Assembly: GCA_016212085.1 (NCBI GenBank)
Contig: JACRHL010000021.1
Coordinates: forward strand, 27,925 to 91,924
Direction: 5' to 3'
Length of the DNA stretch: 64,000 bases
Source: Nitrospirota bacterium
GTDB taxonomy: Bacteria; Nitrospirota; JACRHL01
Part shown: piece by piece, positions 1 to 64,000 of the stretch
Position numbering within the stretch: the stretch's first letter is position 1
How the letters are laid out: every line of letters begins with the position of its first letter
The notes under the pieces: model-generated
Database searches by the model: none
What the model was told of the DNA's origin: nothing
The model's input: only the letters and a program-made list of their open reading frames with translations
Made by a program: the position numbers and the translations under genes

Positions 1-568
1 GCCCATGATGGTGTCGGTGAACGTGTCCGCCCACCAGTTCTGGCAGCGCGACCTGCCGGAGCGGGTGGCGTGCACCCTGGTGGAGGCCAACCTCGACCCG
101 CGCTACCTGGAGCTGGAAATCACCGAGGGCACCTTCATGCACGACGCCGAGGAGACGGTGCGCATGCTCACCGACCTGAAGCACATCGGCCTGCGCCTGA
201 GCGTGGACGATTTCGGCACCGGTTACTCGTCGCTGGCCTACCTGCAACGCTTCCCCATCGACACCCTGAAGGTGGACCGCTCCTTCGTGACCGGCGTGAC
301 CACCAACCCGGACAGCGCCGCCATCACCCGCACGATCATCAACATGGCCCACTCCCTGGGCCTGGGCGTGATCGCCGAGGGGGTGGAGACGCCGGAGCAG
401 TTCGCGTTCCTCGCCGAGCAGGGGTGCAACCAGATCCAGGGCTACCTGTTCTCGGCGCCCCTCACCGCCGAGCGCTTCGGCACGCTGATCGCCGAGCGGC
501 GCCGCCTGGACGTGAAGGGGATGCTGGCCGGCGCGCGCGCCGCCGACCCCCTCGCCCTGGGCGAGTGA
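1..568 (+). CDS. EAL-domain c-di-GMP phosphodiesterase, C-terminal part (5' end outside window)
   Basis: VSVNVS, ELEITE, DDFGTGYSSL, LKVDRSF, AEGVET and QGYLFS motifs. Confidence 0.95.
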   Translation, partial: PMMVSVNVSAHQFWQRDLPERVACTLVEANLDPRYLELEITEGTFMHDAEETVRMLTDLKHIGLRLSVDDFGTGYSSLAYLQRFPIDTLKVDRSFVTGVTTNPDSAAITRTIINMAHSLGLGVIAEGVETPEQFAFLAEQGCNQIQGYLFSAPLTAERFGTLIAERRRLDVKGMLAGARAADPLALGE

Positions 569-583
569 CGCCCGACCGCTTTT

Positions 584-726
584 GGGCACCTCTATTAACC
601 TGCTGCGCACCCCGATTGCTGCGTTGGGCGGTGCTCGAACCCTCGCCTATCACCCAGATATGTCTCGGGTTCTCCGCTCCGTCCGCCTTGCACTCGGGGC
701 GCTCGCGACGGTTAATAGCGGTGCCC
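584..726 (+). mobile_element. MITE family A copy 1 (143 bp)
   Basis: TIRs gggcacctctattaacc/ggttaatagcggtgccc; TTTT on both flanks; highly similar copies at 49672, 50012 and 50680. Confidence 0.9.
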
Positions 727-863
727 TTTTCCTGGCCGGGGGCTCAAGTCGCCCCGGTGTCCGTCCGAAATGGAAACAGGTGGCCTGACGTACCCCGGAA
801 CGGGACGCAAAGCGGGGGGCCGTAGTTCTTTCTTTCCCACTGGATTCGATTGGGGAGCATGAC

Positions 864-1478
864 ATGTCCGGGCACAAGACATTGAGGAACGACGCCGGCT
901 TCACGCTGGTGGAGGTGGTGGTGGTGATCGCCGTGGTGGCCCTGCTGGCCGCCATCATGACGCCGCTCATCGCCAAGAACATCGACGACGCCAAGATCGG
1001 GCGCGCCGAGAACGAGGCCCAGGTGATCGCCGCGGCCGTCGGCAACTTCTACAAGGACGTGGGCCGCTGGCCGAGCATGGACGCCTCCGGCGCCTACAAC
1101 GGCGTGACCACGCTGGTGTCGGGCAACTCCGGCCTGGCGGGCACCGCCATCAACTCCAACGGCTGGGTGTCGAGCACCTCCGGGGCGACGGTGGACTTCA
1201 TCGAGAACCACCTGCTGAACAACGCCCCCAAGGGCACCGGCGCCTACCCGGCCACCGGACGTTCCTCCTGGCGCGGCCCGTACCTGAACGCGGCGCCGCT
1301 GGACCCGTGGGGAAGCCCGTACATGGTGAACATCGCGGCCACCAACACCAGCGCCGCGCCGCTCAAGGCCCTGGTGATCTCGGCCGGGCCCAACGGGGTG
1401 ATGGACACCGCCTTCGCCACCACCCGCACGACGCTGGCCGGCGGCGACGACATCGCCGTCAGCTTCCACGTCCGCTAG
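864..1478 (+). CDS. Major (pseudo)pilin, GspG-like
   Basis: Prepilin site GFTLVEVVVVIAVVALLAAI; WRGPYL and DPWGSPY motifs. Confidence 0.9.
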   Translation: MSGHKTLRNDAGFTLVEVVVVIAVVALLAAIMTPLIAKNIDDAKIGRAENEAQVIAAAVGNFYKDVGRWPSMDASGAYNGVTTLVSGNSGLAGTAINSNGWVSSTSGATVDFIENHLLNNAPKGTGAYPATGRSSWRGPYLNAAPLDPWGSPYMVNIAATNTSAAPLKALVISAGPNGVMDTAFATTRTTLAGGDDIAVSFHVR

Positions 1479-1496
1479 CCGGGAGCCCGCATTCCC

Positions 1497-3270
<1,774 letters not shown>

Positions 3271-3278
<8 letters not shown>

Positions 3279-4473
3279 TTTCGCCTACCGCATGGCGGCG
3301 CCCGACGGCGCCACCGTCGAGGGCGCCATGAGCGCCGCCGACGAGGTGGCCCTGGCCGCCCAGGTGCGCGCCCTGGGCGGCGTGCTGATCTCCTGCAAGG
3401 TGCGCCGCGTGGTGCGCTCCGGCGTGCGCGTGGACCGCCGCGAGCTGATCACCTTCACCCAGCACCTGCACACCACCGTGCAGGCGGGCATCCCGGTGCT
3501 GTCCGCCATCCGCGGCTATGCGAAACAGGCGGAAGACCCGGACCTGGGCCGCGCCCTGAGCGACCTGGCCAACCAGGTGGAGGCCGGCCAGTCCCTGTCC
3601 GAGGCCATGGCCACCTTCCCGCGCATCTTCCCGCCCCTGTACGTGAACATGACCGCCGCCGGCGAGGCCTCGGGCAAGCTCGACGCCATCCTGGAGCGGC
3701 TGGCGGCCTATCTGGAATGGCGCGACGAGATGGCCCGCGACCTGAAGCAGGCCACCGTGTATCCGGTGGTGGTGATCTCCATGGTGCTCGGCCTGATCGT
3801 CTTCCTGCTGTCGTTCGTGCTGCCGCGCTTCATCGGCATCTTCGACGGCGCCACCATGGAGCTGCCGCTGGCCACCCGCGTGCTGATGGCCGTGGGCACC
3901 CTGTTCGGCGCCAACTGGCCGTGGCTGGCGGGCGCGACGCTGCTGCTCGCGCTGGGCTTCTGGCTGCTCAGGCGCCACCCGCGCGGCGCCGTGTGGCTGC
4001 ACCAGCGGCAGATCGCGCTGCCCCTGTTCGGCAAGGCGATACGCTACATCAGCCTGTCGCAGATGACCTACAGCCTGGGGCTGCTGGTGAACGCGGGCGT
4101 CAACATCACCCAGGCCCTGGCCCTGTCGCGCGGGGCGGTAACGAACCTCTTCCTGGCGGAGCGCATGACCCAGGTGGGCGAGCGCATCAACGCCGGCGAG
4201 TCGCTCACCCAGGCCTTTTCCCACTCCGGGCAGTTTCCGCCCCTGGCGTTGCAGATGATCGCCGTGGGCGAGGAGAGCGGCCAGCTCCCCGAGTCGCTGG
4301 ATCGCGTCACCCAGTACCTGCGGCGCGAGGTGCAGCACGGCTTGAAGGTGGCCATGAAGGCCCTGGAGCCGGCCATCACCCTGTTCCTGGGCGTCATGGT
4401 GGGCGGCATCGCGCTGACCATCTTCTACACCCTCTACAAGATGATCATGGCCATTGGAGGCACCGGGCACTGA
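3271..4473 (+). CDS. GspF/PilC-family inner-membrane platform protein
   Basis: AGEASGKL and GEESGQL repeats, LEPAI, three TM segments; overlaps the ATPase gene. Confidence 0.95.
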
Positions 4474-6014
4474 TGGCCGACCTGTTTTCCAGGTGGCGGC
4501 GCGACGCCCACGTGGGCGTGGCCGTCGGCAGCAACCGGCTCAACCTGGCCAAGGTGGTGCGCCGGGGCGGCGTGTTCCACGTGGAGGCCTGCGCCAGCCT
4601 GCCCGCCGACCGCCACGCCGACCTGCGCGCCGTGGTGGCCGAGCACGGCTGGCGCGGCCTGCCCGCCACCATCGCCATGCGTGACCAGATCGTGCTGCGC
4701 CGGGAGCTGAACCTGCCCCCCATGGGCGCCGGCGACCTGCGCAAGCTCATCGCCCGCGAGATCGCCGCCGAGGGCCGCGAGGGGCGCCTGGCCGCCTGGA
4801 AGGTGGAACCGCGCGACGGCGGCGTGCGCGTGGCGCTGCGCGCCGTGGAGCGGCCGCTGGCCATGGAGTGGGCGCGCCGCCTGCGCGACGCCGGGCTGGT
4901 GCCGCACCACATCCTGGCCCGCGCCACCGCCTTCGCCAACGCCACCCTGCGCCCGGAGGACCGCACCAACGGCGAGCTGATCTCCCTGCTCGACGTGTGG
5001 GAGCGCGAGAGCGACCTGGTGCTGGTCCGGAACGGCGAGCAGATCTACCACCGCCACATCGGCCGCGGCTGGGACGGCACCGAGTTCAACACCCCCCAGG
5101 GCGCCGGCACCACCGGCACCGCCGGCATTGCCGGTGGATACGGCGAGGTGGCCCTGGCCGGGGCCGAGGCCGCCGCGCCCCCGGCGGGCCAACCCGCCCC
5201 GGACGCCGCCCCGCGCGGCAACTGGGAGCGCCTGGCGGAGGAGGTGCGCCGCACCCACCTGTACGCCAAGAAGAACCTCCAGGCCGGCGAGGTGGCCCGC
5301 GCCGTCCTCACCGGCGAGGCGGACGAAACCCGCCGCCAGTGGCTGGCGGACGCCGTGGGCTCCGACGTGCTGACCCTGGCCGGCTACCGCGCCGACCTAG
5401 TCTGGGACGGCGAGATCAACCCGCGCCACGTGCTGCCGGTGGGCGCCGCCCTGCGCGGCTTCACCCGGCGCGCCGAGCACGAGCGGCTGATCCCCGCCGA
5501 GGGGCGCGCCTCCAAGGCCCCGGCCACCCACGCCGCCACCGCCGCCCTGGGCGTGTGCCTGTTCGCCCTGGCGCTCATGGGCGTGTACAACCAGGCCCGC
5601 GCCGTGTCCGGCCTGCGCGGGCATGTGGACATGCTGCGCCAGAACCTGGAGCGCATCGAATCCTCCCATCCGGGCCGCAAGCCGCCGTCGGACTCGCCCC
5701 TGGAGCAGGCCCTGCTGAATCTGCCCAATCCGTTCCCCGGCTCGCCGCTGCTGGCGGTGCTGGGCCGCGCGCTGCCCGAAGGCGGCCGCGTCACCGCCCT
5801 GTCCGCCGAGTGGGAGGGCGCCTGGAGCCTGGAGCTGGACGGCCACATCGATGGCGACCCGGTCACGGCCCTGCGCCACACCGGCCGCCTGATCGCCGAC
5901 ATCGAGGCGAGCGGCCTGTTCCACACCGTGGACCTGCTGCCCCTGGATTCGGACCGCCCCGGCCGCTTCCGGCTGCGGCTCACCCTGGAGGACGGCCATG
6001 GCCTCCCGTCGTAA
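4473..6014 (+). CDS. PilM/PilN-like (GspL-like) alignment protein
   Basis: Starts at TGATG overlap; actin-like N-terminus (VGVAVGSNRLNLAKV), one TM then coiled coil; operon position. Confidence 0.7.
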   Translation: MADLFSRWRRDAHVGVAVGSNRLNLAKVVRRGGVFHVEACASLPADRHADLRAVVAEHGWRGLPATIAMRDQIVLRRELNLPPMGAGDLRKLIAREIAAEGREGRLAAWKVEPRDGGVRVALRAVERPLAMEWARRLRDAGLVPHHILARATAFANATLRPEDRTNGELISLLDVWERESDLVLVRNGEQIYHRHIGRGWDGTEFNTPQGAGTTGTAGIAGGYGEVALAGAEAAAPPAGQPAPDAAPRGNWERLAEEVRRTHLYAKKNLQAGEVARAVLTGEADETRRQWLADAVGSDVLTLAGYRADLVWDGEINPRHVLPVGAALRGFTRRAEHERLIPAEGRASKAPATHAATAALGVCLFALALMGVYNQARAVSGLRGHVDMLRQNLERIESSHPGRKPPSDSPLEQALLNLPNPFPGSPLLAVLGRALPEGGRVTALSAEWEGAWSLELDGHIDGDPVTALRHTGRLIADIEASGLFHTVDLLPLDSDRPGRFRLRLTLEDGHGLPS

Positions 6015-6507
6015 CCTCGTCACCGGCATCGTGCTGGGCCTGAGCGCCTGCGCCGCCGTGGCCCTGGGGGTGACCCACTGGGTGACGCTGCCCGCCGACG
6101 CCGCCACCCTGGACCGGGAGCGCGCCCGCCTGGAGACGCGCATCGGCAACCTGGGCAGCCACCTGGACTCCTGGCGCGACAGCCCGGACGGCGACCTGGA
6201 CCGGGCCGAGCTGCCCGCCGCCTCGGCCCTGCCCGCCCACGCCGGCGACCTGCTGGCGGACATGACCGCCCACGGCGCCGTGGAGATGGTGTTCGCCGTG
6301 GGCGAGGAAGGCGGCGACCTGGGCACCGGGCGGCGCGAGCTGCGGGCCGAGTTTTCCGCCGACGTGCGCTCCCTGGCCACCATCCTCGACCGCCTCACCC
6401 TGTGGCGGCCGGCGGTGACCATCACCCGCCTGAACCTGGCCACGGGCGACGCCGGGCGCATCCAGGTATCCATGCAACTGCAACTGCTGGGGCGGGGCGA
6501 TGCTTAG
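5998..6507 (+). CDS. PilO/GspM-like protein
   Basis: N-terminal TM, coiled coil, small C-terminal domain; operon position. Confidence 0.6.
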   Translation: MASRRNLVTGIVLGLSACAAVALGVTHWVTLPADAATLDRERARLETRIGNLGSHLDSWRDSPDGDLDRAELPAASALPAHAGDLLADMTAHGAVEMVFAVGEEGGDLGTGRRELRAEFSADVRSLATILDRLTLWRPAVTITRLNLATGDAGRIQVSMQLQLLGRGDA

Positions 6508-7015
6508 GGACAAACGCTTCATCGCCGTCCTGGCCGTCGCCCTGCTGATGGCCGTGGGCCTCAACGTGCGCTATTTCGCAAGCCGCCACCACCCGCGCCC
6601 GGCGGCCACCCAGATGGTGGCGCCCATGGGGCTGGCGGAGCCGGAAATGGCCCACGCGGCGGCGCCGCCGGCCCTGTCTCCCGCCGACCAGGTGGCCGCC
6701 TGGAACGCCCGCTACCCGCTGGGGCCGGGCGCCCGCAACCCGTTCGCCGCCGGCGGGTCGCGGGCGGAACCGGAAAAGGTTTTCGCGGCTCCGGCCGAAA
6801 AGAACCCTGGGGAGGTGGCGCCGCGCCTGGCGGCCATCGCCAACATCGACGGGAACCGGCTCGCCCTCATCGACGGCGAGCCGCTGCGGGAGAACGATAC
6901 CTTGGGCAACATCCACGTGATCCACATCGGCACCGACCGGGTGACGGTGACCGCCGGCGGCCGGCACCGGACGCTGACCCTGCCCGGCCTGCCCACGCCG
7001 CCGGTGGCGCCGTGA
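6500..7015 (+). CDS. PilP/GspC/MshK-like protein
   Basis: N-terminal TM, RNPF motif, ALIDGEPLRENDTLG beta domain. Confidence 0.6.
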   Translation: MLRDKRFIAVLAVALLMAVGLNVRYFASRHHPRPAATQMVAPMGLAEPEMAHAAAPPALSPADQVAAWNARYPLGPGARNPFAAGGSRAEPEKVFAAPAEKNPGEVAPRLAAIANIDGNRLALIDGEPLRENDTLGNIHVIHIGTDRVTVTAGGRHRTLTLPGLPTPPVAP

Positions 7016-9165
7016 CCATCGGGATGTCCACCCGGCCAAACGCCCGGCCGAGCGCCCGCCGCCACGCCGCCCTGGCCCTGGCCGTGCTGCTGTCCGGCTG
7101 CGCCGGCCCCCAGGCGGCCCTGCCGGGCGTGGACCAGAACGCCCACGCCCAGGCGCCGCTGCCGCCGGTGGTGGTGACCGGGCACGGGCCGGGGGCCGGC
7201 GCCGCCCTGTCCGCCGCCGGCCGCTTCCAGTTCCGCGACACGCCGGTGGCCGACGCCCTGCGCCTGCTGTTCACCGGCAGCGGCGTGAACCTGGTGCTGG
7301 CCGACGGCGTCCAGGGCCGGGTGACCGCCGACTTCGCCGGGCTGTCGCCGGAGCAGGTGTTCGCCACCCTGCTGGCCCGCCACGGCCTGAAGGTGAGCTA
7401 CCAGGACGGCACCGCCGTGGTGGCCCCGGAAACCAGCCGCACCTACAAGCTCGACTACGTGGCCGGCGACGCCCACAAGGCCATCTGGGGCGAGATCGAG
7501 GCCCAGCTTGCCGCCCTGCTCGGCCCGGCGGGCAGGCTCACCGTGAGCGCCATGACCGGCACCGTCATCGTGACCGACACGCCGGAGGTGCTGGACCGGG
7601 TGCAGACCCACCTGGCGCACCTGGAGCAGGTGGTCATCCGCCAGGTGCTCATCGAGGCCAAGGTCATCGAGGTGACCCTGAACGACGACTTCGAGATGGG
7701 CGTGGATTTTGGCGCCTTCCCGCGCGCGGTGGGCATCTCGGGCACCGTCACCGGCAACGCCGGGGGTGGCAACGTGCTGTCCCAGGCGCTCACCCCCAGC
7801 ACCGCCGGCTTCCAGTTCGGCCTGCTGGGGGCCAACGATTTTTCGGTGCTGCTCAAGGCCCTGTCCACCCAGGGGCAGGTGAACATGCTGTCGTCGCCCA
7901 AGGTGTCCACCCTCAACAACCGGCCGGCCACCATCAACGTGACCGAGCAGATCCCGGTGGTGAGCCGCGAGGTGATCACCGGCGACGTGGCCGCCGACAC
8001 CCGGGAGCTGTACGAGGTGACCTTCCAGGACGCGGGCATCCAGCTCGAGGTGACCCCGCAGATCGGCGCCGACGGCGCCATGACCGTGCTGGTGCACCCC
8101 CTGGTGACCGAGGTGTCGGGCTCCGTGACCACGCCGGACGGCCTGCAAACGCTGCCCATCCTCAACCAGCGCGAGACCCGGAGCGTGCTCCGGGTGAGGG
8201 ACGGCGAATCCATCCTCATGGGCGGCTTCATCCAGAACCGCATGCGCGAGGAGGTGGCCAAGGTGCCGCTGCTGGGCGACGTGCCCGGCCTGGGCGCCCT
8301 GTTCCGCCGCACCGTGCAGTCCCACGACCGGGTGGAGCTGGTGATCCTGCTCACCCCACGGGTGATGGACCCGGAGCGCATGGCCGGCGCCGTGCGGGAC
8401 GCCCTGGCCGACGTGAAGCACCTGGCCCGCCCGTTCCACCTGGGCATCCTGCACAACGACCGCTTCGACCCGGAGGCGCTGCACGGCCTGTCGGGCTTCG
8501 CCACCGTCGCCCTGCCGACCATGCCGGAGGCGGGCGGCTTCGCCCCGGTGACCCGTCAGGGCCTGGCCCGCCACGCCCTGGAGCGGGGCTTCGCCGCCCT
8601 GGCCGACGACAATGGCGACGGCGCCGAACAGGCCTTCGCCACCGCCCTGGGCATCGACCCGAACAACGCGGAGGCGCACTTCCAGCTTGCCCTCATCGAG
8701 GCGGGCCGGGGCTACGCGGGCAAGGCCATGCGCCACTTCGAGCACATCGCCGCCCAACGCCCGGAGCACCCCTGGGGCATGAACCGGCTGGGCTTGCTGC
8801 TCACCGCCGCCGGCAGCTTCGAGCCCGCCAGCCAGGTGCTGCGCCACGCCCTGAGCCAGTTCCCGGACCACCCGGCGCTGCTCACCAACCTGGGCGTGGC
8901 CTACCTGGGCCAGGGCATCGACGACCTGGCCGAGGTGGCCTTCCGCCGCGCCCAGCGCCTTTATCCGGACGCCCCGGAGCCGCTCATCAACCACGCGGAG
9001 CTGCTCGCCCGGCGCGGCGACAACACCGGCGCCGTCGCCCTGCTGTCCGCCGCCCTGCCGCACATGGCCGACAGCCCGGAGTTCTACCTGCGGGTGCAGC
9101 GCCGCATGCTGGAGCTGGCCCCGTCGCCCGCCGCCACGGAGCCGGCCGATGGCAAGCGCGCCTGA
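7012..9165 (+). CDS. Secretin (GspD/MshL-like) lipoprotein with C-terminal TPR region
   Basis: Lipobox LLSGC; QVLIEAKVIEV, SSPKVSTLNN, KVPLLGDVPGLGALF, ELVILLTPRV; TPR-like repeats in last ~190 aa. Confidence 0.92.
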   Translation: MTIGMSTRPNARPSARRHAALALAVLLSGCAGPQAALPGVDQNAHAQAPLPPVVVTGHGPGAGAALSAAGRFQFRDTPVADALRLLFTGSGVNLVLADGVQGRVTADFAGLSPEQVFATLLARHGLKVSYQDGTAVVAPETSRTYKLDYVAGDAHKAIWGEIEAQLAALLGPAGRLTVSAMTGTVIVTDTPEVLDRVQTHLAHLEQVVIRQVLIEAKVIEVTLNDDFEMGVDFGAFPRAVGISGTVTGNAGGGNVLSQALTPSTAGFQFGLLGANDFSVLLKALSTQGQVNMLSSPKVSTLNNRPATINVTEQIPVVSREVITGDVAADTRELYEVTFQDAGIQLEVTPQIGADGAMTVLVHPLVTEVSGSVTTPDGLQTLPILNQRETRSVLRVRDGESILMGGFIQNRMREEVAKVPLLGDVPGLGALFRRTVQSHDRVELVILLTPRVMDPERMAGAVRDALADVKHLARPFHLGILHNDRFDPEALHGLSGFATVALPTMPEAGGFAPVTRQGLARHALERGFAALADDNGDGAEQAFATALGIDPNNAEAHFQLALIEAGRGYAGKAMRHFEHIAAQRPEHPWGMNRLGLLLTAAGSFEPASQVLRHALSQFPDHPALLTNLGVAYLGQGIDDLAEVAFRRAQRLYPDAPEPLINHAELLARRGDNTGAVALLSAALPHMADSPEFYLRVQRRMLELAPSPAATEPADGKRA

Positions 9166-10333
9166 CAAGGCTAGCGCGCAGCACGGTTTCACCCTGGTGG
9201 AGGTGGTGGTGGTGATCGCCGTCATCTCCATCCTGGCGGCCACGCTGGCGCCGCTCCTGGCCCAGCAGGTCGACCAGGCGCGCCGCGAGGCCACCCGCAT
9301 CCACCTGGAGGCGGTGGCGGACGCCCTGCGCCGCTATCACCTGGACGTGTACGACTTTCCCGCCGCCAGCGGCGACGCCGCCGCCGACCTGGGGCAGCTC
9401 GAAACCAACGGCGCCGGCGCCACCGGCTGGGCCGGCCCCTACCTGACCGCCCGCTACGAGGCCGCCGACTACGCCACCGACGCCTGGAACGGAGCCCTCT
9501 CCTACGCCCACACCGCCGGCACCAGCCAGGCGCTGCTCACCGCCCCGGCCGCCGACCACACCCTGGGCACCGCCGACGACATCCAGCTCACGGTGCTGAT
9601 GGACTTCGACGCGGTCAAGCGCCGGGTGGACGCCACCTACGAAAAACTGAAGCTCATCGCCGGCGACGTGTACGGCACCAGCCCCACCCTGGCGCCGGGC
9701 AGCTATGCCATCCCCGCCACGTGGCAGAGCGACGCCTGGGGCAACGCCATCGTGTACCGCTACAACAACGACGAGTCGGCGGTGGTGTACAGCCCGGGGC
9801 CCAACGGCACCGCCGCCGCCAGCCCCCCGGCGGGCGACGACATCTACGTGGCCATGCTGTGGAGCCCCCCTGGCGGCGGGGGTGGCGGCGGCAGCGGCGC
9901 GGGCACCAACGACCTGGCGCTGGGCGCCGGCAGCGTGGAGATCTGCTCCGGCAACAACAAGGTGAGCTTCCGCATCGACAACAACGGCTCGGTGGACCTG
10001 AACATCACCCGCATGCAGATCACCTTCAACGACCCCGGCAACCTGCTGGAAAAGGTCGAGGGCCAGAGCTCCAGCGCCTCCTGCGGCAACGGCAACAGAG
10101 ACCTGTGGAGCGACGGCGGCTGCGGCACGCCGGACGGCAGCCAGTCCAGCCCCGCCACCCTCACGGCGTTCTGCGAGACCATCACCGTGCCCACCGGCGG
10201 CTCGTACTGGTTCACCGAGCTGCGCTTCGACCAGGACATCAACGGCAAGAACATCACCGTGGTCTACACCGCCGAGCCGGTGGGGGGCGGCGCGTCGGCC
10301 ACCTCCACCATCACCTTCACCGCGCCCAACTAA
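9149..10333 (+). CDS. Large minor (pseudo)pilin
   Basis: GFTLVEVVVVIAV cleavage motif; two DAW(N/G) GspG-like segments; Gly linker; Cys-containing C-terminal domain. Confidence 0.85.
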   Translation: MASAPDKASAQHGFTLVEVVVVIAVISILAATLAPLLAQQVDQARREATRIHLEAVADALRRYHLDVYDFPAASGDAAADLGQLETNGAGATGWAGPYLTARYEAADYATDAWNGALSYAHTAGTSQALLTAPAADHTLGTADDIQLTVLMDFDAVKRRVDATYEKLKLIAGDVYGTSPTLAPGSYAIPATWQSDAWGNAIVYRYNNDESAVVYSPGPNGTAAASPPAGDDIYVAMLWSPPGGGGGGGSGAGTNDLALGAGSVEICSGNNKVSFRIDNNGSVDLNITRMQITFNDPGNLLEKVEGQSSSASCGNGNRDLWSDGGCGTPDGSQSSPATLTAFCETITVPTGGSYWFTELRFDQDINGKNITVVYTAEPVGGGASATSTITFTAPN

Positions 10334-10335
10334 TT

Positions 10336-10489
10336 GGATGTCGCAAAAGGCCATCCGTGGCCTTGTGCGACTCGAACCCGGAACAGCGTGGTGTTCCGGG
10401 CTCTCCGGCGCCCGTGGGCGCCGCCGGTACATCCCTGTACCGGACACCTCCAACCGGATGTCGCGAAAGGCCATCCGTGGCCTTTTGCG
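10336..10489. repeat. Two REP-like palindromes 120 bp apart
   Basis: ggatgtcgc(a/g)aaaggccatccgtggcctt(g/t)tgcg at 10336 and 10456. Confidence 0.8.
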
Positions 10490-10546
10490 CCGGTACATTT
10501 CCCGGTGCCGGACACGGGCGTACCGCCGCGCCCGGAATCGCGTAAA

Positions 10547-10563
10547 CTAACGGATCCTTAACA
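10547..10563 (+). promoter_or_regulatory. Putative Pho box upstream of phoB
   Basis: ctaacg-N5-ttaaca, 11-bp period; resembles the 12773 box. Confidence 0.45.
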
Positions 10564-10641
10564 GAAACCGTTTACAATGCCTGGAAACACGGCGTTGATT
10601 TCGCCCATGGGCGGGCCCCGGCCCCGCTCCCGGAGAACGCG

Positions 10642-11330
10642 ATGAACACGGACGGCAGCCACATCCTGGCGGTGGACGACGAGGCGGACATCCTCGAGGT
10701 GATCCGCTACAACCTGATGAAGGCGGGCCACCGCGTCACCTGCGCCGAGACCGGCCAGGCGGCGCTGAACGCGGCGCTGGCCGACCCGCCGGGGCTGATC
10801 GTGCTCGACCGCATGCTGCCCGACCTGGACGGCGTCACCGTCTGCCAGCGCCTGAAGGCCGACCCCCGCACCCGCGACATCCCGGTGCTGATGCTCACCG
10901 CCAAGGGCACCGACCCGGACGTGGTGGGCGGCCTGACCGCCGGCGCCGACGACTATGTGGTCAAGCCGTTCTCGCCCCCGGTGCTGGCCGCCCGGGTGGC
11001 GGCCCTGCTGCGCCGCGCCCAGCCCGAGGCCCCGGAAGGCACCCCCATCAGCGTGCACGGCGTGGAGATCGACCCCGGCCGCCACCGGGTGGCCATCGAC
11101 GGCGCCGAATTGCGCCTCACCCCCTCCGAGTTCCGCATCCTGCAACTCCTGGCCGGCCGCCCCGGCTGGGTGTTCTCGCGCATGCACATCATGGACCGGG
11201 TGAAGGGCGAGGGCACCGTGGTCACCGAGCGCAGCATCGACGTGCAGGTGGCGGGCCTGCGCAAGAAGATGGGCGACGCCGGCCCGCTCATCGAGACCGT
11301 GCGCGGCATGGGCTACCGCTTCAAGGGCTG

Positions 11331-11331
<1 letters not shown>
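10642..11331 (+). CDS. phoB: Phosphate regulon response regulator
   Basis: OmpR-family receiver plus winged helix (IETVRGMGYRF); adjacent to the pst operon. Confidence 0.88.
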
Positions 11332-12752
<1,421 letters not shown>

Positions 12753-12772
12753 GGGGGATTTCGGGAAAGTTT

Positions 12773-12789
12773 TTAACACAATCCTAACA
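12773..12789 (+). promoter_or_regulatory. Putative Pho box upstream of the porin-pst operon
   Basis: ttaaca-N5-ctaaca direct repeat, 11-bp period typical of OmpR/PhoB sites. Confidence 0.6.
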
Positions 12790-12866
12790 ATCCGCCTCTA
12801 CCCTTTCACCCACTGTACAAACCGTTCCGTCCGCCCACCGGCGGGCGCCACGCCCACGAGGCAGCG

Positions 12867-13805
12867 ATGCACCCGTTCCGGCATTTCACGACCCTTCTGG
12901 CCTGCCTGCTGTGCGCGCCCGTGCCCGCCATGGCCGTGCAGGTGAACGAGCAGCTCGCCCTGCACGGCGAGCTGCTGGCCGACGCCCTGGCGGCGGAGGT
13001 GGAGGCGGACACCGGCTTCCACGCCCGCCGCGTCCAGGCCGGGGCCACCTTCCAGGCGGGGCGCGACGACCGGCTGGGCGTCACCGCCGAGCAGGCGGGC
13101 GACGGCGGAGCGGTGACCGTGCGCGGCTTCCACTGGCAGCACAACCTCGCCCCCACCCACGTGCTGCGCGCCGGCATCCAGCCCCAGCCGCTGGTGGACA
13201 AGGACGAGCGCGACCTGTGGGGCGAGCGCCTGGCGGCGCCCGCCTTCGCCGAATACTGGGGGCTGGCCCCGGCGGCGGACGCGGGGGTGGGCGTGTTCGG
13301 CCAGGCGGGCGGCGCCGTCGACTACCACCTGCTGGTCTCCAACGGCGAGGGCTACGGCAACCCGGCCGACGGCAAGGGCGTCGCCCTGTCGGCGCGGGTG
13401 GGGCTGTTCGACGGCCCCTGGGAGCTGGGCGGCGCCGTTTACGACGAGGGCGACCACGGCGGCGTGGCGGGCGACAACCCGCGCCGGGAGATCGTCTACT
13501 TCTTCCACCACGGCGCCGGCGCCACCCTGGGCGGCCAGTACCTGCGCGCCGACGGCGGCACCGGCTTTACCGACGCCGAGGGCTACAACGTGCAGGGCCG
13601 CCTGAGCCTGGGCGGCGAGGGCGAGCTGTTCGGGCGCTACGACCGGGTGGAGACCGGCGCCACCGGCGTGCGCCAGAGCCTGACGGTGATCGGCTTCACC
13701 GGCCACCCGGCCCCCGGCGTCACCCTGGCCCCCACGGTCACCCTGCGCGACCACGGCCCCTACGACGACACCACCTACGGCATCCACGCCCGCTTCGCAT
13801 TCTGA
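12867..13805 (+). CDS. Outer-membrane beta-barrel, probable phosphate-selective porin
   Basis: Signal peptide, SNGEGY motif, C-terminal Phe; first gene of the pst operon. Confidence 0.7.
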   Translation: MHPFRHFTTLLACLLCAPVPAMAVQVNEQLALHGELLADALAAEVEADTGFHARRVQAGATFQAGRDDRLGVTAEQAGDGGAVTVRGFHWQHNLAPTHVLRAGIQPQPLVDKDERDLWGERLAAPAFAEYWGLAPAADAGVGVFGQAGGAVDYHLLVSNGEGYGNPADGKGVALSARVGLFDGPWELGGAVYDEGDHGGVAGDNPRREIVYFFHHGAGATLGGQYLRADGGTGFTDAEGYNVQGRLSLGGEGELFGRYDRVETGATGVRQSLTVIGFTGHPAPGVTLAPTVTLRDHGPYDDTTYGIHARFAF

Positions 13806-13831
13806 CGAGAAACCCACAGGAGAGCCACGCC

Positions 13832-14872
13832 ATGACCCGCACACTCGCTTCCCTGGCCGCCGCCCTGCTCTTGTGCGCCGGCACCGCCCAGGCCGGTTCC
13901 ACCATCACCGGCGCCGGGGCCACCTTTCCGTACCCCATCTACGCCAAGTGGGCCCACGCCTACAACGCCCAGACCGGCGTGAAGCTCAACTACCAGTCCA
14001 TCGGCTCCGGCGGCGGCGTCAAGCAGATCAAGGCGGGCACCGTGGACTTTGGCGCCTCCGACGCCCCCCTCTCCGCCGCCGAGCTCAAGGAGGCCGGGCT
14101 GGTGCAGTTCCCCATGGTCATGGGCGGCGTGGTGCCGGTGGTGAACCTGGGCGGCGTCGGCCCCGGCCGTCTCAAGCTGGATGCCGCCACCCTGGCCGGC
14201 ATCTTCCAGGGCACCATCACCCGCTGGAACGACCCGGCCATCGCCGCCCTGAACCCCGGCCTGCCCCTCGCCGGCGCCATCACCGTGGTGCATCGGGCCG
14301 ACGGCTCCGGCACCACCTGGATCTTCACCAACTACCTCACCAAGGTCAGCCAGCGCTGGGCCGGCGCCGTGGGCACCGGCAAGAGCGTGTCGTGGCCGGT
14401 GGGCGTGGGCGGCAAGGGCAACGAGGGGGTGGCGGCGTTCGTCACCAAGCTGAGCGGCGCCATCGGCTACGTGGAGTATGCCTACGCCCTGCAGAACAAG
14501 ATGACCACCGTGCAGCTCAAGAACCGCGGCGGCAACTTCGTGGCGCCCACGGCCAGCGCCTTCCAGGCCGCCGCCGCCGGGGCCGACTGGGCCCACGCCG
14601 GGGGCTTCAGCGTGGTGCTCACCGACCAGCCGGGGGCGCAGGCCTGGCCCATCACCGGGGCCTCGTTCATCCTCATGCACGCCAAGCAGCGCCGCCCGGA
14701 ACAGGGCGTCCAGGTGCTCAAGTTCCTGGACTGGGCGTACCGGAACGGCGGCGCGCCCGCCATGGCGCTGGACTATGTGCCCATGCCCGCCGCCGTGGCC
14801 GACCTGGTGCGCGCCACCTGGACCGCCGCCATCAAGACCCAGGACGGCGCCCCCCTGTGGCCCGCCCGCTGA
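13832..14872 (+). CDS. pstS: Phosphate ABC transporter binding protein
   Basis: GAGATFPYP, NYQSIGSGGG, DFGASDAPL, HRADGSGTT. Confidence 0.97.
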   Translation: MTRTLASLAAALLLCAGTAQAGSTITGAGATFPYPIYAKWAHAYNAQTGVKLNYQSIGSGGGVKQIKAGTVDFGASDAPLSAAELKEAGLVQFPMVMGGVVPVVNLGGVGPGRLKLDAATLAGIFQGTITRWNDPAIAALNPGLPLAGAITVVHRADGSGTTWIFTNYLTKVSQRWAGAVGTGKSVSWPVGVGGKGNEGVAAFVTKLSGAIGYVEYAYALQNKMTTVQLKNRGGNFVAPTASAFQAAAAGADWAHAGGFSVVLTDQPGAQAWPITGASFILMHAKQRRPEQGVQVLKFLDWAYRNGGAPAMALDYVPMPAAVADLVRATWTAAIKTQDGAPLWPAR

Positions 14873-14877
14873 CCGCC

Positions 14878-15879
14878 GTGGACGCCCCGGAGACCGCCGT
14901 GGCCGAAGCCGCGAGCCCCGCCGCCATGCCCGCTCCGCCGGCGGCGCCCAGGGTGCGCGCGGGCCTGATGGCGCGCTTTGGCGACCGGGCGTACCGGGGC
15001 TTCACCGCCACCTTCGCCCTGGGCATCCTGCTGCTGCTGGGCAGCATGTTCCTGATGCTGTGGCGCGAGTCGGGCCCCGCCCTGGACGCCTTCGGCTGGG
15101 GTTTTCTGACCAGCGCCGGATGGAACCCGGTGACCGAGGAGTTCGGGGCGCTGGTGGCGGTCAGCGGCACCCTGGTGTCCACGGTCATCGCCCTGCTGGT
15201 GGCGGTTCCCATCAGCCTGGGGATCGCCCTGTTCCTGGCCGAGATATCCCCCCGCCGGCTGCGCACGCCGCTGGGGGTGGCCATCGAGCTGCTGGCCGCC
15301 ATCCCGTCCATCGTCTACGGCATGTGGGGGCTGTTCGTGCTGGCGCCGCTGATGAGCGACCACGTGCAGCCGGCGCTGCAAACCGTGTTCGGCTTCCTGC
15401 CCCTGTTCTCCGGGCCGCCCATGGGCATCGGCATGCTCACCGCCGGGCTGGTGCTGGCGCTGATGATCGTGCCGTTCATCGCCTCGGTCACCCGCGACGT
15501 CTTTTTGATGGTGCCCACCACCCTCAAGGAGTCGGCCTACGGCCTGGGCTGCACCACCTGGGAGGTGGTGCGCGACGTGATGATCCCCTATGGCCGCAAG
15601 GGCATCTTTGGCGCCGTGTTCCTGGGCCTGGGGCGCGCCCTGGGCGAGACCATGGCGGTCACCTTCGTGATCGGCAACGCCCACCGCCTGTCGTCCTCCC
15701 TGTTCGCGCCGGGCAACTCCATCGCCAGCACCCTGGCCAACGAGTTCACCGAGGCGGACGGCGACGTGTACCTGGCGGCGCTCATCGAGCTGGGCTTGAT
15801 CCTGTTCGCCATCACCTTCGTCATCATCGGCCTGGCGCAGCTCTGGATGCGGCGCATGGCGGGGCCGGGAAAGGCATGA
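14878..15879 (+). CDS. pstC: Phosphate ABC transporter permease (start approximate)
   Basis: ELLAAIPSIVYGMWG, LGRALGETMAV. Confidence 0.95.
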   Translation: MDAPETAVAEAASPAAMPAPPAAPRVRAGLMARFGDRAYRGFTATFALGILLLLGSMFLMLWRESGPALDAFGWGFLTSAGWNPVTEEFGALVAVSGTLVSTVIALLVAVPISLGIALFLAEISPRRLRTPLGVAIELLAAIPSIVYGMWGLFVLAPLMSDHVQPALQTVFGFLPLFSGPPMGIGMLTAGLVLALMIVPFIASVTRDVFLMVPTTLKESAYGLGCTTWEVVRDVMIPYGRKGIFGAVFLGLGRALGETMAVTFVIGNAHRLSSSLFAPGNSIASTLANEFTEADGDVYLAALIELGLILFAITFVIIGLAQLWMRRMAGPGKA

Positions 15880-16733
15880 CCATGCGCGACACGCCCGACA
15901 CCCGCCACCGCCGCGCCGTCAACCGGGCGGTGCTGGTGGTTTCCAGCCTGGCCGCCCTGTTCGGCCTGGTGATGCTCATCTGGATCCTGTCCGACGTGGC
16001 CATCAAGGGCATGGCGGCCATCAACTGGGATTTCTTCACCCAGTTGCCCGCGCCGCCGGGCGAGGCGGGCGGTGGCCTGGCCAACGCCATCCTCGGCACC
16101 GTGCTGCTGACCCTGCTGGCGGCCCTCATCGCCGTGCCGTTCGGGGTGATGGCGGGCACATACCTGTCCGAGTTCGGCAAGGACACCCGGCTTGGCGCCA
16201 CCACCCGCTACGTGGCCGACATCCTGGTGAGCGCGCCGTCCATCGTCGTCGGCGTGTTCGTCTACCTGGTGCTGGTGCGGCCGTTCGGCAACTTTTCCGG
16301 GCTGTCCGGCAGCGTGGCGCTGGCCATCATCATGATCCCGGTGGTCACCCGCACCACCGAGGAGATGCTGCGGCTGGTGCCCAAGGAGGTGCGCGAGGCC
16401 GCCCTGGCCCTGGGCGCCCCCTACTGGCGCATGATGTTCGGCGTGATCTACCGCGCCGCCGCCGCGGGCATGATGACCGGCATCATGCTGGCCGTGGCCC
16501 GCGTGTCCGGCGAAACGGCGCCGCTCTTGTTCACGGCCTTGAACAGCCCCTACTGGATGGAGTCGCTGAACGAGCCCGTCGCCAACCTCACCGTGACCCT
16601 GTTCAACTACGCCATGAGCCCCTATGACGACTGGCAGGCCATGGCCTGGGGCGCGGCCTTCGTGATCACCGCCGCGATCCTGGCCCTGACCGTCATCAGC
16701 CGCCTGCTCCTCATGAAACGGAAACCGTCATGA
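15876..16733 (+). CDS. pstA: Phosphate ABC transporter permease
   Basis: [29 protein letters not shown]; ATGA overlap. Confidence 0.95.
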
Positions 16734-17581
16734 CCCCCATGCACCGCGCCAACCTCAGCCCCGCCGACATCCCGCTGGAGAAGCCGCCCCTGGAGCCCAC
16801 CAAGGCCCCCGGCCGCCGCAAGGTGAAGGACGCCAAGATCAGCGTGCGCGGCCTCAACTTTTTCTACGACGGCAAGCAGGCCCTGTTCGACAACACCCTC
16901 GACATCGCCGGGGGCGAGGTGACCGCCTTCATCGGCCCGTCCGGCTGCGGCAAGAGCACCCACATCCGCTGCTACAACCGCATGTACGACCTGTACAAGG
17001 GGCAGCGCGCCGAGGGCGAGCTGCTCATGGACGGCGTCAACATCATCGGCGCCGGCGTGTCGTCGCTGGACCTGCGCCACCGGGTGGGGATGATCTTCCA
17101 GAAGCCCACCCCCTTCCCCATGACCGTGTTCGACAACGTGGCCTACGGCCTGCGCCTGCGCGGCCGCATGCCCAAGAGCGAGCTGGAGGGCCGGGTGGAG
17201 GAGGCCCTCAAGGGCGCCGCCCTGTGGGACGAGGTGAAGGACTCCCTGCACCACCAGGGGACGAACCTCTCCGGCGGCCAGCAGCAGCGCCTGTGCATCG
17301 CCCGCGCCGTGGCCGTGGAGCCCGAGGTGATCCTGATGGACGAGCCGTGCTCGGCCCTGGACCCCATCGCCACCGGCAAGATCGAGGAGCTGATCGACGG
17401 CTTCCGCGGGCGCTTCACCATCATCATCGTCACCCACAACATGCAGCAGGCGGCGCGGGTGTCGGACTATACGGCGTTCTTCTACATGGGTAAGCTGGTG
17501 GAGTTCGGCGACACGGAGACCCTCTTCACCATGCCCCGCAACCAGCAAACAGAGGACTACATCACCGGCCGCTTCGGCTAG
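16730..17581 (+). CDS. pstB: Phosphate ABC transporter ATPase
   Basis: [39 protein letters not shown]. Confidence 0.97.
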
Positions 17582-17592
17582 GAAACACCGCC

Positions 17593-18294
17593 ATGCCCAC
17601 CGCACACACCGTAAAGCGCTTCGACGACGAACTGAACGGGCTCAAGAGCCAGGTCCTGGCCCTGGGCGGCCTGGTGGAGAAGGCCATCGCCAACTCCATG
17701 AAGGCCCTGCTCACCCGCGACATGGAACTGGCCCGCCTCACCATCAACCGCGACCGCGCCATCAACGCCCTGGAGGTGCAGTGCGACGAGCTGACCCGGC
17801 GCATCCTGGTGCTGCGCCAGCCCGCCGCCGGCGACCTGCGCTTCATCATCAGCGCCATCAAGGTGGTGACGGACCTGGAGCGCATGGGCGACCTGGCGGC
17901 CCACATCTGCAAGAACGCCATCAAGCTGGAGGAGATGCCCATCCGCCCCAAGGCCGGCCTGTTGGGCATGAGCGAACTGGTGCAGCAGCAGGTGTCGCGC
18001 GCCCTGGACGCCATGGCGCGGGGTGACATCGACCTGGCCATGGAGGTGCTGGCGAAGGACGCGGCCATCGACGAGCTGTACCACGGCACCTACCGCGAGA
18101 TCCTCACCTACATGCTCGAAAGCCCGTCGCAGATCAGCCCCTACATCATGCTCAGCAACGTGGCCAAGAACCTGGAGCGCATCGGCGACCACGCCACCAA
18201 CATCTGCGAGATGGTGATCTACATGATCCGCGGCCACGACATCCGCCACGTGGACCACGAGGCCGCCGCCGCCCTGCTGCGCGGCGAGGAGTAG
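17593..18294 (+). CDS. phoU: Phosphate signalling protein
   Basis: QPAAGDLR, DLERMGD, LERIGDHATNICE. Confidence 0.97.
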   Translation: MPTAHTVKRFDDELNGLKSQVLALGGLVEKAIANSMKALLTRDMELARLTINRDRAINALEVQCDELTRRILVLRQPAAGDLRFIISAIKVVTDLERMGDLAAHICKNAIKLEEMPIRPKAGLLGMSELVQQQVSRALDAMARGDIDLAMEVLAKDAAIDELYHGTYREILTYMLESPSQISPYIMLSNVAKNLERIGDHATNICEMVIYMIRGHDIRHVDHEAAAALLRGEE

Positions 18295-18411
18295 CCGCCG
18301 GCGCCGGGACACGGCGCCCCCCAAGGCCCGTGCCGGTGTGTCCGGAACGGGCCTTCGCTGTTCATGCCCGGCGCCGGGCGGTGAACGCCGGACCGGCGCC
18401 GGATGCCGGGG

Positions 18412-18909
18412 TCAGGCGGCCTTGCGCCGCGGCTCCGGCACGGCCTTCAGGGGGCGATTCCGGCCGAACCAGCGTTCGGCGATCCAGCCGTCCACCGACC
18501 AGCGGCCGCCGCCCTCGATGGTCAGCGCCGCGCAGATGGCCAGGGCCAACAAGTGGTATTCGAACCCCTCGCCCGCCTGGTTGCCGAACCAGTTCATGAA
18601 CAGGCCGTTGGGCCAGTGCACAAGGGCCACCGCCCCCAGCATGATGACGCCGATGGACACGGCGCAGAAGCGGGTGAGGAGGCCGGCGATCAGCGCCAGC
18701 CCGCCGAAGAACTCGCCCACGATCACCAGAACGGTGATCGGCGGGGCCACCCCCAGCATGTCGGAAAACGACCCGATGGTGCCCGCATAGCCGGGCCCGC
18801 CATACCAGCCGAGCAGCTTCTGGGCCCCGTGGGCGAACATCACCACGCCGATCAACAGCCGAAGCACCGGGCCGGCGTAGGAATCCCCGGTGGCGAAAAG
18901 ACGTTTCAT
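18412..18909 (-). CDS. DoxX-family membrane protein
   Basis: HGAQKLLGWYGG, EFFGG, GEGFEYHLL. Confidence 0.92.
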   Translation of the reverse strand: MKRLFATGDSYAGPVLRLLIGVVMFAHGAQKLLGWYGGPGYAGTIGSFSDMLGVAPPITVLVIVGEFFGGLALIAGLLTRFCAVSIGVIMLGAVALVHWPNGLFMNWFGNQAGEGFEYHLLALAICAALTIEGGGRWSVDGWIAERWFGRNRPLKAVPEPRRKAA

Positions 18910-19115
18910 AGTCAACCTCCCCGGACGGAGGGGCGGTGCCGGGCGGGCGCCGCGCCCCGTCCTGAACATGCGCGTCCCGGTCACCGGCCTGCCGGGCGCG
19001 GGACGCGCGCGATCACACTGCGTGGGGACCGACCCCCATACCCCAATGATTGCCCCACCCGGCCCCATCCGCCAGTTTTTGCAGGGATTTTTTTTGCGGA
19101 CCGGGGCGGCGGCGC

Positions 19116-19668
19116 CTATGCGGCGCCGTCATCCACCCGGCCCAGGAACCGGAGCGCCACGCCCCTGGCATCGGCGCGCACCACGAGGGCGCGCAGGGTG
19201 GGCACGTCGGCCCCGTCGCCGGTCCTGGCCACCCGCAGGGTGACCTCGGTGCCCGCCTGGGGCGGCGGGTCGAACCCGGCGGACAGGTACACGCCGCCGT
19301 CGCTCACGTTGTGGGTGATGCCGTGGTACACGCCGTTGCCGGGCCAGGGCCTGTTAGCACAAATGGCAAGCGCGGCGTTGTGCCCCGAACGGCACCAGGC
19401 AAGGCGCGCGGAAGCGTGGTTTAGCTTAAGCTAAATGAGCGACGTGCAACGCAGCATGGGGCCGTTCGGGGCACAACCCGAAGGGACGGGCCCATTTTTT
19501 CGCAACCCAGCGTTGCAGCGCTTGCCCGTACGGCCGGTACGGCCCGTGCGCCGCGCCTCGGTTTGCAAAAAAATGGGTTCCGTCGCCGCCCTTGCCATTT
19601 GTGCTAACAGGCCCTAGCACCACCGGCAGTTCCACGTCGATGCGTTCGGCGTCGCGCTTGTCGCTCAT
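19116..19668 (-). pseudogene. Single-domain PilZ gene interrupted by a MITE
   Basis: Removing 19347-19614 joins MSDKRDAERIDVELPVVL to WPGNGVYHGITHNVSDGG, giving 94 aa with RxxxR and NxSxxG. Confidence 0.88.
19347..19614. mobile_element. MITE family B (268 bp)
   Basis: Perfect 24-bp TIRs gggcctgttagcacaaatggcaag; lower GC; no transposase. Confidence 0.9.
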
Positions 19669-19782
19669 CCGCTCCCCCCCTGCCACGGTTCGCGCCGCAT
19701 GTCGAGCCGAGTGTAGCCCGCCGGCCGGGAAAAGGGAAAACCGGGTATGCTGGGGGCGTTTCACCCGGAACAGGGAGCCGCC

Positions 19783-20913
19783 ATGCGCCGCGCCGCATCC
19801 ATCGCCATCCTGCTGCTGATGCTGTCCGCCCCAGCCGCCGCCGAGCGGGCGCGGGAGCTGGGCATCCCCTTCGCCGGCACCCCCGGCCCCCTGAACGCCA
19901 TCACCGACGTGCCCGGCGTGCGCGTGGGCCACGCGACCCTGATCCACGGCCAGGGCGGGGACGCCGCCCGCACCGGCGTGACCGCCATCCTCCCCCTGGG
20001 GCCCGACAGCGACACCCCGGTGCCCGCCGCCGGCGCCGTGCTCAACGGCAATGGCGACATGACCGGCACCCAGTGGCTGGCCGAGTCGGGCTTTCTGGAG
20101 GGGCCGGTGGTGCTCACCAACACCCACTCCGTGGGGGTGGCGCGCGACGCGGTGGTGGCCTGGGGGCAGCGGCACTTTCCCGGCACCGGCGCCTACTCCC
20201 TGCCGGTGGTGGCCGAGACGTGGGACGGCTACCTGAACGCCATCAACGCCTTCCATGTGCGCCCGGAACACGTGTGGCAAGCCCTCGACAGCGCATCCGG
20301 CGGCCCGCCGGCCGAGGGCTCCGTGGGCGGCGGCACGGGCATGATGGCCTACCGCTTCAAGGCGGGCATCGGCACCAGCAGCCGCCTGGTGGCGGGCCCC
20401 GGCTGCCCCTGCACGGTGGGGGTGCTGGTGCAGGCCAACTACGGCCAGCGCGACCAGCTCGTCATCGCCGGGGTGGCGGTGGGGCGCGAGATCCCGGACC
20501 TCATGCCCACCCGGGGCCAGGAAGCGCAAACAGACCGGCGCGACGGCTCCATCGTGGCGGTGATCGCCACCGACGCCCCGCTGCTGCCCCACCAGCTCGG
20601 CCGCCTGGCCCGGCGCGTGCCCATCGCCATCGGCCGCCTGGGGGGCATCGGCGCCAATTCGTCCGGCGACCTGTTCGTGGCCTTCTCCACCCGCGTGCCC
20701 CAGGCCTGGGCCGGCGGCACCCAGGCCTGGAGCACCCTGCCCAACGACGCCCTGGACCCGCTGTTTTCCGCCGTGGCCGACGCCACCGAGGAGGCCATCG
20801 TCAACGCCCTGGTGGCGGCGGACGACATGACCGGGGTGGACGGCAACACGGTGTACGCCCTGCCCGAGCGGCGCCTGCTGGCGGCGCTGCGCAAGTGGGG
20901 GCGGGTGCGGTGA
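19783..20913 (+). CDS. DmpA-family (P1/S58) aminopeptidase
   Basis: NAITDVPGVRVGH, LTNTHSVG, PVVAETWDG, NSSGD autoprocessing region, EEAIVNAL. Confidence 0.93.
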   Translation: MRRAASIAILLLMLSAPAAAERARELGIPFAGTPGPLNAITDVPGVRVGHATLIHGQGGDAARTGVTAILPLGPDSDTPVPAAGAVLNGNGDMTGTQWLAESGFLEGPVVLTNTHSVGVARDAVVAWGQRHFPGTGAYSLPVVAETWDGYLNAINAFHVRPEHVWQALDSASGGPPAEGSVGGGTGMMAYRFKAGIGTSSRLVAGPGCPCTVGVLVQANYGQRDQLVIAGVAVGREIPDLMPTRGQEAQTDRRDGSIVAVIATDAPLLPHQLGRLARRVPIAIGRLGGIGANSSGDLFVAFSTRVPQAWAGGTQAWSTLPNDALDPLFSAVADATEEAIVNALVAADDMTGVDGNTVYALPERRLLAALRKWGRVR

Positions 20914-21002
20914 GCACGGCCCTAATGGGCACCCGCCGATCCGCCGATACGATAGCCGTCAACGCTGTCAAACGGGACCCCTGTTCGGGAAGGGTCGTGA
21001 CC

Positions 21003-21362
21003 ATGTCGAAACGGGACAACAACTCGGTCCGCCTGCACCGGCGCGTGCCGATCAACGCCATCTGCCTGCTGCGCGTGCCGGATCACGACGCGGTGAACGA
21101 GCCGGTGGTGAACATCAGCATGAGCGGCATGTTGATGCGCTCGCGCCTGGTGCTGAAGGCGGGCACCCGCTGCGAGGCGGTGGTGGCCTTCAACGAGCTG
21201 GGCACCTACCACACGGAGCGCCTGCACGCCCGGGTGGTGCGCGCCGACGGTTATTTTACCGCGCTGCAATTCGTGAACCTGCTTCCGGACCAGCGCGCCT
21301 ACCTGAGGGCCGTGCTGGACGCCCACCCCATCGACATGGACCTCACGCCGGCCGCGTCCTGA
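21003..21362 (+). CDS. Single-domain PilZ protein
   Basis: RLHRRVP and NISMSG. Confidence 0.85.
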   Translation: MSKRDNNSVRLHRRVPINAICLLRVPDHDAVNEPVVNISMSGMLMRSRLVLKAGTRCEAVVAFNELGTYHTERLHARVVRADGYFTALQFVNLLPDQRAYLRAVLDAHPIDMDLTPAAS

Positions 21363-21811
21363 CGGCCCGGCCCCCCGGCCCGCGCGCACCCGCGGATCAT
21401 CCCGCACGTCCTCCGGCAGCCGGTTCCACGGCACGCAGCGCGGCGCGCCCTCCAGGGCATGGACCCGGTTCAGGCTCACGAGGATGCGGTATACCTCCAC
21501 GGGCCCCAGCTCGCGCACCGGCTCCACGCCTCCACCAGCCAGCGGGCGCTGGCGGGGCCGATGTGGGGCCCGTTTTCGGGGGCAGCCGTCCATGGGCCCA
21601 CGGTGCCGCAAGGGGGCGGCAGGGGGGCAAACCCGTCCCCGTTCAGGAATGTGCCGCGCGCCGTGCCGGGCGCCCATTTTTGGCCCGCCGTCCCCAGGCA
21701 TCTTTTTTCTCAAGCCCCCCACGGCAGATACCGACAAAATTGGGGTACGGGCCCCGCCAGGGAGGGCGGCGCCGAATCGTCCGCGCCACGGCGCGGGAAG
21801 GAGGCTAGCGG

Positions 21812-22138
21812 ATGGACAATCGGATACACCGGCGCATCACCATCAAGGCGGCGGTCGCGCTGACCGTGGAGGGCGGACGCCCCATCCACGGCTGGATCAA
21901 GAACATCAGCATCAGCGGCCTGCACGTCCGCACCGACGAGTTCCTGCCCCTGGGGACGCGCTGCAAGGTGACCCTGGTGGTGCGCGAGGGCGACGCGCGC
22001 CGCCGCCTGACCCTGGACGGCACGGTCAAGCGCCGCGACGCCGAGGGCATGGGCGTCCAGTTCAGCCCCCTGTCCGACGACATGAAGCGCGACCTGAGCC
22101 TGGTGCTGCTGGAGACCCACGGCATCCCCCAGCCCTGA
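21812..22138 (+). CDS. Single-domain PilZ protein
   Basis: RIHRR, NISISG, GMGVQF. Confidence 0.9.
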   Translation: MDNRIHRRITIKAAVALTVEGGRPIHGWIKNISISGLHVRTDEFLPLGTRCKVTLVVREGDARRRLTLDGTVKRRDAEGMGVQFSPLSDDMKRDLSLVLLETHGIPQP

Positions 22139-22224
22139 CCGGCCCCCCCGCGCCAACCCGCGCGCCGGCATCGGGCCGCCCCGGCCCCCGTTCCCACGAC
22201 ATCCCCTCCACACCGCCGCCATTC

Positions 22225-22240
22225 TGGCCCGGGTCTTGCA
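22225..22240 (+). promoter_or_regulatory. Putative sigma-54 promoter
   Basis: TGGCCCG-N4-TTGCA. Confidence 0.55.
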
Positions 22241-22416
22241 AACTTTTCCGGCTGAGTTCCCACGCGGCACCGCCGGACCAACATCCAGGGCGGGCGCCCC
22301 CATCCACCGGATGGGAAAGTGGGAACCGCGCCGGAGTTTTACGGAAAACACTTTCCGTCTCCGGCCCCCGCGCCCATGCCGGTCGCGGGGAACCCCAGTG
22401 GGATGGAGGGCCGCCT

Positions 22417-22860
22417 GTGACGCGAGTGTTCGCCGCGATGCTGACCCTGGTCTGCCTGTCCCTGGGCGGCCTGTGCGCCCACGCCGCCGAGCTGCCGCGC
22501 CCGGCGGGCTTCAACAGCGGCATCGTGGGTGATGCGTCCACCACCTCGGTGCGCCGCATCCTCCGCGAGAAGGGCCTGGCGCTGCTGGGCTTCCTGAGCC
22601 AGCACGTGGACGACCGCCTCACCGAGCAGCGCGCCCGCGCCGTGTTCCTGAGCGGCCCCGCCGCCCATGCGGGCGAGCTCCGCCCCGACCACGACCCCTC
22701 CCGCGTCGACCTGCCGTCGTTCCGCGAAGGCCTGCTGAGCATGGACGCGGCGTTCGCCCTGGGCGGCACCACGGTGGGCCCGGACCACCACGGCCCCCTG
22801 CGCGCCGCCGTTTCCGCCGGCCCGGGCCGGGTACGGCTGATGCTGCGCATGGACTGGTAG
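22417..22860 (+). CDS. Hypothetical secreted protein
   Basis: GGAGG RBS, GTG start, signal peptide (AHA-A), ends in Trp. Confidence 0.65.
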   Translation: MTRVFAAMLTLVCLSLGGLCAHAAELPRPAGFNSGIVGDASTTSVRRILREKGLALLGFLSQHVDDRLTEQRARAVFLSGPAAHAGELRPDHDPSRVDLPSFREGLLSMDAAFALGGTTVGPDHHGPLRAAVSAGPGRVRLMLRMDW

Positions 22861-22915
22861 GCGGGCGCCTACCCGTGTAAAAACCGCCCGATTTCCGGCA
22901 TCGCCGGGATAGTTT

Positions 22916-23245
22916 TTACCGCTTTTCCCCCTCGCACACCACCGCCACCGAGTACGACACCAGCGGCGTGCCGTCCGCCCGCGCGCCGGTCACGTGGGCG
23001 TACAGGTCCACCACCTCGGCCACCACGCAGCGCGCGGCGATGAGTTGCCGCGCGCGGTTCAGGCGCGTCTGCCGGTCGGCCATGGCCGGGTCGCCACTCA
23101 TGTGGACAAAATAATCGTACTTTCCATCGGTGGGCCCCACCACCACCACCGACTGGGGCGTGGGCGGCCCCAGGGTGGGGCGCATGCCGGCGCAGGCGGC
23201 GGCCAGGGCGGCGGTCAGCAGGATCGGCAACAGGTGGCGTGGCAC
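22916..23245 (-). CDS. Hypothetical lipoprotein
   Basis: Lipobox-like LAAAC after a hydrophobic stretch. Confidence 0.65.
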   Translation of the reverse strand: MPRHLLPILLTAALAAACAGMRPTLGPPTPQSVVVVGPTDGKYDYFVHMSGDPAMADRQTRLNRARQLIAARCVVAEVVDLYAHVTGARADGTPLVSYSVAVVCEGEKR

Positions 23246-23400
23246 GGCAGGAACTCCCTCTCCCGGAGCGCGGGGACGGGCCCCGTTCGCCTCGATCTTA
23301 ACAGAATGTCGAACAACCCCGTTTGTCGGCCGCCCGCCGGCCCGACCGAAGCGCCCGAGGGGGGCATGATTCCCGCCGCCGGACACGCTATGCTGGGGGC

Positions 23401-24945
23401 ATGAAGCGTCTCCCCCGGCTCGCCCCGCTGCTCCTGCTGATCGCCGCCGCCTGCGCCACCAACCCGGTGACCGGCGAGCGCGAGCTGCGGCTGATCTCCG
23501 CCGCCGACGAGATCGCCATCGGCACGGAAAATTATGCCTTCTCCCAGCAGGGCCAGGGGGGGCCGTACACGGTGGACCCGTCCGTCACCGCCTATGTGGC
23601 GGAGGTGGGCGGCAAGCTCGCGGCGCTGAGCGACCGGCCCGACCTGCCGTTCGAGTTCGTGGTGCTGAACAACCCGGTGCCCAACGCCTGGGCGCTGCCC
23701 GGCGGCAAGATCGCCGTCAACCGGGGGCTGCTCACGGAGCTGCATTCGGAGGCGGAGCTGGCCGCCGTGCTCGGCCACGAGATCGTCCACGCGGCGGCGC
23801 GCCACGGCGCCCGGCGCATGGAGCGCGGCGTCCTGCTGTCCGCCGGGATGGCGGGCCTGGGAACCGCCCTGGGCGGCCGCCGGGGGGCCGACGTGGCGGT
23901 GGGCGGCGCCGCCCTGGGGGCCAAGCTCATCAGCAGCCGCTACGGCCGCGACGACGAGCTGGAAAGCGACCGCTACGGCATGGACTACATGGCCCGCGCC
24001 GGCTACGACCCGCGGGCGGCCGTGTCGCTCCAGGAAACCTTCGTGCGGCTGTCCGAGGGCAAACAGGGCGACTGGCTGAGCGGCCTGTTCGCCAGCCACC
24101 CGCCCTCGCCGGAGCGGGTGGCGCGCAACCGGGCGCACGCGGCGGCGCTGCCCGCCGGCGGCAACCTGGGGGCGGAGGCCTACCGGGCCCGGCTGTCCGG
24201 GCTGTTCGCCACCGCCCCCGCCTATGCCGCCGCCGCCGAGGGCGAAACGGCCCTGGCGGCGGATGACCCCGCCACCGCCCTGGCCAAGGCCAGGGAGGCC
24301 ATCGCCGCCCTGCCGGCGGAAGCGGCGTTTTATACCTTGAAGGGGCGCGCCCTGCTGGCGGCGGACGACGGCCAGGGGGCCGCCGACGCCTTTTCCGAGG
24401 CCATCCGCCGGCACGACGGCTATTTCCTGCCGTTCCTGCTGCGCGGCATGGCGCGCAAGGACCGGGGCGACGCGGCCGGCGCCCGCGCCGACCTGGGCGC
24501 CAGCCTCGCCCTGCTGCCCACCGCCGGGGCCCACTTCGCCCTGGGCGAGATGGACCGCGACACGGGCGACGCCGACGCCGCCATCGCCCACTTTACCGCC
24601 GCCGCCGGCGAGGGCGAGGTGGGCCAGCGGGCGGCGCTGGAGCTGGCGCGCCTGGAGCTGCCGCGCCAGCCCTCCAAATACATCGCCGTGGGCGCCGACC
24701 TGGACGAACGCGGCATGGTGGTGGTGCGGGTGCTCAACCACGCGCCGCTGGCGGTGACCGGCGTGGAGTTGACGGTATCCCTGGCGGGCCCCGGCGGCCT
24801 GTCGAGCCCCCCGGTGCGGCTGCGCCTGGACGGCCCCCTGGGGCCCGGCGAGGGGGCGCGGCTGGGCACCGCCATCGGCCCCATCGGCCGGGAACTGGGC
24901 GCCGCCCCGGTGCGGGTGCTGGTGACCGCCGCGCGGCCGCGCTGA
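23401..24945 (+). CDS. M48-family metalloprotease lipoprotein with TPR region (BepA/YfgC-like)
   Basis: ACATNPVTG, NAWALPGG, HEIVH, ELESD, SHP. Confidence 0.92.
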   Translation: MKRLPRLAPLLLLIAAACATNPVTGERELRLISAADEIAIGTENYAFSQQGQGGPYTVDPSVTAYVAEVGGKLAALSDRPDLPFEFVVLNNPVPNAWALPGGKIAVNRGLLTELHSEAELAAVLGHEIVHAAARHGARRMERGVLLSAGMAGLGTALGGRRGADVAVGGAALGAKLISSRYGRDDELESDRYGMDYMARAGYDPRAAVSLQETFVRLSEGKQGDWLSGLFASHPPSPERVARNRAHAAALPAGGNLGAEAYRARLSGLFATAPAYAAAAEGETALAADDPATALAKAREAIAALPAEAAFYTLKGRALLAADDGQGAADAFSEAIRRHDGYFLPFLLRGMARKDRGDAAGARADLGASLALLPTAGAHFALGEMDRDTGDADAAIAHFTAAAGEGEVGQRAALELARLELPRQPSKYIAVGADLDERGMVVVRVLNHAPLAVTGVELTVSLAGPGGLSSPPVRLRLDGPLGPGEGARLGTAIGPIGRELGAAPVRVLVTAARPR

Positions 24946-24960
24946 CAGGGGGCCGGGCAC

Positions 24961-25002
24961 AAAAAAGGGGGGCGCCACGTGTCCGTGGCGCCCCCCTTTT
25001 TT
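24961..25002. terminator. Bidirectional intrinsic terminator
   Basis: A6-ggggggcgccacg...cgtggcgcccccc-T6. Confidence 0.85.
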
Positions 25003-25183
25003 GTGGAGAGACCGGCAACCTTGCCGGCCCGGACAGGCGGCTGTCCGGCCATGATGCCCGCCCCAGGGTCAGTCAACAGGCCCGGGCGGGGCGTTGAAAA
25101 ACGGCGGGTTTTGACCCGCCTGCGTCCGGTACGGGGAGGTACCGGCGGATTTCATGCGCGTGAGCGCCTGGAATCCGGACCTG

Positions 25184-25267
25184 CTAGACCAGAATCAGCC
25201 AGATGCTGAACACGGAGGCGGCGATTCCGGCCATGCACAGGTTCATATGGATGATGAGGGTCTTCAT
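25184..25267 (-). CDS. 27-aa hydrophobic peptide (C-x12-LIL family)
   Basis: MKTLIIHMNLCMAGIAASVFSIWLILV; GGAGG RBS; sigma-54 motif upstream. Confidence 0.6.
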   Translation of the reverse strand: MKTLIIHMNLCMAGIAASVFSIWLILV

Positions 25268-25364
25268 GATTGCCTCCATGGCAGCGGTGCCCATTTTACC
25301 TTCTCCAAGCAGTGACCGGAGAGGCCGTGCAGCCTCCCCGTGATCCAAACCAACCCCGATATGT

Positions 25365-25380
25365 TGCATACCCCGTGCCA
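25365..25380 (-). promoter_or_regulatory. Putative sigma-54 promoter
   Basis: TGGCACG-N4-ATGCA on the minus strand. Confidence 0.55.
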
Positions 25381-25515
25381 GGAATGCCGTGGCCGCCCCG
25401 CGGACCACGGGCCGGGCGGGGCCTCGCTGTCTTCAAGGAACGCCCCCCGTGCCGGGGGGGCGTGGGGGGAGGGAGGGGGGTGTTCAAAAGTGGGCACCCC
25501 GGCCGCACAAGGTGT

Positions 25516-25956
25516 TCAATCCTGTACACCCGGCCATCCGGCCGGGCGGCGCAACAGCACCACGCCGTCGGAACTTTCGGTGAACCCCCAGCGGGCGTAG
25601 AACGGGCGCATCTCGGGCAGGCAGTACAGCTCCACGTCGCGCACGTCGCGCACGGCGGGGTGGGCCAGGATGGCGTCCATCAGCGCCGTGCCCAGGCCGG
25701 CGCCCTGGCACGGCATGTCCACGATCACGTCCAGCACCAGGGCCTTGGCCACCCGGTCGGTGAGGGCGCGGGCGAAGGCCAGCACCTTGCCCGTGTCCGG
25801 CGCCAGCAGCGCCACCACGCAGCCGGAGTTGCGCACCGCCTCGATGATCTGCGGGCGGGCCCGGTTCCGCTGCCACCAGGCGGTGGTGAGCAGCCGGGCC
25901 AGGTCGGCATAGTGGCCGGGTTCGAGGGTATGGACGATCTTGTACGGCGGCGTCAC
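25516..25956 (-). CDS. GNAT-family N-acetyltransferase
   Basis: FARALTD, DVIVD, QGAGLG acetyl-CoA motif, FYARWGF. Confidence 0.9.
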   Translation of the reverse strand: MTPPYKIVHTLEPGHYADLARLLTTAWWQRNRARPQIIEAVRNSGCVVALLAPDTGKVLAFARALTDRVAKALVLDVIVDMPCQGAGLGTALMDAILAHPAVRDVRDVELYCLPEMRPFYARWGFTESSDGVVLLRRPAGWPGVQD

Positions 25957-26286
25957 CGACTCCCAACCTCTCCGGGGCGCCCATGGAACGGGCGCCGGGC
26001 GCAATCATCTTCCCCCGCGCGCCCGGCGTCAAGTGGGGGTATGCTTGCAGAAGGGAGAACCGGCCGGCCACCCGCCGGAGGCCGCATGATCGCGGGTTGC
26101 GCGCCGGGTTCCGGACATGGCGGTCCACCCCCCACGACCACCCGGCCGCCGTGCCGGGCCCGGCGCGCCTCATCCGCCCCGGTTCCCGCAAGACCATGCA
26201 TGGGCCGTCGCGGGCGCTCCGGGCGCGGGGCGGCCTCGGGCGGTGCCCAGGGCTGCTGGCAAGATCCCCTCTGCTACAATCGGCCC

Positions 26287-26715
26287 ATGCCCATCCGCGT
26301 GACCCCGCACATCGCCCTGGCGGACGACGAACTGACCCTGCGCCCGGTGCTCGCCTCCGGCCCCGGCGGCCAGCACGTCAACAAGGCGGCCACGGCGATC
26401 ATGCTGCGCTTCGACGCCGCCCGCTCGCCGTCGCTGCCCGAGGGGGTGCGGCGCCGGCTGCTGGCGCTGGCGGGGGCGCGCGCCACCGGCGAGGGGGAGA
26501 TCGTCATTCACGCCGAGCGTTACCGCAGCCAGCGCATGAACCGGGACGACGCCATCGGCCGCCTGTGCGACCTGATCCGCGAGGCGGCGGCGCCGGTCAA
26601 GGCGCGCCGCCCCACCCGGCCGGGCCGCGCCGCCCGCGAGCGGCGCATGGCCGGGAAGCGCCAGCGCGGCGACGCCAAGCGCCTGCGCGGACCGGTGGAC
26701 GACCCGGATGCATGA
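26287..26715 (+). CDS. arfB: Alternative ribosome rescue factor (peptidyl-tRNA hydrolase)
   Basis: SGPGGQHVNK, RSQRMN, basic tail RRPTRP. Confidence 0.95.
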   Translation: MPIRVTPHIALADDELTLRPVLASGPGGQHVNKAATAIMLRFDAARSPSLPEGVRRRLLALAGARATGEGEIVIHAERYRSQRMNRDDAIGRLCDLIREAAAPVKARRPTRPGRAARERRMAGKRQRGDAKRLRGPVDDPDA

Positions 26716-26805
26716 CGAATTTCTTGATTTATCGGGCGATTTGCCCGATAAATTGGGAGGTGAGTGGCTTTCGCCCGCCCAGCGGGCGCATGTTGGGGGA
26801 ACAGC

Positions 26806-27162
26806 ATGGCAGGATACGACCGGGAACGGGCGGACGACCGCCTTTCCGTGCAGATGGCCGCACGCATCCACTGTTATGGCGAGCGGTTCATCGGCACGGT
26901 GGTGAACCTGGGCGCCGGGGGGGCGTTCGTGCGTGCCGGCCGCACGCTGCCCATGCAGGTCCGCTGCGACCTGGTGGTCATCGTGGGCGACGGCGGCGAC
27001 CCGGAGCACTTGTTGGTGACCGGCACCGTGGTCCACCTGGCGGACGGCGGCATGGGCATCAAGTTCGACACCCTCGCGCCGGGGACGCTGGCGCGGCTGC
27101 TGGGCATCCTTTCCAGCGGCGGCACCAACCTGAAGCGCCGCCCCGTCGGATCGGGAGGCTGA
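26806..27162 (+). CDS. Single-domain PilZ protein
   Basis: ERADDR, NLGAGG, GMGIKF. Confidence 0.8.
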   Translation: MAGYDRERADDRLSVQMAARIHCYGERFIGTVVNLGAGGAFVRAGRTLPMQVRCDLVVIVGDGGDPEHLLVTGTVVHLADGGMGIKFDTLAPGTLARLLGILSSGGTNLKRRPVGSGG

Positions 27163-27166
27163 CGCC

Positions 27167-27583
27167 ATGTCCATCCCCGTCATCGAATGCATCAAGCGCT
27201 GCACCGCGAACCCGGCGTTCCTGGACCGTTTCTACGAACTGTTCACGAGCAACCCGGCGGTCCGCGAGAAGTTCTCCAAGACCGACTTCGACCGCCAGAA
27301 ATACCTGCTCGGCCACATGCTGGTGATGCTCATCAAGCACGCCTACGGCCTGCGCGGGGCCGACGAGCGCCTGACCGAGGTGGCGCGCCGCCACGGCACG
27401 GGCGACCTGAACATCCCCCGCTACATGTACAACGATTGGATCGACTGCCTGGTACGCGCGGTGCGCGAGACCGAGCCCAACCTCCCCGATGAGGTGATGG
27501 GCGACCTGCGGCGGGTCATGGAGGCGGAGGTGGCCACCTTCATCAGCCGCGCGGAAAACCCGACGAACGCCCCGGCCACCTAG
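27167..27583 (+). CDS. Single-domain globin
   Basis: FLDRFYELF, FSKTDFDRQK, proximal His in RRHG, W..CL. Confidence 0.85.
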   Translation: MSIPVIECIKRCTANPAFLDRFYELFTSNPAVREKFSKTDFDRQKYLLGHMLVMLIKHAYGLRGADERLTEVARRHGTGDLNIPRYMYNDWIDCLVRAVRETEPNLPDEVMGDLRRVMEAEVATFISRAENPTNAPAT

Positions 27584-27679
27584 GGCCTGTTGACAAGCCC
27601 CTGGGGCGACAACGCAATGCGTTGATTTTCATGATACATATCATGCTCCCCCGTGTGTCGGGGCGCTACGTTTGAATTG

Positions 27680-27757
27680 GGTGAGGGGGGGCTGGGCCAC
27701 GGCGGTTCTCCCCCATCGTACCGGCGAGGCCTGAGGATTCCGGTGCTCCCCCTCACC
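27680..27757 (+). ncRNA. Candidate structured small RNA, copy A
   Basis: Closing stem ggtgaggggg/ccccctcacc and two inner hairpins; homologous to 27847-27923; followed by a terminator. Confidence 0.6.
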
Positions 27758-27771
27758 TACTGACGGGTGAC

Positions 27772-27797
27772 GAAAAGGGCGTTCGTGCCCTTTTTTT
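27772..27797 (+). terminator. Intrinsic terminator after RNA copy A
   Basis: aaaagggc-gttcgt-gccc followed by T7. Confidence 0.8.
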
Positions 27798-27810
27798 GTG
27801 CAACATTCGC

Positions 27811-27838
27811 TTGCCTTACATTGACCGTCTGGTATACT
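27811..27838 (+). promoter_or_regulatory. Sigma-70-type promoter for RNA copy B
   Basis: TTGCCT-N16-TATACT, 8 nt before the closing stem. Confidence 0.65.
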
Positions 27839-27846
27839 CCCGCGCC

Positions 27847-27923
27847 GGTGGGGCGGGGTGGGGCCACGAGGTTCTCCCCCAATCTGACCGGCGAGCCCGT
27901 ACCATCCGGCGCCCCGCCCCACC
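27847..27923 (+). ncRNA. Candidate structured small RNA, copy B
   Basis: 14-bp closing stem ggtggggcggggtg/cgccccgccccacc; same core as copy A. Confidence 0.6.
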
Positions 27924-28079
27924 ACCCCACGGCCGGGCGGCGCGGTGGAGGCCGGTCTGCCCTTTCCGTGCATTTTTGTGACAAAAGGCAGTCCGAAACC
28001 GTTCCCGGGCGTGCTATGCTCCGGCCCTCGGGTGGCCGCCGGGGTGCGGAGGGCCGCCGCCGCGGCATTCCATGTGGAA

Positions 28080-28095
28080 TGGCCCGGAGCTTGCA
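28080..28095 (+). promoter_or_regulatory. Putative sigma-54 promoter
   Basis: TGGCCCG-N4-TTGCA. Confidence 0.6.
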
Positions 28096-28171
28096 CTTGG
28101 ATTTTGGTTGGATCCTGTGTCTGCGAGTGCCGCCCGTGGCGGCCAAACCCCAGTCGGAGATTCGCCCGATC

Positions 28172-28264
28172 ATGATGCAATCCCGCTCCATGCTGGCCCA
28201 GCTCATTTGCGCCACCTGCTTCACCCTGCTGTCCATGGCCTGGCTGCTGATCCTGGTCGCCTGA
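28172..28264 (+). CDS. 30-aa hydrophobic peptide (C-x12-LIL family)
   Basis: MMQSRSMLAQLICATCFTLLSMAWLLILVA; GC-rich third codon positions. Confidence 0.55.
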   Translation: MMQSRSMLAQLICATCFTLLSMAWLLILVA

Positions 28265-28465
28265 GCGCCCTTTTGCGGCGCCCCTCGTAACCTGCCGGCC
28301 CGCGCCCCGGCGGCCCGCCCCCGCCCAGCCCCGCTCCCCATCCCCCCCGTGTAATATCCGGCATCGGCGCCGAAAAATATTCACACCCCCCGCCGATTTT
28401 TCGCCCCCGCCCTGACCGTTATCATGTGACCCCCGCCCGCCCCGTGCTGGAATGCGGATATGGGC

Positions 28466-28577
28466 GGGTACCTCTCAAAACTGTCGCGAGCGGTCCGAGC
28501 GCAAGCCGCCCCGAGTGGAGCGGCGCTGCCACGCCGCGCAGGACCCGAAACATATCGCGGTGATAGGAGAGGTGCCC
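28466..28577 (-). mobile_element. MITE family A, internally deleted inverted copy
   Basis: gggtacctctcaaaac...agaggtgccc; interior matches the reverse complement of the 62491 copy. Confidence 0.75.
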
Positions 28578-28806
28578 ACCCGCCGGTGGCGCGGCGGGCA
28601 CCACCCCGGACGGATGGCGCGGCCGGCCCCCCGGCCCACGCGTCGCGCGCGTCCCCCGTTCCCGCCCACGCCTGAGGGCGGCCCCGCGCCCCGCCGGCGC
28701 ATCCGTGCGGCGGACCGGGCGGGATGCGGGGGCCGCCATGCGTTCGCGCCAACACCATGCCGGAGGGGCCCGGCGCACCGGGCACCGGAATCAAGGAACC
28801 CGTGTC

Positions 28807-28965
28807 ATGGAACGAACCCTGTTGTGGAGGCGTTTCGTCGCCGTGTCCGTCTTCATCGCCGCCCTGGCGGCCCTGGCGTGGTTCACCGGCTGTGCCATCT
28901 GCCCCGCCCCCGCCCTGGCCGGCGTACCCGCCGGGGCCGCGCGGGTGGCGCACTTGCTGCCATAG
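28807..28965 (+). CDS. 52-aa small membrane protein or lipoprotein
   Basis: AAGGA RBS, TM segment, FTGC. Confidence 0.45.
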   Translation: MERTLLWRRFVAVSVFIAALAALAWFTGCAICPAPALAGVPAGAARVAHLLP

Positions 28966-28977
28966 GGCGCCGGGGAC

Positions 28978-29013
28978 AAAAAAAGGGGGGAGCCCCGTGG
29001 CGGGACTCCCCCC
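28978..29013 (-). terminator. Intrinsic terminator for the 29047-30969 gene
   Basis: ggggggag...ctcccccc stem with an A7 run on the left. Confidence 0.75.
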
Positions 29014-29046
29014 GATGCCGGCCGTCCGTGGCCGGAAGTGGCCAGC

Positions 29047-30969
29047 CTACATGCCGAACAGGCGCTTGGCCAGGCCCGGCGGCATCCGCACCGGGTCCGG
29101 GCCGCCGGCGGCCCGGCGCAGATTCACCACCACCACGTCGGCGGTGAAGGTGGCCGTGGGCCCGTCCCAGGCGCCGTGGGCGGTCAGGTGGCGGCCCGCC
29201 GCGCCGTTCGCCAGGGCCGCGTCCAGCGCCGCCTGGAAGGTGGCGAAATCACCGAACACCCGGAGCGCGCCGCCCGCTTGCAGGGCGTACCTGCCGCCCT
29301 CCGCCGCCGGGACGACGCGGGCATCGGCGCCCAGGCCGGCCAGGTCGATCACCGCCCCCGCAACCACCACGTGGTGGCGGTGGGGGCTGGCGGACAGGTC
29401 GGGCACCAGGCCGCCGGGGGCGCTGACGGTGAACGGGGTGAGGTCCGCCGGGTGCCACTGGATGGTCAGGTTGGCGCGCGGCTCCGGCTCCACGGGCGGC
29501 TGGGCCAAACTCATGGCCAAAAAGTCCGGCGGCGCGGCGCCGAACGGCGCGGTGAGGCCGCGCACGCCCACCGGATCGCCCGCCGCCAGGGCCGACAGGT
29601 CCAGGGCCCCCGTGTCCACCCGGTAGGCGGCGGGGTCCGAGTCGTCCGCCGGGGTGGCGCCGGTGCCGGCGAAGTCGTAGATGTCCACCGGGCGGCCGTT
29701 GAGGGCGCGCAGGTCGAGGGTGAGGGTGCCGGCGGTGGTGGCCACCACCAGGCCGTGGGCGTGGGAGACCTCGATCCGCGCCTTGCCCTGGGTGGCATCC
29801 AGGGTGGGCGTGACGGACAGGTCGGCGGCGATGACGGCCGCCGTCTCCAGCAGGTCGCCCACCACGGTCACGCGGCCGCCCACGGACAGGTCGGCCGGGG
29901 TCATGGGCGCGCCCAGGGGGCCGGTGACGATCGTGTCCGGGCCGATGAGCACGGTGAGGGTGTCGCGCAGCAGGTCGGGCCGGCCGACGCCGCTGTCGAA
30001 GGACAGGACGGCGCCGCGCAGGGTGAGCTGGTCGCCCAGGCGGCTGGTCAGCACGCCGTGGGCCACGTCACGCTGGCCCCAGGGCACGCTGGAGCCGGCG
30101 CGCACCGTGCTCGCCAGCATGTGGCGCAGGGCGCGCTGCACCTGGCCGAAGGCCACCACCGGGCTGCCCGGCTCCAGGGCGGCCAGCGCCGCCAGGCCGT
30201 CGGCCCCGGTGTAGGCCACGCCGTCGATCTCGAAGGCCGTCTGCCCGTCCACCGCCACCGGGAAGTCGCCGAAGCGGTGCGCCGCCCCGTGGTGGCCGAA
30301 GGGCCGCACGTGCAGGGTGAACTCCGAATTGTCCAGGTCCACCCGGTCCAGCAGGCCGCGCAGGCGGTGGGGCTTGGCGAAGTCGGCATCCACCTCGGCC
30401 AGCAGCACCGGGTCGACGGTGACCACCGGCGCCGCCGGGATGGTGAGGTCCACGGCATTGGTGGCCGCCAGGTCGAAGTCGAACACCACGTGGGCGGGCA
30501 CGCCGGGGCGGATCAGGATGTGGTCCATCTCCTCCAGCTGCACCGCCATGGTCACCTGGGCCAGGGGGTTGCCGTCCGCATCCACCAGGGTGGCGGGGGT
30601 GGCGGCGCCGGCCACCTCGACCTGCACGTCGGCGGAGGTGTAGTCGAGCACCATCTCGGCGCCGGTGTAGACGCCGTCCGGCACCATGGCGGCGGTGAGG
30701 AATTCGGTCATCTCGGTGTACTGGGCGAAGTCCACGCGGGTGGACAGGGGCAGCACCTGCACCTGGGTGCCGTCGGCGCGGCTCAGGGTGAGGGAGGTCA
30801 CGTCCACCTGATAGGCGAGAAAATCGCCATCGGCGTCGGTGAGGCCGATGACCACCTCGCCCAGCCCGGTGGCGCCGCCGCCACAGCCCGGCAGCAGCGG
30901 CACGGCGGCCAGGGCCAGGGCGGCGCCCAGCGCGGCGAGCGCGCGGCGCATGCGGGAGAATACGTTCAC
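29047..30969 (-). CDS. DUF4382-like lipoprotein
   Basis: LLPGC lipobox; IGLTDADGDF, VDVTSLTL, FDFDL. Confidence 0.75.
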   Translation of the reverse strand: MNVFSRMRRALAALGAALALAAVPLLPGCGGGATGLGEVVIGLTDADGDFLAYQVDVTSLTLSRADGTQVQVLPLSTRVDFAQYTEMTEFLTAAMVPDGVYTGAEMVLDYTSADVQVEVAGAATPATLVDADGNPLAQVTMAVQLEEMDHILIRPGVPAHVVFDFDLAATNAVDLTIPAAPVVTVDPVLLAEVDADFAKPHRLRGLLDRVDLDNSEFTLHVRPFGHHGAAHRFGDFPVAVDGQTAFEIDGVAYTGADGLAALAALEPGSPVVAFGQVQRALRHMLASTVRAGSSVPWGQRDVAHGVLTSRLGDQLTLRGAVLSFDSGVGRPDLLRDTLTVLIGPDTIVTGPLGAPMTPADLSVGGRVTVVGDLLETAAVIAADLSVTPTLDATQGKARIEVSHAHGLVVATTAGTLTLDLRALNGRPVDIYDFAGTGATPADDSDPAAYRVDTGALDLSALAAGDPVGVRGLTAPFGAAPPDFLAMSLAQPPVEPEPRANLTIQWHPADLTPFTVSAPGGLVPDLSASPHRHHVVVAGAVIDLAGLGADARVVPAAEGGRYALQAGGALRVFGDFATFQAALDAALANGAAGRHLTAHGAWDGPTATFTADVVVVNLRRAAGGPDPVRMPPGLAKRLFGM

Positions 30970-31165
30970 GGCAGAACCTCCTTGTCCGTTGCCCCCATGG
31001 GGGCGTTTGCAGAAAACCGGCGCGGGGAAAAATCACCCGCATGGCCCCAACAACGCGCGAACCGCCCCGGCGGTTGACGCGGCCCGCCGTTTTTTTTGCC
31101 CCGCCCCCCCGTTCCGCGCCGCCGGGACATGACATCGCCCCCCGTTTTTGGCCAGAATGGGTGTT

Positions 31166-31750
31166 ATGTGTGTCCACCCCGCCGCCCCGCGCCCGCCGCT
31201 CCGCCGTTTTTGGGCCGGGCTCCTCGCCCTGGCGCTGGCCGTGGCGGTCCCCGGCGCCGCCCTGGCGAACCACCCCAGCGCGCCGCACCACGACCACGAC
31301 CATTACGGGGTGTTCTGGGCCGGCCACCTGGCGGGGCCGGATGACGACTTCGCCGAGCTTCAGGGCTTCGCCAAGTGGCCGCTGCCGTGGCACGGCACCC
31401 GCAAGGACGGCTGGCACTGGGAGAGCGCCCTGTGGGCCACCGCCGGACCGGTGTCCGTGAACGGCGACCAGGGCTGGATGGTGGGCGCGGGGCCGCTGCT
31501 GCGCCTGCTCACCCCCGGCACGCGCTTCTACGGCAGCCTGGGCATCCGCCCGGTGATCCTGTCGCGGGAGCGGTTTGGCAACCTGGACCTGGGCTACCGG
31601 CTGGAGTTCATCAGCCACGCCGGCGGCGGCGTGTACCTGACGGAGCGCCTGAGCGTGGGCTACCGCATCCAGCATATCTCCAACGCCGGCCTGTCCGACA
31701 CCAATCCGGGCATCAACCTGTTCATCATCCAGGCGGGGTGGAACCTGTAG
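31166..31750 (+). CDS. pagL: PagL-family lipid A 3-O-deacylase / acyloxyacyl hydrolase (start approximate)
   Basis: YRIQHISNAGL..NPGIN motif; signal peptide. Confidence 0.85.
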   Translation: MCVHPAAPRPPLRRFWAGLLALALAVAVPGAALANHPSAPHHDHDHYGVFWAGHLAGPDDDFAELQGFAKWPLPWHGTRKDGWHWESALWATAGPVSVNGDQGWMVGAGPLLRLLTPGTRFYGSLGIRPVILSRERFGNLDLGYRLEFISHAGGGVYLTERLSVGYRIQHISNAGLSDTNPGINLFIIQAGWNL

Positions 31751-31801
31751 CCCTCGCGGGCGGCCTCCGGGCGCGCTAGAATGGTTTTTTACGGAATCGC
31801 C

Positions 31802-33016
<1,215 letters not shown>

Positions 33017-33160
33017 CCCTTCCCGCTTGCAATCTCCCGGACCGGGTGCTATCTGGTTAAGCCTGACGCGCCACCGGCCCATCCAAGCCCGGCGGCCGGC
33101 GGCCGGAACCACGAACGGGGCGCCTCCAGTCGCGAGCGCCCCCGAGGGGGGAGGGTTCTC

Positions 33161-33268
33161 ATGGCCGTGTTCCACCTGCCGACGGTTTCCGGCGCCTACC
33201 GCCGCATCGCCACCTGCCCGCTGGCGCTCATCCACGCCCTGTTCGGCGCGTACCTGATCCTGCGATGA
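33161..33268 (+). CDS. 35-aa hydrophobic peptide (C-x12-LIL family)
   Basis: MAVFHLPTVSGAYRRIATCPLALIHALFGAYLILR; GGAGGG RBS; host-like codons. Confidence 0.55.
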   Translation: MAVFHLPTVSGAYRRIATCPLALIHALFGAYLILR

Positions 33269-33521
33269 CGTGAACACCCGGCGCCGGGGCGCGGGGCGCC
33301 GCCCCCCCCTTCGCCGCCCGCACACCCCGGAACGGGCGGCGCCGCTCCGGCCCCGGCGCGCGATGCGCCCGCCGGCGAGGGGCCGCTCCGGACCCCGTTG
33401 TGGCACCCCCGCCAACCGGCGCCGGCGGCGGTTTGTTCCCGGCCGCATTTTTTTTCGAAAAACCGGCCGGCGCCGCCGCCCCCTGGCGAATTTTGCGCGC
33501 CGACCGATTACCATAGGGGCC

Positions 33522-35021
33522 ATGGGCAATCCGGACCGCAAAGGCTACTACCGTATCCTGGGGGTGGACCCGTCCGCCTCGGCGGAGGCCGTCAAGAAGG
33601 CCTACCGCCAGCGCTCCAAGGAGCTGCACCCGGACCACAACAAGCGCATGGGCGCCGACATCCAGTTCGCCGCCCTGAACGACGCCTACCGCGTCCTCTC
33701 CGACCCGGACACCCGCGCCCGCTACGACACCACCGGCCTGGAGCGCGAGGCCCCCGGCGGCGGCGAGACCGGGCGCGAGGTGGGCACGCCGGTGCCCTGC
33801 GGCCGCTGCGGCCGGGTGAGCGCCCAGCCGCGCTACGTGATCTTCCACCAGGTGGTCGGCCGCCTGAGGGACGCGGCGGTGGACAGCGTGCAGGGCATCT
33901 ACTGCGCCCGCTGCGCCCGCGACGTGGCCATGACCGCCTCGCTGTTCACCTGGGCGCTGGGGTGGTGGGCCTGGAACGGGCCGCCGCGCACCCTGCGCGC
34001 CATCCGCAACAACATGCGCGGCGGCCAGCGCCCCGCCGCCGCCAACCACCGGCTGCTGGTCTACCAGGCCCAGGCCTTCGAGCAGGCCGGCAAGGCGCCC
34101 CTGGCCCGCGCCCTGGCCAGGGAGGCCCTGGAGATCGACCCGCACGGCGACCTGGCCGCCCTGGCCCGGCGCATCATGGGCCCGGACGACGACGAGGTGC
34201 CGCAGCTCAAGGACCAGTGGAGCCCCGACCCGCTGGCCATGCTGGGCCAGCTCATGCCCGGCATCGTCCTGCTGGTGGCGCTGCTGGTGCTGGTGCCCGA
34301 CTGGCACCGCCCCGCCGGGCCGCCGCCCGGCCCCCATGCCGGTTCCATGCTGCCCGGCGCCCCCCCCGCGCCGCGCCCGGACAGCGAGCACGCGGCCCAC
34401 ATCACCGCCGACGGGGTGATCCTGCGGGTGGCCCCCGGCGACGCCCAGGCCGCCCTGGCCACCCTGGGCCGCTTCGAGGACGTGACGCGCCTGGAGCGCC
34501 TGGGCGGCGGCTGGGTGCGGGTGCGCGCCGGCGACCTGGAGGGCTACGTGCGCCCGGACCAGCTCGCCGGCGGCTACGGCAGCGTGGCGCTGGCCGCCTG
34601 GTGCGCCGAGAGCCTGGGCGACCGCCCCGGCAACGGCCAGGTGTTCACCCGCGCGGGCCAGGGGCCGCACACGGTCAAGGCCGCCAACCACACCCAGGCG
34701 GACGCCCTGGTGAAGCTGAAGGACGACGCCGGCCGCACGGTGCTGGCCTTCTACCTGTGGGCAGGGGCCGAGGCCACCGTGGGGGGCGTGCCGGAGGGGG
34801 CCTTCCAGACCGTGTTCGCCCTGGGCCGGCGCTTCTCCAACGGCTGCGTGACCTTCATGGAGCGCCACGACACCCTGGCGCTGGTCGACCCCGTCGACCT
34901 CCACACCCCCCTGGGCCCGGATACGGGCGGCGCCCTCTACGCCATGGAGGCGCGCCTGGCCCTCACCCCCGCCGGCGCGGGCGCCGTGCCCATCGACCCG
35001 GTGGCCTTCGCCACGGACTGA
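33522..35021 (+). CDS. Membrane J-domain protein with CxxC pairs and SH3-like domain
   Basis: YYRILGV, HPD, AYRVLSDP; CGRC and CARC; TM segments; GGGWVRVRAGDLEGYV. Confidence 0.85.
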   Translation: MGNPDRKGYYRILGVDPSASAEAVKKAYRQRSKELHPDHNKRMGADIQFAALNDAYRVLSDPDTRARYDTTGLEREAPGGGETGREVGTPVPCGRCGRVSAQPRYVIFHQVVGRLRDAAVDSVQGIYCARCARDVAMTASLFTWALGWWAWNGPPRTLRAIRNNMRGGQRPAAANHRLLVYQAQAFEQAGKAPLARALAREALEIDPHGDLAALARRIMGPDDDEVPQLKDQWSPDPLAMLGQLMPGIVLLVALLVLVPDWHRPAGPPPGPHAGSMLPGAPPAPRPDSEHAAHITADGVILRVAPGDAQAALATLGRFEDVTRLERLGGGWVRVRAGDLEGYVRPDQLAGGYGSVALAAWCAESLGDRPGNGQVFTRAGQGPHTVKAANHTQADALVKLKDDAGRTVLAFYLWAGAEATVGGVPEGAFQTVFALGRRFSNGCVTFMERHDTLALVDPVDLHTPLGPDTGGALYAMEARLALTPAGAGAVPIDPVAFATD

Positions 35022-35110
35022 CGGGGAGGTCGGTGCCGCGCCGGGCTGCCATCCGTCACACAATCCGCTAGGCTTGAGGGGAACGGAATCATCGAGCACC
35101 AGGAGGCGGC

Positions 35111-35320
35111 ATGAACGACCACGTTTACAAGCATATCGAACTCACCGGCACGTCCGCGGACGGCATCGAGGCGGCGGTCGGCAACGCGCTGGCGGTGGCG
35201 GCGCTCAGCGTGCGCCACATGCGCTGGCTGGAGGTGATCGACACCCGCGCCCACATCGAGGGGGGGCGCGTGGACCAGTGGCAGGTGACCGTGCGCATCG
35301 CCTTCACCGTCGAGAGCTGA
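35111..35320 (+). CDS. Dodecin
   Basis: [25 protein letters not shown]. Confidence 0.93.
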
Positions 35321-35760
35321 GGGCCCCGCTTAACGCCCCGCCCCCCCAAGCCGACGAAAGCCGTGGGGGCGGGGCGGGCTCGGGTCCCCCGGAGGGGGCC
35401 GTGCCAGGGGGGTGGGGCGGGGGCCGCCGCCCGCCCGGCCGGGTGGAAATCCGGAAAAAATCCGGCACCCGGTGGCCCGGACGAACGCTTGCCGTGCGCG
35501 GCACCCCGCCCAACAATCCATGAGGGTGCGGGAGGAAAACGCACCGGGGCGCCGGGGCACCGTTGAGCGCGGCGCCCCGCCGGCGGTTTCCCGTCCCGCG
35601 CGGGCTCCCGGACGGGAGGTTGCAAACGCCGTCCGGCGCCTGTTTCAACGGGAAACCGGGAACGCGCGGTGGCTTCCGGTCTCCCCTGGTTTCAAGCGCG
35701 TCGGCGCATGCAATCCGCCCCCCTGCGCCGGACGCACGCCGGAAAACCCCCGGCGCCCGG

Positions 35761-36399
35761 TCAGCGGTTGGGCTGCGGCGTCATGCGCAGGTACGGCTTG
35801 AGCTCCGTCCACCCCTTCGGGAAGCGCCGCTGCATCTCCTTCGGGTCCGTGAGGGCGGGCACGATCACGCACTCGCCGCCGTCGGTCCAGTCGGCGGGCG
35901 TGGCCACCTTGTAGGTGTCGGTGAGTTGCAGCGAGTCGATGACGCGCAGGATCTCGTCAAAATTGCGGCCGGTGCTGGGCGGATAGGTGAAGCTCAGCCG
36001 CAGCTTCTTGTTCGGGTCGATCACGAACACGGAGCGCACCGTGAAGGTGTCGCTGGTGTTGGGGTGGATCATCCCGTACAGGTTCGAGATGGTGCGGTCC
36101 GGGTCGGCGATGACCGGGAAGGTCACCGCCTGCCCCTGGGTCTCCTCGATGTCGCCCAGCCAGCTCTTGTGGGCCTGCAAGGGGTCCACGGACAGGGCGA
36201 TCATCTTCACGTTGCGCTTCTGGAAGGCGGCCATGCGCCGCGAGGCGGCGGCCAGCTCGGTGGTGCACACCGGGGTGAAGTCCGCCGGGTGCGAGAACAG
36301 CACCGCCCACGAGTCACCGATCCACTTGTGGAGGGATATCCGCCCCATGGTGGTTTCGGCGCTGAAATCGGGCACGACGTCGCCAAGTTGCAGTGCCAT
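35761..36399 (-). CDS. 1-Cys peroxiredoxin (Prx6)
   Basis: FSHPADFTPVCTTEL, YPPSTGRNFDEILR. Confidence 0.95.
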   Translation of the reverse strand: MALQLGDVVPDFSAETTMGRISLHKWIGDSWAVLFSHPADFTPVCTTELAAASRRMAAFQKRNVKMIALSVDPLQAHKSWLGDIEETQGQAVTFPVIADPDRTISNLYGMIHPNTSDTFTVRSVFVIDPNKKLRLSFTYPPSTGRNFDEILRVIDSLQLTDTYKVATPADWTDGGECVIVPALTDPKEMQRRFPKGWTELKPYLRMTPQPNR

Positions 36400-36526
36400 A
36401 TGGAACCCTCCTTTGGTCGTTTGCGCGGGGGCCGGTTCGGATTGACTGCGCGGCGCGCCGGGCCCCATCAAAATACGCATGAAACCATGCGGTTTTGCGC
36501 CGGCCGTGAACCTTGACACCTCAACG

Positions 36527-39265
36527 CTAACACCGCCGACCCCCTTGCGAAAGGGGGCGGGTCGCGGATTTTTTTTGCCGCTTGTCGGGGGCGGTTTTCG
36601 GCGGCTCAGGCGGTGACGGGGGGGACGCCGGCCCCCGCTCGCCGTCGATCAGCGCGCGCACCTGCCAGCCGATGCGCGCCATGGGATAGGGCTTGCTGAG
36701 CACCACCACGGGCTGCCACGCCTCCGCGTCGGCCAGCACGCTGCCCCGGTCGAAACCGGTGGTGAAGATCACCGGCAGGTCGGGGCGCCGGGCGCGCATG
36801 CGGCGCACCGCCTCCACCCCGCCCAGGCGCGGCATCACCACGTCCACCAGCGCCAGGGTGACGCGGCCGGGGTCGCCGTCGAACAGGGTGCAGGCGGTCT
36901 CGCCGTCGGCGGCGTCGAGCACCTCGTAGCCCAGGTCCCTGAGCACCTCGCGGGCGGTGAGGCGCACCAGCTCCTCGTCGTCGGCGAGCAGGATGGTTTC
37001 GCCGGGGTGGGCGCGCGGCACCTGCGCCGGATCGGGCGCGGGCAGCTCGGCCTTGGCCACCGCCGCCAGGGGCAGCAGCACCCGGAAGGTGGTGCCCTCG
37101 CCCTCGCGGCTGTCCACCTCCATCACGCCGCCGTGGGCGCGCACGGTGCCGTAGCACATGGCCAGCCCCAGGCCGGTGCCCCGCCCCACCTCCTTGGTGG
37201 TGAAGAACGGCTCGAACAGCTTTTCCATGTGATCCTGGGGAATGCCGCAGCCGTTGTCGGACACGGCGATGAGCGCCAGCCGGCCGCCGGGCAGGTCCGG
37301 GTGCGGGCGGCGCAGGGCCGGGGTGGCGTCGATCACGCCCAGGGTGACGGCGATCACCGGCCGCGCGCGCCCTTCCAGGGCGTCACGGGCGTTGAACAGC
37401 AGGTTCACCAGCACCTGCTGCAACAGGTTGGCATCGCCGCGCACGGTCAGGGCCGCCTCCGGCAGCACGCCCTGGATGGCGATGCGCTCGGGCATGCCGG
37501 CGCGGGCGGCCGTCACCGCGTCCCGCACCACGGCGGTCAGGTCGCACAGGCCCAGGGCCACCTTGCGCTGCCGCGAGAAGGCCAGCAACTGGGCCACCAT
37601 GTCGGCGGCGCGCTGGCCGAGGCGCTCGGCGATGTCGAGCTTTTCGAGCACCGCGTTGTTGTCGCCCAGGCGGCGCCGGGCCAGGTGCAGGGAACCCTGG
37701 AGGCTGGTGAGGATGTTGTTGAAGTCGTGGGCGATGCCGCCCACCAGGGTGCCCAGCGCCTCCATGCGCCGCGCGTGGCGGTACTCCTCCTCCAGGCGGC
37801 GCTGCTCGGTGATGTCGGTGAGGGTGACGTGCACCTCGACGGGCCGGGGGCCGTCGTCGATCTGGGGCACGGCGTCCAGCAGCACCCAGGTGGGGGGGCC
37901 GCCCGCCGCCGGGGTGATGCCGAGCACCTCGCCGACGACGGGAACCCGGTCGCGCAGGGCCACGATGACCGGGCAATCGTCGTAGCCGACCGTGGAGCCG
38001 TCCTCCCGCTGCGCGCTGAACAGCGGGTCCTTGAGGGAGGCGCCCGTCAGCTGCTCGCGGGTGGTGCCCAGCATGCGGGCGGCGGCGGGGTTCACGGCGG
38101 TCACGTTGACCTGGTCGTCGTACACCACCATGCCCTGGGCCATGTGGTTGAACAGGTGCTGGTAGCGCGCCTCGCTGGCGGCGGCGGCGGCCTGGGCCTC
38201 GGTGCCCGTGGTGATGTCGCGCACGGTCCCCACCACCCGCTGCCGGTCGCCTTCGCCCGCCAGGCCGAGCTGGGCGCGCACGTGGCGCAGCGTGCCGTCG
38301 GGCCGCAGCATCCGGTGGGTGAACGGCGCCGGTTCGGCGCCGGCGCGCAGGGCGTGCACGTGCGCCTCCAGCGCCGGCCGGTCGTCCGGGTGGACGGCGG
38401 CGAGCAGGCCCGCGTAACCCCCCCGCATCCGCTCCCGGGGCACGCCCATGATGCGCAGCATCTCGTTGGAGAAGGTGACGGCGCCGCCGTGCGGGTCCCA
38501 CTCCCAGTGGCCCAGATGGGCGATGGCCTGGGCCCGGTCGAGCCCCTCCTGGGCGTGGCGGCGCTCGCCGATCTCGCGCTCCAGGGCGGCCCGGTCGGCG
38601 GCCTTGCGCGTTTCGGCGCGGCGCACGTAGGTGACGGCGACAACCCCCAGCACCAGGCTGGCCAGCAGCAGCGCCAGCAGGTCGTGCCGGAAGGTCCGCA
38701 GGGAGCGGTCCATGGCCGTCTGGGCCTGGGTGTGCACCTTGGCGGCGACGCGGGTCAGGGCGTCGTACACGGAATCGGTGGCGGCGGCCAGGCCCGGCCA
38801 CGGCCGGGAACGGGTGGCGGGAAAATGCTCGCGGGCCAGGGCCTCGAAGCTGCTCAGCAGCGTGTCCATGCGGGCAAGCTGGCGCGCCAAGGCCGGGTCG
38901 ACCACGGCCGCCACGCGATCGCCACCGGGGGTCTGGCCGCCGTGGCGGATGGCGTCCAGAAAGGCGCGCGCACGCGCCAGGTGGAGGCGGGCGCGCTCCG
39001 CCGAGCGGCTGCCGCTCATGTCCGTATCGGCCCCCTCCTCCAGCCACAGGTGGGCGGCGGTGACCTCGAAGAGGATGCCGTGGGCGGCCTCGGCCAGCGG
39101 CTCGTAACGGGTGGAGATGCGGGTGACGATGTACAGGCCGTAGCCCAGCGCGCCCACCACGAACGCGGCGATCAGGGCGATCACCACGAACTCGCCGTGG
39201 CGTGGCCGGAAACGCCGGTAAAACGGCGTTCCGACGGGTTGTCGGTCGGGTTCCGTCACGCCCAA
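36527..39265 (-). CDS. Hybrid sensor kinase (2 TM, 2 PAS, HisKA, HATPase, receiver); start approximate
   Basis: GGIAHDFNNIL, FEPFFTTK, GTGLGL, ILLADDE, DVVMP. Confidence 0.93.
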   Translation of the reverse strand: MGVTEPDRQPVGTPFYRRFRPRHGEFVVIALIAAFVVGALGYGLYIVTRISTRYEPLAEAAHGILFEVTAAHLWLEEGADTDMSGSRSAERARLHLARARAFLDAIRHGGQTPGGDRVAAVVDPALARQLARMDTLLSSFEALAREHFPATRSRPWPGLAAATDSVYDALTRVAAKVHTQAQTAMDRSLRTFRHDLLALLLASLVLGVVAVTYVRRAETRKAADRAALEREIGERRHAQEGLDRAQAIAHLGHWEWDPHGGAVTFSNEMLRIMGVPRERMRGGYAGLLAAVHPDDRPALEAHVHALRAGAEPAPFTHRMLRPDGTLRHVRAQLGLAGEGDRQRVVGTVRDITTGTEAQAAAAASEARYQHLFNHMAQGMVVYDDQVNVTAVNPAAARMLGTTREQLTGASLKDPLFSAQREDGSTVGYDDCPVIVALRDRVPVVGEVLGITPAAGGPPTWVLLDAVPQIDDGPRPVEVHVTLTDITEQRRLEEEYRHARRMEALGTLVGGIAHDFNNILTSLQGSLHLARRRLGDNNAVLEKLDIAERLGQRAADMVAQLLAFSRQRKVALGLCDLTAVVRDAVTAARAGMPERIAIQGVLPEAALTVRGDANLLQQVLVNLLFNARDALEGRARPVIAVTLGVIDATPALRRPHPDLPGGRLALIAVSDNGCGIPQDHMEKLFEPFFTTKEVGRGTGLGLAMCYGTVRAHGGVMEVDSREGEGTTFRVLLPLAAVAKAELPAPDPAQVPRAHPGETILLADDEELVRLTAREVLRDLGYEVLDAADGETACTLFDGDPGRVTLALVDVVMPRLGGVEAVRRMRARRPDLPVIFTTGFDRGSVLADAEAWQPVVVLSKPYPMARIGWQVRALIDGERGPASPPSPPEPPKTAPDKRQKKSATRPLSQGGRRC

Positions 39266-39422
39266 ATGACTCCCTCCCCCGTGCCGCCGCGGCGCGGAAT
39301 GGTACCGGCCCCGGACGGCACCCCCCCCGAAAACAAACACGGCCAGCCCGGACCAGCCGTTCTCCCTGAAGGCCCTAACCCTAGCAAGTTGCGACACCAA
39401 TCACAAGGGCACCTCCGACAGG

Positions 39423-39558
39423 TGGTTGAAAAAGTCCTTCCATGGACTTTTTCAACCCGGAACCGGAACAGCGCCGCCTTAATGTTTATAATTATTTCAA
39501 TAGCTTACGAGACATAACTCCACAGGCTTGCCGAAAAGCGGTGTTTTTCAACAGCCTG
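39423..39558. repeat. AT-rich palindromic remnants (gttgaaaaa...tttttcaac type)
   Basis: ggttgaaaaagtcc-ttccat-ggactttttcaacc and caggct...tttttcaacagcctg; similar arms at 48580-48638. Confidence 0.6.
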
Positions 39559-39714
39559 CTGAAAACCGTCGCGAGCGGTTCGGGTGCGAGGCGGCGGCAT
39601 GGCGGTGCCGACGCCCCCGTTCCGGGGACAGGCCGCTGCCCGCCCTGTTACCCTATGGGACACACCCGGCCCGATGGTGGGCGCGGGGCCGTGGCGGCGG
39701 AGGCGACGGGAACC

Positions 39715-42039
39715 ATGCCAACCCCTGGGGGTGACGACCCGCTCGCGCGGGCGCGGGCGCTGCACCGCCGGGGCGACCTGGCGGGCGCCGAGCACGCCTA
39801 CCGCCAGTGCCTGGCCACCCGCCCGGACGACGGCGAGGCGCTGCACGGCCTGGGGCTGGCCTGTCTCCAGGGGGGCGCGCCGGGCCCGGCGGCGGAGGCG
39901 TTCCGGCGCTGCCTGGCGGCATACCCCGGCCACGCCCCCAGCCTCAACCACCTGGGGGTGGCGCTCCGCCGCCTGAACGACCCCGCCGGCGCCCGCCGCG
40001 CCCTGGAGCAGGCGTTGCGGGCGGACCCCGGCATGGCCCTGGCCCACGCCAACCTGGGCGACCTGCTCCTGGACGGGGGCGACCGGGCGGGCGCCGTGGC
40101 CGCCTACCGGAAGGCCGTGGCCCTGGAACCGGGCATGGCCGCCGCCCACCACAACCTGGGGCTGGCCCTGAAGGCCCTGGGGCGGCCGGCGGAGGCGGTG
40201 GCCGCCTACCGGGCCGCCCTGGCCGCCCGGCCGGGGCTGCCCGCCGCCCTGGCCAACCTGGGCAACGCCCTGCTCGACCTGGGGCGCCCCGCCGAGGCGG
40301 AGGCGGCCCTGCGCCAGGCGCTGGCCGCCGATCCCGCCAACCCGGACACCCGCGTGAACCTGTCCTCCGCCCTGCTCGCCCAGGAGCGCTGGGCGGAGGC
40401 GGCCGACCTGTGCGCGGCGGCGCTGGCCGCCCGCCCGGACCACCCCCAGGCCCTGCACAACCTGGCCGCCCTGCGCATGGCGCAGAACCGGCCGGACGAC
40501 GCGGAGGCGGCGGCGCGCCGGCTGCTCACGCACGCCCCGACGTTCCCCGGCGCCCACGCCCTGCTGGGGCTGGCCCTGCGCGACCAGGGGCGGCTGGCGG
40601 AGGCCGTCGATGCGCTGGCCGCCGCCCGCGGGGCGGACCCCGCCGACCTGCGCGCCCACGAGTTCCTCATGCACACCGCCCGCCAGTTGTGTGACTTCGA
40701 CCGGGTGGCGGAGGCGGAGGCGGCCCTGTTCGCCCGGCTCCGGGTCGGCCCCGGCGTGTCGCCCCTGGCGCTCATGTGCGCCGAGCCGCCGCCGGGCGCC
40801 GACATGGGGGCGCTGCTGCTGGAAAACGCCCGCGCCTACGTGGCGCGCACCGTGCGCGACACCCCCGCCCTCCCCGCCCCGCCGCCACGGCCGGACGGGC
40901 CGCTCACCATCGGCTACCTGTCGGCGGACTTCGGACAGCACGCGGTGGGCTCGCTGGTGGCGGAGCTGTTCGCCCGCCACGACCGGTCGCGCTTCCGGGT
41001 GCTGGGCCTGCCCTTGATCCCCTCCGACGGCAGCCCCACCGCCCACGCCATCCAGGCCGCCCTGGACGGCACCGTCGACCTGGCCCCCCTGTCCACCGCC
41101 GAGGCCGCCCGCGCCATCCGCCGGGCGGGGGTGGACATCCTGGTGGACCTGATGGGCCACACCCGCCACGCCCGCACCGCTATCCTGGCGCACCGGCCCG
41201 CGCCGATCCAGGTGAACTACCTGGGCTTCCCCGGCACCACCGGCAGCGCCTTCCACGACTATGCGCTGGTGGACCCGGTGGTGGCGCCGCCGGGCCACGA
41301 GCGCCACTTCTCCGAGGCCTTGTGCCGCCTCCCCTTCAGCTACTTTCCCGCCCGCTCCGGGGAGGCGCCGGGCAGGCCGCCGTCACGGTCCGCCTGCGGC
41401 CTGCCGGAGCGGGGCTTCGTGTTCTGCTGCTTCAACGACACCTACAAGATCACCGCCCCCGTGTTCGCCCTGTGGATGGACCTCCTGAAGTCCGTGCCCG
41501 GCGCGGTGCTGTGGCTGCGCCACGCCGGCCCGGCCGCCCAGGGCAACCTGCGCGCCCACGCCAGGGGCGCGGGGGTGGACCCGGCGCTCCTGGTGTTCGC
41601 CGACAAGGTGCCGGACCACGGCCACCACCTGGCCCGGCAGGCCCTGGCCGGCCTGTTCCTGGACACCCGCCCCTACAACGCCCACACCACCGCCAGCGAC
41701 GCCCTGTGGGCGGGGGTGCCCGTGCTCACCTGCCCCGGCGCCACCTTCGCCGGGCGGGTGGCCGCCAGCCTGCTCTCCGCCGCCGGGCTGCCCGAGCTGA
41801 TCGCCCCGGACCCGGACGCCTACCGGGCCACGGCCCTGGCGCTGGCCACGGAGCCGGAACGGCTCGACGCCCTGCGCGAACGGCTGAAATCCGCCTCCCC
41901 CCTGTTCGACCCGGACGGCTTTGCCCGGGCGGTGGAGGCGGCCTACGGGGCCATGTGGGCGCGCCACCGGGCGAGGCGGGCGCCGGCGACCCTGGCCATC
42001 ACCCCGGAAATGCTCGGGCGCGGGCCTCATTCGCCGTGA
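39715..42039 (+). CDS. TPR-containing O-GlcNAc transferase-like glycosyltransferase (GT41/SPINDLY)
   Basis: Many TPRs; IGYLSADFGQHAVG, DILVDLMGHT, RPAPIQVNYLGFPGTTG, LDTRPYNAHTTASDALWAGVP. Confidence 0.93.
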   Translation: MPTPGGDDPLARARALHRRGDLAGAEHAYRQCLATRPDDGEALHGLGLACLQGGAPGPAAEAFRRCLAAYPGHAPSLNHLGVALRRLNDPAGARRALEQALRADPGMALAHANLGDLLLDGGDRAGAVAAYRKAVALEPGMAAAHHNLGLALKALGRPAEAVAAYRAALAARPGLPAALANLGNALLDLGRPAEAEAALRQALAADPANPDTRVNLSSALLAQERWAEAADLCAAALAARPDHPQALHNLAALRMAQNRPDDAEAAARRLLTHAPTFPGAHALLGLALRDQGRLAEAVDALAAARGADPADLRAHEFLMHTARQLCDFDRVAEAEAALFARLRVGPGVSPLALMCAEPPPGADMGALLLENARAYVARTVRDTPALPAPPPRPDGPLTIGYLSADFGQHAVGSLVAELFARHDRSRFRVLGLPLIPSDGSPTAHAIQAALDGTVDLAPLSTAEAARAIRRAGVDILVDLMGHTRHARTAILAHRPAPIQVNYLGFPGTTGSAFHDYALVDPVVAPPGHERHFSEALCRLPFSYFPARSGEAPGRPPSRSACGLPERGFVFCCFNDTYKITAPVFALWMDLLKSVPGAVLWLRHAGPAAQGNLRAHARGAGVDPALLVFADKVPDHGHHLARQALAGLFLDTRPYNAHTTASDALWAGVPVLTCPGATFAGRVAASLLSAAGLPELIAPDPDAYRATALALATEPERLDALRERLKSASPLFDPDGFARAVEAAYGAMWARHRARRAPATLAITPEMLGRGPHSP

Positions 42040-42061
42040 AGCGGCTCCCGAAAAGAGGAGT

Positions 42062-42862
42062 GTGAACCTGATCTCCCGCCATGTGGGCCGCATCCTGGCC
42101 GACTACCTGAGCCGCAAGGTGGGCGGCTACCTGCCGTTCGCGGTGATCTCGGAGGAGGCGCTGCGCGCCACCCTGGTTCCCGGCGACATCCTGCTGGTGG
42201 AGGGCAACCAGCACGTGAGCGTGGCCATCAAGTACCTGACCCAGTCCACCTGGTCGCACGCGGTCATGTATGTGGGCGACGCCCTGGCCCCGGAGGACGC
42301 CGGGCCCGACGCGCCGCGCTTCATCGAGGCCGACCTGCGCAACGGCGTGGTGGGGCGTCCGTTCTCCCACTATGCGGGGCTGAACAGCCGCATCTGCCGG
42401 GCGCCGGGGCTCACCCCGGAGCACCGGGGGCGGGTGGTGAACTTCCTGGTGGAACGGCTGGGGATGACCTACGACCTGAAGAACGTGGTGGACCTGCTGC
42501 GCTACATGCTGCCCAAGCCCGCCGTGCCGCCGCGCTGGCGCCGCCGCATGCTGGCCCTGGGCAGCGGCGACCCCACCCGCGCCATCTGCTCCACCCTGAT
42601 CGCCCAGGCGTTCCAGACCGTGGGCTACCCCATCCTGCCCATCGTGGTGCGCCCCGGGCACCGGCCGCGCATGCGCCGCCGCCACCACACCCTGTACACC
42701 CCGCGCGACTTCGACCTGTCACCCTATTTCCAGGTGGTCAAGCCCACCCTGGAGCGCGGCTTCGACTACCGCCACATCCAGTGGGAGGACAACCCCGATT
42801 ACCAGGAGGCCGCGCCGGAGCCGGAGCGCGAGGCCCCGGAGGGCGCGGTCATACCCGGGTGA
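42062..42862 (+). CDS. YiiX/YebB-like permuted papain-like (NlpC/P60) enzyme
   Basis: PGDILLVEG, STWSHA, ICSTLIA, PRDFDLSPYF. Confidence 0.85.
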   Translation: MNLISRHVGRILADYLSRKVGGYLPFAVISEEALRATLVPGDILLVEGNQHVSVAIKYLTQSTWSHAVMYVGDALAPEDAGPDAPRFIEADLRNGVVGRPFSHYAGLNSRICRAPGLTPEHRGRVVNFLVERLGMTYDLKNVVDLLRYMLPKPAVPPRWRRRMLALGSGDPTRAICSTLIAQAFQTVGYPILPIVVRPGHRPRMRRRHHTLYTPRDFDLSPYFQVVKPTLERGFDYRHIQWEDNPDYQEAAPEPEREAPEGAVIPG

Positions 42863-44198
42863 AGCGCACGTGAACCCCCGGATGGAAGGGGCCGGCGAGC
42901 TGGCGGATGCGCGCCACCAGGTGCGCGTCCAGCAGGTGGCCGCGCGGCAGCCAGACCACCCCGTTCTCCGACAGCAGGTCCCGCGATAGCACCATGCCCG
43001 GCTCCAGCTCGTCCGGGGCGAGGTGGATGTCCGGTTCCGATACCACCTGGCCGCCGGCCCTGCCGAACAGCTCGATGAAGGTATCCACCACCTGCGCGTC
43101 GTAATGGGTGCCGCGGTGCTGGACCAGGTATTCGCAGGCGGCGGCCTCGCCCAGGGGCCGGCGCTCGAGCATGCCGGCGGTGAGGGCGAAGTAGTCGCCC
43201 ACCACGGCCAGGACGCGCGCGCCCAGGGGGATGTTGTTGCCCAGCAGGCCATCCGGGAAGCCGCTGCCGTTGATCCGCTCCCGGTGCGAGCGGATCAGGC
43301 GCGCCGCCCCCTGCAACGGCTCCAGGGCCATGAGCGCCGCCTGGCCGTCCAGGGGGTAGCGGCGCACCCGCTCCAGCTCCTCCGGTGACAGGCGGTTGAA
43401 GGGGCGGTTCATGAGGTCGTCCGAGAAGCCCATCTTGCCGATGTCGCGCAGCAGCGCCGCGAACAGCACGTCCTGCGCCTCCGCCTCGGCCATGCCCAGG
43501 GCCAGGGCCAGCCGGTGGGCGCGCTCGCCCACCACGCGGGCCGGCTGGGTGCCGTGCACCTGGCGCATCTCGATCAGCCGCGCGAAGGTCTTGATGGCGG
43601 CCACATAGCCGTCCTTCAGCTCCCGGTTGGCCTCCTGGAGCTTGGCCAGGGTGGCGCGCAGCTCGTGGGTGCGGGCCTGCACCTTCTGCTCCAGGTTGGC
43701 GTTCAGGTCCTTGAGCTCCGCGTTCTGGCGCTCGGTGAGCGCCGTCAGGCGGTGCCGCTCGCGCTCCAGGAACTGCACCTCCAGGGCCTGGCGCACGTCC
43801 ACCAGCAGGTCGTCGTCGTTCCACGGCTTGCTCAGGTAGCGGAAGATCTTGCCGTTGTTGATGGCGGCCACCGCGGACGACAGGTCCGCATAGCCGGTGA
43901 GCAGGATGCGCATCACCGCCGGCCACCGTTCCGCCACGTGGGTCAGGAACTGGGCGCCGTCCATGCCCGGCATGCGCATGTCGGACACCACCAGGTCCAC
44001 CGCCTCCCGCCCCAGCACCTCGAGCCCCGCCTCGCCCCCCTCGGCGCAGATCACCCGGTAGCCGGAGCGCCGGAACAGGCGGTTGAGGGACTTCAGGATG
44101 TTGGCCTCGTCGTCCACGCACAGCACGGTGGCGGGCGGGCGTTCCGTGGCGGGCGCGGCGGGCGCGGCGGGCTTGCTGACGGCCTCGGTGACGTTCAT
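42849..44198 (-). CDS. Response regulator with degenerate HD-GYP domain
   Basis: Receiver (CVDDE, SDMRMP); LLRDIGK, HRERINGSGFPDGL. Confidence 0.9.
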   Translation of the reverse strand: MNVTEAVSKPAAPAAPATERPPATVLCVDDEANILKSLNRLFRRSGYRVICAEGGEAGLEVLGREAVDLVVSDMRMPGMDGAQFLTHVAERWPAVMRILLTGYADLSSAVAAINNGKIFRYLSKPWNDDDLLVDVRQALEVQFLERERHRLTALTERQNAELKDLNANLEQKVQARTHELRATLAKLQEANRELKDGYVAAIKTFARLIEMRQVHGTQPARVVGERAHRLALALGMAEAEAQDVLFAALLRDIGKMGFSDDLMNRPFNRLSPEELERVRRYPLDGQAALMALEPLQGAARLIRSHRERINGSGFPDGLLGNNIPLGARVLAVVGDYFALTAGMLERRPLGEAAACEYLVQHRGTHYDAQVVDTFIELFGRAGGQVVSEPDIHLAPDELEPGMVLSRDLLSENGVVWLPRGHLLDAHLVARIRQLAGPFHPGVHVRFTRV

Positions 44199-44201
44199 GG
44201 G

Positions 44202-46217
44202 TTAGGCGGCCTCCTCGGCCGGCTTGGCGCGGCGCACCGGCAGGGTGACGCGGAAGGTGGCGCCGTTGCCCTCCTCGCTGGCCACGTCGATGGTGCCGTT
44301 GTGTTTCCTGACGATGCCGTAGGCCAGGGACAGGCCCAGGCCGGTGCCCTGACCCACCGGCTTGGTGGTGAAGAACGGGTCGAACAGCTTTTCCATGTGT
44401 TCCGGGGGGATGCCCTTGCCGTCGTCGGCCACCTCCACCCACACGAACTCCCCGGCGGCGCCGGTACGGATGGTGATGGTGCCGCGCTGCTGGATGGCAT
44501 GGGCGGCGTTCACCAGCAGGTTCATGAACACCTGGGAGAGCTGGCTGGGCACGCACTCCACCATGGGCAGATCGGCGTATTCCCGCACCACCTCGGCCTT
44601 GTACTTGATCTCGTTGCGGACGATGTTGAGGGTGGACTCGATCCCCCTGTGCAGGTCGGCCAGCTCCCACTCGTCGTTGTTCACGTGGGAGAACTCCCGC
44701 AGGTCGCGCACGATGCGCTTGACGCGGGTGATGCCCTCCACGCACTCCTCCACCAGGGCCTGGGTGTCGCCGCGCAGATAGTCCAGGTCGGCCCGCACGC
44801 GGGCGGCGCGCACCCGCTCCGCCAGCTCCGGATGGCTGGCGATCAGCGCGTCCGCCTCGCGGTAGGCGTCGATCACCTGGAACAGGTCGCTCAGGTAGCC
44901 GCCCAGGGTGCCGATGTTGGCGTTCACGTAGCCCACCGGGTTGTTGATCTCGTGGGCCACGCCGGCGGCAAGCTGGCCCAGGGAGGCGAGCTTTTCCGAT
45001 TGCAGCAATTGATCCCTGGCCTGCTTGAGCTTGGCGATGAGCAGATCCTGCTCGGCGCGCTCCATCTCCAGGGTGAACATGGCGCCTTGCAGCTCGCCGG
45101 TGCGCTCCGCCACCAGCTGTTCCAGGCGGTCGTACAGCTCGCACTGGGCACGCTCGGCGGCCACCTGCTCGGTGATATCGCGGATGACCACGGTGCGGAT
45201 GAGCTCGCCGTCCACGTTCACCTCGCTGCACACCACCTCGGCGGGGAAGGGCGTTCCGTCCCGGCGCATGCCGGTGCGGCCGCACCCGCCGCCGCACGGG
45301 TGAACCGTGCCACACACGAAGGTGCACTGGCCATCCCCGCAGGCGTGCCCCTCGGCGGCCAGCAGCGCCGCCAGCGACATGCCCAGCGCGTCCTCGGGCA
45401 GGTAGCCGAAGATGCGCTGGGCGGCGCGGTTGAAGGAGGTCACGCAGCCGTCGGCGCCGGTGGTGATGATGGCCTCGGCGGCGGTTTCCAGCACCATGCG
45501 GCCGCGCGCCTCGCTGGCTTGCAGCCGGCGCAGCAGCGGGCGGTTCAGCCGCACCACCGCCCACGCCCCCGCCAGCACCGCCACCAGCGCCAGCAGCGCC
45601 GAGCGCCAGGCGGCGGTCAGGAAAGGGGCGTGCAGCTCGGCCACGGGTATCTTGGCGATCACCCCCAGGTAGCGCGGCGTGCCGTTCAGCATCACGCTCA
45701 CCGGGGTGTAGGCGGCCAGCACCTTCCGCCCCTCGTAGTCGAGGCCGATCATGGTGCCGGTGCCGCCCTCCAGGGCGCGGCGCATGGGGGCCGCCAGCCC
45801 GGAGTCGTAGGGGACCGAACGGGGAAACTGCTGGCCGTCGCGGCCGACGATCAGGGCCAGGGAGATGTCGTCCCCGCTCCTCAGGCCCACCACGAACTCG
45901 CCGCTGCGGGCGCCCCAGCGGTGGCGCTGGTAGGCGGCGGAGAGCAGCGCCACCGGGTCCATGCGGGCGTCCTCCGCCGCGCCCACGGCGCTCTGGATGA
46001 AGCTGCGCTGCAACTCGGCCATCTCCACCAGCCGGTCCTGCTCCCGCTCCAGCGCCACCCGGTACAGCCCGAACATGGACAGGGTGCCCACCAGCAGCGT
46101 GACGCTGAGGAACACGGCCACCATCACCGCCAGGCGGCGAACATCGGAAAGGCCCGCGCGCCCGTCGGGCGCGGGGCGGCGCGGTTTCCGCGCGGCGGAT
46201 GGCGGCGCGCCGGTCAC
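44202..46217 (-). CDS. Membrane PAS sensor histidine kinase
   Basis: GTGA overlap; Cache-like DYEGRKVLAAY; QSEKLASLGQLAAGVAHEINNP. Confidence 0.92.
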   Translation of the reverse strand: MTGAPPSAARKPRRPAPDGRAGLSDVRRLAVMVAVFLSVTLLVGTLSMFGLYRVALEREQDRLVEMAELQRSFIQSAVGAAEDARMDPVALLSAAYQRHRWGARSGEFVVGLRSGDDISLALIVGRDGQQFPRSVPYDSGLAAPMRRALEGGTGTMIGLDYEGRKVLAAYTPVSVMLNGTPRYLGVIAKIPVAELHAPFLTAAWRSALLALVAVLAGAWAVVRLNRPLLRRLQASEARGRMVLETAAEAIITTGADGCVTSFNRAAQRIFGYLPEDALGMSLAALLAAEGHACGDGQCTFVCGTVHPCGGGCGRTGMRRDGTPFPAEVVCSEVNVDGELIRTVVIRDITEQVAAERAQCELYDRLEQLVAERTGELQGAMFTLEMERAEQDLLIAKLKQARDQLLQSEKLASLGQLAAGVAHEINNPVGYVNANIGTLGGYLSDLFQVIDAYREADALIASHPELAERVRAARVRADLDYLRGDTQALVEECVEGITRVKRIVRDLREFSHVNNDEWELADLHRGIESTLNIVRNEIKYKAEVVREYADLPMVECVPSQLSQVFMNLLVNAAHAIQQRGTITIRTGAAGEFVWVEVADDGKGIPPEHMEKLFDPFFTTKPVGQGTGLGLSLAYGIVRKHNGTIDVASEEGNGATFRVTLPVRRAKPAEEAA

Positions 46218-47632
46218 CGGCGCGGGGCCTCCGCCGGCGCCTCGGGCGCGGCCTCCGCCCGGACATGGTGCTGGCGCACGGGGATGGTGACGCGGAAGGT
46301 GGTGCCCACGCCCACCTTGCTCTTGACGCCGATGTGCCCGTGGTGGCGCTGCACGATGCCGTAGGCGAGGGACAGGCCCAGGCCAGTGCCCTTGCCCACC
46401 GGCTTGGTGGTGAAGAACGGGTCGAACAGCTTTTCCATGTGCTCCGGGAGGATGCCCTTGCCGTCGTCGGCCACCTCGACCCACACCTGTCCCCCGCCCT
46501 CGGCGGTGCCGGTGCGGATGGTGATGGTGCCGTGGCCCTCGATGGCGTGGGCGGCGTTCACCAGGAGGTTCATGAACACCTGGTTGAGCTGGCCCGACAG
46601 GCACTCCACCGGCGGCAGCGTGCCGTATTCCCGCACCACGTCGGCCTTGTACTTGATCTCGTTCTGGACGATGTTGAGGGTGGACTCGACGCCCTTGTGG
46701 ATGTCCTGCTCGGTCCACTCGCCCTCGTCCACGTGGGAGAAATCCTTGAGGTCCTGGACGATGCGCTTGACCCGCGCCAGGCCTTCCAGGCACTCGGCCA
46801 TCAGCTCGGTCACGTCGTCCTTCAGGAACGCCAGGTCCGCCTCCTGCTTCACCCGTTCCACCGCCGCCATGCGCTCCGGGTCGGCGGCGATCAGGGGGTC
46901 GGCGGACTGGTAGCAGTCCACCACCTTGAGCAGGCCGTCCAGGTAGTTTTGCAGGCTCGACAGGTTGGAATTGATGTAGCCCACCGGGTTGTTGATCTCG
47001 TGGGCCACGCCGGCGGCCAACTGGCCGATGGACGCGAGCTTCTCGGACTGGAACAGCTGGGTGTGCGCCTCCTCCAGCTTCTTGTTCATGCGCCGCATCT
47101 CGGTGATCTGCGCCTGCTGGTCCCGGTGCAGGCGCATGTTCTCGATCACCACCGAGATCATGTTGACCAGCATATGGCCGTGCTCCAGGTCCTCGGCGGA
47201 GAACGGCGTCAGCTCGTGGGAGCGGTTGATGCTCAGGGTGCCGACGAGCTGGGCGTCCAGCCGCAGCGGCCAGCACATGGCCGAGGCCGGGCGCTCGCGC
47301 GCCACGTTGCGCGATGTCACCCGGCTGTCGTGCTTCAGGTCGCCGTTGAGCAGCATCGGCTGGCGGGTTTGCGCCACCTGCCCCAGGATGCCGTTGCCCA
47401 GGGTGATGGGGGTGCCGATGGCGGCCTCGGAGAGGCCCACCACGGTGGTGATGGTCAGGTCGCCCGGCCCCTCGCCCTTCAGCGCCAGGCACCCGGTCGA
47501 GGCGTCGAAGCCGCGCACCACGTGCTCCAGCAGCTCGCGCCGGAGGGGCGCCGGGTCGTCCGCGGTGCCCGCGCGCTGGCCGATCAGGTACAGATCGTAG
47601 ATCCAGGCAAGCCGGTTGGTGGGATTCATCAT
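46214..47632 (-). CDS. GAF-domain histidine kinase
   Basis: GAF (GILGQVA, SAMCWPL); AHEINNP; FFTTKPVG. Confidence 0.93.
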   Translation of the reverse strand: MMNPTNRLAWIYDLYLIGQRAGTADDPAPLRRELLEHVVRGFDASTGCLALKGEGPGDLTITTVVGLSEAAIGTPITLGNGILGQVAQTRQPMLLNGDLKHDSRVTSRNVARERPASAMCWPLRLDAQLVGTLSINRSHELTPFSAEDLEHGHMLVNMISVVIENMRLHRDQQAQITEMRRMNKKLEEAHTQLFQSEKLASIGQLAAGVAHEINNPVGYINSNLSSLQNYLDGLLKVVDCYQSADPLIAADPERMAAVERVKQEADLAFLKDDVTELMAECLEGLARVKRIVQDLKDFSHVDEGEWTEQDIHKGVESTLNIVQNEIKYKADVVREYGTLPPVECLSGQLNQVFMNLLVNAAHAIEGHGTITIRTGTAEGGGQVWVEVADDGKGILPEHMEKLFDPFFTTKPVGKGTGLGLSLAYGIVQRHHGHIGVKSKVGVGTTFRVTIPVRQHHVRAEAAPEAPAEAPRR

Positions 47633-47675
47633 CGGTGGTCAACCCCCATTGCGGTCAGGAAGCGGTCCGCCGGCG

Positions 47676-48476
47676 CTACGGCACCAGCGTGAGCAGCACG
47701 CCCTGGCCGTGTGCGCCGCCCAGCCGCCGCACGTGGGCGTTCACGACGCGCGCGCCGGCGCCGGGCAGGGCCACCGCCATGTCGGTCTGGTCGGGCTGCC
47801 CCAGCAGCGTGTTCAGGGTGTGCGGCAGCGTGAGCTCCGCCAGACAGCTCACCAGGCTGCCGCCATCGGGCATGAACATCAGGTCGGCGGCGCGGTTGGA
47901 GATGGCGATCAGCCCGTCATCCGCCAGTCCGATCACCGGCACCGGCAGCGCCTCGATCAGATCCTGGAAGCCCTCCAGCGCCTGCTGCCGGAAGGTGACG
48001 TCGGCCACGGTCTCCGCCACCTGGCTGGCCAGCTCGGTGTTCATGGCGAGCAGTTGGCGGTTGGCATTTTCCAGGGCCGTTTGCAGGCGCCGGTTCTCCG
48101 CCTTCAACTCGTGATAGGAGAACGCCTCGGCGATGTCGGCCCGCAGGGCGATGTCGTCCCACGGCTTGGTCAGAAAGCGGAACACGGCGCCGCGGTTGAC
48201 GGCGGCCACCACGGATTCCAGCTCCGTGTAGCCCGACAGGGCGATGCGCACCGCGTCCGGGCGGACCGCGCGCGACCGCTCCAGGAACTCGACGCCGGTC
48301 ATCTCGGGCATGCGCTGGTCCGAGACGATCACGCCCACGTCGTGCGCCGCCAGGAGTTTCAGCCCGTCGGCCCCGGAGTTGGCCTTGTGGATGGTGTAGC
48401 CGTCGCGGCGCAGCACGCGCTCGATGGCGTTCAGGATGTTGGGCTCGTCGTCGACGAGCAGAAGGACGCGTTCCAT
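47676..48476 (-). CDS. Response regulator (receiver, coiled coil, PAS-like)
   Basis: LLVDDEPNIL, SDQRMP, FLTKPW. Confidence 0.9.
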   Translation of the reverse strand: MERVLLLVDDEPNILNAIERVLRRDGYTIHKANSGADGLKLLAAHDVGVIVSDQRMPEMTGVEFLERSRAVRPDAVRIALSGYTELESVVAAVNRGAVFRFLTKPWDDIALRADIAEAFSYHELKAENRRLQTALENANRQLLAMNTELASQVAETVADVTFRQQALEGFQDLIEALPVPVIGLADDGLIAISNRAADLMFMPDGGSLVSCLAELTLPHTLNTLLGQPDQTDMAVALPGAGARVVNAHVRRLGGAHGQGVLLTLVP

Positions 48477-48644
48477 GGGTTCCCCGCTACGGCCGCCGCC
48501 CCCTCCCCAGGAAAACGGCGGGATATCGCCTTCCTATCGGCACCCCGCCGGGCGGGATTGAGCAGGCGCCGGCAGCGCCGTTGAAAAACGCCGGTTTTCG
48601 GCGAACCCGCGTCCGCCACAGGGATGGGCTTTTTCAACACCCTG

Positions 48645-48673
48645 AAAACCGCCAAAACGCCAGAAACGCAAGG
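48645..48673 (+). promoter_or_regulatory. CAGAAACGC repeat motif, copy 1
   Basis: aaaaccgccaaaacgccagaaacgcaagg, about 90 bp before the terS operon. Confidence 0.55.
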
Positions 48674-48761
48674 TGCCGTATTTAGCGCGCCGCTAATCTG
48701 CCCCCATGCGGCCGGCAGCCCGATGGGCGGGCGCCCGGCCACCATGCACGGAGGGAGAACG

Positions 48762-48935
48762 ATGATGGAACGCGACTGGCCCTACCCGCCCCAATGGCAG
48801 GAGCGCCGCGAGGAGATGGCCCGCTGCGGATGCAGCCACTGCGACGCCCTGCGCGCCGACGCCCCGGCCAAGGCCGCCGCCCTGGCGCGCTACGTGGCGG
48901 CCCAGGGCACCGCCCCGGCGGAGGCGGCCCCATGA
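48762..48935 (+). CDS. 57-aa hypothetical protein with CxCxxC
   Basis: GGAGGGAG RBS; ATGA-coupled to the next gene. Confidence 0.65.
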   Translation: MMERDWPYPPQWQERREEMARCGCSHCDALRADAPAKAAALARYVAAQGTAPAEAAP

Positions 48936-49204
48936 GCGAGACCGGCAACTGGCACCTGGACCGGCGCGTGTCGGTGGGGCACCTGGTCACCACCCTCACC
49001 GTGCTGGTGGCCATGGTGCTGTGGGGGGCGCGGCTGGAGACGCGCATCGTGCTCATGGAGCAGGATGCCGCCCGCCAGGCGCGCGTCGACGCCCGCCAGG
49101 AGGCGGACGTGCAGCGCCTGCGCGAGGAGATCCGGGAGGAGCTGAAAAGCCTGAACGCCAAGATGGACCGCTTTTTCGAGCGGCTCATCAAGGGGGGTGA
49201 GTGA
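48932..49204 (+). CDS. Phage-type small membrane protein (1 TM plus coiled coil; holin-like?)
   Basis: WHLDRRVSVGHL, TM, coiled coil; coupled to terS. Confidence 0.65.
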   Translation: MSETGNWHLDRRVSVGHLVTTLTVLVAMVLWGARLETRIVLMEQDAARQARVDARQEADVQRLREEIREELKSLNAKMDRFFERLIKGGE

Positions 49205-49656
49205 CCCGGCCGGACACCGCCGCCGGCCAGCGCGGGCGCGGTACCCCCACGCGCTACACCATCGCCACCGCCCGCGCCATCTGCCAGCGCCTGGCGCGGG
49301 GCGAGCCCCTCACCCTGGTCTGCGCCGATCCGGCCATGCCCGCCTACCGCACGGTGATGGACTGGCTGGCGGCGCGGCCGCGCTTCCGGGAGATGTATGC
49401 CCAGGCGCGGGTGCTCCAGGCCCATGCCCTGGCGGACGAGATCCTCCAGGTGCTGCGCTGTGACCGGCTGCCCCCGGCGGACAAGCAGGCGCGCATCAAG
49501 GGGCTGGCGTGGCTGGCCGCCAAGCTGCACCCGCAGAAATACGGCGACCGCTCCGGCCCCGCCCCGGACGGCGCCCCGGCCCCCGGCTTCACGGTCATCG
49601 TGAACCCGCCGGCCATCGGGGCCGAACCCCTGGAACAGGAGAGTGACGATGAATAG
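49201..49656 (+). CDS. Terminase small subunit (Sf6 gp1-like)
   Basis: PTRYT...ICQRLARGEPL..VC.DPAMP...TVMDWL...FREMYAQAR...WLAAKLHPQKYGDR. Confidence 0.85.
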   Translation: MTRPDTAAGQRGRGTPTRYTIATARAICQRLARGEPLTLVCADPAMPAYRTVMDWLAARPRFREMYAQARVLQAHALADEILQVLRCDRLPPADKQARIKGLAWLAAKLHPQKYGDRSGPAPDGAPAPGFTVIVNPPAIGAEPLEQESDDE

Positions 49657-49671
49657 GCAGGAACAACGGAA

Positions 49672-49814
49672 GGGCACCTCTCAAAACCTGCTGCGCGCTC
49701 CGATTGCTGCGTTGGGCGGTGCTCGAACCCTCGCCTATCACCCAGATATGTCTCGGGCTCTGCGCTCCGTCCGCCTTGCACTCGGGGTGCTCGCGACGGT
49801 TTTGAGCGGTGCCC
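49672..49814 (+). mobile_element. MITE family A copy 2 (143 bp)
   Basis: TIRs; GGAA target duplication; in-frame and stop-free. Confidence 0.92.
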
Positions 49815-50011
49815 GGAAGCAGCAACCACCCCAACGCCGCCTCACCGCCCGCCCCGGCGAGGACGGCATCATTGCCGATGAGACCCCCACCCCGCGCCTG
49901 ATCGCCCTGGCCCGCGAGCTGGCGGCCAACCCGCAGGTGAGCCGGGAGGCGGCGTCCAAGGTGCTGTGGAGCGCCGTGAAGGCGGACCCACCCGCCATGC
50001 CGCCCCAACAT

Positions 50012-50154
50012 GGGCACGCCCGAAAACCTACTGCGCGGCCCCATCGCTGCGTTGGGCGGTGCTCGGCCCCTCGCCTATCGGCTTGATATGTCTCGGGGCC
50101 TGCGCTCCGTCCGCCTTGCGCTCGGGCCGCTCGCCACGGTTTTCGGGCGTGCCC
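50012..50154 (+). mobile_element. MITE family A copy 3 (143 bp)
   Basis: Perfect 17-bp TIRs gggcacgcccgaaaacc/ggttttcgggcgtgccc. Confidence 0.9.
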
Positions 50155-50668
50155 CGCCCGCTGGCACGACGACCCCGGCCGCCGCGACGCCGCCATGCGC
50201 GGCCTGACCGCGCTGGCCACCGATCCCGCGCGCCGCCACCAGAACCCGGACGAGGTGCTGCACCTGTGGGCCAGCGGGATGGAGGGCAACCCCGGCGCCT
50301 ACGAGCGGGCCCACCCCACGCCACCGTGGCGAACGGTGGGCCAGGTAGTTGGCTACGAGACCGACTTTTACGCGGACCAGCGCCGCTATCCCTTCACGGA
50401 CGGCCTCCGGGCCGATTGGCACGACGTGAGCGGCAAGGTCGGTGGCAAGATCGCCAAGGCCGCCCACGCCATCGGCGCCACCCAGGTGGAGCAGCGCTTG
50501 CTGGCCGACGCCGAGCGCGACCAACGGGCGGCGGAGGCGTTGCGAACGCAACACAAGTACGACCCGAACGCCTATCTGGCGTTCCTGGCGGGGCGGTACG
50601 GGCGGCAGGCCAATTCCTATGGGAACATCATTCGCAAGGTGGGCCCCCGTGTCGGCAGGAAAATATTT

Positions 50669-50822
50669 GGGCACCTCTAGGGCACCTCTATTAACCTGCT
50701 GCGCGCCCCGATTGCTGCGTTGGGCGGTGTTCGAACCCTCTCCTATCACCATGATATGTCTCGGATTCTGCGCTCCGTCCGCCTTGCACTCGCACCGCTC
50801 GCGACGGTTATTAGAAGTGCCC
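50669..50822 (+). mobile_element. MITE family A copy 4 with duplicated left end
   Basis: gggcacctcta twice in tandem; ATTT target duplication. Confidence 0.9.
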
Positions 50823-50847
50823 ATTTGGATGGAACCGATAGGCGTGG

Positions 50848-51213
50848 CTAGGTGATTGCCGCGAGAAGAACCGTTACCACAAGGATCGAAACGGAAAACA
50901 ACACCAGAAACCAGAATCCGTCCGGCCAGCGCCGCTCCGGCCAGCGGCGCATCATCCGGCGGCGCAAGGGCTCGGCCAGGCCGGCCAGCAACCCGGCCAG
51001 GCCGAGCCCCTCCGTGGCCGCGCACGGCACGCCGCCACCGATGTCCGCCTCGCACAGGTAGACGGACACCAGGAACAGCAACGCCCCGGCGGTGACGAAG
51101 ATGACTGCCCGGCTTTCCCACAGCGCTCGCCGCATGGGAACAGGGCGCACCGTCCTGGGTTCCCGGGGATACGGGGCACCGGGCTCGGGCGTCTGGGGCG
51201 GCTGCTCGCTCAT
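50848..51213 (-). CDS. Small 3-TM membrane protein
   Basis: Three hydrophobic segments; convergent on the 49649 gene. Confidence 0.65.
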   Translation of the reverse strand: MSEQPPQTPEPGAPYPREPRTVRPVPMRRALWESRAVIFVTAGALLFLVSVYLCEADIGGGVPCAATEGLGLAGLLAGLAEPLRRRMMRRWPERRWPDGFWFLVLFSVSILVVTVLLAAIT

Positions 51214-51424
51214 GGTGATGAGGGTACCAACCGGCGGTAACGGCGGCAAGGGGGATTGATCGCGTTATGCTATCCTTCCCCCGGGCGCGCGGCGGGCACG
51301 TACCAACAGGGGCTCTTGCAGCCCCGTCCGGCATCCTTCCCCTGGGCGCGCGGCGGGCACGGTTGTTGGCGGCGGGGCCGGCGGGGCGCTAGACTGACCG
51401 GAACCATCCAGCACGGGGCGCGCC

Positions 51425-53188
51425 ATGGCCGAGGGACAGCGGTGTGAGTTCAAGCATGAGGCGTACAACTTCATCCGCACCCTCCCCGATGGAATTTGGA
51501 GGGCCGTGGACAGCCAGGAGCGGTGCTGGATGCGGACGGACACGGCAACCTTCACAACCGAGTCCGGCCCCGAACGCTACTGCCTGCTGCACGCCCGGGC
51601 GGGCCAGGAGCCGGAGGATCGTAAGGACTGGCCCCTGGCAATGCGGGAGGACGCCCAGGCGGCCCTGCTGGGACGGCTGGTCCGCGAGTGGGCGGAGGTG
51701 GTCGGGCAATTGCCGGAAGGCCAGCGGCCCGCGCTGGTGCTGGCGGGCATCCGGTGCGGTGACATCGACCTCAACAAGCAGGTTTTTCCCGCCCGGATCG
51801 ATTGCAGCGGGGCCAAGTTCATGGGCGACGCCTGGTTTGGCAAGGCCGAGTTCACGGGCGACGCCTTGTTTCGCGGGGCCACGTTCACGGGCAGCGCCGA
51901 GTTTGGCGGGGCCACGTTCACGGGCAGCGCCGAGTTTGGCGGGGCCACGTTCACGGGCGGCGCCGAGTTTGGCGGGGCCACGTTCACGGGCGACGCCAGG
52001 TTTGGCGGGGCCACGTTCACGGGCGACGCCAGGTTTGGCGGGGCCACGTTCACGGGCGACGCCTGGTTTCGCGGGGCCACGTTCACGGGCGACGCCTGGT
52101 TTCGCGGGGCCACGTTCACGGGCGACGCCGAGTTTGATCGTGCGGCGTTCAGCGGGGATGCCCTGTTCCGCCGCACACAGTTCGAGGGCCGGCTGGTGGC
52201 CGAAGCTGCATGGTTCCTGGGCCGGCTGGTGCTGGAGGACAACCAATTCGGCTTCCCCGCCGTGTTCTCCGGCTGCCACATGCACCGGCTCGAGTACCGC
52301 ACCCACAAGGGGGAGCGGCTGTTTTTCAACGGCTGCATCACCGTGGACCGGGTGGACGACCACCTGGTTGATGCGGAAACCCGCGGCACCCTTGACCTCG
52401 CCATTCTGGAGAATGGAGCCCGGCCCACGGAACGGCAGGCGGGCTGGCTCGGGTTCCAAGGCCAGCACTGCGAGCAGATCACCTTCCAGAACATGGACTT
52501 GAGCCGGGCGGATTTCGTCCGGGCGGACGTTTCCAAGACGCGCTTCATCTCCTGCCGCTGGAACCCGCCGGACAAGCCGCGCTATCCGAGGCTGTGGGGC
52601 CACCCGGACAAGCTGCCTTCGCAGGACCGGGAGCAGAACGAGCAGGAGTTGTTGCTGTTCAAGAACGCCTACGAGCAGCTCAAGAACAACCTGGAGGGGC
52701 ACCGGGATTACGTGCAGGCGGGGGCGTTCCACTATTGGGAGATGGACCTGCGCCAGCGGCTGCTGCGGCTGAGCGGCAAAAATGGACGCAAGAACAGCGC
52801 AGAACGTCCAGAGATGGCCCTGCGCCAGCGGCTGCTGCGGCTGCTGCGGCTGAGCGGACGGTGGCTGGAGCGGGTGCTGTTCGGCCTGTACCGGCTGACC
52901 GCCGATTATGGCGAGAGCTACGCCAAGCTATTCGTGACCATCGCCGTCACCCTGGGGCTGGCCACCCTGGGGGTGCATTGGCGGGAGTATCTGCCGTGGG
53001 ACGGGTGCGGGGTTTGGCAGACGTTCCACAACACCGTGTTCAGCCTGGTGCCGTCCGCGTTCCAGAAGGACAGTTCCAGCGCGTTGCAGCACGACGCCAG
53101 CAAGTGGATCGTGCTTGGCGAGGGCATCCTCCTGGTCGTCCTGGTGCCCATGTTCGTCATGGCCGTCCGCCGCCGGTTCCGGCGCTGA
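51425..53188 (+). CDS. Pentapeptide-repeat protein with C-terminal membrane domain
   Basis: About ten 11-aa FTGDAxFxGAT repeats; CxxH motif; TADYGESY followed by TM segments. Confidence 0.88.
   Translation: MAEGQRCEFKHEAYNFIRTLPDGIWRAVDSQERCWMRTDTATFTTESGPERYCLLHARAGQEPEDRKDWPLAMREDAQAALLGRLVREWAEVVGQLPEGQRPALVLAGIRCGDIDLNKQVFPARIDCSGAKFMGDAWFGKAEFTGDALFRGATFTGSAEFGGATFTGSAEFGGATFTGGAEFGGATFTGDARFGGATFTGDARFGGATFTGDAWFRGATFTGDAWFRGATFTGDAEFDRAAFSGDALFRRTQFEGRLVAEAAWFLGRLVLEDNQFGFPAVFSGCHMHRLEYRTHKGERLFFNGCITVDRVDDHLVDAETRGTLDLAILENGARPTERQAGWLGFQGQHCEQITFQNMDLSRADFVRADVSKTRFISCRWNPPDKPRYPRLWGHPDKLPSQDREQNEQELLLFKNAYEQLKNNLEGHRDYVQAGAFHYWEMDLRQRLLRLSGKNGRKNSAERPEMALRQRLLRLLRLSGRWLERVLFGLYRLTADYGESYAKLFVTIAVTLGLATLGVHWREYLPWDGCGVWQTFHNTVFSLVPSAFQKDSSSALQHDASKWIVLGEGILLVVLVPMFVMAVRRRFRR
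51818..52170 (+). repeat. 33-bp coding tandem repeat
   Basis: ggggccacgttcacgggcgacgcc(t/a)ggttt(c/g)gc units. Confidence 0.92.
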
Positions 53189-53478
53189 AGGGTCGACAAG
53201 GGGCGCTTGCCGCCGGCGTTGCCGGGGCCCGGTGGGCCCTCCCCTGCCCGTTTGGGCGCGGCGACCGGGGCGCCTGCGACGGTTAACGGGGGTACCCATT
53301 CCCCCCCAAAACGAACGCGCGGCACATCGAACCCAGCCCCCATCGTTGGATTCGATGCACCGCGCGCGGGCGTGGCCTGGCGGTCAGGCGCCTGCCAGGC
53401 AGGCGCACACCAGGGCGATCATGGCCCACAGGCCGGGGCGGACGGCCGGTGGGGTGGCGGGTTTAGCGTTCATGGTCA

Positions 53479-53642
53479 GGGCACTTCCATCAACCTGCCG
53501 CGCGCCCCGATTGCCGCGCCCAGCGGTGCCCGAACCCTCGCCCATCACCGCGATATGCCCCGGATTCTGCGCGGCGTGGCGGTGCCGCTCCGCTCGGGGT
53601 GCCTTGCACCCGGTGCCCTTGCGACGGTTGATGAAGGGGCCC
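53479..53642 (+). mobile_element. MITE family A, long variant (164 bp)
   Basis: gggcacttccatcaacc/ggttgatgaaggggccc; flanks gtca/atca. Confidence 0.85.
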
Positions 53643-53643
53643 A

Positions 53644-54045
53644 TCACTTGCCCACCCGGATGATGTGTTGCACCGCGTTGTCGATCAGCTTGCGCCAGGC
53701 CGCCTCCACCTCCGGGGTGAGCTTGGTGTCGAACTCCCGCACGCACTGCATCAGGCTGTTGGACCAGTAGCTGTACAGGTCGGCCCGGATGTCCATGCCG
53801 CGCACGCCGTGGCTTTCGCCGATGCGGTTCAGGGAGTTCGCGGCCATCATGTTGTGCTGCGAGAACAGGATCACCATGGAGATGCCGTTGCGCAGCAGTT
53901 TTTTCTGCTCCTTGAAGTCCGTGTTCCTGAACATGGGCGCAAGGCCCGGATGGCTGGCCAGGAAGATGTCGTAAAAACGGTCGATGAAGCCCCCCTTCAG
54001 GGTGCAGCGAGCGTAGCTCTCCTGCACCGCGCCTACACTGTCCAT
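53644..54045 (-). CDS. Single-domain globin
   Basis: ESYARC, FIDRFYDIF, FRNTDFKEQK, GESHG, AAWRK. Confidence 0.88.
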   Translation of the reverse strand: MDSVGAVQESYARCTLKGGFIDRFYDIFLASHPGLAPMFRNTDFKEQKKLLRNGISMVILFSQHNMMAANSLNRIGESHGVRGMDIRADLYSYWSNSLMQCVREFDTKLTPEVEAAWRKLIDNAVQHIIRVGK

Positions 54046-54336
54046 TCTGATCTCCTTGTGTCTCCGTTTGCGTGAACGCCCCCCCGGGGCCCGGTCTTGG
54101 GCCACCACCATGGTGACTGGCTTACTGATCGGCCCCCGCCACCCCCGCCCCGATGACGGATGTCATATGGAAAGCCATGTTTATTTCCCGGCGGGGGGAG
54201 GGGGGGCGAAAAGGGGGCGAATCGGCTGGGTCAGGATGTGCGGGGGCGCGAAAAGGAGGGCACCTTACGGGGAGCCACGCGCCGTGCCCGGTTGAACAGG
54301 CCGCGGTGCCCCATGGGTGGGAGGGGCGTTATATGG

Positions 54337-55026
54337 CTACTGCGTGCCCCGGAGGGAGAATAGGATATCGACGGCTTCGTGTACGTGCGTGTGGGGATTC
54401 GACGTGCCGTTGGCTGATGCCCGCAGCAGGCCGGCGGCAGCTAGTTGCCCTGCGGCGGCCCTTCTGTTTTCAAGGTGCTGAAAAATACCAGCGCTTCCTT
54501 TGTGGTAAGCGGGCCAGTGCTGTTTCAGCAGATGTTCCGTCTGCTCCCCGATGGACCGCCCCCCTGACGGCGCAATGGGTGCGGTATGGTCCGTGAAGTG
54601 CAGCAATAACCAAAACTCAAAGCAGGGCTCCGATGTAATGGCGCGGAAATCGGCCTGTCCGGCGGATTTTCTCCCACACTTCATGGTCAACGGGGTTTGT
54701 TGAATGGAAGCGACGGCGTTTTGGTAATGGTTGTGGCTGTCCCGGTCGAACACGCACAACACGTAATCGTAATCGGGATGCTTCCGGAATTCCTCTACAG
54801 CGGTCTCAACCAGCCGTTTCGGATCGCACCCGGCGCCAATAACCTTCATGTTCAGGGTCTGTATTCTTTGGCTGGCGCGGATTTCCTTGAAATAGGTGGC
54901 GGAGGATTTTCCGTCCTCACAGACCACAAGCGCCCGCTTGTAGGTTGAGCGGGTCGCCTCCCGCCGCTTCAACTCCTTGGCGGCGTGCGCCTTGCGCTTC
55001 TGGTGCAGCTTGTCCGGCGCCATCAA
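54337..55026 (-). CDS. RloB-family protein
   Basis: LVVCED, CVFDRD, SEPCFEFWLLLHF, NPHT. Confidence 0.9.
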   Translation of the reverse strand: MMAPDKLHQKRKAHAAKELKRREATRSTYKRALVVCEDGKSSATYFKEIRASQRIQTLNMKVIGAGCDPKRLVETAVEEFRKHPDYDYVLCVFDRDSHNHYQNAVASIQQTPLTMKCGRKSAGQADFRAITSEPCFEFWLLLHFTDHTAPIAPSGGRSIGEQTEHLLKQHWPAYHKGSAGIFQHLENRRAAAGQLAAAGLLRASANGTSNPHTHVHEAVDILFSLRGTQ

Positions 55027-56276
55027 AGCCGTTCCGGCGTCAGGACCGGGAGCGCGCCGTAGCGCCCGCTCATGTAACCCTTTTGCAGTTTTTCATCCAG
55101 GCGTGGCTTGAACTCGGACAGCGGCGTGAGCGTCGACGCCTGCGACGCGTCCTTTTCGACCAGCCAAATCTGGTCGCGCCGGAACAGGTCGTCCATCAAC
55201 GTTACATCGTGGGTGGTGAAGATAAGCTGTGCGTTTTTCGGGTTGTAATGGGGTGAATGGATCAGTTCCACCAGAAAACGCACCAGCTTAGGGTGCAGGC
55301 TGCTGAGCTCATCGATAACCAGCACCATGCCGTTCGCGATGATATCCCGCCACGGGCCGGCCAGGGCGAACATCGCCCTGGTACCGTCGGATTCCGATTC
55401 AATTGGAAACCGCTCCTGTCCGCTGCCGTCGGGGCACTCGTGGAGAAACACGGGCCGCCGCATCTTTTTGCCCACGATCTCTTGTTTCAATTCTTCTGGC
55501 GCGCTGGGAAGGTCGTCCGCCGTGATCGTCTTTCGATCGACAGCGATTCCATTGATGCCCAGGTCGGCGGCCTTCATGAAATTAGCAAGACCGGAAGCGC
55601 CGCCTTCATTTTCAATCATATCCAGCGTGTGAGCGATGTGACGGTACTCCAGCAAACCGTTCCCCATCAGGAACAGCCCCTCCTGGAACCACTCCGGGAT
55701 GACCGACAACTGCTCGTGGTTGAGCTGTGCCGCCGTCGACACGAACAGGGCGTTGGGGCGAGTGGCCTCCTGGATGACCTGCCTCTGCCCCAGCAGGCTG
55801 TTCCCCATCCCCCAGGTGTACGCATCGCTTGCATCGTCATAACTGCGCTTGAACCACATCTGCGCGCGGCCGACGGGCCAAGCAAACAGCCACTCCTCCA
55901 CCACCCGTTCGCGGGTCAGCGCAAATCCGTACTGGTAGTGGATGCCCTTGTGGATGAACAGGATCTCGAATTCGCTCGGCTGATTCCGGCTATCCCGGTC
56001 CAGGAGAAACGGCGTCGCGCCGGTTTTCGCCTTGGGCTCACGGCCCGTCGCGGAATCCCGGACAAAGTTGTGCATGAACGCCAGCGCATTGATTACGTTA
56101 GTCTTTCCGCTGGCATTGGGGCCGAACAGAGCGGCCGAGCGGAGGAGTCGGGGGGCCTTGGGGGCCTTGGGGTCGAAGGTGTTGCCGGGCATCTCCTTTC
56201 CGGAGCCCGCCACCATGGACAGCGTCTGCTTCTCCCGGATGGACCGGAAGTTGGTCACGCTGAACTCGATGAGCAT
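55023..56276 (-). CDS. AAA_21/AAA_15 ATPase (RloA/AbiLi-like)
   Basis: MLIEFSVTNFRSI, GPNASGKTN, ESDGT, IDE...LHP, QLIFTTH, GRYGALP. Confidence 0.92.
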   Translation of the reverse strand: MLIEFSVTNFRSIREKQTLSMVAGSGKEMPGNTFDPKAPKAPRLLRSAALFGPNASGKTNVINALAFMHNFVRDSATGREPKAKTGATPFLLDRDSRNQPSEFEILFIHKGIHYQYGFALTRERVVEEWLFAWPVGRAQMWFKRSYDDASDAYTWGMGNSLLGQRQVIQEATRPNALFVSTAAQLNHEQLSVIPEWFQEGLFLMGNGLLEYRHIAHTLDMIENEGGASGLANFMKAADLGINGIAVDRKTITADDLPSAPEELKQEIVGKKMRRPVFLHECPDGSGQERFPIESESDGTRAMFALAGPWRDIIANGMVLVIDELSSLHPKLVRFLVELIHSPHYNPKNAQLIFTTHDVTLMDDLFRRDQIWLVEKDASQASTLTPLSEFKPRLDEKLQKGYMSGRYGALPVLTPERL

Positions 56277-56459
56277 CGGTCAGGTCTCCCGTAATAAGCC
56301 ACTAAAAATACAAAAACTGGCGAATTCTGCGGAAAATCCGCAAAAAACGCAAATTAAACATACCACACATCATTTATCGGGCCAGCCATGTCGCTGGTCA
56401 AGGGTTTTCGAAGAACTCGCCGCCCGTTTGCGCAAGCCTCCTAGGTTGCAACCCCAACG

Positions 56460-56489
56460 GCGGGACCGGCCCCCCTTGAGCCGGTCCCG
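56460..56489 (-). terminator. Hairpin directly after the portal gene
   Basis: gcgggaccggc-N8-gccggtcccgc; weak U-tract. Confidence 0.5.
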
Positions 56490-56497
56490 CCGCCCCC

Positions 56498-58312
56498 CTA
56501 CCCGATTAGCCCCGTGTCCGCCGGCAGGTCCGCCGTTCCCGGCATCTGCAACCCGGCGTTGATGCGGGCGGCCTCCGCCGCCGTTTTGGCGGCGCGGGCG
56601 GTGCGTTCGGCGATTTCGGCCCTGATGAGCTCCCGCTGGAGCATGGCCGCGTCGGTGGGGTCCGGGGCGGGGCCCCTCATGAGTTCCAGGATGCGCTCCC
56701 TGCCGCGCAGGGAGCTGGCCTCCACCAGGGCCTCCGGCGGGATGGGCACGCCGCCCTCCGCCAGGCGCGCCAGGGTCTGGAACTCCTCCTGCCGCACGGA
56801 GGCCGTGTCGGGCACGTCGCCCACGATGATGTCCACGTCCAGCTCGGCCACGTGGTTCTGGTGGGCCACCACGTCGTCCAGGCTGGGGTCGCCGATCAGC
56901 TCCGGCGGGATCTCGCCGAACTCGTCCACCAACTGGGCGGCGCGGGTGACGGGGATGTTCAGCCCCACCCAGGCCAGGCTGCGCTCGTCGTTGGTGACGC
57001 GCACCCAGCGCACCTCGGTCCAGAACTGGCGGATGCGCCCCCACGCCTTGCGGTAGGCGCGGGTCTGCCAGGCGCGCAGGGTGTCCAGGAGCGGCCCCAG
57101 CTCCATGCGCGCCCCCTGCTGCAAGAGCTGGATGGCGCGGCCGCTGGCGCCCTCGGCCCCGGTGATCTGGGCGGCGCCCGCGCCCACGGCGTCGATCTCG
57201 TTCTTGGCCTCGGTGAGCAGCTGGAACTGGGCCGTGGCCATGTCGCCCGTGGGCAGGATCTCCAGCTCGAAGCCGGGCACCGTCTCCAGCCAGCCGTCGG
57301 GCCGGGCCAGCTCGCGGCGGGCGCGGGCCACGTCCTCCACCGCCCCCTTCTCGGCGCGCACCTGGCGCACGGAGAGCAGGTGCAGCGCCTTGGAGCGGCG
57401 CTTGTTGATCTCGTCCTGGATGCCGATCATCTGGCGCACGGCGCCGTAGCGCTCGCCATCGCGGGCGACGAAGGCGGCGGCGCACACGTAGGGGTCTTCC
57501 GGGTTGCCCTCGTCGTCCCGGTAGGGGGAGGCGGTGGGGCCCTTGAGGATGCCGCCCCGGCAGAACACCGCCTGGAACACCTGGCTCCCCTCCTTGTACC
57601 AGCACTCCACCACGCGCACCCGCCGGCGGCGGCGGTCGGCCCAGCGGCTGGGCTTGTCGTCGTAGGTGCCACTCTCGGCCTCGGTGTAGGCGCTGTCGAG
57701 CAGTTCCAGGTGGTTGGGATACTTGGCCTGGGCCTCCGCCAGGTCCATCCAGATCACCTGGCCGCGGTACCTTGCGTCCTCCAGGTCGCGGCGGCGGGCG
57801 TGGGGGTCCACGAAGGCGCGATCCCAGCCGATGGGGCTGATGGTCACGCGGGTTTGTGTCCCCCTGCGCGCCGCCACCACCTCGGCGAAGCCCGAGCCCT
57901 CCACCAGCATGTGCTCGAACACCTGGGAGCGGACCTGGTCGAAACCGTTGTCGTCGAGCACGAAGCGGATGGCCTCGGTGGCGGCCTTGGCGGCGCCCTC
58001 GTCCGCCGGGTTGCGCGGGAAGCAGCGCGGGTCGGTGCGGCTTTGCCGCTCCAGGCCCAAGAGGTAGTCCACCTTGGGCTTGATGCGGTTGACCACGATG
58101 GGGGCCTGGCCGCGCCGGGACAGGGCGTCCTCCTCGGTGGCGGTCCACTGGCGGCCGTCGTAATAGTCGCGGTCGCGCTCGGCGTGCAGGCGGCCCTCGA
58201 GACTGGCGTCCTCCGCCTCGTCGAAAAAGCCCACCAGCTTGGCCAGCAGGGCCTCCCGTTCGGCCTGCTCGGCCTGGGATTGCCCGTTTTGGGATTGCCC
58301 GTTTTGGGTCAT
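56498..58312 (-). CDS. Phage portal protein (P22-like/podovirus type)
   Basis: DRDYYDGRQW, NRIKPKV..LLG, YGAVRQMIGIQDEINKRRSK, SGRAI, N.VAELDVDIIV; ATGA-coupled to terL. Confidence 0.88.
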   Translation of the reverse strand: MTQNGQSQNGQSQAEQAEREALLAKLVGFFDEAEDASLEGRLHAERDRDYYDGRQWTATEEDALSRRGQAPIVVNRIKPKVDYLLGLERQSRTDPRCFPRNPADEGAAKAATEAIRFVLDDNGFDQVRSQVFEHMLVEGSGFAEVVAARRGTQTRVTISPIGWDRAFVDPHARRRDLEDARYRGQVIWMDLAEAQAKYPNHLELLDSAYTEAESGTYDDKPSRWADRRRRRVRVVECWYKEGSQVFQAVFCRGGILKGPTASPYRDDEGNPEDPYVCAAAFVARDGERYGAVRQMIGIQDEINKRRSKALHLLSVRQVRAEKGAVEDVARARRELARPDGWLETVPGFELEILPTGDMATAQFQLLTEAKNEIDAVGAGAAQITGAEGASGRAIQLLQQGARMELGPLLDTLRAWQTRAYRKAWGRIRQFWTEVRWVRVTNDERSLAWVGLNIPVTRAAQLVDEFGEIPPELIGDPSLDDVVAHQNHVAELDVDIIVGDVPDTASVRQEEFQTLARLAEGGVPIPPEALVEASSLRGRERILELMRGPAPDPTDAAMLQRELIRAEIAERTARAAKTAAEAARINAGLQMPGTADLPADTGLIG

Positions 58313-59757
58313 GCGGTTTTCCACCCGATCGTCTCCTTTTCGCAGAATGCCTGGTGCCACCGGTCGGCGGCGGGGTTGGCGGTGGCCCGCGCGGGCGCCT
58401 GGGGGCGGCTCATGCAGGCGTACCGGGTTTCGTCATAGGCGTGGTCCTCGGCGGCGCTGTCCACGTCCTCCGGGTCGGCGGGGTCCAGGGGCAGTTCGGG
58501 CACCGTGCGCAGAAAGCCGTCCAGGCAGGAGGAGAACACGTACAGCATGGGCCGCCCGTCCTCCCCCTCCAGGCGGCGGCGCACCTCCTGGTAGCCCGCC
58601 TTGCGGTTGTTGGCGGCGCGGCGCAGGATGACCCCCGCCGCCGCCATGTGCTCGGCCACGCTGGGGCCGTCGTGCTGGCCGAAGATGGCCGGGTCGGCCA
58701 CCCCGTAGGCGATCTTCTCGCCCTTCTCGCGCGCAAGGATGCCCTGGGCCACCTGGGTGCTGGTGAGGCGCAGGCCCCGGTCGGGCCGGCCGTCCCAGCC
58801 GTACCACTCCCGGTAGCGCACCAGGGCCCCGGCGGGGAGACAGGCCCCGCCGGGCAGGGATGCCCCGCCGGGCAGGGGCGCCCCGCCGGCCACCGCCCAC
58901 CACCCCACCGAGAACGGCTTCGAGCTGCCCCAGTCCAGGGCCCGGAAGCGCGGCCAGTGGGCGGGCACGGCAAACGGCGCCAGCACGTGGCGTTGCCGGT
59001 CGAACAACTCCAGGGCCTGGCCGGCGGCGATGTCCCAATCGCCATCGCGCAGGGCGCGCACCAGCTCCGGCGCGCCCAGGCCGCTTAGGCGCTCCAGGTA
59101 TTCCGGGTCCTGGGCCAGCAGCGTGGGGTTGTCGGCCAGGCGCGCGGGGATGTACTGGCGGCGCATGCCCCCCTCCTCCGGGCGGGCGCGCCACACGCGG
59201 CCCGGCTCGGCGGGGGCGACCCAGGCGGCCTTCACCCAGGCGTGGCCCACCGAGCCGGGGTTGCTGGCGCACTCGATGCGCGGCAGCAGCCCCGCGTGGC
59301 GCACCGGCACCTTGAGCCCCGCGCGCCGCACCCGCGAGCGCAGAAAGCGGTACTGCGCCTCGGAGAAGTGGGTCAGCTCGTCGATGAGCAGCACGTGGAT
59401 CTCCGCCCCCTGGTAGCGGGCCACGTCGGTCTCGTGCTGCAAATGGGCCAGCTTGAGCACGCTGCCGCTTGCGAAGCGGAACTCCGCCTGCTGCTCGCGC
59501 CACGCCACCTGGCCGGCGCCGGCAAGGGGGGCGAGCAGCTCGTGCAGGTTGCCGGGGCCGCGCAGGTGATTGGCGCGCAGGTCCGGGTGGGTGCGGCGGA
59601 ACAGGTACACCTGGATGCCCGGCACCTCCAGGCACCAGCGGATGCCCGACACGCGCAAGAGGAAGCTCTTGCCGCCCCCCGCCGCGCCGCCGTAGAGCAG
59701 CTCGGTGGCATGGCTCAAGAAGGCCTCCGACTGTTTGGCATGCAAGCTGACCCGCAC
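58309..59757 (-). CDS. Terminase large subunit
   Basis: LYGGAAGGGKS, YQGAE, IDELTHF, ASNPGSVGHAWVK, LDWG, DHAYDETRY; GGAGG RBS before GTG. Confidence 0.93.
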   Translation of the reverse strand: MRVSLHAKQSEAFLSHATELLYGGAAGGGKSFLLRVSGIRWCLEVPGIQVYLFRRTHPDLRANHLRGPGNLHELLAPLAGAGQVAWREQQAEFRFASGSVLKLAHLQHETDVARYQGAEIHVLLIDELTHFSEAQYRFLRSRVRRAGLKVPVRHAGLLPRIECASNPGSVGHAWVKAAWVAPAEPGRVWRARPEEGGMRRQYIPARLADNPTLLAQDPEYLERLSGLGAPELVRALRDGDWDIAAGQALELFDRQRHVLAPFAVPAHWPRFRALDWGSSKPFSVGWWAVAGGAPLPGGASLPGGACLPAGALVRYREWYGWDGRPDRGLRLTSTQVAQGILAREKGEKIAYGVADPAIFGQHDGPSVAEHMAAAGVILRRAANNRKAGYQEVRRRLEGEDGRPMLYVFSSCLDGFLRTVPELPLDPADPEDVDSAAEDHAYDETRYACMSRPQAPARATANPAADRWHQAFCEKETIGWKTA

Positions 59758-59799
59758 CGGCCCTCCCAACGGTTCGTGACCACCACCGGGGTCCGAGGT

Positions 59800-59864
59800 T
59801 ATCCGCCCGGACGGCCATGCGGCGTTACGTTTCTTGCGTTTCCTGCGTTTCTGGACGTTGCCGG
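59800..59864 (-). promoter_or_regulatory. CAGAAACGC repeat motif, copy 2
   Basis: Minus strand: ccggcaacgtccagaaacgcaggaaacgcaagaaacg...gcatggc...ggcggata. Confidence 0.6.
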
Positions 59865-59993
59865 CGGGAGGGGGTAAGGCATCGCGCGCGCCGGATGCGG
59901 GATGCCGGATGTTTGTCAAAATGCTGAACGGCTTGAGGCCCGCTCCGGGCGCTGCTAGGATGGCCGGAACCTGCCTGCCGCCAAAGGGGTGCC

Positions 59994-61247
59994 GTGCGCG
60001 TTTTTTTGTTCATCCTGGCCGTCTGCTGCGCCCTGGCCGCGCCGCCCGTGGAATTCGCGCGGGCGGCGGACGACGGGCGCTTGCCGGTGCTGGAGGCGCT
60101 GCTCGAGCGGTCGGCGGCGGGGAATCCGGCCCTGTCGCCGGATCTGACGCAGGCCGCCGCCGCCGTCCGCGCCGGCCGCACCGACGAGGCCGTCGAGCGG
60201 CTGACCCCCCTGGCGGACGCGGGCGACCCCTGGGCCCAGGCGCTCCTGGGGGAGGTGCTGCTCAGGACGGGCGCTCCGGCCAACCTGGCCAAAGCCATTG
60301 GCAGCCTGACCGCCGCCGCCAACGGGGGCGTGGCAGAGGCCGCGTTCTGGATCGCGGAATATTTTGATCCGGCCATCGGCCTCTGGCCGGACGTGGAGTG
60401 GGCGCGCACCTGGTACCAGCGGTCGGCGGAAGGGGGGTATGCCGGCGCCGCCTACACGCTGGCACGCAACTACTACTTCGGCGGACCGGGCCTTCCGGCC
60501 GATATCGCCGAGGCAGTGCGGTGGTACAAGGTGGCGGCGGAAGGCGGGGAGCCGCTGGCCGCCAGGGTGCTGGGGGAGCTGTATTGGAATGGCCTCGGCG
60601 TGGCGGCGGACCGCCGCGAGGCGCTACGCTGGTACCAGGTGGCGGCCGACCATGGGGATCTGGAGGGTCTCACGCTGGTGGGGTGGGCCCTGGTTACCGG
60701 CGAATGGCTTGACGCGGACCCGCCCCGGGGGCACGCGCTGCTCGACCGCGCGGTGCGACAGGGATACCCGGACGCGATCGGCCGAAAAGCGCTGACCCTT
60801 TTTCTCGGCCGGGGGTTGGAACAGGATGTGGACGCGGCCATCCATATGCTCATGCCGCTGGCGGAAGCCGGCGACACCCTTTCGCAGGCCCGTTTGGCGA
60901 CTTTCCTGAGCATGACGGACGATGGGGCGGACAACCTTTCCCGCGCGCTTCGGCTGGCGCGCGCGTCCGCCGAGCAGGGCGACATGGCGGGCCAGTTCGA
61001 ACTGGCCCGCCTGCTGATCACTCGTGACGCCATACGCGACATGAACGAGGGTCGCCGCTGGCTGGAACGGGCCGCCCGCACCTGCCTGGACCAGCGCGCC
61101 CCCGACGTTGCGAACCTGATCGTGCCGCTGCTGCGCGCGCACTTTCCCGATTCGCCCGTGCTGCCGGAACTGGAGCGGATGCTGGCGCCGTTGGCCGGCG
61201 TATTGGCGGATCCGGCCCTATTGCAACGGTTTGTCCTGGGGCCCTGA
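59994..61247 (+). CDS. Secreted Sel1-repeat protein
   Basis: Signal peptide; repeated A..WY..AAE.G...A...LG..Y..G. Confidence 0.9.
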   Translation: MRVFLFILAVCCALAAPPVEFARAADDGRLPVLEALLERSAAGNPALSPDLTQAAAAVRAGRTDEAVERLTPLADAGDPWAQALLGEVLLRTGAPANLAKAIGSLTAAANGGVAEAAFWIAEYFDPAIGLWPDVEWARTWYQRSAEGGYAGAAYTLARNYYFGGPGLPADIAEAVRWYKVAAEGGEPLAARVLGELYWNGLGVAADRREALRWYQVAADHGDLEGLTLVGWALVTGEWLDADPPRGHALLDRAVRQGYPDAIGRKALTLFLGRGLEQDVDAAIHMLMPLAEAGDTLSQARLATFLSMTDDGADNLSRALRLARASAEQGDMAGQFELARLLITRDAIRDMNEGRRWLERAARTCLDQRAPDVANLIVPLLRAHFPDSPVLPELERMLAPLAGVLADPALLQRFVLGP

Positions 61248-62126
61248 CAACGCGTTTGCCGCGTCGTTGAACACGTTGCTGAACTGGTCCCCTAGAACCC
61301 CCTGGGCGACCGGGTTTCGTGGGCCAATAAAGAGCCGGGCCGCCACGCCACCCATCAGACTCCTGGACCCGTCCCGTCCCATGGCGGCGATTGCGGCTTC
61401 CGCCGCCGATTCATGGGGAACGCCCAGTTCGCGTAGGGTGCGGTATGCTTCGCCCCCCGCGTTTGCCGCGTGGAACGTGGTACCGGTGGCGGCACCGACG
61501 GGGGTGCCGTAGGCGGATACCCCGATTTGGAGGCCCGATCCCACCGTCTCGGCGAAGTCCGCCCCGACCCCCTGCGGGTGGTACCGCCCCGCCTGGCGCG
61601 CAAAACCCTCGGCGGCCGTGCCCATATGGGTGGCGGTGGCGCCGAATCCGGCGGCGCCGGCGGCGGCCGCGCCCCCCAGGGCCAGGCCGGTTTGCGTGTC
61701 CAGCACCCCCTGCCGCACGCGGGCGTTGAAGTTCCGGGTGAAGTCGATCGGGACATCGGCGCGCGCCCGGTCAGCCGCCATGTCCCATTCCGGGCGATAG
61801 GCCTCCAGGCGCGGATGGATGCCCGTGGGGTCGAAGGGTGCCCCCGGCCCGATTCCCAGCCGCTGAAAGGCCGGCGTCGGCTCGGCCGCCGGCCGCCAGC
61901 CGTTGGCCGCCTGCCGGTCCAGGGCCGTGGGGGCGGCGGGGCCGAATGGTCCGGCCGACCAGGGCGTTTCGTCCTGGATCATCGGCCCCATGGCATTGCG
62001 GGGGATGGTGTTGAACGGCACCACCAATGGCGGCGGGGTCTCGTCGGCGATCATCGGTCCCATGGCGTCATGGGGGATGCTCGTGCCGTGGGCGGCGCGG
62101 CGGGTGAGGTTCAGTGGATTCGGCAT
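61218..62126 (-). CDS. Hypothetical Ala/Gly-rich protein, possibly a phage ejection/cargo protein
   Basis: GGGAG RBS; duplicated AMGPMI(A/Q)DETP; glycine-zipper-like segments. Confidence 0.65.
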   Translation of the reverse strand: MPNPLNLTRRAAHGTSIPHDAMGPMIADETPPPLVVPFNTIPRNAMGPMIQDETPWSAGPFGPAAPTALDRQAANGWRPAAEPTPAFQRLGIGPGAPFDPTGIHPRLEAYRPEWDMAADRARADVPIDFTRNFNARVRQGVLDTQTGLALGGAAAAGAAGFGATATHMGTAAEGFARQAGRYHPQGVGADFAETVGSGLQIGVSAYGTPVGAATGTTFHAANAGGEAYRTLRELGVPHESAAEAAIAAMGRDGSRSLMGGVAARLFIGPRNPVAQGVLGDQFSNVFNDAANALSGPQDKPLQ

Positions 62127-62163
62127 GGCGCGTGTCTCCCCGGGTTCATTCCCGCGCCCAGCC

Positions 62164-62217
62164 TATCCACCCGCCATGCCCGACGCCTTGCGTTGTCTGC
62201 GTTTCTGGCGGTTCCGG
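62164..62217 (-). promoter_or_regulatory. CAGAAACGC repeat motif, copy 3
   Basis: Minus strand: ccggaaccgccagaaacgcagacaacgcaagg...gcatggc.ggtggata. Confidence 0.6.
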
Positions 62218-62490
62218 CACGGTTTCTTCCGCCGCCGTCAGCGGCCACGCGCCCGGTGCCGGAAAAATCGTCCGGTGGCGGGCGTTTTCCGGTCAACCGA
62301 TCCGGCCCCCGCGCGTTGATGCACCCACGGGGGCCGTTCCGGCCCTCGGCCCGCCGCCGTCCCCTGGGGGCGGGATGGGACGGGATGCGGCCGCGGGTCC
62401 CTCATGGAGCCCCCCCTCCGTGCCGTGGCCGCATCCCGGCCTTGTTCCCTTGGGGGTTGTGCCCCCCCTCCCCGGACTGTTTCACCTCCA

Positions 62491-62656
62491 GGGCACCTCT
62501 ATCAACCTGCCGCGCGCCCCGATTGCTGCGCCAAGGCGGTGCTCGAACCCTCGCCTATCTCCCGGATATGTCTCGGGCTCCGCGCGGCGTAACGGTGCCG
62601 CTCCCCTCGGGGCGCCTTGCGCCCGGGACCGCTCGCGACGGTTTTGAGAGGTGCCC
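62491..62656 (+). mobile_element. MITE family A, long variant (166 bp)
   Basis: gggcacctct.../...agaggtgccc; TCCA target duplication. Confidence 0.9.
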
Positions 62657-62690
62657 TCCAATCCGCAAAAACGGGTGTCGCGGCAGCCTG

Positions 62691-64000
62691 CTAGATCCGC
62701 CTCGGGTGGGCGGCGAACGGCCGGTACAGGGGGTCGCCGATGAGCACCATGCGCCACGACAGGTGCGGGATGGTGCGGTAGAAGGCCGTCACCAGCGGCT
62801 CCCCGGCCAGCAGTTCGGCAAAAAAGGCGCCCGGATCGGGAAAGGCGTCCAGGTACGGCTCGGCCACGGGCCCCAGGGTGGCGGCGGCGCCGGATTCGAG
62901 CATGCGCTTGCACCAGTTCTGGGCGGCCGGGTCGTGCAGGTGCTGGGCCTCCACGCTGGCGGCGTGATAGCCCACCGCGCCCCGCTTCCAGGTGAACACG
63001 GGCGCATACCTGCCCAGGGCATACCACCCCGCATAGAGCGCCGCGTCCGGCGCGCCGGCGAGCAGCTCGGGCCGGTCGTCCAGCACCACCGGCAGGGCGG
63101 CCGCCTGGAGGCGGGCGGCGGCCCGGCGCAGGCCGGCGTCGAAGCCGGCGTAGGGGCTGTCGCCGGTCTTGCCGCGCGCGTCGATGTAGGCGGTGCCGGA
63201 CAGGCCGTCCCGTTCCACGGCCACGGCGTCGTCCACTAGGCGCATGGCCACCTGGGGGGTGGGGCCGTCCAGCCGGGCCACGGGCACGATGGTGGCGCGC
63301 GGCGGGCCGATGCCCGGCGTGCGGTCGAACTCCGCCAGGAGCGGATTGGGCAGGCGCGCGGCGGTCTGGTGGGGCCCGCCCAGGGCCAGGGCCAGTTCGC
63401 TGTCCACGGCGGCGCCGTTCTCGTTGGCCGGGTCCACCCCCACCAGGCCGTTCCAGAACGACAGTTCCCCCAGCGCCCCCTTGTGGGCGCGGACGCGCTC
63501 CGCCAGCGCCGCCAGCCCCTCGGTGGGGATGCCCCGGAATTGCAGGTCGAGGGCCATGGCCGCCTCGTCCGTGCGCAGGCCGGCGCCGCCGGTGGCGCCG
63601 CGCAGGGCGGCGCGCAGGGTCCACACGGTGTCCTCGGCGCCCTGCATCTGGATGGCGGCGGCCAGGCGCGTGGCGGCGTGCTTGGCGCGCTCGCGGGAAA
63701 AGCGGATGAACTCGGCCTCCGGCAGGGCGGCCAGGTCCCGCGGCGCGTCGCCCAGGGCGGCCAGCAGCTCCGCCACCGCCCCGTTGGCGGCCTTTCTGGC
63801 CTGGTCGCGGCCCTTCTGGACGGTTTTCAGGAAGGCCCCGGTGCCGCCCGGCTCCTCGCCCTCCACGCGCAGGGGCACGCCGTAGGCCAGCAGCACCACG
63901 GGGGCGCGGCCCTGGGCCTTGAGCGCGTCCACCCGCTTGCGGATGGGGGCCACCATGTCCGGCAGGTCGCGCCGCGCCATGCGCTCGGCGTCGGGCACGG
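62691..64000 (-). CDS. TIGR03790-like protein (5' end outside window)
   Basis: YGVPLRV, AAVDSELAL, VARLDGP, LYAGWY, GAVGYHAAS, GPVAEPYL, IGDPLYRPF. Confidence 0.8.
   Translation of the reverse strand, partial: VPDAERMARRDLPDMVAPIRKRVDALKAQGRAPVVLLAYGVPLRVEGEEPGGTGAFLKTVQKGRDQARKAANGAVAELLAALGDAPRDLAALPEAEFIRFSRERAKHAATRLAAAIQMQGAEDTVWTLRAALRGATGGAGLRTDEAAMALDLQFRGIPTEGLAALAERVRAHKGALGELSFWNGLVGVDPANENGAAVDSELALALGGPHQTAARLPNPLLAEFDRTPGIGPPRATIVPVARLDGPTPQVAMRLVDDAVAVERDGLSGTAYIDARGKTGDSPYAGFDAGLRRAAARLQAAALPVVLDDRPELLAGAPDAALYAGWYALGRYAPVFTWKRGAVGYHAASVEAQHLHDPAAQNWCKRMLESGAAATLGPVAEPYLDAFPDPGAFFAELLAGEPLVTAFYRTIPHLSWRMVLIGDPLYRPFAAHPRRI

Follow-up and report, generated by a model that had tools for sequence, protein, structure and literature searches.

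Two structured elements of 77-78 nt lie side by side in a long intergenic stretch of this Nitrospirota genome, and the question they raise is whether they are genes for regulatory RNAs, parts of the neighbouring messages, or repeats at the level of DNA. A preliminary description, made from the letters of the window (the whole stretch of 64,000 nt analysed here), had presented them as twin RNAs, each with a long closing stem, two small hairpins, a C-rich linker and a loop that starts CGAG, and every one of these parts is present at 27680-27923. The window has a G+C content of 71% and comes from an assembly of 2.70 Mb in 23 contigs, in which no 16S rRNA was found. The host class is deep-branching and uncultured, with seven species-level genomes, this one included, in the collection that was searched, and we know of no regulatory RNA characterised in this lineage. 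The best reading of the two elements is that they are genes for small RNAs of a well-known functional type, belonging to a family that is new to Rfam.

Gene neighbourhood of the elements

The stretch of about 1.46 kb on the 3' side of a globin-like gene is free of long ORFs and contains the two elements (copies A and B), a 30-codon ORF, a MITE-like repeat and a 52-codon ORF. Apart from the elements themselves and the signals around them, the features of the locus are, from left to right:

GNAT gene, - strand, leftmost of the locus neighbours
ArfB gene, between the GNAT gene and the PilZ-domain gene
26806 (probable start), + strand, PilZ-domain gene, with TTGGGGGAA 4 nt 5' of the start
27167-27583, + strand, globin-like gene of the PA3967 type, second of the PilZ and globin-like pair and upstream of copy A
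28172-28264, + strand, 30-codon ORF (P0004), GC3 28/30, with GGAG 12 nt upstream, 250 nt after copy B
28466-28572, repeat of about 107 bp, dispersed in the genome, its ends inverted (GGGTACCTCTC ... GAGAGGTGCCC), 540 bp from the twin elements
28807-28965, + strand, 52-codon ORF (P0005), GC3 46/52
Convergent gene for a 661-residue protein with no known domain, after the stretch of about 1.46 kb

The globin-like gene lies directly 3' of the PilZ gene on the + strand, the pair spanning 26806-27583. Its product matches PDB 1tu9 (E 3.9e-14; GC3 of the gene 0.94), and the match to the Pfam Globin family, at E 0.0098, is below the cut-off. The same protein has six matches within its own genome, two of which are read through a TAG, and this suggests an expanded sensor family; a weak NosP-like match lies about 4 kb from the locus. 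The preliminary description had remarked that no transporter gene follows the elements, and indeed there is none among the neighbour families scanned. The neighbouring genes of the locus are not syntenic within the class (six other genomes), and the relatives of one neighbouring-gene protein, P0002, which occur in four of these six genomes, are on contigs that differ from those with globin-like relatives. In public genome contigs P0002 matches 56 loci spread over many phyla, which says little on the affiliation of the host.

The 30-codon ORF is probably a genuine small ORF, and the interval from 27962 to 28276, which covers it, is without an indel among the differences listed for the related strain found in public run X5 (see below). 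The predicted peptide is very hydrophobic, with a CxxC motif; a small membrane protein and a type-I-toxin-like peptide are both conceivable identities. Between this ORF and A or B, long complementarity was not found. The product of the 52-codon ORF has a hydrophobic segment at its N terminus as well as a GCAIC motif, and a two-way terminator-like hairpin lies on the 3' side of that ORF, at about 28975-29015. The dispersed repeat between the two ORFs gives at least 41 BLAST matches in its own genome, its own copy included, at 75-88% identity, and its depth in the metagenome runs rises to 147-700x where the baseline is 5-50x. In all probability it is a MITE. Copies A and B are not part of this repeat, though they lie in the same intergenic stretch.

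Two paralogous elements with a common fold

A covariance model was built from the A/B pair (R1 in what follows). The two elements, their scores with this model and the candidate seed that each carries are:

27680-27757, + strand, copy A, element of 78 nt, a three-way junction in the consensus fold, R1 score 99.3 bits
27704-27715, + strand, GGTTCTCCCCCA in copy A, candidate seed, the longest block without a difference between A and B or, among the differences listed, in the two copies of a related strain
27847-27923, + strand, copy B, element of 77 nt, the same architecture in the consensus fold, R1 score 93.6 bits
27870-27881, + strand, GGTTCTCCCCCA in copy B, candidate seed

Aligned by segments, A and B agree at 59 of the 79 columns, and a BLAST search of A against the whole genome returns B at E 1.2e-6 and everything else at E 0.09 or worse. 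The likeness is beyond chance, and the two elements are real paralogues. A has a closing stem of 13 bp (GGTGAGGGGGGGC/GCTCCCCCTCACC) and B one of 14 bp (GGTGGGGCGGGGTG/CGCCCCGCCCCACC). Within it, both copies have a first hairpin GGGCC/GGUUC, with the loop ACGGC in A and ACGA in B, and a second hairpin CCGG/CCGG, whose loop begins CGAG and is 15 nt long in A and 14 nt long in B; an unpaired C-rich run separates the two inner hairpins in both copies.

RNAalifold, applied to the hand-segmented A/B alignment, gives the closing stem, GGGCC/GGUUC, the C-rich stretch and CCGG/CCGG as they were first read. The minimum-energy folds of the single sequences agree with this consensus in the closing stem and the unpaired C-run and differ from it in the interior, and the fold z-scores of the single sequences are modest (-2.0 and -2.4). 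The predicted mean unpaired probability of UCUCCCCCA is 0.92 in A, and that of the C-run is about 0.9 in B. The conserved core, which had been singled out for its complementarity to ribosome-binding sites, is thus predicted to be unpaired, and it is complementary to Shine-Dalgarno (SD) sequence.

Maintenance of the closing stem and strand of the RNA

When the 14 positions of the closing stem are compared between A and B, nine pairs are identical, two have changed on both sides and are still paired (A-U/G-C and G-C/C-G), and two have changed on one side and are still paired (the wobble-type changes G-U/G-C and C-G/U-G), while the remaining pair is U-U in A versus G-C in B. Among the 13 pairs common to both copies, therefore, all four changed ones are still paired. 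The inner hairpins, of 5 and 4 bp, are identical in A and B and so yield no covariation information. The preliminary description had spoken of covarying stems: this holds for the closing stem, and the plural was an overstatement, the inner hairpins being invariant. The covariation amounts to very few events, in one paralogue pair and one related strain, and lies in the closing stem only; compensatory change of this kind would also be kept by a DNA palindrome.

The G-U pairs speak to the strand. Read on the + strand, each copy has three of them, two belonging to the GGGCC/GGUUC hairpin; the same positions read on the - strand would give A-C mismatches, and the pairs therefore fit the + strand only. 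So far as sequence comparison can tell, the hairpin is maintained, and its pairing fits the + strand.

Conservation in a related strain

The stretch or part of it occurs in six public runs, all as contigs of DNA and none of them an RNA run; four are groundwater metagenomes from which this genome may have come. A 912-nt contig of run X5, a subsurface metagenome (record 19), spans 27474-28393, differs there by 58 substitutions and 34 gap letters, and represents a related strain that carries both A and B. Among the differences listed for this strain, five changes fall in the 155 nt of the elements and 26 events (17 substitutions and nine indel events) in 224 nt of non-coding flanks (27584-27679, 27758-27846 and 27924-27962), a contrast (5/155 versus 26/224; Fisher p = 0.0037) that assumes the list, which ends at 27949, to be complete up to that position, with 35 further differences lying beyond it. 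At the flank rate, the 31 substitutions among these would fit the remaining 444 nt. The changes inside the elements are:

27692 C>T, copy A, C-G becomes U-G
27699 A>G, copy A, first base of the loop, which becomes GCGGC
27859 T>C, copy B, U-G becomes C-G, in the same pair as the 27692 change in A
C inserted after 27869, copy B, loop ACGA becomes ACGAC
27900 T>C, copy B, in the loop of the second hairpin

All five of these listed changes thus lie in loops or are swaps of C-G and U-G. The 12-nt block GGUUCUCCCCCA is unchanged in all four sequences, that is, in A and B of this genome and of the related strain, among the differences listed. The two copies differ from each other by 25%, and each differs from its X5 counterpart by about 3%; since both strains hold both copies, the duplication is older than the split between the strains.

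Of the two elements, run X6 covers only the last 13 nt of B. In the hairpin after B, the X5 and X6 strains have nine inserted nucleotides at almost the same position (27936-27938), and their presence in both related strains means that the present genome has probably undergone a 9-nt deletion.

Promoter and terminator signals

The signals around the elements, the two hairpins being read from folds, are:

27772-27797, + strand, intrinsic terminator after copy A, GAAAAGGGC-GTTCGT-GCCCTTTTTTT, a stem followed by T7
27811-27838, + strand, sigma-70-type promoter of copy B, TTGCCT, a 16-nt spacer with TG before the -10, and TATACT, ending 8 nt before B
27928-27977, + strand, terminator-like hairpin after copy B, CACGG...CCGTG followed by CATTTTT

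The promoter motif that the preliminary description had placed just before B was confirmed, and a promoter scan of 27400-28400 reports it as the only sigma-70-like site, against a mean of 0.2 in shuffled sequences. In the related strain its -10 is unchanged and its -35 becomes TTGCCA, which is nearer to the consensus, while seven other positions around the hexamers have changed. Copy A has TACGTT at the place of a -10, 7 nt upstream, with no credible -35, and a better-looking motif (TTGACA-17-CGCAAT) farther upstream of A is deleted in the related strain. Without a convincing promoter that both strains share, A may derive from the 3' end of the upstream operon.

The terminator that had been described after A is likewise there. 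It was missed by the terminator scan because its A-T pairs use part of the T-run; in the related strain, the one difference listed in it is 27781 G>C at the top of its stem, with the T-run intact. Longer and less canonical than the terminator of A, the hairpin after B shows the poorest conservation in the related strains, where it has insertions of 9, 1 and 1 nt. Since A and B are each followed by a hairpin and then by TTTTTGTG, so that both units end alike, the duplicated unit took in the terminator. The generic layout of an sRNA gene, with a promoter and a hairpin with U-run, is present for B; A has the canonical terminator and an unconvincing promoter.

Search for known families and relatives

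The family had gone unrecognised when first described, and the database searches agree. Rfam gives no match at gathering thresholds in the whole 64-kb window; at E<=10 the interval 27500-28150 has ten matches, all of them microRNA, snoRNA or lncRNA noise (best E 0.4), and at E<=1 the interval 28150-29060 has none. ARAGORN reports no tRNA or tmRNA gene in the window, and blastn against plasmid and phage collections gives no match to the twin elements. Membership of a dispersed repeat had been named in advance as an outcome that would speak against a new family; R1 finds two places only in the 2.7 Mb of the own genome, and these are A and B.

Farther afield, BLAST of 27680-27925 against 40 related genomes returns two short fragments only (26 and 47 nt; E 0.001-0.007). 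R1 finds nothing in the six other genomes of the class, each of which is its own genus, and in 150 other genomes of the phylum a single match of 25.9 bits (E 0.087) with many broken pairs. Run unfiltered on 20 loci (19 around globin-like matches, own-genome paralogues included, plus the locus of the match in genome G128) and on four loci near P0002 relatives, the model reports bare G+C hairpins only, the best at E 0.003. Two pattern scans brought no further copy: GGCCACGN{1,2}GGTTCTCCCCC occurs in 88 stretches of public genome contigs, none with the second motif nearby, and GGTTCTCCCCCN{5,9}CCGGCGAG in 89 stretches of public metagenome contigs, of which three have CCNCG upstream, three have a flanking 8-bp stem and none has both, so that all look like chance hits. 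The elements are apparently private to this lineage.

A C-rich block complementary to Shine-Dalgarno regions

It is quite possible, though far from assured, that A and B are a duplicated pair of trans-acting sRNA genes whose C-rich block pairs with G-rich SD regions. The two would then be non-coding RNA genes of the + strand, giving transcripts of about 120-130 nt each with the terminator, B from its own sigma-70-type promoter and A as the product of the weak TACGTT promoter 7 nt before it or as the 3' end of the PilZ/globin-like transcript. The three-way junction, very stable and rigid as predicted, would keep GGUUCUCCCCCA, and chiefly its C-run, unpaired between the small hairpins; the C-rich block would base-pair in trans with the SD regions (GGGAG, GGGGGAGAA) of target mRNAs and so block the start of their translation, probably with Hfq bound at the U-tail. 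Hfq is encoded in the genome (78.2 bits), as is CsrA (76.6 bits), and ProQ was not found in it.

As an example of a site complementary to the core, the preliminary description had pointed to GGGAGAAC before the ORF at 48762; the motif is found at 48753-48760, 1 nt before ATGATG, and GGAGGGAGAAC lies upstream of this ORF. Across the genome, GGGAG occurs within 20 nt upstream of 222 of the 2403 roughly predicted starts, compared with 1.1% of internal control windows, an enrichment that is partly circular because the presence of an SD sequence helped to choose the starts. Target prediction, which had been proposed as a check, did not single out translation starts by duplex energy: the 2403 predicted start regions have a mean of -13.8 and internal coding windows one of -13.9, and the tails of the two distributions are equal at every threshold tried. 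The best eight predicted targets have no common theme in Pfam (Memo/AMMECR1, Rnf, DUF4136, an ABC ATPase, ZnuA, TetR, a proteasome-type subunit and a protein of no family). A perfect complement of the 12-mer seed occurs only once elsewhere in the genome, antisense within a coding region.

Comparison of A and B with the 5' regions of the small-ORF, PilZ and globin-like genes gave complementary runs of 5-11 nt only, among them 8 nt at the PilZ ribosome-binding site. A perfect 11-nt complement of positions 27735-27745 of A (GAUUCCGGUGC, paired in the model) lies at 28782-28792, just 5' of the ribosome-binding site of the 52-codon ORF; it is absent in B and may be due to chance.

Two kinds of described sRNA resemble this scheme. 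RsaE/RoxS RNAs have C-rich regions that pair with G-rich SD sequences and block translation initiation, and RoxS responds to nitric oxide (PMC4409812). A and B are like these RNAs of the Bacillota in setting unpaired C-rich sequence against the SD, the pairing here being a prediction; they differ in having one C-run, in a three-way junction, where RsaE/RoxS have three to four C-rich regions in loops and linkers. The counterpart of the nitric oxide response would be the globin-like neighbour and the weak NosP-like match, which is an association only. A and B have no sequence or Rfam match with RsaE/RoxS, belong to another phylum and are tandem paralogues.

The CcsR1-4 or 'cuckoo' RNAs (ar14) of Alphaproteobacteria are tandem homologues directly on the 3' side of a small protein gene, partly derived from its 3' UTR, and each displays an anti-SD C/U-rich motif, with CCUCCUCCC in two hairpin loops (PMC8034643). 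They are thus, as A and B would be, tandem sRNAs near a small protein gene with an anti-SD motif. They carry CCUCCUCCC in loops, whereas A and B have UCUCCCCCA between hairpins, and their CIN1 loci have a DUF1127 neighbour, whereas the neighbours of A and B include ArfB, PilZ and globin-like genes and no DUF1127 match. Rfam gives no such match for A or B.

Alternative readings

The two elements might act in cis, A as a 3' stabilising or processing structure of the PilZ/globin-like mRNA and B as a leader, possibly responsive to a ligand or protein, that controls read-through into the ORF at 28172-28264. The terminator-type hairpin directly after each element is the layout of a termination-controlling leader, A is without a good promoter of its own, and the small ORF that follows B is probably real by its GC3 and the lack of listed indels. 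A closing stem of 13-14 G+C-rich bp, however, is to judge from the folds far too stable for the P1 helix of a switch, the hairpin after B is what the related strains conserve least, and Rfam offers no riboswitch match. The promoter between A and B also means that they are not one tandem leader. On balance we consider action in cis unlikely. A protein-binding RNA, acting as a decoy or sponge (for example, of CsrA or Hfq) or as a scaffold, with mRNA pairing not the mechanism, is possible but of low probability. CsrA and Hfq are both encoded, GAGGA lies in the second-hairpin loop of A and GGAG in the loop of the hairpin after B, and the rigid three-way junction, which conserves ACCGGCGAG and the GGGCC blocks besides the C-run, could be a recognised shape. 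Known CsrA sponges carry many GGA motifs, yet there is about one per RNA here and none inside copy B itself. Equally improbable, in our estimate, is that A and B are the first members of a class of structured RNA not yet described. The junction would then do more than hold out an anti-SD seed: it would specifically recognise a protein or small molecule, in connection with the PilZ/globin-like signalling genes, with GGGCC, GGUUCUCCCCCA and ACCGGCGAG as the binding pocket.

It is also conceivable that the elements have no RNA function and are inverted repeats at the level of DNA, either a site bound by a protein or a duplicated palindromic remnant, for instance of a mobile element. The two arms of the closing stem form an almost perfect inverted repeat, the compensatory changes in it are what a DNA palindrome gives as well, and the repeat at 28466-28572, a hairpin-shaped MITE present in at least 41 copies, is 540 bp away. 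Such MITEs likewise enclose a small structured core within a long closing inverted repeat, but they come in many dispersed copies with common terminal inverted repeats, whereas A and B are two adjacent copies only, with terminal repeats common to no other locus and with arms that differ between the copies, unlike ends recognised by a transposase. Each copy, moreover, has three G-T oppositions, the C/T swaps opposite G in the paralogues and in the related strain fit an RNA of the + strand, and it is the unpaired interior rather than the arms that is most conserved. The G-U pattern, the variable arms and the restriction to two adjacent copies thus weaken this reading, which we hold to be decidedly unlikely.

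Guanidine-II riboswitches have a conserved ACGR tetraloop at the tip of both of their two hairpins, and lie upstream of guanidine exporter or guanidine-metabolism genes. The preliminary description had been reminded of them by the loops, and each copy does have one G+C-rich hairpin with a loop starting ACGG or ACGA. Only one loop of the two is ACGR-like, though, with five bases rather than four in A; that of the second hairpin is 14-15 nt long and starts CGAG. In the related strain the first loop is GCGGC in A and ACGAC in B, and is therefore not a conserved tetraloop; nor does a transporter or guanidine-related gene follow, the downstream sequence consisting of a terminator, a promoter, small ORFs and the MITE. 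On loop identity, loop conservation and gene context, and with no mini-ykkC or ykkC-III match at E<=10 in 27500-28150, we rejected a guanidine-II (mini-ykkC) or other ACGR-loop riboswitch, to which we give practically no chance.

Should A and B be a trans-acting sRNA pair, they would represent another independent origin of the strategy of RsaE/RoxS and CcsR, in a very G+C-rich genome with common G-rich ribosome-binding sites, and would open a way into the post-transcriptional control of a groundwater bacterium that is uncultured. Their reach is narrow, the element being found in one genome and one related strain.

Two minor observations concern the DNA around the elements. In runs X4 and X1, one contig each joins 27928 to 28129, skipping 200 nt; the shorter side of the join has only 21 letters, and G+C-rich DNA of a different organism has probably been matched there spuriously. 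Upstream of copy A, a 14-bp palindrome with an operator-like look (ATGATACATATCAT) lies at 27631-27644, and 27640 A>G in the related strain breaks it.

What the first reader, a model, noticed from the sequence alone, without database searches (positions are those of the whole stretch)
48645..62217. Dispersed, apparently co-regulated phage-derived packaging system (GTA-like or cargo-delivery particle?)
Seen: three separate units, namely (i) CxCxxC peptide, membrane protein, TerS and an IADETP protein on +, (ii) TerL and portal on -, (iii) a second IADETP protein on -. They are separated by unrelated genes. TerS, TerL and portal are open, translationally coupled and host-like in GC. The portal is followed by a hairpin rather than scaffold/capsid genes, and no integrase, replication, capsid or tail gene is visible in the window. 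All three units share one upstream motif. Known: in P22/Sf6-like phages terS-terL-portal-scaffold-coat are contiguous, whereas gene transfer agents are domesticated phage genes that can be split over loci under shared regulators. Inference: a domesticated podovirus-type machine run as a regulon, not an ordinary prophage.
Basis: partly seen in the sequence, partly recalled or inferred. Interest (0 to 1): 0.9.

Follow-up and report, generated by a model that had tools for sequence, protein, structure and literature searches.

The report
Scattered, co-regulated remnant of P22-like prophage
An old P22-type prophage has been kept by a whole order of uncultured groundwater Nitrospirota, and in this genome its packaging, capsid and tail genes lie in separate places behind copies of one promoter, which makes it a candidate new kind of gene-transfer-agent-like particle, though no particle has been seen.

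Summary
TerS (Sf6 type), TerL and a P22-type portal are intact, overlap by 4 nt and match host GC. They form separate units, each behind the same promoter-like element. A position matrix finds 7 such sites in 2.7 Mb, all upstream of phage-like units.

The element is old. The portal is in 6 of 6 sister genera, which are the whole order as held, and in 0 of 34 other Nitrospirota. The structural cluster sits beside the same host genes in G000 and three relatives. Its third-position GC tracks each host's rpoB. A true 40-kb phage in one relative does not.

A CI-like S24 repressor, a lambda-P-like loader and an HTH_17 protein in the late-regulator position lie outside the window.

There are signs of decay. 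Two large ejection proteins and the integrase were not found. This genome lacks the relatives' endolysin and holin in the late operon. One relative has lost its coat gene.

Best reading: a grounded, selected, phage-derived regulon resembling a GTA or PBSX. Function is unproven.

The parts
48644..48699 (+). Late-promoter copy 1: three tandem 9-bp units (consensus AGAAACGCA), a 19-nt spacer and a -10-like TAATCT. It lies about 60 nt upstream of the CxCxxC gene.
   Evidence: 57.2 bits; coordinates
48762..48935 (+). 57-aa CxCxxC peptide. It is conserved in the lysis cassette of relatives (C-x-C-x-x-C ... L-A-R-Y). Function unknown.
   Evidence: 3 sequences aligned, 11 invariant columns; no Pfam or PHROG hit
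48932..49204 (+). 90-aa protein with an N-terminal membrane helix and a coiled coil, resembling an Rz-type i-spanin. It is 57-67% identical in G001, G004 and G006.
   Evidence: (phrog_24782 9.6e-5; phrog_7686 9.7e-4)
49201..49656 (+). Small terminase subunit (Sf6 type)
   Evidence: PF20901 1.9e-31; phrog_1482 1.4e-31; orthologues 42-57% identical in G001, G004, G006
49660..50154 (.). Two copies of a ~145-bp MITE-like genome-wide repeat (49660-49830 and 50012-50154). They flank a short reading frame that carries I-I-A-D-E-T-P (motif at about 49871). This is a doubtful gene.
   Evidence: 124 blastn HSPs genome-wide. Logan contigs break at these repeats.
50195..50680 (+). 161-aa ORF with no family, followed by a third repeat copy (50679-50822). 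Whether it belongs to the system is unknown.
   Evidence: no hits
54337..56276 (-). AbiLii (54337-55026) and AbiLi (55023-56276) abortive-infection pair in low-GC DNA (about 60%). It occupies the place where scaffold and coat genes follow the portal in related phages. It is not part of the system.
   Evidence: AbiLi 1e-99, AbiLii 6.1e-19; GC 0.60-0.61; AAA_21
56459..56491 (-). Perfect 12-bp-stem hairpin directly after the portal stop codon
   Evidence: read directly; coordinates. Not listed by the terminator scan, because it has no T run.
56498..58312 (-). P22-type portal protein (604 aa)
   Evidence: PF16510 6.9e-110; phrog_156 1.3e-105; 6 of 6 sister genera at 55-70% identity
58309..59757 (-). 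Large terminase subunit (482 aa). Its stop overlaps the portal start by 4 nt.
   Evidence: phrog_979 5.7e-43; Walker A/B motifs; 59-70% identity in relatives, start conserved; 17 synonymous against 10 non-synonymous changed codons versus a ~95% relative
59796..59853 (-). Late-promoter copy 2: three tandem 9-bp units, a spacer and a -10-like TAACCT. It lies about 40 nt upstream of TerL. A related strain has one 9-bp unit fewer.
   Evidence: (57.3 bits); table 4 (9 letters left out at 59825 in run X5)
60006..61247 (+). Sel1-repeat protein, divergent from TerL. The same TerL|Sel1 arrangement is found in G005. It may be a passenger of the element.
   Evidence: PF08238 6.7e-23; phrog_8741 1.3e-38
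61218..62126 (-). 302-aa Ala/Gly-rich protein with two I-x-DETP motifs near its N-terminus. It is specific to this genome. There is a language-model lead to phage virion-associated (LPD22-type) clusters.
   Evidence: 0 of 6 relatives; score 0.93, 151-154 shared features, a lead only; weak similarity to the 343-aa protein at C18:108364 (E 0.001)
62160..62215 (-). Late-promoter copy 3: tandem 9-bp units, a spacer and a -10-like TAGGCT. It lies about 35 nt upstream of the 302-aa ORF.
   Evidence: (60.6 bits)

Best explanation
These are the packaging genes of an ancient P22-like (lambdoid, short-tailed) prophage. It entered the ancestor of this uncultured Leptospirillia order and has been inherited and kept under purifying selection since. 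It can no longer move as a virus.

In this genome the former late operon is broken into at least four pieces:
- CxC-Rz-like-TerS;
- TerL-portal;
- scaffold-like, coat and tail genes, on contig C4;
- accessory ORFs.
Each piece is headed by its own copy of one activator-type late promoter: 2-4 tandem 9-bp units, then 19 nt, then a -10 box.

Inferred mechanism. DNA damage inactivates the CI-like S24 repressor (C18:104346-104936). This de-represses the rightward genes, including the HTH_17 protein, which sits where the late regulator sits in the un-rearranged relatives. That protein binds the 9-bp repeats and switches on all pieces together. Scaffold, coat and portal then build procapsids. TerS and TerL fill them by the headful with whatever DNA TerS starts on. 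Tail parts close them.

Because the genes span more than 55 kb and no integrase or full replication module was found, the output would be GTA-like or PBSX-like particles carrying host DNA, not progeny phage.

Shown: gene identities, dispersal, the shared promoter, conservation, synteny and composition. Inferred: induction, the identity of the activator, particle assembly, DNA content and release.
For: Identity.
- TerS, TerL and portal.
- Coat (phrog_334 1.2e-77; PF13252), Hc3/gp10-like (phrog_578 2.2e-116), gp77 fibre-tail adaptor (PF23148), tail fibre and an ejection protein (phrog_598) at C4:42067-53676.

Dispersal.
- TerL-portal lies 34 kb from the nearest end of its 122-kb contig. The C4 cluster lies 21 kb from the nearest end of its contig. 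The two are therefore at least 55 kb apart.
- Related phage genomes are 38-40 kb.

Regulon.
- The matrix scan gives 7 sites above 18 bits in 2.7 Mb, all directly upstream of phage-like units. One of them (C18:107571) was not in the training set.
- G003 has the same units upstream of TerL and of the scaffold gene. These are the only 2 hits in 294,546 bp, both strands, of relatives' contigs.
- By eye, tandem 9-bp units lie upstream of TerL in 4 of 6 copies examined and upstream of the scaffold gene in 4 of 5.
- In the compact IMG/VR relative L086 they lie exactly between the HTH_17 gene and the endolysin.

Age and vertical descent.
- Portal in 6 of 6 sister genera and 0 of 34 other Nitrospirota genomes. 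Coat in 5 of 6, one of these (G001) only as a 71-aa fragment. HTH_17 in 6 of 6, a fragment only in G001.
- Orthologues of three host genes (50-70% identical) sit next to the tail end of the cluster in G000, G001, G004 and G005.
- GC3 of the element genes equals rpoB GC3 in each of the 7 genomes (range 0.76-0.98). The bona fide phage copy G006_C47 has 0.69-0.78 against 0.89 for its host.
- The closest host pair, G004-G006 (RpoB 88.9%), is also the closest pair for portal (75.4%) and Hc3 (66.6%). It is recovered as a clade in the 4-gene element tree (91/100).
- Synonymous differences in element genes are of the same size as those of rpoB in the same genome pairs.

Selection.
- No internal stops in 7 of 7 TerL and 7 of 7 portal genes.
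- NG86 dN/dS is 0.20-0.47, with one value of 0.75, against 0.14-0.20 for rpoB.
- Against a ~95% identical strain, 17 of the 27 listed changed TerL codons are synonymous, where 26% is expected (p = 5e-5).

Control genes. S24 CI-like repressor (PF00717 2.1e-28; phrog_4 2.6e-32), P-like loader (phrog_109 9.2e-24) and HTH_17 (PF12728 8.8e-8).

Assembly. One contig in each of three runs spans 53570-62520 without mismatch. Another spans 47000-49700. These runs may be the source sample.
Against: - No particle, transcript or packaged DNA has been observed.
- The two large ejection proteins (373 and 783 aa) and the integrase of the related true phage have no tblastn match at E <= 1e-3 near the element in G000 or on the relatives' contigs that were fetched. 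In P22 such proteins are needed for DNA delivery (recalled knowledge).
- This genome has no M15 endolysin (0 matches). It has no holin in the late operon. Its only PF11351 holin, next to a lysozyme-like gene on C14, has a sigma-70-like promoter and no late motif.
- G001 has lost most of its coat gene: 71 N-terminal residues are fused to Hc3.
- A head-to-tail adaptor and a needle were not identified.
- MITE-like repeats and a defence island have invaded the region.
- The RpoB clade G000+G002 is not recovered by the element genes (p-AU 0.055-0.10). Only one host marker was used.
- All genomes are MAGs, and the order holds only 7 of them.
- Several late promoters seem ancestral, so the regulon layout could be inherited phage design and not an adaptation.
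Confidence: 0.55

Rival explanations
1. Cryptic prophage in slow decay. The pieces are leftovers with no present function. The shared promoter is inherited phage design.
For: - Losses differ between lineages: the coat gene in G001, and the endolysin and holin of the late operon in G000.
- Large ejection proteins and integrase were not found.
- MITE and AbiL insertions are present.
- Doubtful IADETP reading frames.
- The 302-aa IADETP protein is absent from 0 of 6 relatives.
Against: - Hosts differ by 11-18% in RpoB, and synonymous sites differ by 29-59%. Yet 7 of 7 TerL and 7 of 7 portal genes have no internal stop.
- dN/dS is below 1.
- Synonymous changes are in excess against a ~95% strain (p = 5e-5).
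- GC3 is fully ameliorated in each host.
- Promoter copies are kept at every piece.
Confidence: 0.2
2. Only part of the set has been exapted for another job, for example TerL-portal-TerS serving as a helper or target for satellites, or as a defence or decoy module. The capsid and tail genes are drifting.
For: - TerL and portal are the only parts found intact in all 7 genomes, including G001, which lacks a coat gene.
- Tail genes are less conserved: Hc3 at 44-60% identity, dN/dS 0.45-0.47.
Against: - The coat gene is intact in 4 of the 6 relatives. G001 holds only a 71-aa fragment, and none was found in G002. dN/dS is mostly 0.32-0.38.
- The coat and tail cluster keeps the same late promoter.
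- No precedent is known to me for a terminase and portal working without a capsid (recalled).
Confidence: 0.12
3. Related live temperate phages infected each genus separately, integrating at the same site. The scattered look comes from morons and fragmented MAG assemblies.
For: - A complete 40-kb P22-like phage with an integrase exists in G006.
- IMG/VR lists a compact relative, L086.
- Site-specific integration can mimic conserved flanks.
Against: - In G000 the parts lie mid-contig, at least 55 kb apart, with host genes between them.
- No integrase is next to the element in G000 or on the fetched contigs of the conserved lineage.
- All copies of that lineage end after the small ejection protein.
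- GC3 matches each host, while the true phage copy does not.
- The nearest full-length viral contig or phage is at most 47.5% identical in the portal.
Confidence: 0.08
4. Assembly or binning artefact: the pieces belong to one phage contig that was wrongly joined to host DNA at repeats.
For: - Logan contigs break at every MITE copy (49700, 50100, 50700-50790, 53520-53570, 62500-62630). The order of the segments across the repeats therefore rests on the original assembler.
- All the genomes are MAGs.
Against: - Single contigs in three runs carry globin-like, AbiL, portal, TerL, Sel1 and IAD2 together (53570-62520), and response regulator, CxC, Rz-like and TerS together (47000-49700), with 0 mismatches.
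- Depth is even across these parts (table 2).
- GC3 is host-like.
- Relatives from other studies show comparable break-ups.
Confidence: 0.03

Closest known systems
Alphaproteobacterial gene transfer agents (RcGTA type)
   Same: - Phage-derived head, tail and packaging genes reside in the chromosome of a whole clade.
- There are signs of vertical descent, conserved flanking genes and purifying selection. These are criteria discussed in PMC5721377, of which I read passages of sections 3.3, 3.5 and 4.
- The genes are split over several loci.
- A holin of family PF11351, 'for gene-transfer release', occurs in the relatives' cassette.
   Different: - Here the ancestor is a P22-like short-tailed phage with an Sf6-type TerS, not an HK97-type siphovirus.
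- Phage-type control genes (CI-like S24 repressor, HTH_17) are kept, instead of control by a host regulator.
- A P-like loader survives.
- Neither a small capsid nor random packaging has been shown.
- The clade is one small order of Nitrospirota.
PBSX-type defective prophages of Bacillus (recalled knowledge, not read here)
   Same: - A defective prophage fixed in a clade.
- A repressor plus a dedicated late activator.
- Particles that carry host DNA and cannot propagate.
   Different: - PBSX is a contractile-tailed element at a single locus.
- Nothing is known here about killing activity or DNA content.
P22/Sf6-like temperate podoviruses. The nearest isolate is Pseudanabaena phage Pan3.
   Same: - Portal 47.5% identical; coat 40% identical, plus gp10-like, ejection-protein and TerS homologues.
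- Gene order in the least rearranged relatives is lysis, TerS, TerL, portal, scaffold, coat, tail.
   Different: - Pan3 and four IMG/VR contigs (L076, L077, L079, L080) have the coat gene within about 0.5 to 2.8 kb downstream of the portal.
- Here the portal is followed by a hairpin and a defence island, and the coat gene is on another contig.
- TerL is of a different type: Pan3 TerL gave no tblastn hit.
- No integrase and no large ejection proteins were found.
R/F-pyocin control by PrtR and PrtN with P boxes (Pseudomonas aeruginosa)
   Same: The logic matches: a LexA/CI-like repressor that RecA inactivates, a small activator, and repeated activator boxes in front of phage-derived structural operons. 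I read Background passages of PMC12066065.
   Different: - No sequence relation was shown.
- That the HTH_17 protein is the activator is inferred from its position only.
- Pyocins are tails without heads or DNA.
Capsid-forming phage satellites (cf-PICI; recalled)
   Same: A chromosomal element with its own terminase, portal and capsid genes that packages DNA other than a full phage genome.
   Different: Satellites are compact, mobile, carry an integrase and a replication module, and lack tails. This set is dispersed, has tail genes and no integrase was found.

Membership tests
Gene transfer agent | Phage-derived particle genes are fixed in a host clade and inherited vertically | tested here: met
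   - Portal in 6 of 6 sister genera and 0 of 34 others.
- Shared host flanks in G000, G001, G004 and G005.
- GC3 tracks the host in 7 of 7 genomes.
- The (G004,G006) clade is shared with RpoB.
- Weakness: G000+G002 is not recovered (p-AU 0.055-0.10), and there is only one host marker.
Gene transfer agent | The genes that make the particle cannot be carried by one particle | tested here: inconclusive
   The pieces are at least 55 kb apart on two contigs. Related phage genomes are 38-40 kb. The capsid size of this element is unknown.
Gene transfer agent | Particles package more or less random host DNA and deliver it to other cells | not testable with these tools
   No virome, EM or transfer data. 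No RNA run holds the locus.
Gene transfer agent | No phage replication, integration or lysogeny module; production is under host control | tested here: not met
   A CI-like S24 repressor, a second HTH repressor, a lambda-P-like loader and an HTH_17 protein lie at C18:104346-107535. No integrase is next to the element.
Gene transfer agent | Purifying selection on the structural genes | tested here: met
   - No internal stops in 7 of 7 TerL and 7 of 7 portal genes.
- dN/dS is 0.20-0.47, with one value of 0.75.
- 17 synonymous against 10 non-synonymous codons versus a ~95% strain, p = 5e-5.
- Exception: the coat gene is deleted in G001.
Intact P22-like temperate prophage | Contiguous late operon: lysis, TerS, TerL, portal, scaffold, coat, tail, ejection proteins | tested here: not met
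   - TerS and TerL are on opposite strands, 8.6 kb apart.
- The portal is followed by a hairpin and AbiL.
- The coat and tail genes are on contig C4.
Intact P22-like temperate prophage | Integrase, a full replication module and three ejection proteins | tested here: not met
   - Only integrase-like fragments (34-35% identity) on C21 and C22, away from the element.
- The 373-aa and 783-aa ejection proteins of G006_C47 have no hit in G000.
- Only a P-like loader remains.
Intact P22-like temperate prophage | Hallmark proteins: Sf6-type TerS, P22-type portal, P22-like coat, gp10-like hub | tested here: met
Phage satellite (PICI / cf-PICI) | A compact mobile island with integrase, replication initiator and helper-dependent packaging | tested here: not met
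   The layout is dispersed, there is no integrase, and tail genes are present.
PrtR/PrtN-type SOS cascade | An S24 repressor plus a separate activator that binds repeated boxes before each structural operon | tested here: inconclusive
   The S24 repressor is present. Repeated 9-bp boxes stand at 7 promoters. The activator is inferred from gene position in L086 and G000. No binding test was done, and the PDB search gave nothing useful.

The most novel reading that the evidence does not exclude
A short-tailed, P22-derived gene transfer agent in Nitrospirota, for which the searches found no report. It would be a grounded prophage that a whole uncultured groundwater order has kept. It would be run as a seven-promoter regulon by a phage-derived repressor and activator pair. 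Its large ejection proteins may have been replaced by genome-specific virion proteins that share an N-terminal I-x-DETP tag, also present on the scaffold-like protein. Such a tag could be a signal for loading into the capsid, making the particle a DNA carrier and possibly a protein carrier.
Probability: 0.25. Interest if true: 0.85.

Novelty: new variant of a known kind. Interest (0 to 1): 0.68.

Why it matters
The genetically characterised GTAs that I can name come from few independent domestications, and those described in the papers I read derive from long-tailed phages. My literature searches found no GTA report for Nitrospirota or for a P22-like ancestor.

If this element makes particles, it would be an independent domestication of a different virion type in a phylum that matters for subsurface nitrogen and iron cycling. 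It would also supply a simple, testable regulatory code: tandem 9-bp boxes plus a small HTH protein.

Even if it is only a long-lived grounded prophage, the series of seven genera shows stages of how a late operon can be broken up while each piece keeps its promoter. That is a concrete model for how dispersed GTA loci arise.

Tried and rejected
- The bare 9-mer as a regulon marker. It has 20 genome hits against 2 for the reversed control. Only the three window sites share the tandem-repeat context, and C4:8591 shares only a -10-like GGATAGGC; most of the other 16 lie inside coding sequence. I replaced it with the extended element.
- A loose two-unit pattern. It gave 8 hits against 11 in the reversed genome, and 1-2 in five simulated genomes. 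It is not specific and was dropped.
- The idea that the peptide motif I-x-DETP and the DNA motif GAAACGC are one DNA element. Rejected: the codons differ between copies, and only 2 of 7 encode it with GAAACG. No chance expectation was computed for the 8 six-frame matches of the peptide pattern.
- The promoter-like sequence before the C20 IADETP copies. It is part of the MITE-like repeat, not a late promoter. It scored below 18 bits.
- The I-x-DETP motif in relatives. It is absent from the scaffold-like orthologues. There were 2 pattern hits in the sequences scanned, one of them in the portal N-terminus of G006_C47.
- The terminator and promoter consensus scan. It gave 14 terminator-like sites against 9.9 +/- 3.6 expected and 1 promoter-like site against 0.8, so no signal.
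- PDB sequence searches with TerL and with the HTH_17 protein gave nothing usable.
- NG86 dS is unreliable at GC3 of 0.8-0.98. I use the ratios only as 'below 1'.
- Tree tests. TerL+portal alone left (G004,G006a) unresolved (p-AU 0.27 for holding them together). The G000+G002 clade was not recovered (p-AU 0.10, or 0.055 with four genes).
- No RNA holder was listed for the TerL-portal stretch.
- In run X5, from another study (~95% alike), the bins over 52100-56600 and 60600-62300 have little or no cover. I draw no conclusion from that.
- The protein-atlas matches for the two Ala/Gly-rich proteins (0.93-0.94; 151-167 shared features) are leads only.
- Not run: structure prediction, fold search, complex prediction, the search for homologous proteins, and the representative-protein search.
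- Supplementary files of papers were not consulted.

Full report
**1. What is in the window**

The window is G000:C18:27925-91924. The genome is a 2.70-Mb MAG of about 70% GC in 23 contigs, 99% complete. I called genes by third-position GC and scanned them against Pfam and PHROGs.

- Unit (i), on the + strand:
  - a 57-aa CxCxxC peptide (48762-48935);
  - a 90-aa membrane and coiled-coil protein with weak Rz-like spanin hits (48932-49204);
  - an Sf6-type small terminase (49201-49656; PF20901 1.9e-31).
- Unit (ii), on the - strand:
  - TerL (58309-59757; phrog_979 5.7e-43; no Pfam hit; Walker motifs readable);
  - a P22-type portal (56498-58312; PF16510 6.9e-110).
- Neighbouring genes within each unit overlap by 4 nt.
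- The portal stop is followed by a perfect 12-bp-stem hairpin (56459-56491).
- After the hairpin comes about 2 kb of 60%-GC DNA carrying an AbiLi/AbiLii abortive-infection pair, where related phages have their scaffold and coat genes.
- Unit (iii) is a 302-aa Ala/Gly-rich ORF (61218-62126, - strand) with two I-x-DETP motifs.
- Between the units lie a pentapeptide-repeat protein, a globin-like protein and a Sel1-repeat protein.

The I-I-A-D-E-T-P stretch in unit (i) lies in a doubtful frame between two copies of a ~145-bp MITE-like repeat. That repeat has 124 blastn HSPs across the genome. The open 161-aa ORF at 50195-50680 lacks the motif.

**2. The shared upstream element**

The 9-mer alone is marginal. 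It occurs 3 times against 0.36 expected, and 3 of 100 shuffles reached 3. Only the three window sites share the tandem-repeat context, and most of the other genome copies lie inside coding sequence.

The real element is larger. It has two to four tandem 9-bp units (consensus AGAAACGCA), then exactly 19 nt, then a -10-like TAnnnT. It sits 30-60 nt before the first start codon.

A matrix built from six sites finds seven sites above 18 bits in the whole genome:
- the three in the window;
- C18:96912 (-), before two small ORFs;
- C18:108280 (+), before a 343-aa Ala/Gly-rich protein;
- C4:53911 (-), before the scaffold-like gene;
- C18:107571 (+), which was not in the training set. It lies directly after the HTH_17 gene and before another I-x-DETP reading frame.

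A looser two-unit pattern was not specific.

**3. The missing structural genes exist elsewhere**

The nearest isolated phage is Pseudanabaena phage Pan3, a P22-like podovirus (portal 47.5% identical). I searched its proteins against the laid genome and found coat, gp10-like, ejection-protein and tailspike homologues on contig C4.

C4:42067-53676 (- strand) encodes, in order:
- a scaffold-like protein whose N-terminus carries I-V-Q-D-E-T-P;
- the coat protein (phrog_334 1.2e-77; PF13252);
- a virion protein;
- a tail fibre with an SASA esterase domain;
- a gp77-type fibre-tail adaptor;
- a tailspike-like protein;
- Hc3/gp10 (phrog_578 2.2e-116);
- a minor tail protein;
- one ejection protein (phrog_598).

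Both loci lie mid-contig, so they are at least 55 kb apart. Related phage genomes are 38-40 kb.

**4. Relatives**

Record titles place the lineage in Leptospirillia / Nitrospirota. The order, as held, has seven genomes in seven genera.

| Gene | Found in |
|---|---|
| Portal | 6 of 6 relatives (55-70% identity); 0 of 34 genomes of other families of the phylum |
| Coat | 5 of 6 relatives; not found in the 540-contig G002; only a fragment in G001 |
| HTH_17 protein | 6 of 6 relatives; a fragment in G001 |

The layouts form a series.
- An IMG/VR contig (L086; 63% identity over the portal N-terminus, 62% in TerL) has the canonical lambdoid order. The order is CI-like repressor, early genes, HTH_17, the 9-bp-repeat promoter, M15 endolysin, CxC peptide, PF11351 holin, Rz-like, TerS, TerL, portal.
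- G004 and G006 keep the stretch from endolysin to portal together, but their coat clusters are on other contigs.
- G001 has 7 kb of kinase genes between TerS and TerL.
- G005 has about 5.7 kb between portal and scaffold, including a Sel1 gene.
- G000 is the most scattered.

G006 also holds a second, 50-59% identical copy on a 40-kb contig of 59% GC. That copy has an integrase, RusA, an exonuclease and RecT-like pair, methylases and three ejection proteins. It is evidently a real phage.

**5. Vertical descent or repeated infection?**

(a) Orthologues of three host genes (C4_29770, C4_35260, C4_36205; 50-70% identical) flank the tail end of the cluster in G000, G001, G004 and G005.

(b) In the five genomes of the conserved lineage where that end was fetched, the cluster ends after the small ejection protein. 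The 373-aa and 783-aa ejection proteins and the integrase of the true phage have no hit there, nor anywhere in G000. The relatives were searched only on the fetched contigs.

(c) GC3 of TerL, portal, coat and Hc3 equals rpoB GC3 in every genome across 0.76-0.98. The true phage copy has 0.69-0.78 in a host at 0.89.

(d) The closest host pair, G004-G006 (RpoB 88.9%), is the closest pair for portal (75.4%) and Hc3 (66.6%). It is a clade in the four-gene element tree (91/100). The other supported RpoB clade (G000, G002) is not recovered, but it is not clearly rejected either (p-AU 0.055-0.10).

(e) Synonymous differences in the element genes are similar to, or somewhat above, those of rpoB in the same pairs, and for TerL and coat they rise in the same order.

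(f) No close free relative is on record. The best full-length viral contig is 45% identical, and the best phage is 47.5% identical.

I read this as one ancestral insertion that became immobile early and has co-diverged with its hosts. It rests on MAGs and one host marker.

**6. Selection**

- TerL and portal have no internal stops in 7 of 7 genomes. The 'stops' that one search listed lie at the natural C-terminal ends.
- NG86 dN/dS is 0.20-0.35 for TerL, 0.29-0.43 for portal, 0.32-0.75 for coat and 0.45-0.47 for Hc3. For rpoB it is 0.14-0.20. dS is compressed by the extreme GC3.
- A cleaner test came from contigs of a ~95% identical strain in another study. Of the 27 TerL codons changed in the 31 listed differences, 17 are synonymous where 26% is expected (p = 5e-5). 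Of the 31 differences, 18 fall on third positions (p = 0.004). The table was cut to the best-supported rows.
- The same strain lacks one 9-bp unit of the TerL promoter.

**7. Control genes outside the window**

C18:104346-107535 holds:
- a CI/LexA-like S24 peptidase repressor (PF00717 2.1e-28; phrog_4);
- a second HTH repressor (phrog_12107);
- on the other strand, a lambda-P-like helicase loader (phrog_109 9.2e-24) and a 131-aa HTH_17 protein.

In L086 and in G000 the late promoter stands immediately after the HTH_17 gene. That is the place of the late regulator in lambdoid phages, a comparison I make from recalled knowledge. I therefore infer a cascade like PrtR/PrtN with P boxes in pyocin control (passages of PMC12066065). 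The identity of the activator is an inference from position only.

Tandem units also precede TerL, and the scaffold gene in several relatives, even where the operon is unbroken. The ancestor therefore probably had several late promoters. That would have allowed break-up without loss of expression.

**8. Signs of decay or change**

- G000 has no M15 endolysin (0 matches) and no holin between the CxC and Rz-like genes.
- Its only PF11351 holin sits with a lysozyme-like gene on C14, behind a sigma-70-like promoter.
- G001 has a deletion that fuses 71 coat residues to Hc3.
- An adaptor and a needle were not identified.
- The 302-aa I-x-DETP protein has no homologue in the six relatives. By language-model features, both it and the 343-aa protein point to the same phage clusters, some of which carry the LPD22 domain. 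This is a lead only. They might stand in for the missing internal proteins.

**9. Verdict**

- The phage-derived, dispersed, co-promoted and anciently resident nature of the set: about 0.8.
- That it still builds DNA-filled particles and so acts like a GTA or PBSX: about 0.35-0.4.
- The combined statement: 0.55.

It fails GTA membership on one tested feature, because phage control and loader genes are retained. The decisive features, packaging and transfer, cannot be tested here. I found no report of a GTA in Nitrospirota or of a P22-derived GTA (listings and abstracts only, apart from the passages named).

Noticed in passing
window 54337-56276 (-): AbiLi/AbiLii abortive-infection pair (1e-99 and 6.1e-19) in a low-GC (~60%) insert directly downstream of the portal hairpin. 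It looks like a recently acquired defence island in the gap left by the scaffold and coat genes.
   Followed up: partly
window 49660-49830, 50012-50154, 50679-50822, 53478-53572, 62490-62656; also G000 C4:41922-42066: A ~145-bp MITE-like repeat with inverted ends and 124 blastn HSPs genome-wide. Copies sit at the borders of the phage-like units, and short-read contigs break there. It may have mediated the rearrangements.
   Followed up: partly
G000 C4 about 53700-53740 (-), and upstream of the scaffold-like gene in G001, G003, G005, G006: A conserved ~30-nt leader element (GGGCG..ACGGGACGACGCCG....GGTCG) lies just before the scaffold-like gene in five genera. It may be an RNA hairpin that controls translation.
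   Followed up: no
G000 C14:128754-129700 (+): A lysozyme-like gene (judged by reading its sequence only) and a PF11351 holin (62.5 bits) form a pair behind a sigma-70-like promoter, away from all other phage-like genes.
   Followed up: partly
window 59825 (run X5, table 4): A ~95% identical strain from another study lacks exactly 9 nt inside the TerL promoter repeats, that is, one unit fewer. It also has an in-frame 18-nt deletion in TerL at 58844.
   Followed up: no
L045 (G001:C24) about 17942-19273 in the joined contig coordinates: A deletion joins the first 71 codons of the coat gene to codon 97 of the Hc3 gene. G001 therefore seems unable to make capsids, yet it keeps open TerL and portal genes.
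   Followed up: partly
L042+L022 (G006:C47, 40,075 bp): A complete P22-like temperate phage (integrase, RusA, exonuclease and RecT-like, two methylases) with the same GC-rich tandem repeat at both contig ends. Its GC is 59% in a host of 67-70%.
   Followed up: partly
G000 C20:9467-10520 (-): A duplicated ~240-bp stretch gives two starts that encode M-S-D-I-I-A-D-E-T-P. One is followed by an immediate stop and the other by a ~270-aa Gly-rich ORF. Both are next to MITE copies.
   Followed up: partly
G000 C18:119675-120886 (-) = L028:9675-10886: A protein with a resolvase N-terminal domain fused to TPR repeats. Partial homologues (38-41%) lie within 5-15 kb of the TerL-portal unit in G003, G004 and G006.
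   Followed up: no
G000 C4:18173-23190: A run of genes that by eye look Mu-like (a transposase-sized ORF, a small ATPase with a P-loop, an HTH protein). It may be a second, unrelated prophage remnant. It was not scanned against any library.
   Followed up: no
L086 (IMG/VR contig) 8252-8536: In this compact relative the gene before TerL is a 94-aa protein that did not match the Sf6-type TerS of the window in the tblastn. The small terminase may have been exchanged within the lineage.
   Followed up: no

Follow-up and report, generated by a model that had tools for sequence, protein, structure and literature searches.

Short head-to-tail repeat arrays upstream of phage-like genes in a Nitrospirota bacterium are a real, conserved cis-regulatory element. 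The arrays are made of direct 9-bp units (AAACGCAAG-like, with a CGCA core and in exact register), and eight of them occur in the 2.70-Mb genome: six on one contig (C18) and one each on contigs C4 and C20. Three lie within the 64,000-nt stretch of C18 that was analysed here (the window). Judging from sequence, the arrays are probably the upstream half of a late promoter that depends on an activator and is carried on the dispersed fragments of a P22-like prophage, with an HTH_17 protein as the likely regulator.

Within the window, S1 (positions 48645 to 48673, plus strand; profile E = 3.2e-7) contains three head-to-tail units (AACCGCCAA AACGCCAGA AACGCAAGG, the last with CGCAAGG); S2, the feature under study (59823 to 59864, minus strand; E = 8.7e-8), contains four (AACGTCCAG(A) AACGCAGGA AACGCAAGA AACGTAACG); and S3 (62186 to 62213, minus strand; E = 3.6e-9) contains three (AACCGCCAG(A) AACGCAGAC AACGCAAGG). 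The repeat strings that an earlier note had quoted for these sites were all found at their positions and strands, and its estimate that they lie 60 to 115 bp before the start fits the measured distances of 88, 65, and 59 nt between the last unit and the start codon (starts at 48762, 59757, and 62126, respectively). Two other strings, GCATGGC and GGYGGATA, are common to S2 and S3, as had been claimed; GGATA is part of the −10-like element described below, and GCATGGC is absent from the remaining sites. On the same contig, just beyond the window, are S4 (C18:96921, minus strand, two units), S5 (C18:107553, plus strand), and S6 (C18:108271, plus strand), whereas S7 (C4 at 53938, minus strand, four units) and S8 (C20, 10818 to 10774, minus strand, two units) are located on the other contigs. 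All eight arrays are intergenic and co-oriented with the gene that follows, and the six on C18 end 59 to 104 nt upstream of start codons.

A chance origin of the arrays was ruled out by window shuffles, block shuffles, and a profile scan. In the window, CCAGAAACGCA occurs six times with at most one mismatch, against 0.89 expected, and none of 100 shuffles reached six; as an exact 11-mer, it has five copies in the whole genome (70% G+C, with approximately 15% A and 15% T), three of them inside the window. A regular expression built from the three noted sites only (AAC[CG].{5,6}AACG.{5}AACG) returned five genome matches, all on C18 and including one new locus, and a looser two-unit expression returned 42, of which eight fall in six intergenic C18 loci. 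The most discriminating search employed a sequence-only covariance model (the profile) trained on 18 aligned sites, seven of which come from this genome: it recovered the seven training sites at E ≤ 4.2e-7 and then the untrained S8, upstream of a phage-like gene, at E = 0.0015, with everything else above 0.03. A matrix of the unit scored seven genome positions at ≥21.5 bits, against shuffle means of 0.30 (1-base blocks) and 0.15 (3-base blocks), a comparison that is circular for the training sites and serves as a rough gauge only. Block shuffles replaced a reversed-genome control for this matrix, which is uninformative because AACGCAA is mirror-symmetric. The genome-wide motif scan that the earlier note had proposed yields eight sites that are neither frequent nor randomly placed.

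The genes downstream of the arrays are those of a phage late region. S1 is followed by a 57-aa open reading frame (48762 to 48935, plus strand) with a good ribosome-binding site and no family match, by an 88-aa membrane/coiled-coil protein (48938 to 49204, plus strand) that appears to be lysis associated (spanin-like, as a lead only), and by an Sf6-like small terminase subunit, TerS (49201 to 49656, plus strand; PF20901, E = 1.9e-31; phrog_1482). The 88-aa protein is 47 to 66% identical in relatives, where it is always encoded immediately upstream of terS. The operon after S2 encodes the large terminase subunit, TerL (58309 to 59757, minus strand; Pfam Terminase_6N), with a GTG start 65 nt after the array, and a P22-type portal protein (56498 to 58360, minus strand; PF16510, E = 6.9e-110). 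First after S3 is the gene for a 302-aa protein with two N-terminal AMGPMI[AQ]DETP repeats (61218 to 62126, minus strand). The S4 operon comprises small open reading frames, a 969-aa protein with Ig/fn3 domains, and a protein of ~650 aa whose gene, the last of the operon, runs into the window end (3′ part at 62691 to 64000, minus strand). S5 precedes a frameshifted paralogue of the N terminus of the 302-aa protein, S6 a 343-aa protein of no known family, and S8 open reading frames beginning MSDIIADETP. After S7 come a 243-aa scaffold-like protein, a Phage_capsid_3 capsid protein (E = 1.4e-56), and proteins with PHROG matches to tail-fibre, minor-tail, and DNA-ejection proteins.

Half of the array-marked proteins match no family. 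Neither the 302-aa nor the 343-aa protein has a Pfam, PHROG, or NCBIfam match; the former is present in one of seven genomes of the family and the latter in two, and protein-atlas matches of the 343-aa protein are to unnamed viral clusters only. No site precedes a gene of recognisable host function, in agreement with the earlier observation that the motif was not seen before host genes. The same note had spoken of three phage-like units: they are indeed phage-like, but rather than standing as three separate units, they belong to one late gene set of P22 type that is now spread over at least three contigs as eight or more transcription units.

The arrays are conserved in six other genera of the family (G001 to G006; those that are named are Nitrospirota/Leptospirillia metagenome-assembled genomes), where the same architecture, with one to five units, precedes orthologues of the TerL, capsid, and lysis/TerS genes. 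TerL itself has orthologues without stop codons, at 61 to 72% identity, in all six other genera and in none of 34 genomes from other families of the phylum; its next best match is 51% identical, and the best among deposited phages is 45% identical. The capsid protein is 61 to 63% identical in G003 to G006 and partial in G001, and its gene was not found in the fragmented genome G002. The arrays of these relatives range from one unit in G002 and three in G001 to longer series in G003 (CGCAAGAAA CACAAGAAA CGCAAGAGA CGCAGGG) and G005 (AAAACGTCT AAAACGTCC AGAAACACC AAAACGTCC AAAAACGCAGGG), and those of G004 and G006 are a C-rich variant (CCGCCACAC CCGCAAGAC). Profile matches outside the training set fall before further phage genes: upstream of scaffold-capsid in G001, upstream of an endolysin-type lysis operon in G003, and at six additional places in G005, one of them upstream of the 88-aa protein and TerS and another before the one homologue that the 343-aa protein after S6 has in the family. 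Copies within one genome are more alike than orthologous arrays (those of G005 share ~70 bp), as is expected if the sites coevolve with one binder or are homogenised.

The layout of the sites reads as that of a promoter that needs a bound protein in place of the −35 contact. In an ungapped alignment of the 18 sites, which come from seven genomes, each of a different genus, and are anchored on the promoter-proximal core, C occupies columns 6, 15, 24, and 33 in 18, 15, 18, and 17 sites, respectively, an exact 9-bp period. The C-G-C-A of the promoter-proximal core is conserved in 18, 17, 17, and 18 of the 18 sites, and the number of units per array varies from one to five across genomes. Twenty nucleotides past the 7-nt core is a hexamer, TAnAnT, whose positions 1, 2, 4, and 6 are T in 11, A in 14, A in 11, and T in 11 of the 18 sites; it lies ~20 nt past the array in every relative (G001 to G006), although the G004 and G006 sites are far poorer in A than the others. 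In the window, −10-like elements could be read from sequence and column statistics at 48692 to 48699 on the plus strand for S1 (GCTAAT/TAATCT, 18 to 20 nt past the last unit), at 59798 to 59803 on the minus strand for S2 (GATAAC, 19 nt), and at 62162 to 62167 on the minus strand for S3 (GATAGG, 18 nt); the corresponding hexamer of S5 (TCACGT) is poor. No TTGACA-like −35 element exists in the 18-site alignment, and the −35 position reads AGGCGG-like. A scan with the sigma-70 consensus called no promoter at the six sites within the two scanned stretches, which we take as a sign of a missing −35 element and not of a missing promoter. The hexamer would be the −10 element, with the transcription start ~30 to 35 nt past the last unit, and the proximal unit would then lie at about −42 to −33, standing in for the −35 element. 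Two other promoter types were compared with the sites by eye and rejected: an ECF-type promoter (GAAAC-N16/17-CGT) fits S2 only, with the wrong spacing at S1, S3, S4, and S6, and the sigma-54 pattern TGGCAC-N5-TTGC is absent.

The protein most likely to bind the arrays, given the adjacency of its gene, its conservation, and its fold class, is a 132-aa protein encoded outside the window (C18:107137-107535), whose C-terminal domain is of the HTH_17/excisionase type (PF12728, E = 9e-8; TIGR01764, E = 7.5e-7) and whose stop codon lies 17 nt upstream of the first unit of S5. The surrounding module includes a gene, ~2 kb away, for a 242-aa protein with an HTH and a Peptidase_S24 domain (LexA/CI-like); a 160-aa paralogue of the HTH of this repressor that is devoid of the peptidase; and two replication-type genes, one with a weak match to lambda P. 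Orthologues of the HTH_17 protein were detected in all seven family genomes (52 to 66% identity in five of the six relatives, partial in G001), and the LexA-like repressor and/or the HTH paralogue is encoded beside it in five of six relatives, the G002 locus being too short. In G001, G004, G005, and G006, no array directly follows the HTH_17 gene. Elsewhere, the protein is rare: only ten relatives of comparable length turned up in a collection of 5.8 billion proteins, and a set of 50,697 deposited phage records contained none. The candidate thus stands for a regulator family with about ten known relatives. An AlphaFold model built from ten sequences reached a moderate pLDDT of 68, showed a disordered, proline-rich N terminus, and gave no Foldseek match at E ≤ 0.001; the rows of best probability were the excisionase RdfS (0.92), RacA, and BldC (0.75), all weak, with E > 0.1. 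The residues of the recognition helix are invariant across 10 homologues, whereas the units outside the CGCA core vary between genera, so that either recognition is limited to the core or a second protein recognises the remainder. TerS and the peptide encoded at 48762, which had earlier been put forward as binders, are themselves products of the regulon, and the HTH_17 protein is the better candidate. The response regulator encoded next to S1 (47676 to 48476) is not favoured because it has a receiver domain only (Pfam) and lacks a DNA-binding domain.

What an undivided version of the system might look like is suggested by an independent contig from IMG/VR that encodes a 56%-identical HTH_17 homologue with a CI-like gene upstream. 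Approximately 10 to 25 nt past the end of the homologue is an array (CCAGAAACG CGCGAAACG AAGGAACCG CAAGC), followed 20 nt on by TAGACC and then by an endolysin-like gene, TerL (62% identity), and the portal gene. As far as its sequence goes, this contig appears to show a regulator gene, one late promoter, and a late operon in a row, and the family genomes look like such a system after fragmentation, with a copy of the promoter kept on each piece. A contiguous prophage in G006 (contig C47) encodes a weak HTH_17 homologue upstream of the late genes but has no clear array.

Head-to-tail binding to direct repeats has precedents. BldC, a MerR-like winged-helix protein, is described as forming head-to-tail multimers on direct repeats, with each protomer reading AATTnnnnC and with a 36-mer of four repeats taking up four subunits (PMC5859096). 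The BldC repeats are given elsewhere as 9-bp direct repeats, and BldC, Xis, and RdfS are there grouped as winged-helix proteins that oligomerise head to tail (PMC11963761). The winged-helix excisionase Cox of phage P2 is reported to bind multiple 9-nt boxes and to activate the late promoter of P4 (PMC3936717). On the precedents of BldC and Cox, we propose the following sequence of events. DNA damage would remove the LexA-like repressor, which probably keeps the HTH_17 gene off until then; the HTH_17 protein would be made, and its protomers would line up head to tail along the 9-bp units as far as about −33. The array-bound protomers may recruit RNA polymerase to, or load onto RNA polymerase at, promoters that have a −10 element only. 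The late promoter would have been copied onto each fragment (lysis/TerS, TerL-portal, scaffold-capsid-tail, and accessory genes), and since a copy stands before each scattered piece, one regulator could fire all of them together. The earlier suggestion that the repeats are bound by an activator of their own and accompany the promoter it serves agrees with the co-orientation of the arrays, their ~20-bp spacing to the −10-like hexamer, and their presence at every phage block and in seven genera, from which we infer the binding and the start; that the HTH_17 protein is the binder, that control is of the SOS type, and that the protein activates rather than antiterminates are likewise deductions from sequence.

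Several other readings of the arrays were weighed. It is unlikely, though the most serious of these, that they are the loading sites of a processive antiterminator of the Q/AlpA type or, in the −35 region, the target of a sigma-like appropriator; under this reading, the protein would bind the array, join RNA polymerase at the promoter, and take the enzyme through the long late operons. The gene module recalls the AlpR-AlpA circuit, which is described as comprising a LexA-like repressor, an HTH regulator, and lysis genes (PMC9371919), and the HTH of the 132-aa protein weakly matches sigma-70 region 4 (E = 0.0024) and an ECF sigma factor (E = 0.021). The regulator gene occupies the position of lambda Q, directly before a late promoter; the S4 and S7 operons are long; and the leaders contain a 4-bp GC stem followed by T7 at S5 and a 7-bp GC hairpin at S6. 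A scan for leader terminators, however, called none at any of the six sites scanned, and the 132-aa protein, with its disordered, proline-rich N terminus, is modelled without a ring-like domain. The element of AlpA, moreover, is reported as one 6-bp site between the −35 and −10 elements that is bound by a single protomer (PMC9371919), as opposed to the one to five units upstream of about −33 found here. Less credible again is the view that the arrays serve as operators for a repressor, either the LexA-like protein or the paralogue with the HTH alone, which would cover the −35 region and hold the late genes in silence. The arrays do overlap the expected contact of sigma region 4, two conserved genes of the HTH repressor type exist in the module, and P2 Cox is reported to repress as well as to activate from arrays of boxes (PMC3936717); but there is no recognisable −35 element to mask, such that these promoters are expected to be weak unaided, and Cro/CI-type HTH_3 dimers normally read palindromes, of which a conserved one, ATGACAAATATCAT, exists elsewhere in the regulator module, whereas the arrays are strictly direct.

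We give very little weight to the arrays being small mobile or recombinational repeats (MITE/REP-like elements or scars of rearrangement) devoid of a regulatory role. Other families of dispersed repeats occur in the genome, and the close likeness of copies within one genome, as in G005, is what such repeats would produce. But terminal inverted repeats and target duplications are absent; the shared stretch in this genome is confined to 27 to 45 bp, with different flanks; no array lies within a gene or precedes one of recognisable host type; and the arrays are restricted in orientation and in their spacing from the start codon, with the periodic core and the −10 element kept across seven genera in which the rest has diverged. 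The weakest candidate is the packaging site: that the arrays might be pac-like sites recognised by TerS, as the earlier note had offered as its second option, is highly improbable and finds no support here. Repeated short boxes do occur in some pac regions, and the S1 array lies 528 bp upstream of terS. In phages of the P22/Sf6 type, however, pac is inside the terS gene, and seven of the eight arrays are not near terS; the eight copies, on three contigs, each share the orientation of the next gene and keep a set spacing to a −10-like hexamer, and in the relatives it is capsid and lysis operons that follow the arrays.

An activator-dependent late promoter of this design, the reading that we prefer, has its closest counterpart in circuit logic in the pyocin PrtR-PrtN-P-box system of Pseudomonas aeruginosa, on the analogy of which the parts can be compared, although it falls outside that family. 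A single small activator is described as binding the P-boxes, and a RecA-cleavable repressor as keeping the gene of this activator off (PMC4905994). Pyocin P-boxes are tandem direct repeats, 60 to 100 bp upstream of the ribosome-binding site, in front of several unlinked operons, and the sites reported here share this arrangement: one to five repeats stand before several phage-derived operons that are not linked, and the gene of the candidate activator has that of a LexA-like repressor beside it. The unit itself differs, being 9 bp with a CGCA core (AAACGCAAG-like) rather than ATTGnn(n)GTnn(n) of 10 to 11 nt, and so does the protein: the PrtN family (PF11112) has no match in the genome at E ≤ 0.1, and the candidate is of the HTH_17 type. 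Pyocin genes, in addition, are those of tailocins from another host phylum, whereas the regulon here includes terminase, portal, and capsid genes and would therefore, from genes alone, specify DNA-filled heads and not tailocins.

In likely protein-DNA mechanism, by analogy, the closest systems are BldC, Xis, and Cox. These proteins, lambda Xis and RdfS included, resemble the candidate in fold class (HTH_17/excisionase; the Foldseek likeness is weak), and targets of the BldC/Xis/Cox type, a variable number of ~9-bp direct repeats, are found here as arrays of one to five units. BldC boxes, by contrast, are AT rich (AATTnnnnC) and Cox boxes recur every 10 to 11 bp, compared with the strictly 9-bp, GC-cored units described here, and none of BldC, Xis, RdfS, and Cox is known to govern the late genes of an entire structural regulon as their master activator. 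The lambda Q gene sits directly before its late promoter, as does the regulator gene in the IMG/VR contig, and lambda Q, 21Q, and AlpA are all encoded directly upstream of the late promoter on which they act. They serve a single late promoter, in contrast to the up to eight copies found here, with arrays upstream of about −33. AlpA is reported to be under a LexA-like repressor and to turn on lysis genes (PMC9371919), a module similar to the present one.

The element that carries these promoters is probably an old, dispersed P22-like prophage that has become domesticated. Its structural genes are at separate loci (five blocks on C18, plus C4 and C20), and in relatives G003 to G006 the capsid and TerL genes are separated by 8 kb or more or fall on different contigs; all seven genera retain intact core genes; and G004 and G006 share the host genes flanking lysis-TerS-TerL-portal (flanks 42 to 60% identical, TerL 70%, portal 76%). 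For these comparisons, flanking-gene identities were used as the host baseline, and a 957-aa protein of the window was dropped for this purpose as a multi-paralogue sensor kinase. The intact core genes, the separation of capsid from TerL, and the shared flanks argue for a domesticated and possibly gene transfer agent (GTA)-like element, whereas the existence of contiguous related phages or prophages (in G006 and IMG/VR), the persistence of some replication genes in the regulator module, and the several regulon members that are not common to the genera argue against domestication. That the element transfers DNA in the manner of a GTA is possible but doubtful on sequence grounds, and a domesticated particle-producing element of any kind is somewhat likelier than that. 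We offer only tentatively the full version of this view, in which the eight promoters would define the regulon of an undescribed, GTA-like domesticated phage of one Leptospirillia family, P22-like and DNA-packaging, that was scattered before the genera split and is run by a LexA-like repressor and a BldC/Xis-type activator polymerising on the 9-bp repeats.

In RcGTA and CcGTA, phage-derived head, tail, and lysis genes likewise occupy several loci and are conserved across a bacterial family. They are reported to be under a dedicated regulator, GafA/GafYZ (PMC11150451). Those agents derive from an HK97-like alphaproteobacterial cluster, whereas the present genes are P22-like, of podovirus type, and in Nitrospirota, with a repressor module of the SOS type. 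A literature search (GTA in Nitrospirota, prophage in Leptospirillia) found nothing in print on such an element. If particles are made, GTA-like domestication would extend to Nitrospirota and to podovirus-type parts, and, should the GTA-like reading be true, this would be the first such element in the phylum; if none are made, the system would be a clean natural case of PrtN/P-box logic achieved with an unrelated protein fold. The HTH_17 protein, if its proposed role is true, would be the first protein with an excisionase fold to act as a late-gene master switch. More generally, the arrays would show that a late operon can break up and yet fire as one by means of a copied activator-dependent promoter, and they supply a compact pattern open to testing (9-bp arrays with CGCA cores, ~20 bp, TAnAnT), which marks every fragment in seven genera of a poorly known lineage. 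Between the array-marked blocks lie genes of host or defence type, which encode Sel1-repeat, AAA_21 ATPase, globin, pentapeptide, TPR, GGDEF, CheX-like, DUF4136, and pentapeptide-TIR proteins.

Four proteins encoded after the arrays of head-to-tail 9-bp repeats have in common an N-terminal motif, I[AQ]DETP(P). Two copies occur in the 302-aa protein whose gene is the first after array S3 (window 62040-62126, minus strand), and single copies occur in the frameshifted gene after S5 (L001:16700-16800, plus strand, in a stretch of contig C18), in the scaffold-like protein encoded before the capsid gene at S7 (L105:11640-11676, minus strand), and in the ORFs following S8 on contig C20 (L107:5380-5520, minus strand). 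The motif could serve as a capsid-targeting or protease-processing signal of internal head proteins.

The S5-led gene (L001:16651-17311, plus strand; C18:107651-108311) switches reading frame near L001:16840, where GC3 passes from frame 0 to frame 2; it is a pseudogene with a frameshift or else undergoes a programmed shift. Array S6 falls within the final, 3′ portion of this gene's open frame. At the S8-led gene, the 5′ region is tandemly duplicated over ~240 bp (L107:5400-5650, minus strand; C20:10400-10650), such that an identical 60-aa N-terminal stretch is encoded twice, the upstream copy being the truncated one.

Immediately 3′ of the gene for the HTH_17 candidate regulator, four related genera (G005, G004, G006, and G001; stretches L096, L097, L098, and L100) carry two conserved non-coding elements: the palindrome ATGACAAATATCAT, a candidate operator, and a ~35-nt stretch, GTTGCGACGTGACTCCTACCCCCCATTGACCCGGCGG, that may correspond to a small RNA or to what is left of an attachment site. 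A further conserved non-coding block, CTGTTTAG...GCTAnCTGTTAGnAnTCGGGG, is common to G004 and G006 (L013:9400-9480 and L014:9450-9530), where it lies between terS and an ORF for a small membrane protein and is followed by strong terminator-like hairpins and then the TerL promoter.

Break points of the phage-derived blocks are occupied by defence-type genes: an AAA_21 (AbiEii-like) ATPase gene directly after the portal gene (window 55023-56276, minus strand) and a gene for a pentapeptide-repeat and TIR protein divergent from S7 (L105:12400-13674, plus strand). Divergent from S1 are two signalling-type genes (window 46214-48476, minus strand), one for a GAF-histidine kinase and one for a response regulator that has only a receiver domain. 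Kinase/regulator genes weakly related to this last pair are also found in G001, as neighbors of terS, and in G003, where they adjoin an HTH_17 paralogue; a regulatory link may exist.

Dispersed repeats of the genome include a REP/MITE-like element of ~70 nt (...GTCGAGGATCG..GAAGCGACAACGCAGGCTCCGGCGGAAAAGCCGTGGCCGGTGCC) with about twenty copies genome-wide, frequently in tandem pairs (for example, at C18:24557, C18:25199, C19:22277-22549, C20:7120-38074, and C16:294859), and a second family, GGCCGTACCGGCCGTACGGGCAAGCGCTGCAACGCAGGGTTGCGAAAAAATGGGCC, found on contigs C3, C15, C16, and C22.

Follow-up and report, generated by a model that had tools for sequence, protein, structure and literature searches.

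Why should two otherwise dissimilar proteins of a phage-like region carry the same hexapeptide at the same distance from their start? The question arises from a 64,000-nucleotide stretch of Nitrospirota DNA (the window), for which a preliminary description had reported IADETP at exactly residues 26 to 31 of two proteins, here called gene A and gene B (Table 1), and had proposed that it is an N-terminal targeting or cleavage signal for variable cargo or ejection proteins. The shared position holds for these two genes. Gene A had been read by removing a MITE, and excision of 147 nt (the 141-bp MITE plus its 6-bp duplication, a multiple of 3) does reproduce the 33-residue string that had been given for it. 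As it stands, the 5' part reads in frame through one MITE and is terminated by a stop codon that a second one supplies, so that gene A is a broken gene with two MITEs and a stop; its 3' part belongs to no Pfam or PHROG family and finds only itself in the protein collection. The MITE was rejected as a part of the signal, as the family has ~130 copies spread over the genome (140 BLASTN pieces) whose flanks are not shared. The two genes were also said to look unrelated elsewhere, and BLASTP bears this out by aligning the motif alone (IIADETPTPRLI with MIADETPPPLVV, E 0.012). Neither gene has a recognizable toxin or ejection-protein domain.

Table 1. Features of the window that bear on the shared motif
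Feature	Position	Strand	Remarks
Promoter-like AAACGCA-type repeat	48642..48673	+	Heads the unit holding terS and gene A
Terminase small subunit terS (Sf6 type)	49201..49656	+	PF20901, E 1.9e-31
Gene A, 5' part	49649..50086	+	ATG at 49649, 8 nt before the end of the terS stop (TAG 49654-49656)
MITE in gene A	49673-49813	.	141 bp; 6-bp target duplication CGGAAG on each side
IADETP in gene A	49871..49888	+	Residues 26-31 after excision of the MITE and duplication
Second MITE in gene A	50012..50155 (approximate)	.	No clear duplication; brings in-frame stop 50084-50086
Gene A, 3' part	50195..50680	+	161 aa; same frame as the 5' part
Portal (P22 type) and terminase large subunit	56498..59919	-	PF16510, E 6.9e-110; PF03237, E 1.4e-8
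Promoter-like repeat at portal/terL	59823-59854		Part of the 56498..59919 locus entry
Sel1-repeat protein	59994..61247	+	417 aa; Pfam Sel1, E 6.7e-23
Gene B	61218..62126	-	302 aa; begins MPNPLNLTRRAAHGTSIPHDAMGPMIADETPPP
Gene B motif copy 2, IQDETP	61962..61979	-	Residues 50-55, within AMGPMIQDETPW
Gene B motif copy 1, IADETP	62034..62051	-	Residues 26-31, within AMGPMIADETPPP
Promoter-like direct repeat	62186..62208	-	CCAGAAACGCAGACAACGCAAGG on the gene strand; ~60 nt upstream of the gene B start codon

Gene B has a proline-rich N-terminal leader and a Gly/Ala-rich C-terminal part, and the leader contains the second motif copy that had been reported for it. A search of 5.8 billion clustered proteins returned gene B itself only, and the 40 relatives searched contain no relative of it. 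Its one remote relative, a metagenome protein (P0007), was found among 1.84 billion representatives with an E value of 3e-4 (6e-17 in pairwise comparison) and is 29% identical by BLASTP. Homologues lacking the motif would have refuted the preliminary description; this single detectable relative keeps both copies, in the variant form GPMIEDVTP: the counterpart of copy 1 is ASGPMIEDVTP, that of copy 2 is ASGPMIEDVTPW, and the codons differ from those of gene B. The public gene call for gene B (P0001) starts at M25 and yields 278 aa; the alignment with P0007 already covers residue 15 onward, which favors M1 as the start. P0007 was absent from the genome contigs and viral contigs searched, and the one metagenome contig recovered, at 1780 bp, is too short to reveal its phage. 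A degenerate DNA pattern for GPMI.D.TP gave one match in viral contigs, antisense within a 532-aa open reading frame (ORF), and was discarded as chance; by eye alone, that ORF resembles a tail fiber.

The Sel1-repeat gene and gene B converge, with a 30-nt overlap at the 3' end of gene B. P0007 is adjoined on contig L022 by the same convergent, overlapping neighbor, so the pair is conserved. By eye, the N-terminus of the Sel1 protein is signal-peptide-like. Modeling gene B with AlphaFold2 from two alignment rows gave a mean pLDDT of 34.7, and the model is therefore unusable. The nearest clusters in the ESM Atlas are viral hypothetical proteins of 311 to 315 aa (score 0.93, 151 to 154 shared features); in one cluster, 21% of the members have PF18834 (LPD22), which is no more than a lead. 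TM values stayed below 0.3 in every structure row. Co-folding of gene B residues 1 to 62 with the major capsid protein (6-row alignment A1) lent no support and, being control-free, is evidence neither way. Gene A, gene B, P0007, the RHS-tip-like protein described below and a candidate immunity ORF had no match in Pfam, PHROGs or NCBIfam.

To what extent does the motif exceed chance? In a six-frame translation of the 2.70-Mb genome (5,408,362 codons), IADETP was found 5 times, where 0.048 were expected, and I[AQ]DETP 6 times, where 0.059 were; two IADETP copies form a tandem duplicate. The reversed and permuted controls had counts of 0, 0, 1, 0, 0, 0 and 0, and the I[AQ]DETP coding pattern had no match in any of the five family relatives searched. 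Among six independent copies, the D-E-T-P codons have 0, 0 and 4 varying columns at codon positions 1, 2 and 3, respectively, and the chance that all four variable columns would be third positions is 1 in 495 if 4 of the 12 vary randomly. This restriction to third positions indicates selection on the peptide. The DNA around the copies is not homologous (27 to 45 of 100 bases agree in fixed register, the tandem duplicate excepted), and beyond the 18-nt motif the leaders have no DNA homology in common. I[AQ]DETP is a peptide motif that is over-represented and selected at the protein level. Its full form is a hydrophobic residue followed by I, A or Q, D, E, T and P, usually with further prolines behind. 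Looser regular expressions matched mostly unrelated proteins, such as response regulators, and were dropped.

Promoter-like repeats resembling that of gene B precede seven other phage-like units of the genome. The motif stands in the first ORF of four of the eight units behind an AAACGCA-type repeat and in the fourth gene of a fifth, and the remaining three include the terL-portal and terS units. In five relatives, the promoter-like pattern was as frequent as in the reversed control, two small contigs of G001 excepted. One alternative is that DNA or RNA is what is conserved here, for example as a regulatory site or a signal for translation, and that IADETP is its accidental reading. Four of eight sites do lie 150 to ~330 nt downstream of the shared repeat, and by eye the stretch encoding Q-D-E-T-P, CAGGACGAAACGCC, resembles the GAAACGC repeat unit. 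A nucleotide element is nevertheless highly improbable considering that none of the eight first and second codon positions of D-E-T-P varies, that P0007 keeps the peptide with other codons and that the motif of gene A lies ~1.2 kb from the repeat of its unit.

The motif is not limited to the two proteins in which it had been noticed. A proteome search, proposed in the preliminary description as a check, returned more copies near the N-terminus of three other ORFs, and the original proposal survives it; the exact position at residues 26 to 31 is not general, since the scaffold-position protein has the motif at residues 8 to 13 and the contig C20 protein at 21 to 26. The three ORFs are a protein in the scaffold position of the head genes, an RHS-tip-like protein on contig C20 and a frameshifted ORF at C18:107728. 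The C20 protein has the motif at residues 21 to 26 (or 5 to 10), and its C-terminal ~110 residues are 54, 50 and 37% identical to the domains that follow an RHS-associated core in three proteins (P0003-P0005), of which two score above the cut-off for TIGR03696 (RHS-associated core) and the third just under it. By sequence similarity, then, this putative toxin domain is one common to RHS-associated toxin tips. The end of the toxin gene, a low-GC stretch, is overlapped by the candidate immunity ORF (203 aa; L002:8893-9504, minus strand), which matches no family. The ORF at C18:107728 has no in-frame start; a ribosome-binding site and ATG lie out of frame, and the motif falls at about residue 26 only if a one-base shift is assumed. 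Gene B and the C20 protein align at the leader or motif alone, and the carriers are mutually unrelated outside the leader, so that one N-terminal region is shared by unrelated C-terminal parts.

The carrier in the scaffold position connects the motif to the phage head. It is encoded directly upstream of the major capsid gene (contig C4, 356 aa; phrog_334, E 1.2e-77; PF13252, E 1.5e-56), starts MRDMSDIVQDETPP and has IVQDETP at residues 7 to 13. It resembles gp45 of phage CBW1004C-Prop1 (E 3e-6), which lies between the portal and capsid genes; its similarity to the annotated scaffolding protein of Pam5 is not significant by BLASTP (E 0.23). By eye, its start is colinear with MKALDEILQEDVP of the homologue in the relative G006. 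We compared the two ends of eight such scaffold-position proteins. In five of them, the best partner of the first 12 residues (the first 20 in G006_C47, because its motif lies at residues 9 to 19) falls within the last 16 residues, which suggests a contact motif repeated at the two ends of the proteins of this family. In the present genome (G000), the N- and C-terminal motifs are only weakly alike, the C-terminal window coming 5th among 213. A second motif class, RP..L[DE][DES][IL][LF], links the scaffold C-terminal end (WRPKSLEEIL) to three other N-termini. Genome-wide, this pattern has 5 matches, 1 of them unexplained, against 0 in the reversed control. Two of the second-class proteins have only their first ~52 residues in common, at 58% identity, and this leader class is without the shared promoter-like repeat. 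The second-class leader proteins (343 aa and 261/211 aa) had no Pfam, PHROGs or NCBIfam match. In seven related elements (2 complete phage genomes and 5 loci of 15 to 20 kb), the terminal 5-mer of the scaffold occurs at both scaffold ends and on no other ORF, and mimicry by cargo is accordingly not a general habit of this phage group.

We tentatively favor, as a strong possibility short of probable, that a short leader copying the terminal motif of the scaffolding protein brings variable cargo into procapsids. I[AQ]DETP would be the form that the scaffolding protein's N-terminal motif takes in this phage, and proteins with the motif near their N-terminus would be recruited into the assembling procapsid by the contact through which the scaffolding terminus meets the capsid protein, portal or scaffold core. 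Once recruited, the carriers might be borne in the head, either for ejection or as cargo; candidates are gene B, gene A before its breakage, the C20 toxin-domain protein and the decayed ORF at C18:107728. Two copies per leader, as in gene B, may give higher avidity for a multimeric target. Binding to a head component, the choice of that component, and packaging and delivery of the carriers are all inferred.

Encapsulin cargo-loading peptides are comparable in being short terminal peptides that dock diverse cargo on the inner face of an HK97-fold shell; most of them are C-terminal, and the compartments concerned are non-viral. For P22 ejection proteins, we know of no common leader motif. These proteins (gp7, gp16 and gp20) are described as co-assembling with the scaffold and exiting with the DNA (PMC12005531); the P22-type head is the likeness to our system, and the difference is that there is no common sequence family, the carriers having no Pfam or PHROG match to the gp7, gp16 or gp20 families. 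A first parallel is with the internal proteins of T4, which, in the account of PMC3012670, are diverse and have only a capsid targeting sequence in common, a short N-terminal peptide that sends them to the prohead's scaffolding core. A short N-terminal peptide common to diverse proteins of one phage is what we see here, whereas our phage is P22-like and short-tailed, its motif lies 8 to 26 residues from the start, may occur twice per leader and is also the scaffolding protein's own terminus, and a T4-type protease was undetected in a search whose control was void; the comparison is one of description. In a second parallel, from SaPI1, CpmB is reported to bind the capsid protein with a copy of the C-terminal helix-and-hook (RIIK motif) found in the 80alpha scaffolding protein (PMC5644958), so that an unrelated protein bears a scaffold terminal motif and makes the same capsid contacts. 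There, as described, the copied end is C-terminal, its bearer changes capsid size as a competing scaffold and cryo-EM has resolved the contact, whereas the present motif is N-terminal, stands on putative cargo and is known from sequence alone. MuF polymorphic toxins, for which particle delivery has been proposed, are described as toxin domains fused to a phage head-associated N-terminal part (PMC5576092). That part is a folded packaging-module domain in Firmicutes phages, and here there is only a leader with a motif of 6 or 7 residues; gene A, gene B and the C20 protein have no MuF (Phage_Mu_F/SPP1 gp7) or other Pfam domain. The leader is a new form of the capsid-targeting and polymorphic-toxin leaders already known.

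In T4, the prohead protease cuts off the capsid targeting sequences. An alternative to docking is that the motif is the place where a protease, of head maturation or of another kind, cleaves, the leader being a removable propeptide; the closest concept is that of the T4 sequences as described in PMC3012670. The near-N-terminal position and flanking prolines of our motif would fit an exposed linker. We consider cleavage distinctly improbable, as the S78 prohead protease (PF04586) was not found in the genome, no prohead protease is listed between the portal and capsid genes of the related complete phages CBW1004C-Prop1 and Pam5, and two copies 24 residues apart suit binding better than cutting. 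A search for S77 (PF03420) was silent in the genome, but so was its control, which makes this answer void. Of the original proposal, an N-terminal signal for variable cargo thus gains from the unrelated carriers, the toxin-tip carrier and the motif in the scaffold position, and its cleavage half is weakened by the missing S78-type protease.

If the motif is a docking signal, its partner could also lie outside the head. A docking or export tag for a chaperone, host factor, membrane or toxin secretion route, with the likeness to the scaffold N-terminus being a coincidence or due to a common non-capsid partner, is in our view rather unlikely. The carriers do look like polymorphic toxin loci, with a common leader, variable C-termini, an RHS-type tip, a low-GC 3' region and small downstream ORFs, and both the absence of the phage-type promoter repeat from the second leader class and the lack of motif sharing in related phages would agree with such a tag. 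As in polymorphic toxin systems, a common N-terminal region precedes unrelated C-terminal parts; a toxin-tip C-terminus is seen in the C20 protein only. For gene A and gene B, no relative with a toxin-tip C-terminus was found, and the conserved Sel1 neighbor of gene B is convergent rather than downstream, as a cognate immunity gene would be. Against a non-head partner, the 99% complete genome has no RHS core, T6SS TssC or sheath protein, the leaders, judged by eye, have no signal-peptide-like hydrophobic stretch, and the motif is placed in repeat-headed phage units and on the scaffold-position protein itself.

A last alternative to scaffold-copying leaders that load cargo is that the motif is without present function, a recombination relic in a decaying prophage that arose when other genes acquired, by fusion, either the scaffold gene's 5' end or a cassette of promoter plus leader. 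The prophage is fragmented and full of MITEs, and three carriers are broken: gene A, the ORF at C18:107728 and the first C20 copy, which is cut by a MITE directly after the motif. Contig C20 contains a tandem duplication of a MITE and the 97-nt leader, and such cassettes are thus copyable. Fusion of a cassette is nevertheless at odds with leaders that share no DNA outside the motif, with variation at synonymous positions only and with the second internal copy in gene B, both copies of which are kept in P0007 at 29% identity; a relic is for these reasons quite unlikely. Even a relic would document an unusual scaffolding protein family with matching N- and C-terminal motifs. If instead the leaders do load cargo, they amount to a compact, portable address tag for a P22-type capsid, one that can be read straight from sequence because the leader copies the scaffolding protein's ends. 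Packaged or injected proteins of other phages could then be found by a rule, as copies of scaffold termini; temperate phages and phage-derived particles would have an extra route for carrying polymorphic toxins; and foreign proteins could be loaded into capsids by a natural handle.

Loading by such leaders would call for a working particle, and here the head genes point two ways. The large head genes are intact; the portal/terL locus is separate from terS and from the capsid genes, and with head genes scattered over several loci a working phage is doubtful. A further reading, which strikes us as improbable to much the same degree as a relic, is that the P22-like head genes form a domesticated, vertically inherited, gene transfer agent-like particle with scattered loci that loads exchangeable toxin cargo. 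The loci of this genome would be coordinated by the AAACGCA-type repeat, and interbacterial toxins and effectors would be loaded by leaders copying both ends of the scaffolding protein, so that the particle would serve as a capsid-based system for protein delivery. The intact head genes are one hint in this direction, along with conserved homologues, split loci and host-like GC content. Capsid homologues occur in five of the six other genera of the family at 61 to 63% identity (in G001, 55% over a short piece), and portal homologues in five of five at 65 to 70%. In G003, G004 and G006, the portal and capsid genes are on different contigs or 19 kb apart. The GC content of the elements is like that of their hosts, and G004 and G006 have a flanking membrane-protein gene in common. 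One host protein is 63% identical between G000 and G006.

The hexapeptide IADETP had been described at exactly residues 26 to 31 of two dissimilar proteins and proposed as a candidate loading signal. In the genome under study (G000; 2.70 Mb, 23 contigs, 99% complete, 71% G+C), of which the window covers positions 27925 to 91924 of contig C18, we confirmed the observation for both proteins. Gene B carries IADETP at residues 26 to 31 and a second copy, IQDETP, at residues 50 to 55. Gene A, the open reading frame (ORF) after terS, is interrupted by a MITE with a CGGAAG copy on either side; removing 147 nt keeps the frame and recovers the string described previously, with IADETP again at residues 26 to 31. 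A second MITE supplies a stop codon at 50084-50086, and the 3' remainder of 161 codons (50195 to 50680) continues in an unchanged frame past it. Gene A is a broken gene. The two proteins otherwise look unrelated, as had been described, with no alignment between them beyond the motif, and a search for relatives of the 3' part of gene A found none.

The MITE family (about 141 bp) gave 140 BLASTN pieces, corresponding to about 130 copies in 2.7 Mb, three of them within or just past gene A. The element duplicates 6 bp of its target and forms a long hairpin on folding (z -3.9), the terminal stems show paired changes among copies (ATTAA/TTAAT, CAAAA/TTTTG, and CGAAAA/TTTTCG), and no Rfam family was matched. 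Since it is present genome-wide, we rejected the MITE as part of the motif signal. A MITE copy also lies at the ends of several contigs.

The six-frame translation of the genome contains five copies of IADETP, where 0.048 would be expected, and six of I[AQ]DETP, where 0.059 would be; reversed and permuted versions, used as controls, each occur once or not at all. Among six independent copies, the D-E-T-P codons vary at third positions only (4 columns, against 0 at first and 0 at second positions), and the DNA flanking the 18-nt core shows no homology between copies, one tandem duplicate excepted. The motif therefore recurs as a peptide and not as a DNA word, and does so above chance. A search of five family relatives for its coding pattern found no match. 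Beyond the two original proteins, copies were found on contigs C4 and C20 and elsewhere on C18 (see the table); three of the leaders (the N-terminal, motif-bearing parts) are similar in length, but the exact position shared by genes A and B does not hold as a rule. The additional C18 ORF has no start codon in the motif frame and a good RBS-ATG 25.7 codons upstream in a different frame, so this copy looks frameshifted. On C20, a duplicated copy of the leader lies upstream of the carrier, and a MITE cuts the duplicate straight after the motif.

Coordinates of the features (L numbers, excerpted loci; C numbers, contigs)
Feature	Location	Strand	Remarks
terS, Sf6-type small terminase	window 49201-49656		PF20901, E 1.9e-31
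Gene A	window, start ATG 49649	+	start overlaps terS end
MITE in gene A	window 49673-49813		141 bp
Other MITE copies	window 560-700, about 50012-50155, 50681-50822, about 62490-62660
Gene B	window 61218-62126	-	302 aa; start MPNPLNLTRRAAHGTSIPHDAMGPMIADETPPP; block repeated as AMGPMIQDETPW
Gene B/Sel1 pair	window 61218-62126/59994-61247	-/+	3' overlap 30 nt
Sel1/P0007 pair	L022:95-1183 with 1166-1780	+/-	3' overlap 18 nt
C4 protein	C4		242 aa; start MRDMSDIVQDETPP; motif at 8-13
C20 protein	C20		reads ...MSDIIADETPAWYY; motif at 21-26 (or 5-10)
Frameshifted ORF	C18:107728 (outside window)		GVIADETPPP...MIRDET; motif at about 26
Mrr-type restriction endonuclease domain protein	L002:7390-8256		PF04471, E 2.2e-30
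Scaffold-position proteins	L001:8946-9674, L018:10954-11703, L021:10923-11843	-
Scaffold-position proteins	L017:9322-9909, L019:9279-9890, L020:741-1337, L007:21559-22365, L008:4192-4998
Relatives' head-gene loci	L017-L021, L045-L050
Second-class match	scaffold C-end		WRPKSLEEIL
Second-class match	C18:116768-117553 (L003:18769-19554)		N-terminus FRPTPLESILPPERP
Second-class match	C20:16191-16826 (L002)		N-terminus FRPTPLEDIFPDPLA
Second-class match	C18:108364-109395 (L003:10365-11396)		N-terminus PPSLDELFPDPLA
Unit 1 repeat	window 48642-48673	+	terS unit; gene A fourth
Unit 2 repeat	window 59823-59854	-	terL-portal
Unit 3 repeat	window 62186-62208	-	gene B
Unit 4	C18:96920
Unit 5 repeat	C18:107563		frameshifted IADETP ORF
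Unit 6 repeat	C18:108272		343-aa protein with SLDELFPDP
Unit 7 repeat	C20:10816		C20 toxin gene
Unit 8	C4, upstream of 53673		scaffold-capsid cluster

Neither Pfam nor PHROG placed the C20 protein in a family. Three proteins that start with an RHS-associated core (P0003 to P0005) have tips resembling the final 110 or so residues of the C20 protein, at 54, 50, and 37% identity; in these three, TIGR03696 scores 49.7 and 48.9 bits (above the cut-off) and 31.9 bits (just below it). G+C falls to 42 to 63% across the gene's 3' portion and the DNA beyond it, and a search of the genome found no RHS core, T6SS TssC, or sheath protein. The C20 protein has a polymorphic-toxin architecture in which the N-terminal part is of a new type. 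Within the low-G+C island (C20, L002:7200-10200; 42 to 63%) lie the toxin tip, an ORF of 203 aa that matched no family, and an Mrr-type protein.

Gene B belongs to no family and found only itself in a collection of 5.8 billion clusters. An exhaustive search identified a single relative, P0007 (E 3e-4; pairwise E 6e-17, 29% identity), on a 1,780-bp metagenome contig. The alignment starts at gene B residue 15, and P0007 keeps both motif copies as variants (IPFNASGPMIEDVTP and IPSNASGPMIEDVTPW). The next gene, convergent and overlapping, encodes Sel1 repeats and is homologous to the Sel1 gene overlapping gene B. Kept together in two distant sequences, gene B and Sel1 are a candidate effector-immunity or effector-partner pair. 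Upstream of P0007 lies ...GATACGCAA..., resembling a promoter-like repeat of G000.

The gene for the C4 protein immediately precedes the major capsid gene (phrog_334, E 1.2e-77; PF13252, E 1.5e-56), which is followed by an adaptor-like gene and then tail-fibre genes. The capsid protein has its nearest cultured relatives in phage CBW1004C-Prop1 (49% identity) and in Pseudanabaena phages Pam5, Pan3, and Pam1, in all of which the genes run terS, terL, portal, scaffold, capsid. At the scaffold position lies CBW gp45, to which the C4 protein is similar (E 3e-6); the similarity of the C4 protein to the annotated Pam5 scaffolding protein was not significant (E 0.23). Capsid-upstream homologues in family relatives begin MKTLDEIVGDG (G003), MKPLDNILSPPP (G004), MKSLEEILEG (G005), and MKALDEILQEDVP (G006), the last colinear by eye with the G000 start from M1 to P13. 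The G005 protein has an N-terminal-like motif also at its end (WRPKSIEEILKG), and in a second G006 prophage the C-terminal DPLDAALPKHFG resembles the N-terminal DALDAAMPKHG. Such likeness between the two ends is a feature of the scaffold-position proteins in this phage group, for example KSLEEIL/KSIEEIL and DALDAAMPKH/DPLDAALPKH. As an unbiased check, we took the N-terminal 12 residues (20 for G006_C47, whose motif is at 9 to 19) of eight scaffold-position proteins and located their best 5-mer partner; in five of the eight it fell within the 16 C-terminal residues. The C-terminal window ranked 5th of 213 in G000, 11th of 166 in G004, and 7th of 239 in Pam5, and a coarser test, on 7-mers and with shuffles, reached significance for two of the eight. 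We interpret these termini as repeated scaffold contact motifs. Pam5 gene 13 (L008:12074-14152, 693 aa), located where ejection proteins are expected, has a duplicated short motif at its start (NLVPVDYDPFA ... KLVPVDHDPFA), paralleling the doubled leader motif of gene B.

By analogy with phage T4 internal proteins, SaPI1 CpmB, and P22 ejection proteins, the leader could be a copy of the scaffold terminus that loads passengers into the head, a proposal to which we give somewhat less than an even chance. The leader would imitate the terminal contact motif of the scaffold, with capsid protein, portal, or scaffold core as candidate partners, and its passenger would thereby be drawn into the assembling head. 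A capsid targeting sequence is the sole common feature of T4 internal proteins (PMC3012670), CpmB mimics the terminal helix-and-hook of the scaffolding protein in binding capsid protein (PMC5644958), P22 ejection proteins assemble together with scaffold (PMC12005531), and phage heads are suspected carriers of MuF toxins (PMC5576092). Against head loading, the scaffold's terminal 5-mer was found on no other ORF in seven related elements, three carriers are broken, and the head genes are scattered.

A parallel case is the pattern RP..L[DE][DES][IL][LF], which occurs five times in the six-frame genome and not at all when reversed; the fifth match, on contig C15, is unexplained. The leaders of this second class read FRPTPLE[SD]I[LF]P... 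and PPSLDELFPDP and are similar to the C-end of the scaffold. The C18:116768 and C20:16191-16826 proteins are alike only over about 52 residues at the N-terminus (58% identity). Small membrane or lipoprotein genes and paralogous fragments lie 3' of both genes, in the manner of toxin-immunity arrays.

Direct repeats of the type GAAACGCAnGAAACGCAAGG head eight phage-like units, and in four of these an I[AQ]DETP ORF comes first. Seven of the sites account for 8 of 14 pattern hits; the C4 variant was spotted by eye. The repeats probably serve the units in common as a late promoter or activator site. Repeats like them were also seen upstream of a gene, judged lysozyme-like by eye, on a small contig of G001, another family relative, and an HTH_17 protein (L003:9141-9536) lies just ahead of one repeat site. 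The units are separated by genes of host type (pentapeptide, globin-like, AAA_21, and Sel1). Between phage pieces lie an AAA_21 (AbiEii-like) ATPase (window 55023-56276, minus strand) and a pentapeptide-repeat membrane protein (51425-53188, plus strand); a second pentapeptide protein adjoins the scaffold gene on C4.

The P22-like head genes of G000 are split across loci (C4:44000-63000, excerpted as L001, and window 56498-59919). Capsid homologues occur in five of six other family genera, at 61 to 63% identity in four; the G001 match (55%) covers residues 2 to 72 only. Portal homologues were found in all five searched (65 to 70% identity), and in relatives the two genes are often on separate contigs or 19 kb apart. 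The G+C of the phage-like elements is host-like, the G004 and G006 elements have a flanking gene in common, and one host protein compared between G000 and G006 shows 63% identity. Taken together, the homologues across genera, the unlinked genes, the host-like G+C, the common flanking gene, and this host-protein identity would fit the boldest reading, a domesticated particle, and the scattered head genes may represent one of the gene-transfer-agent kind.
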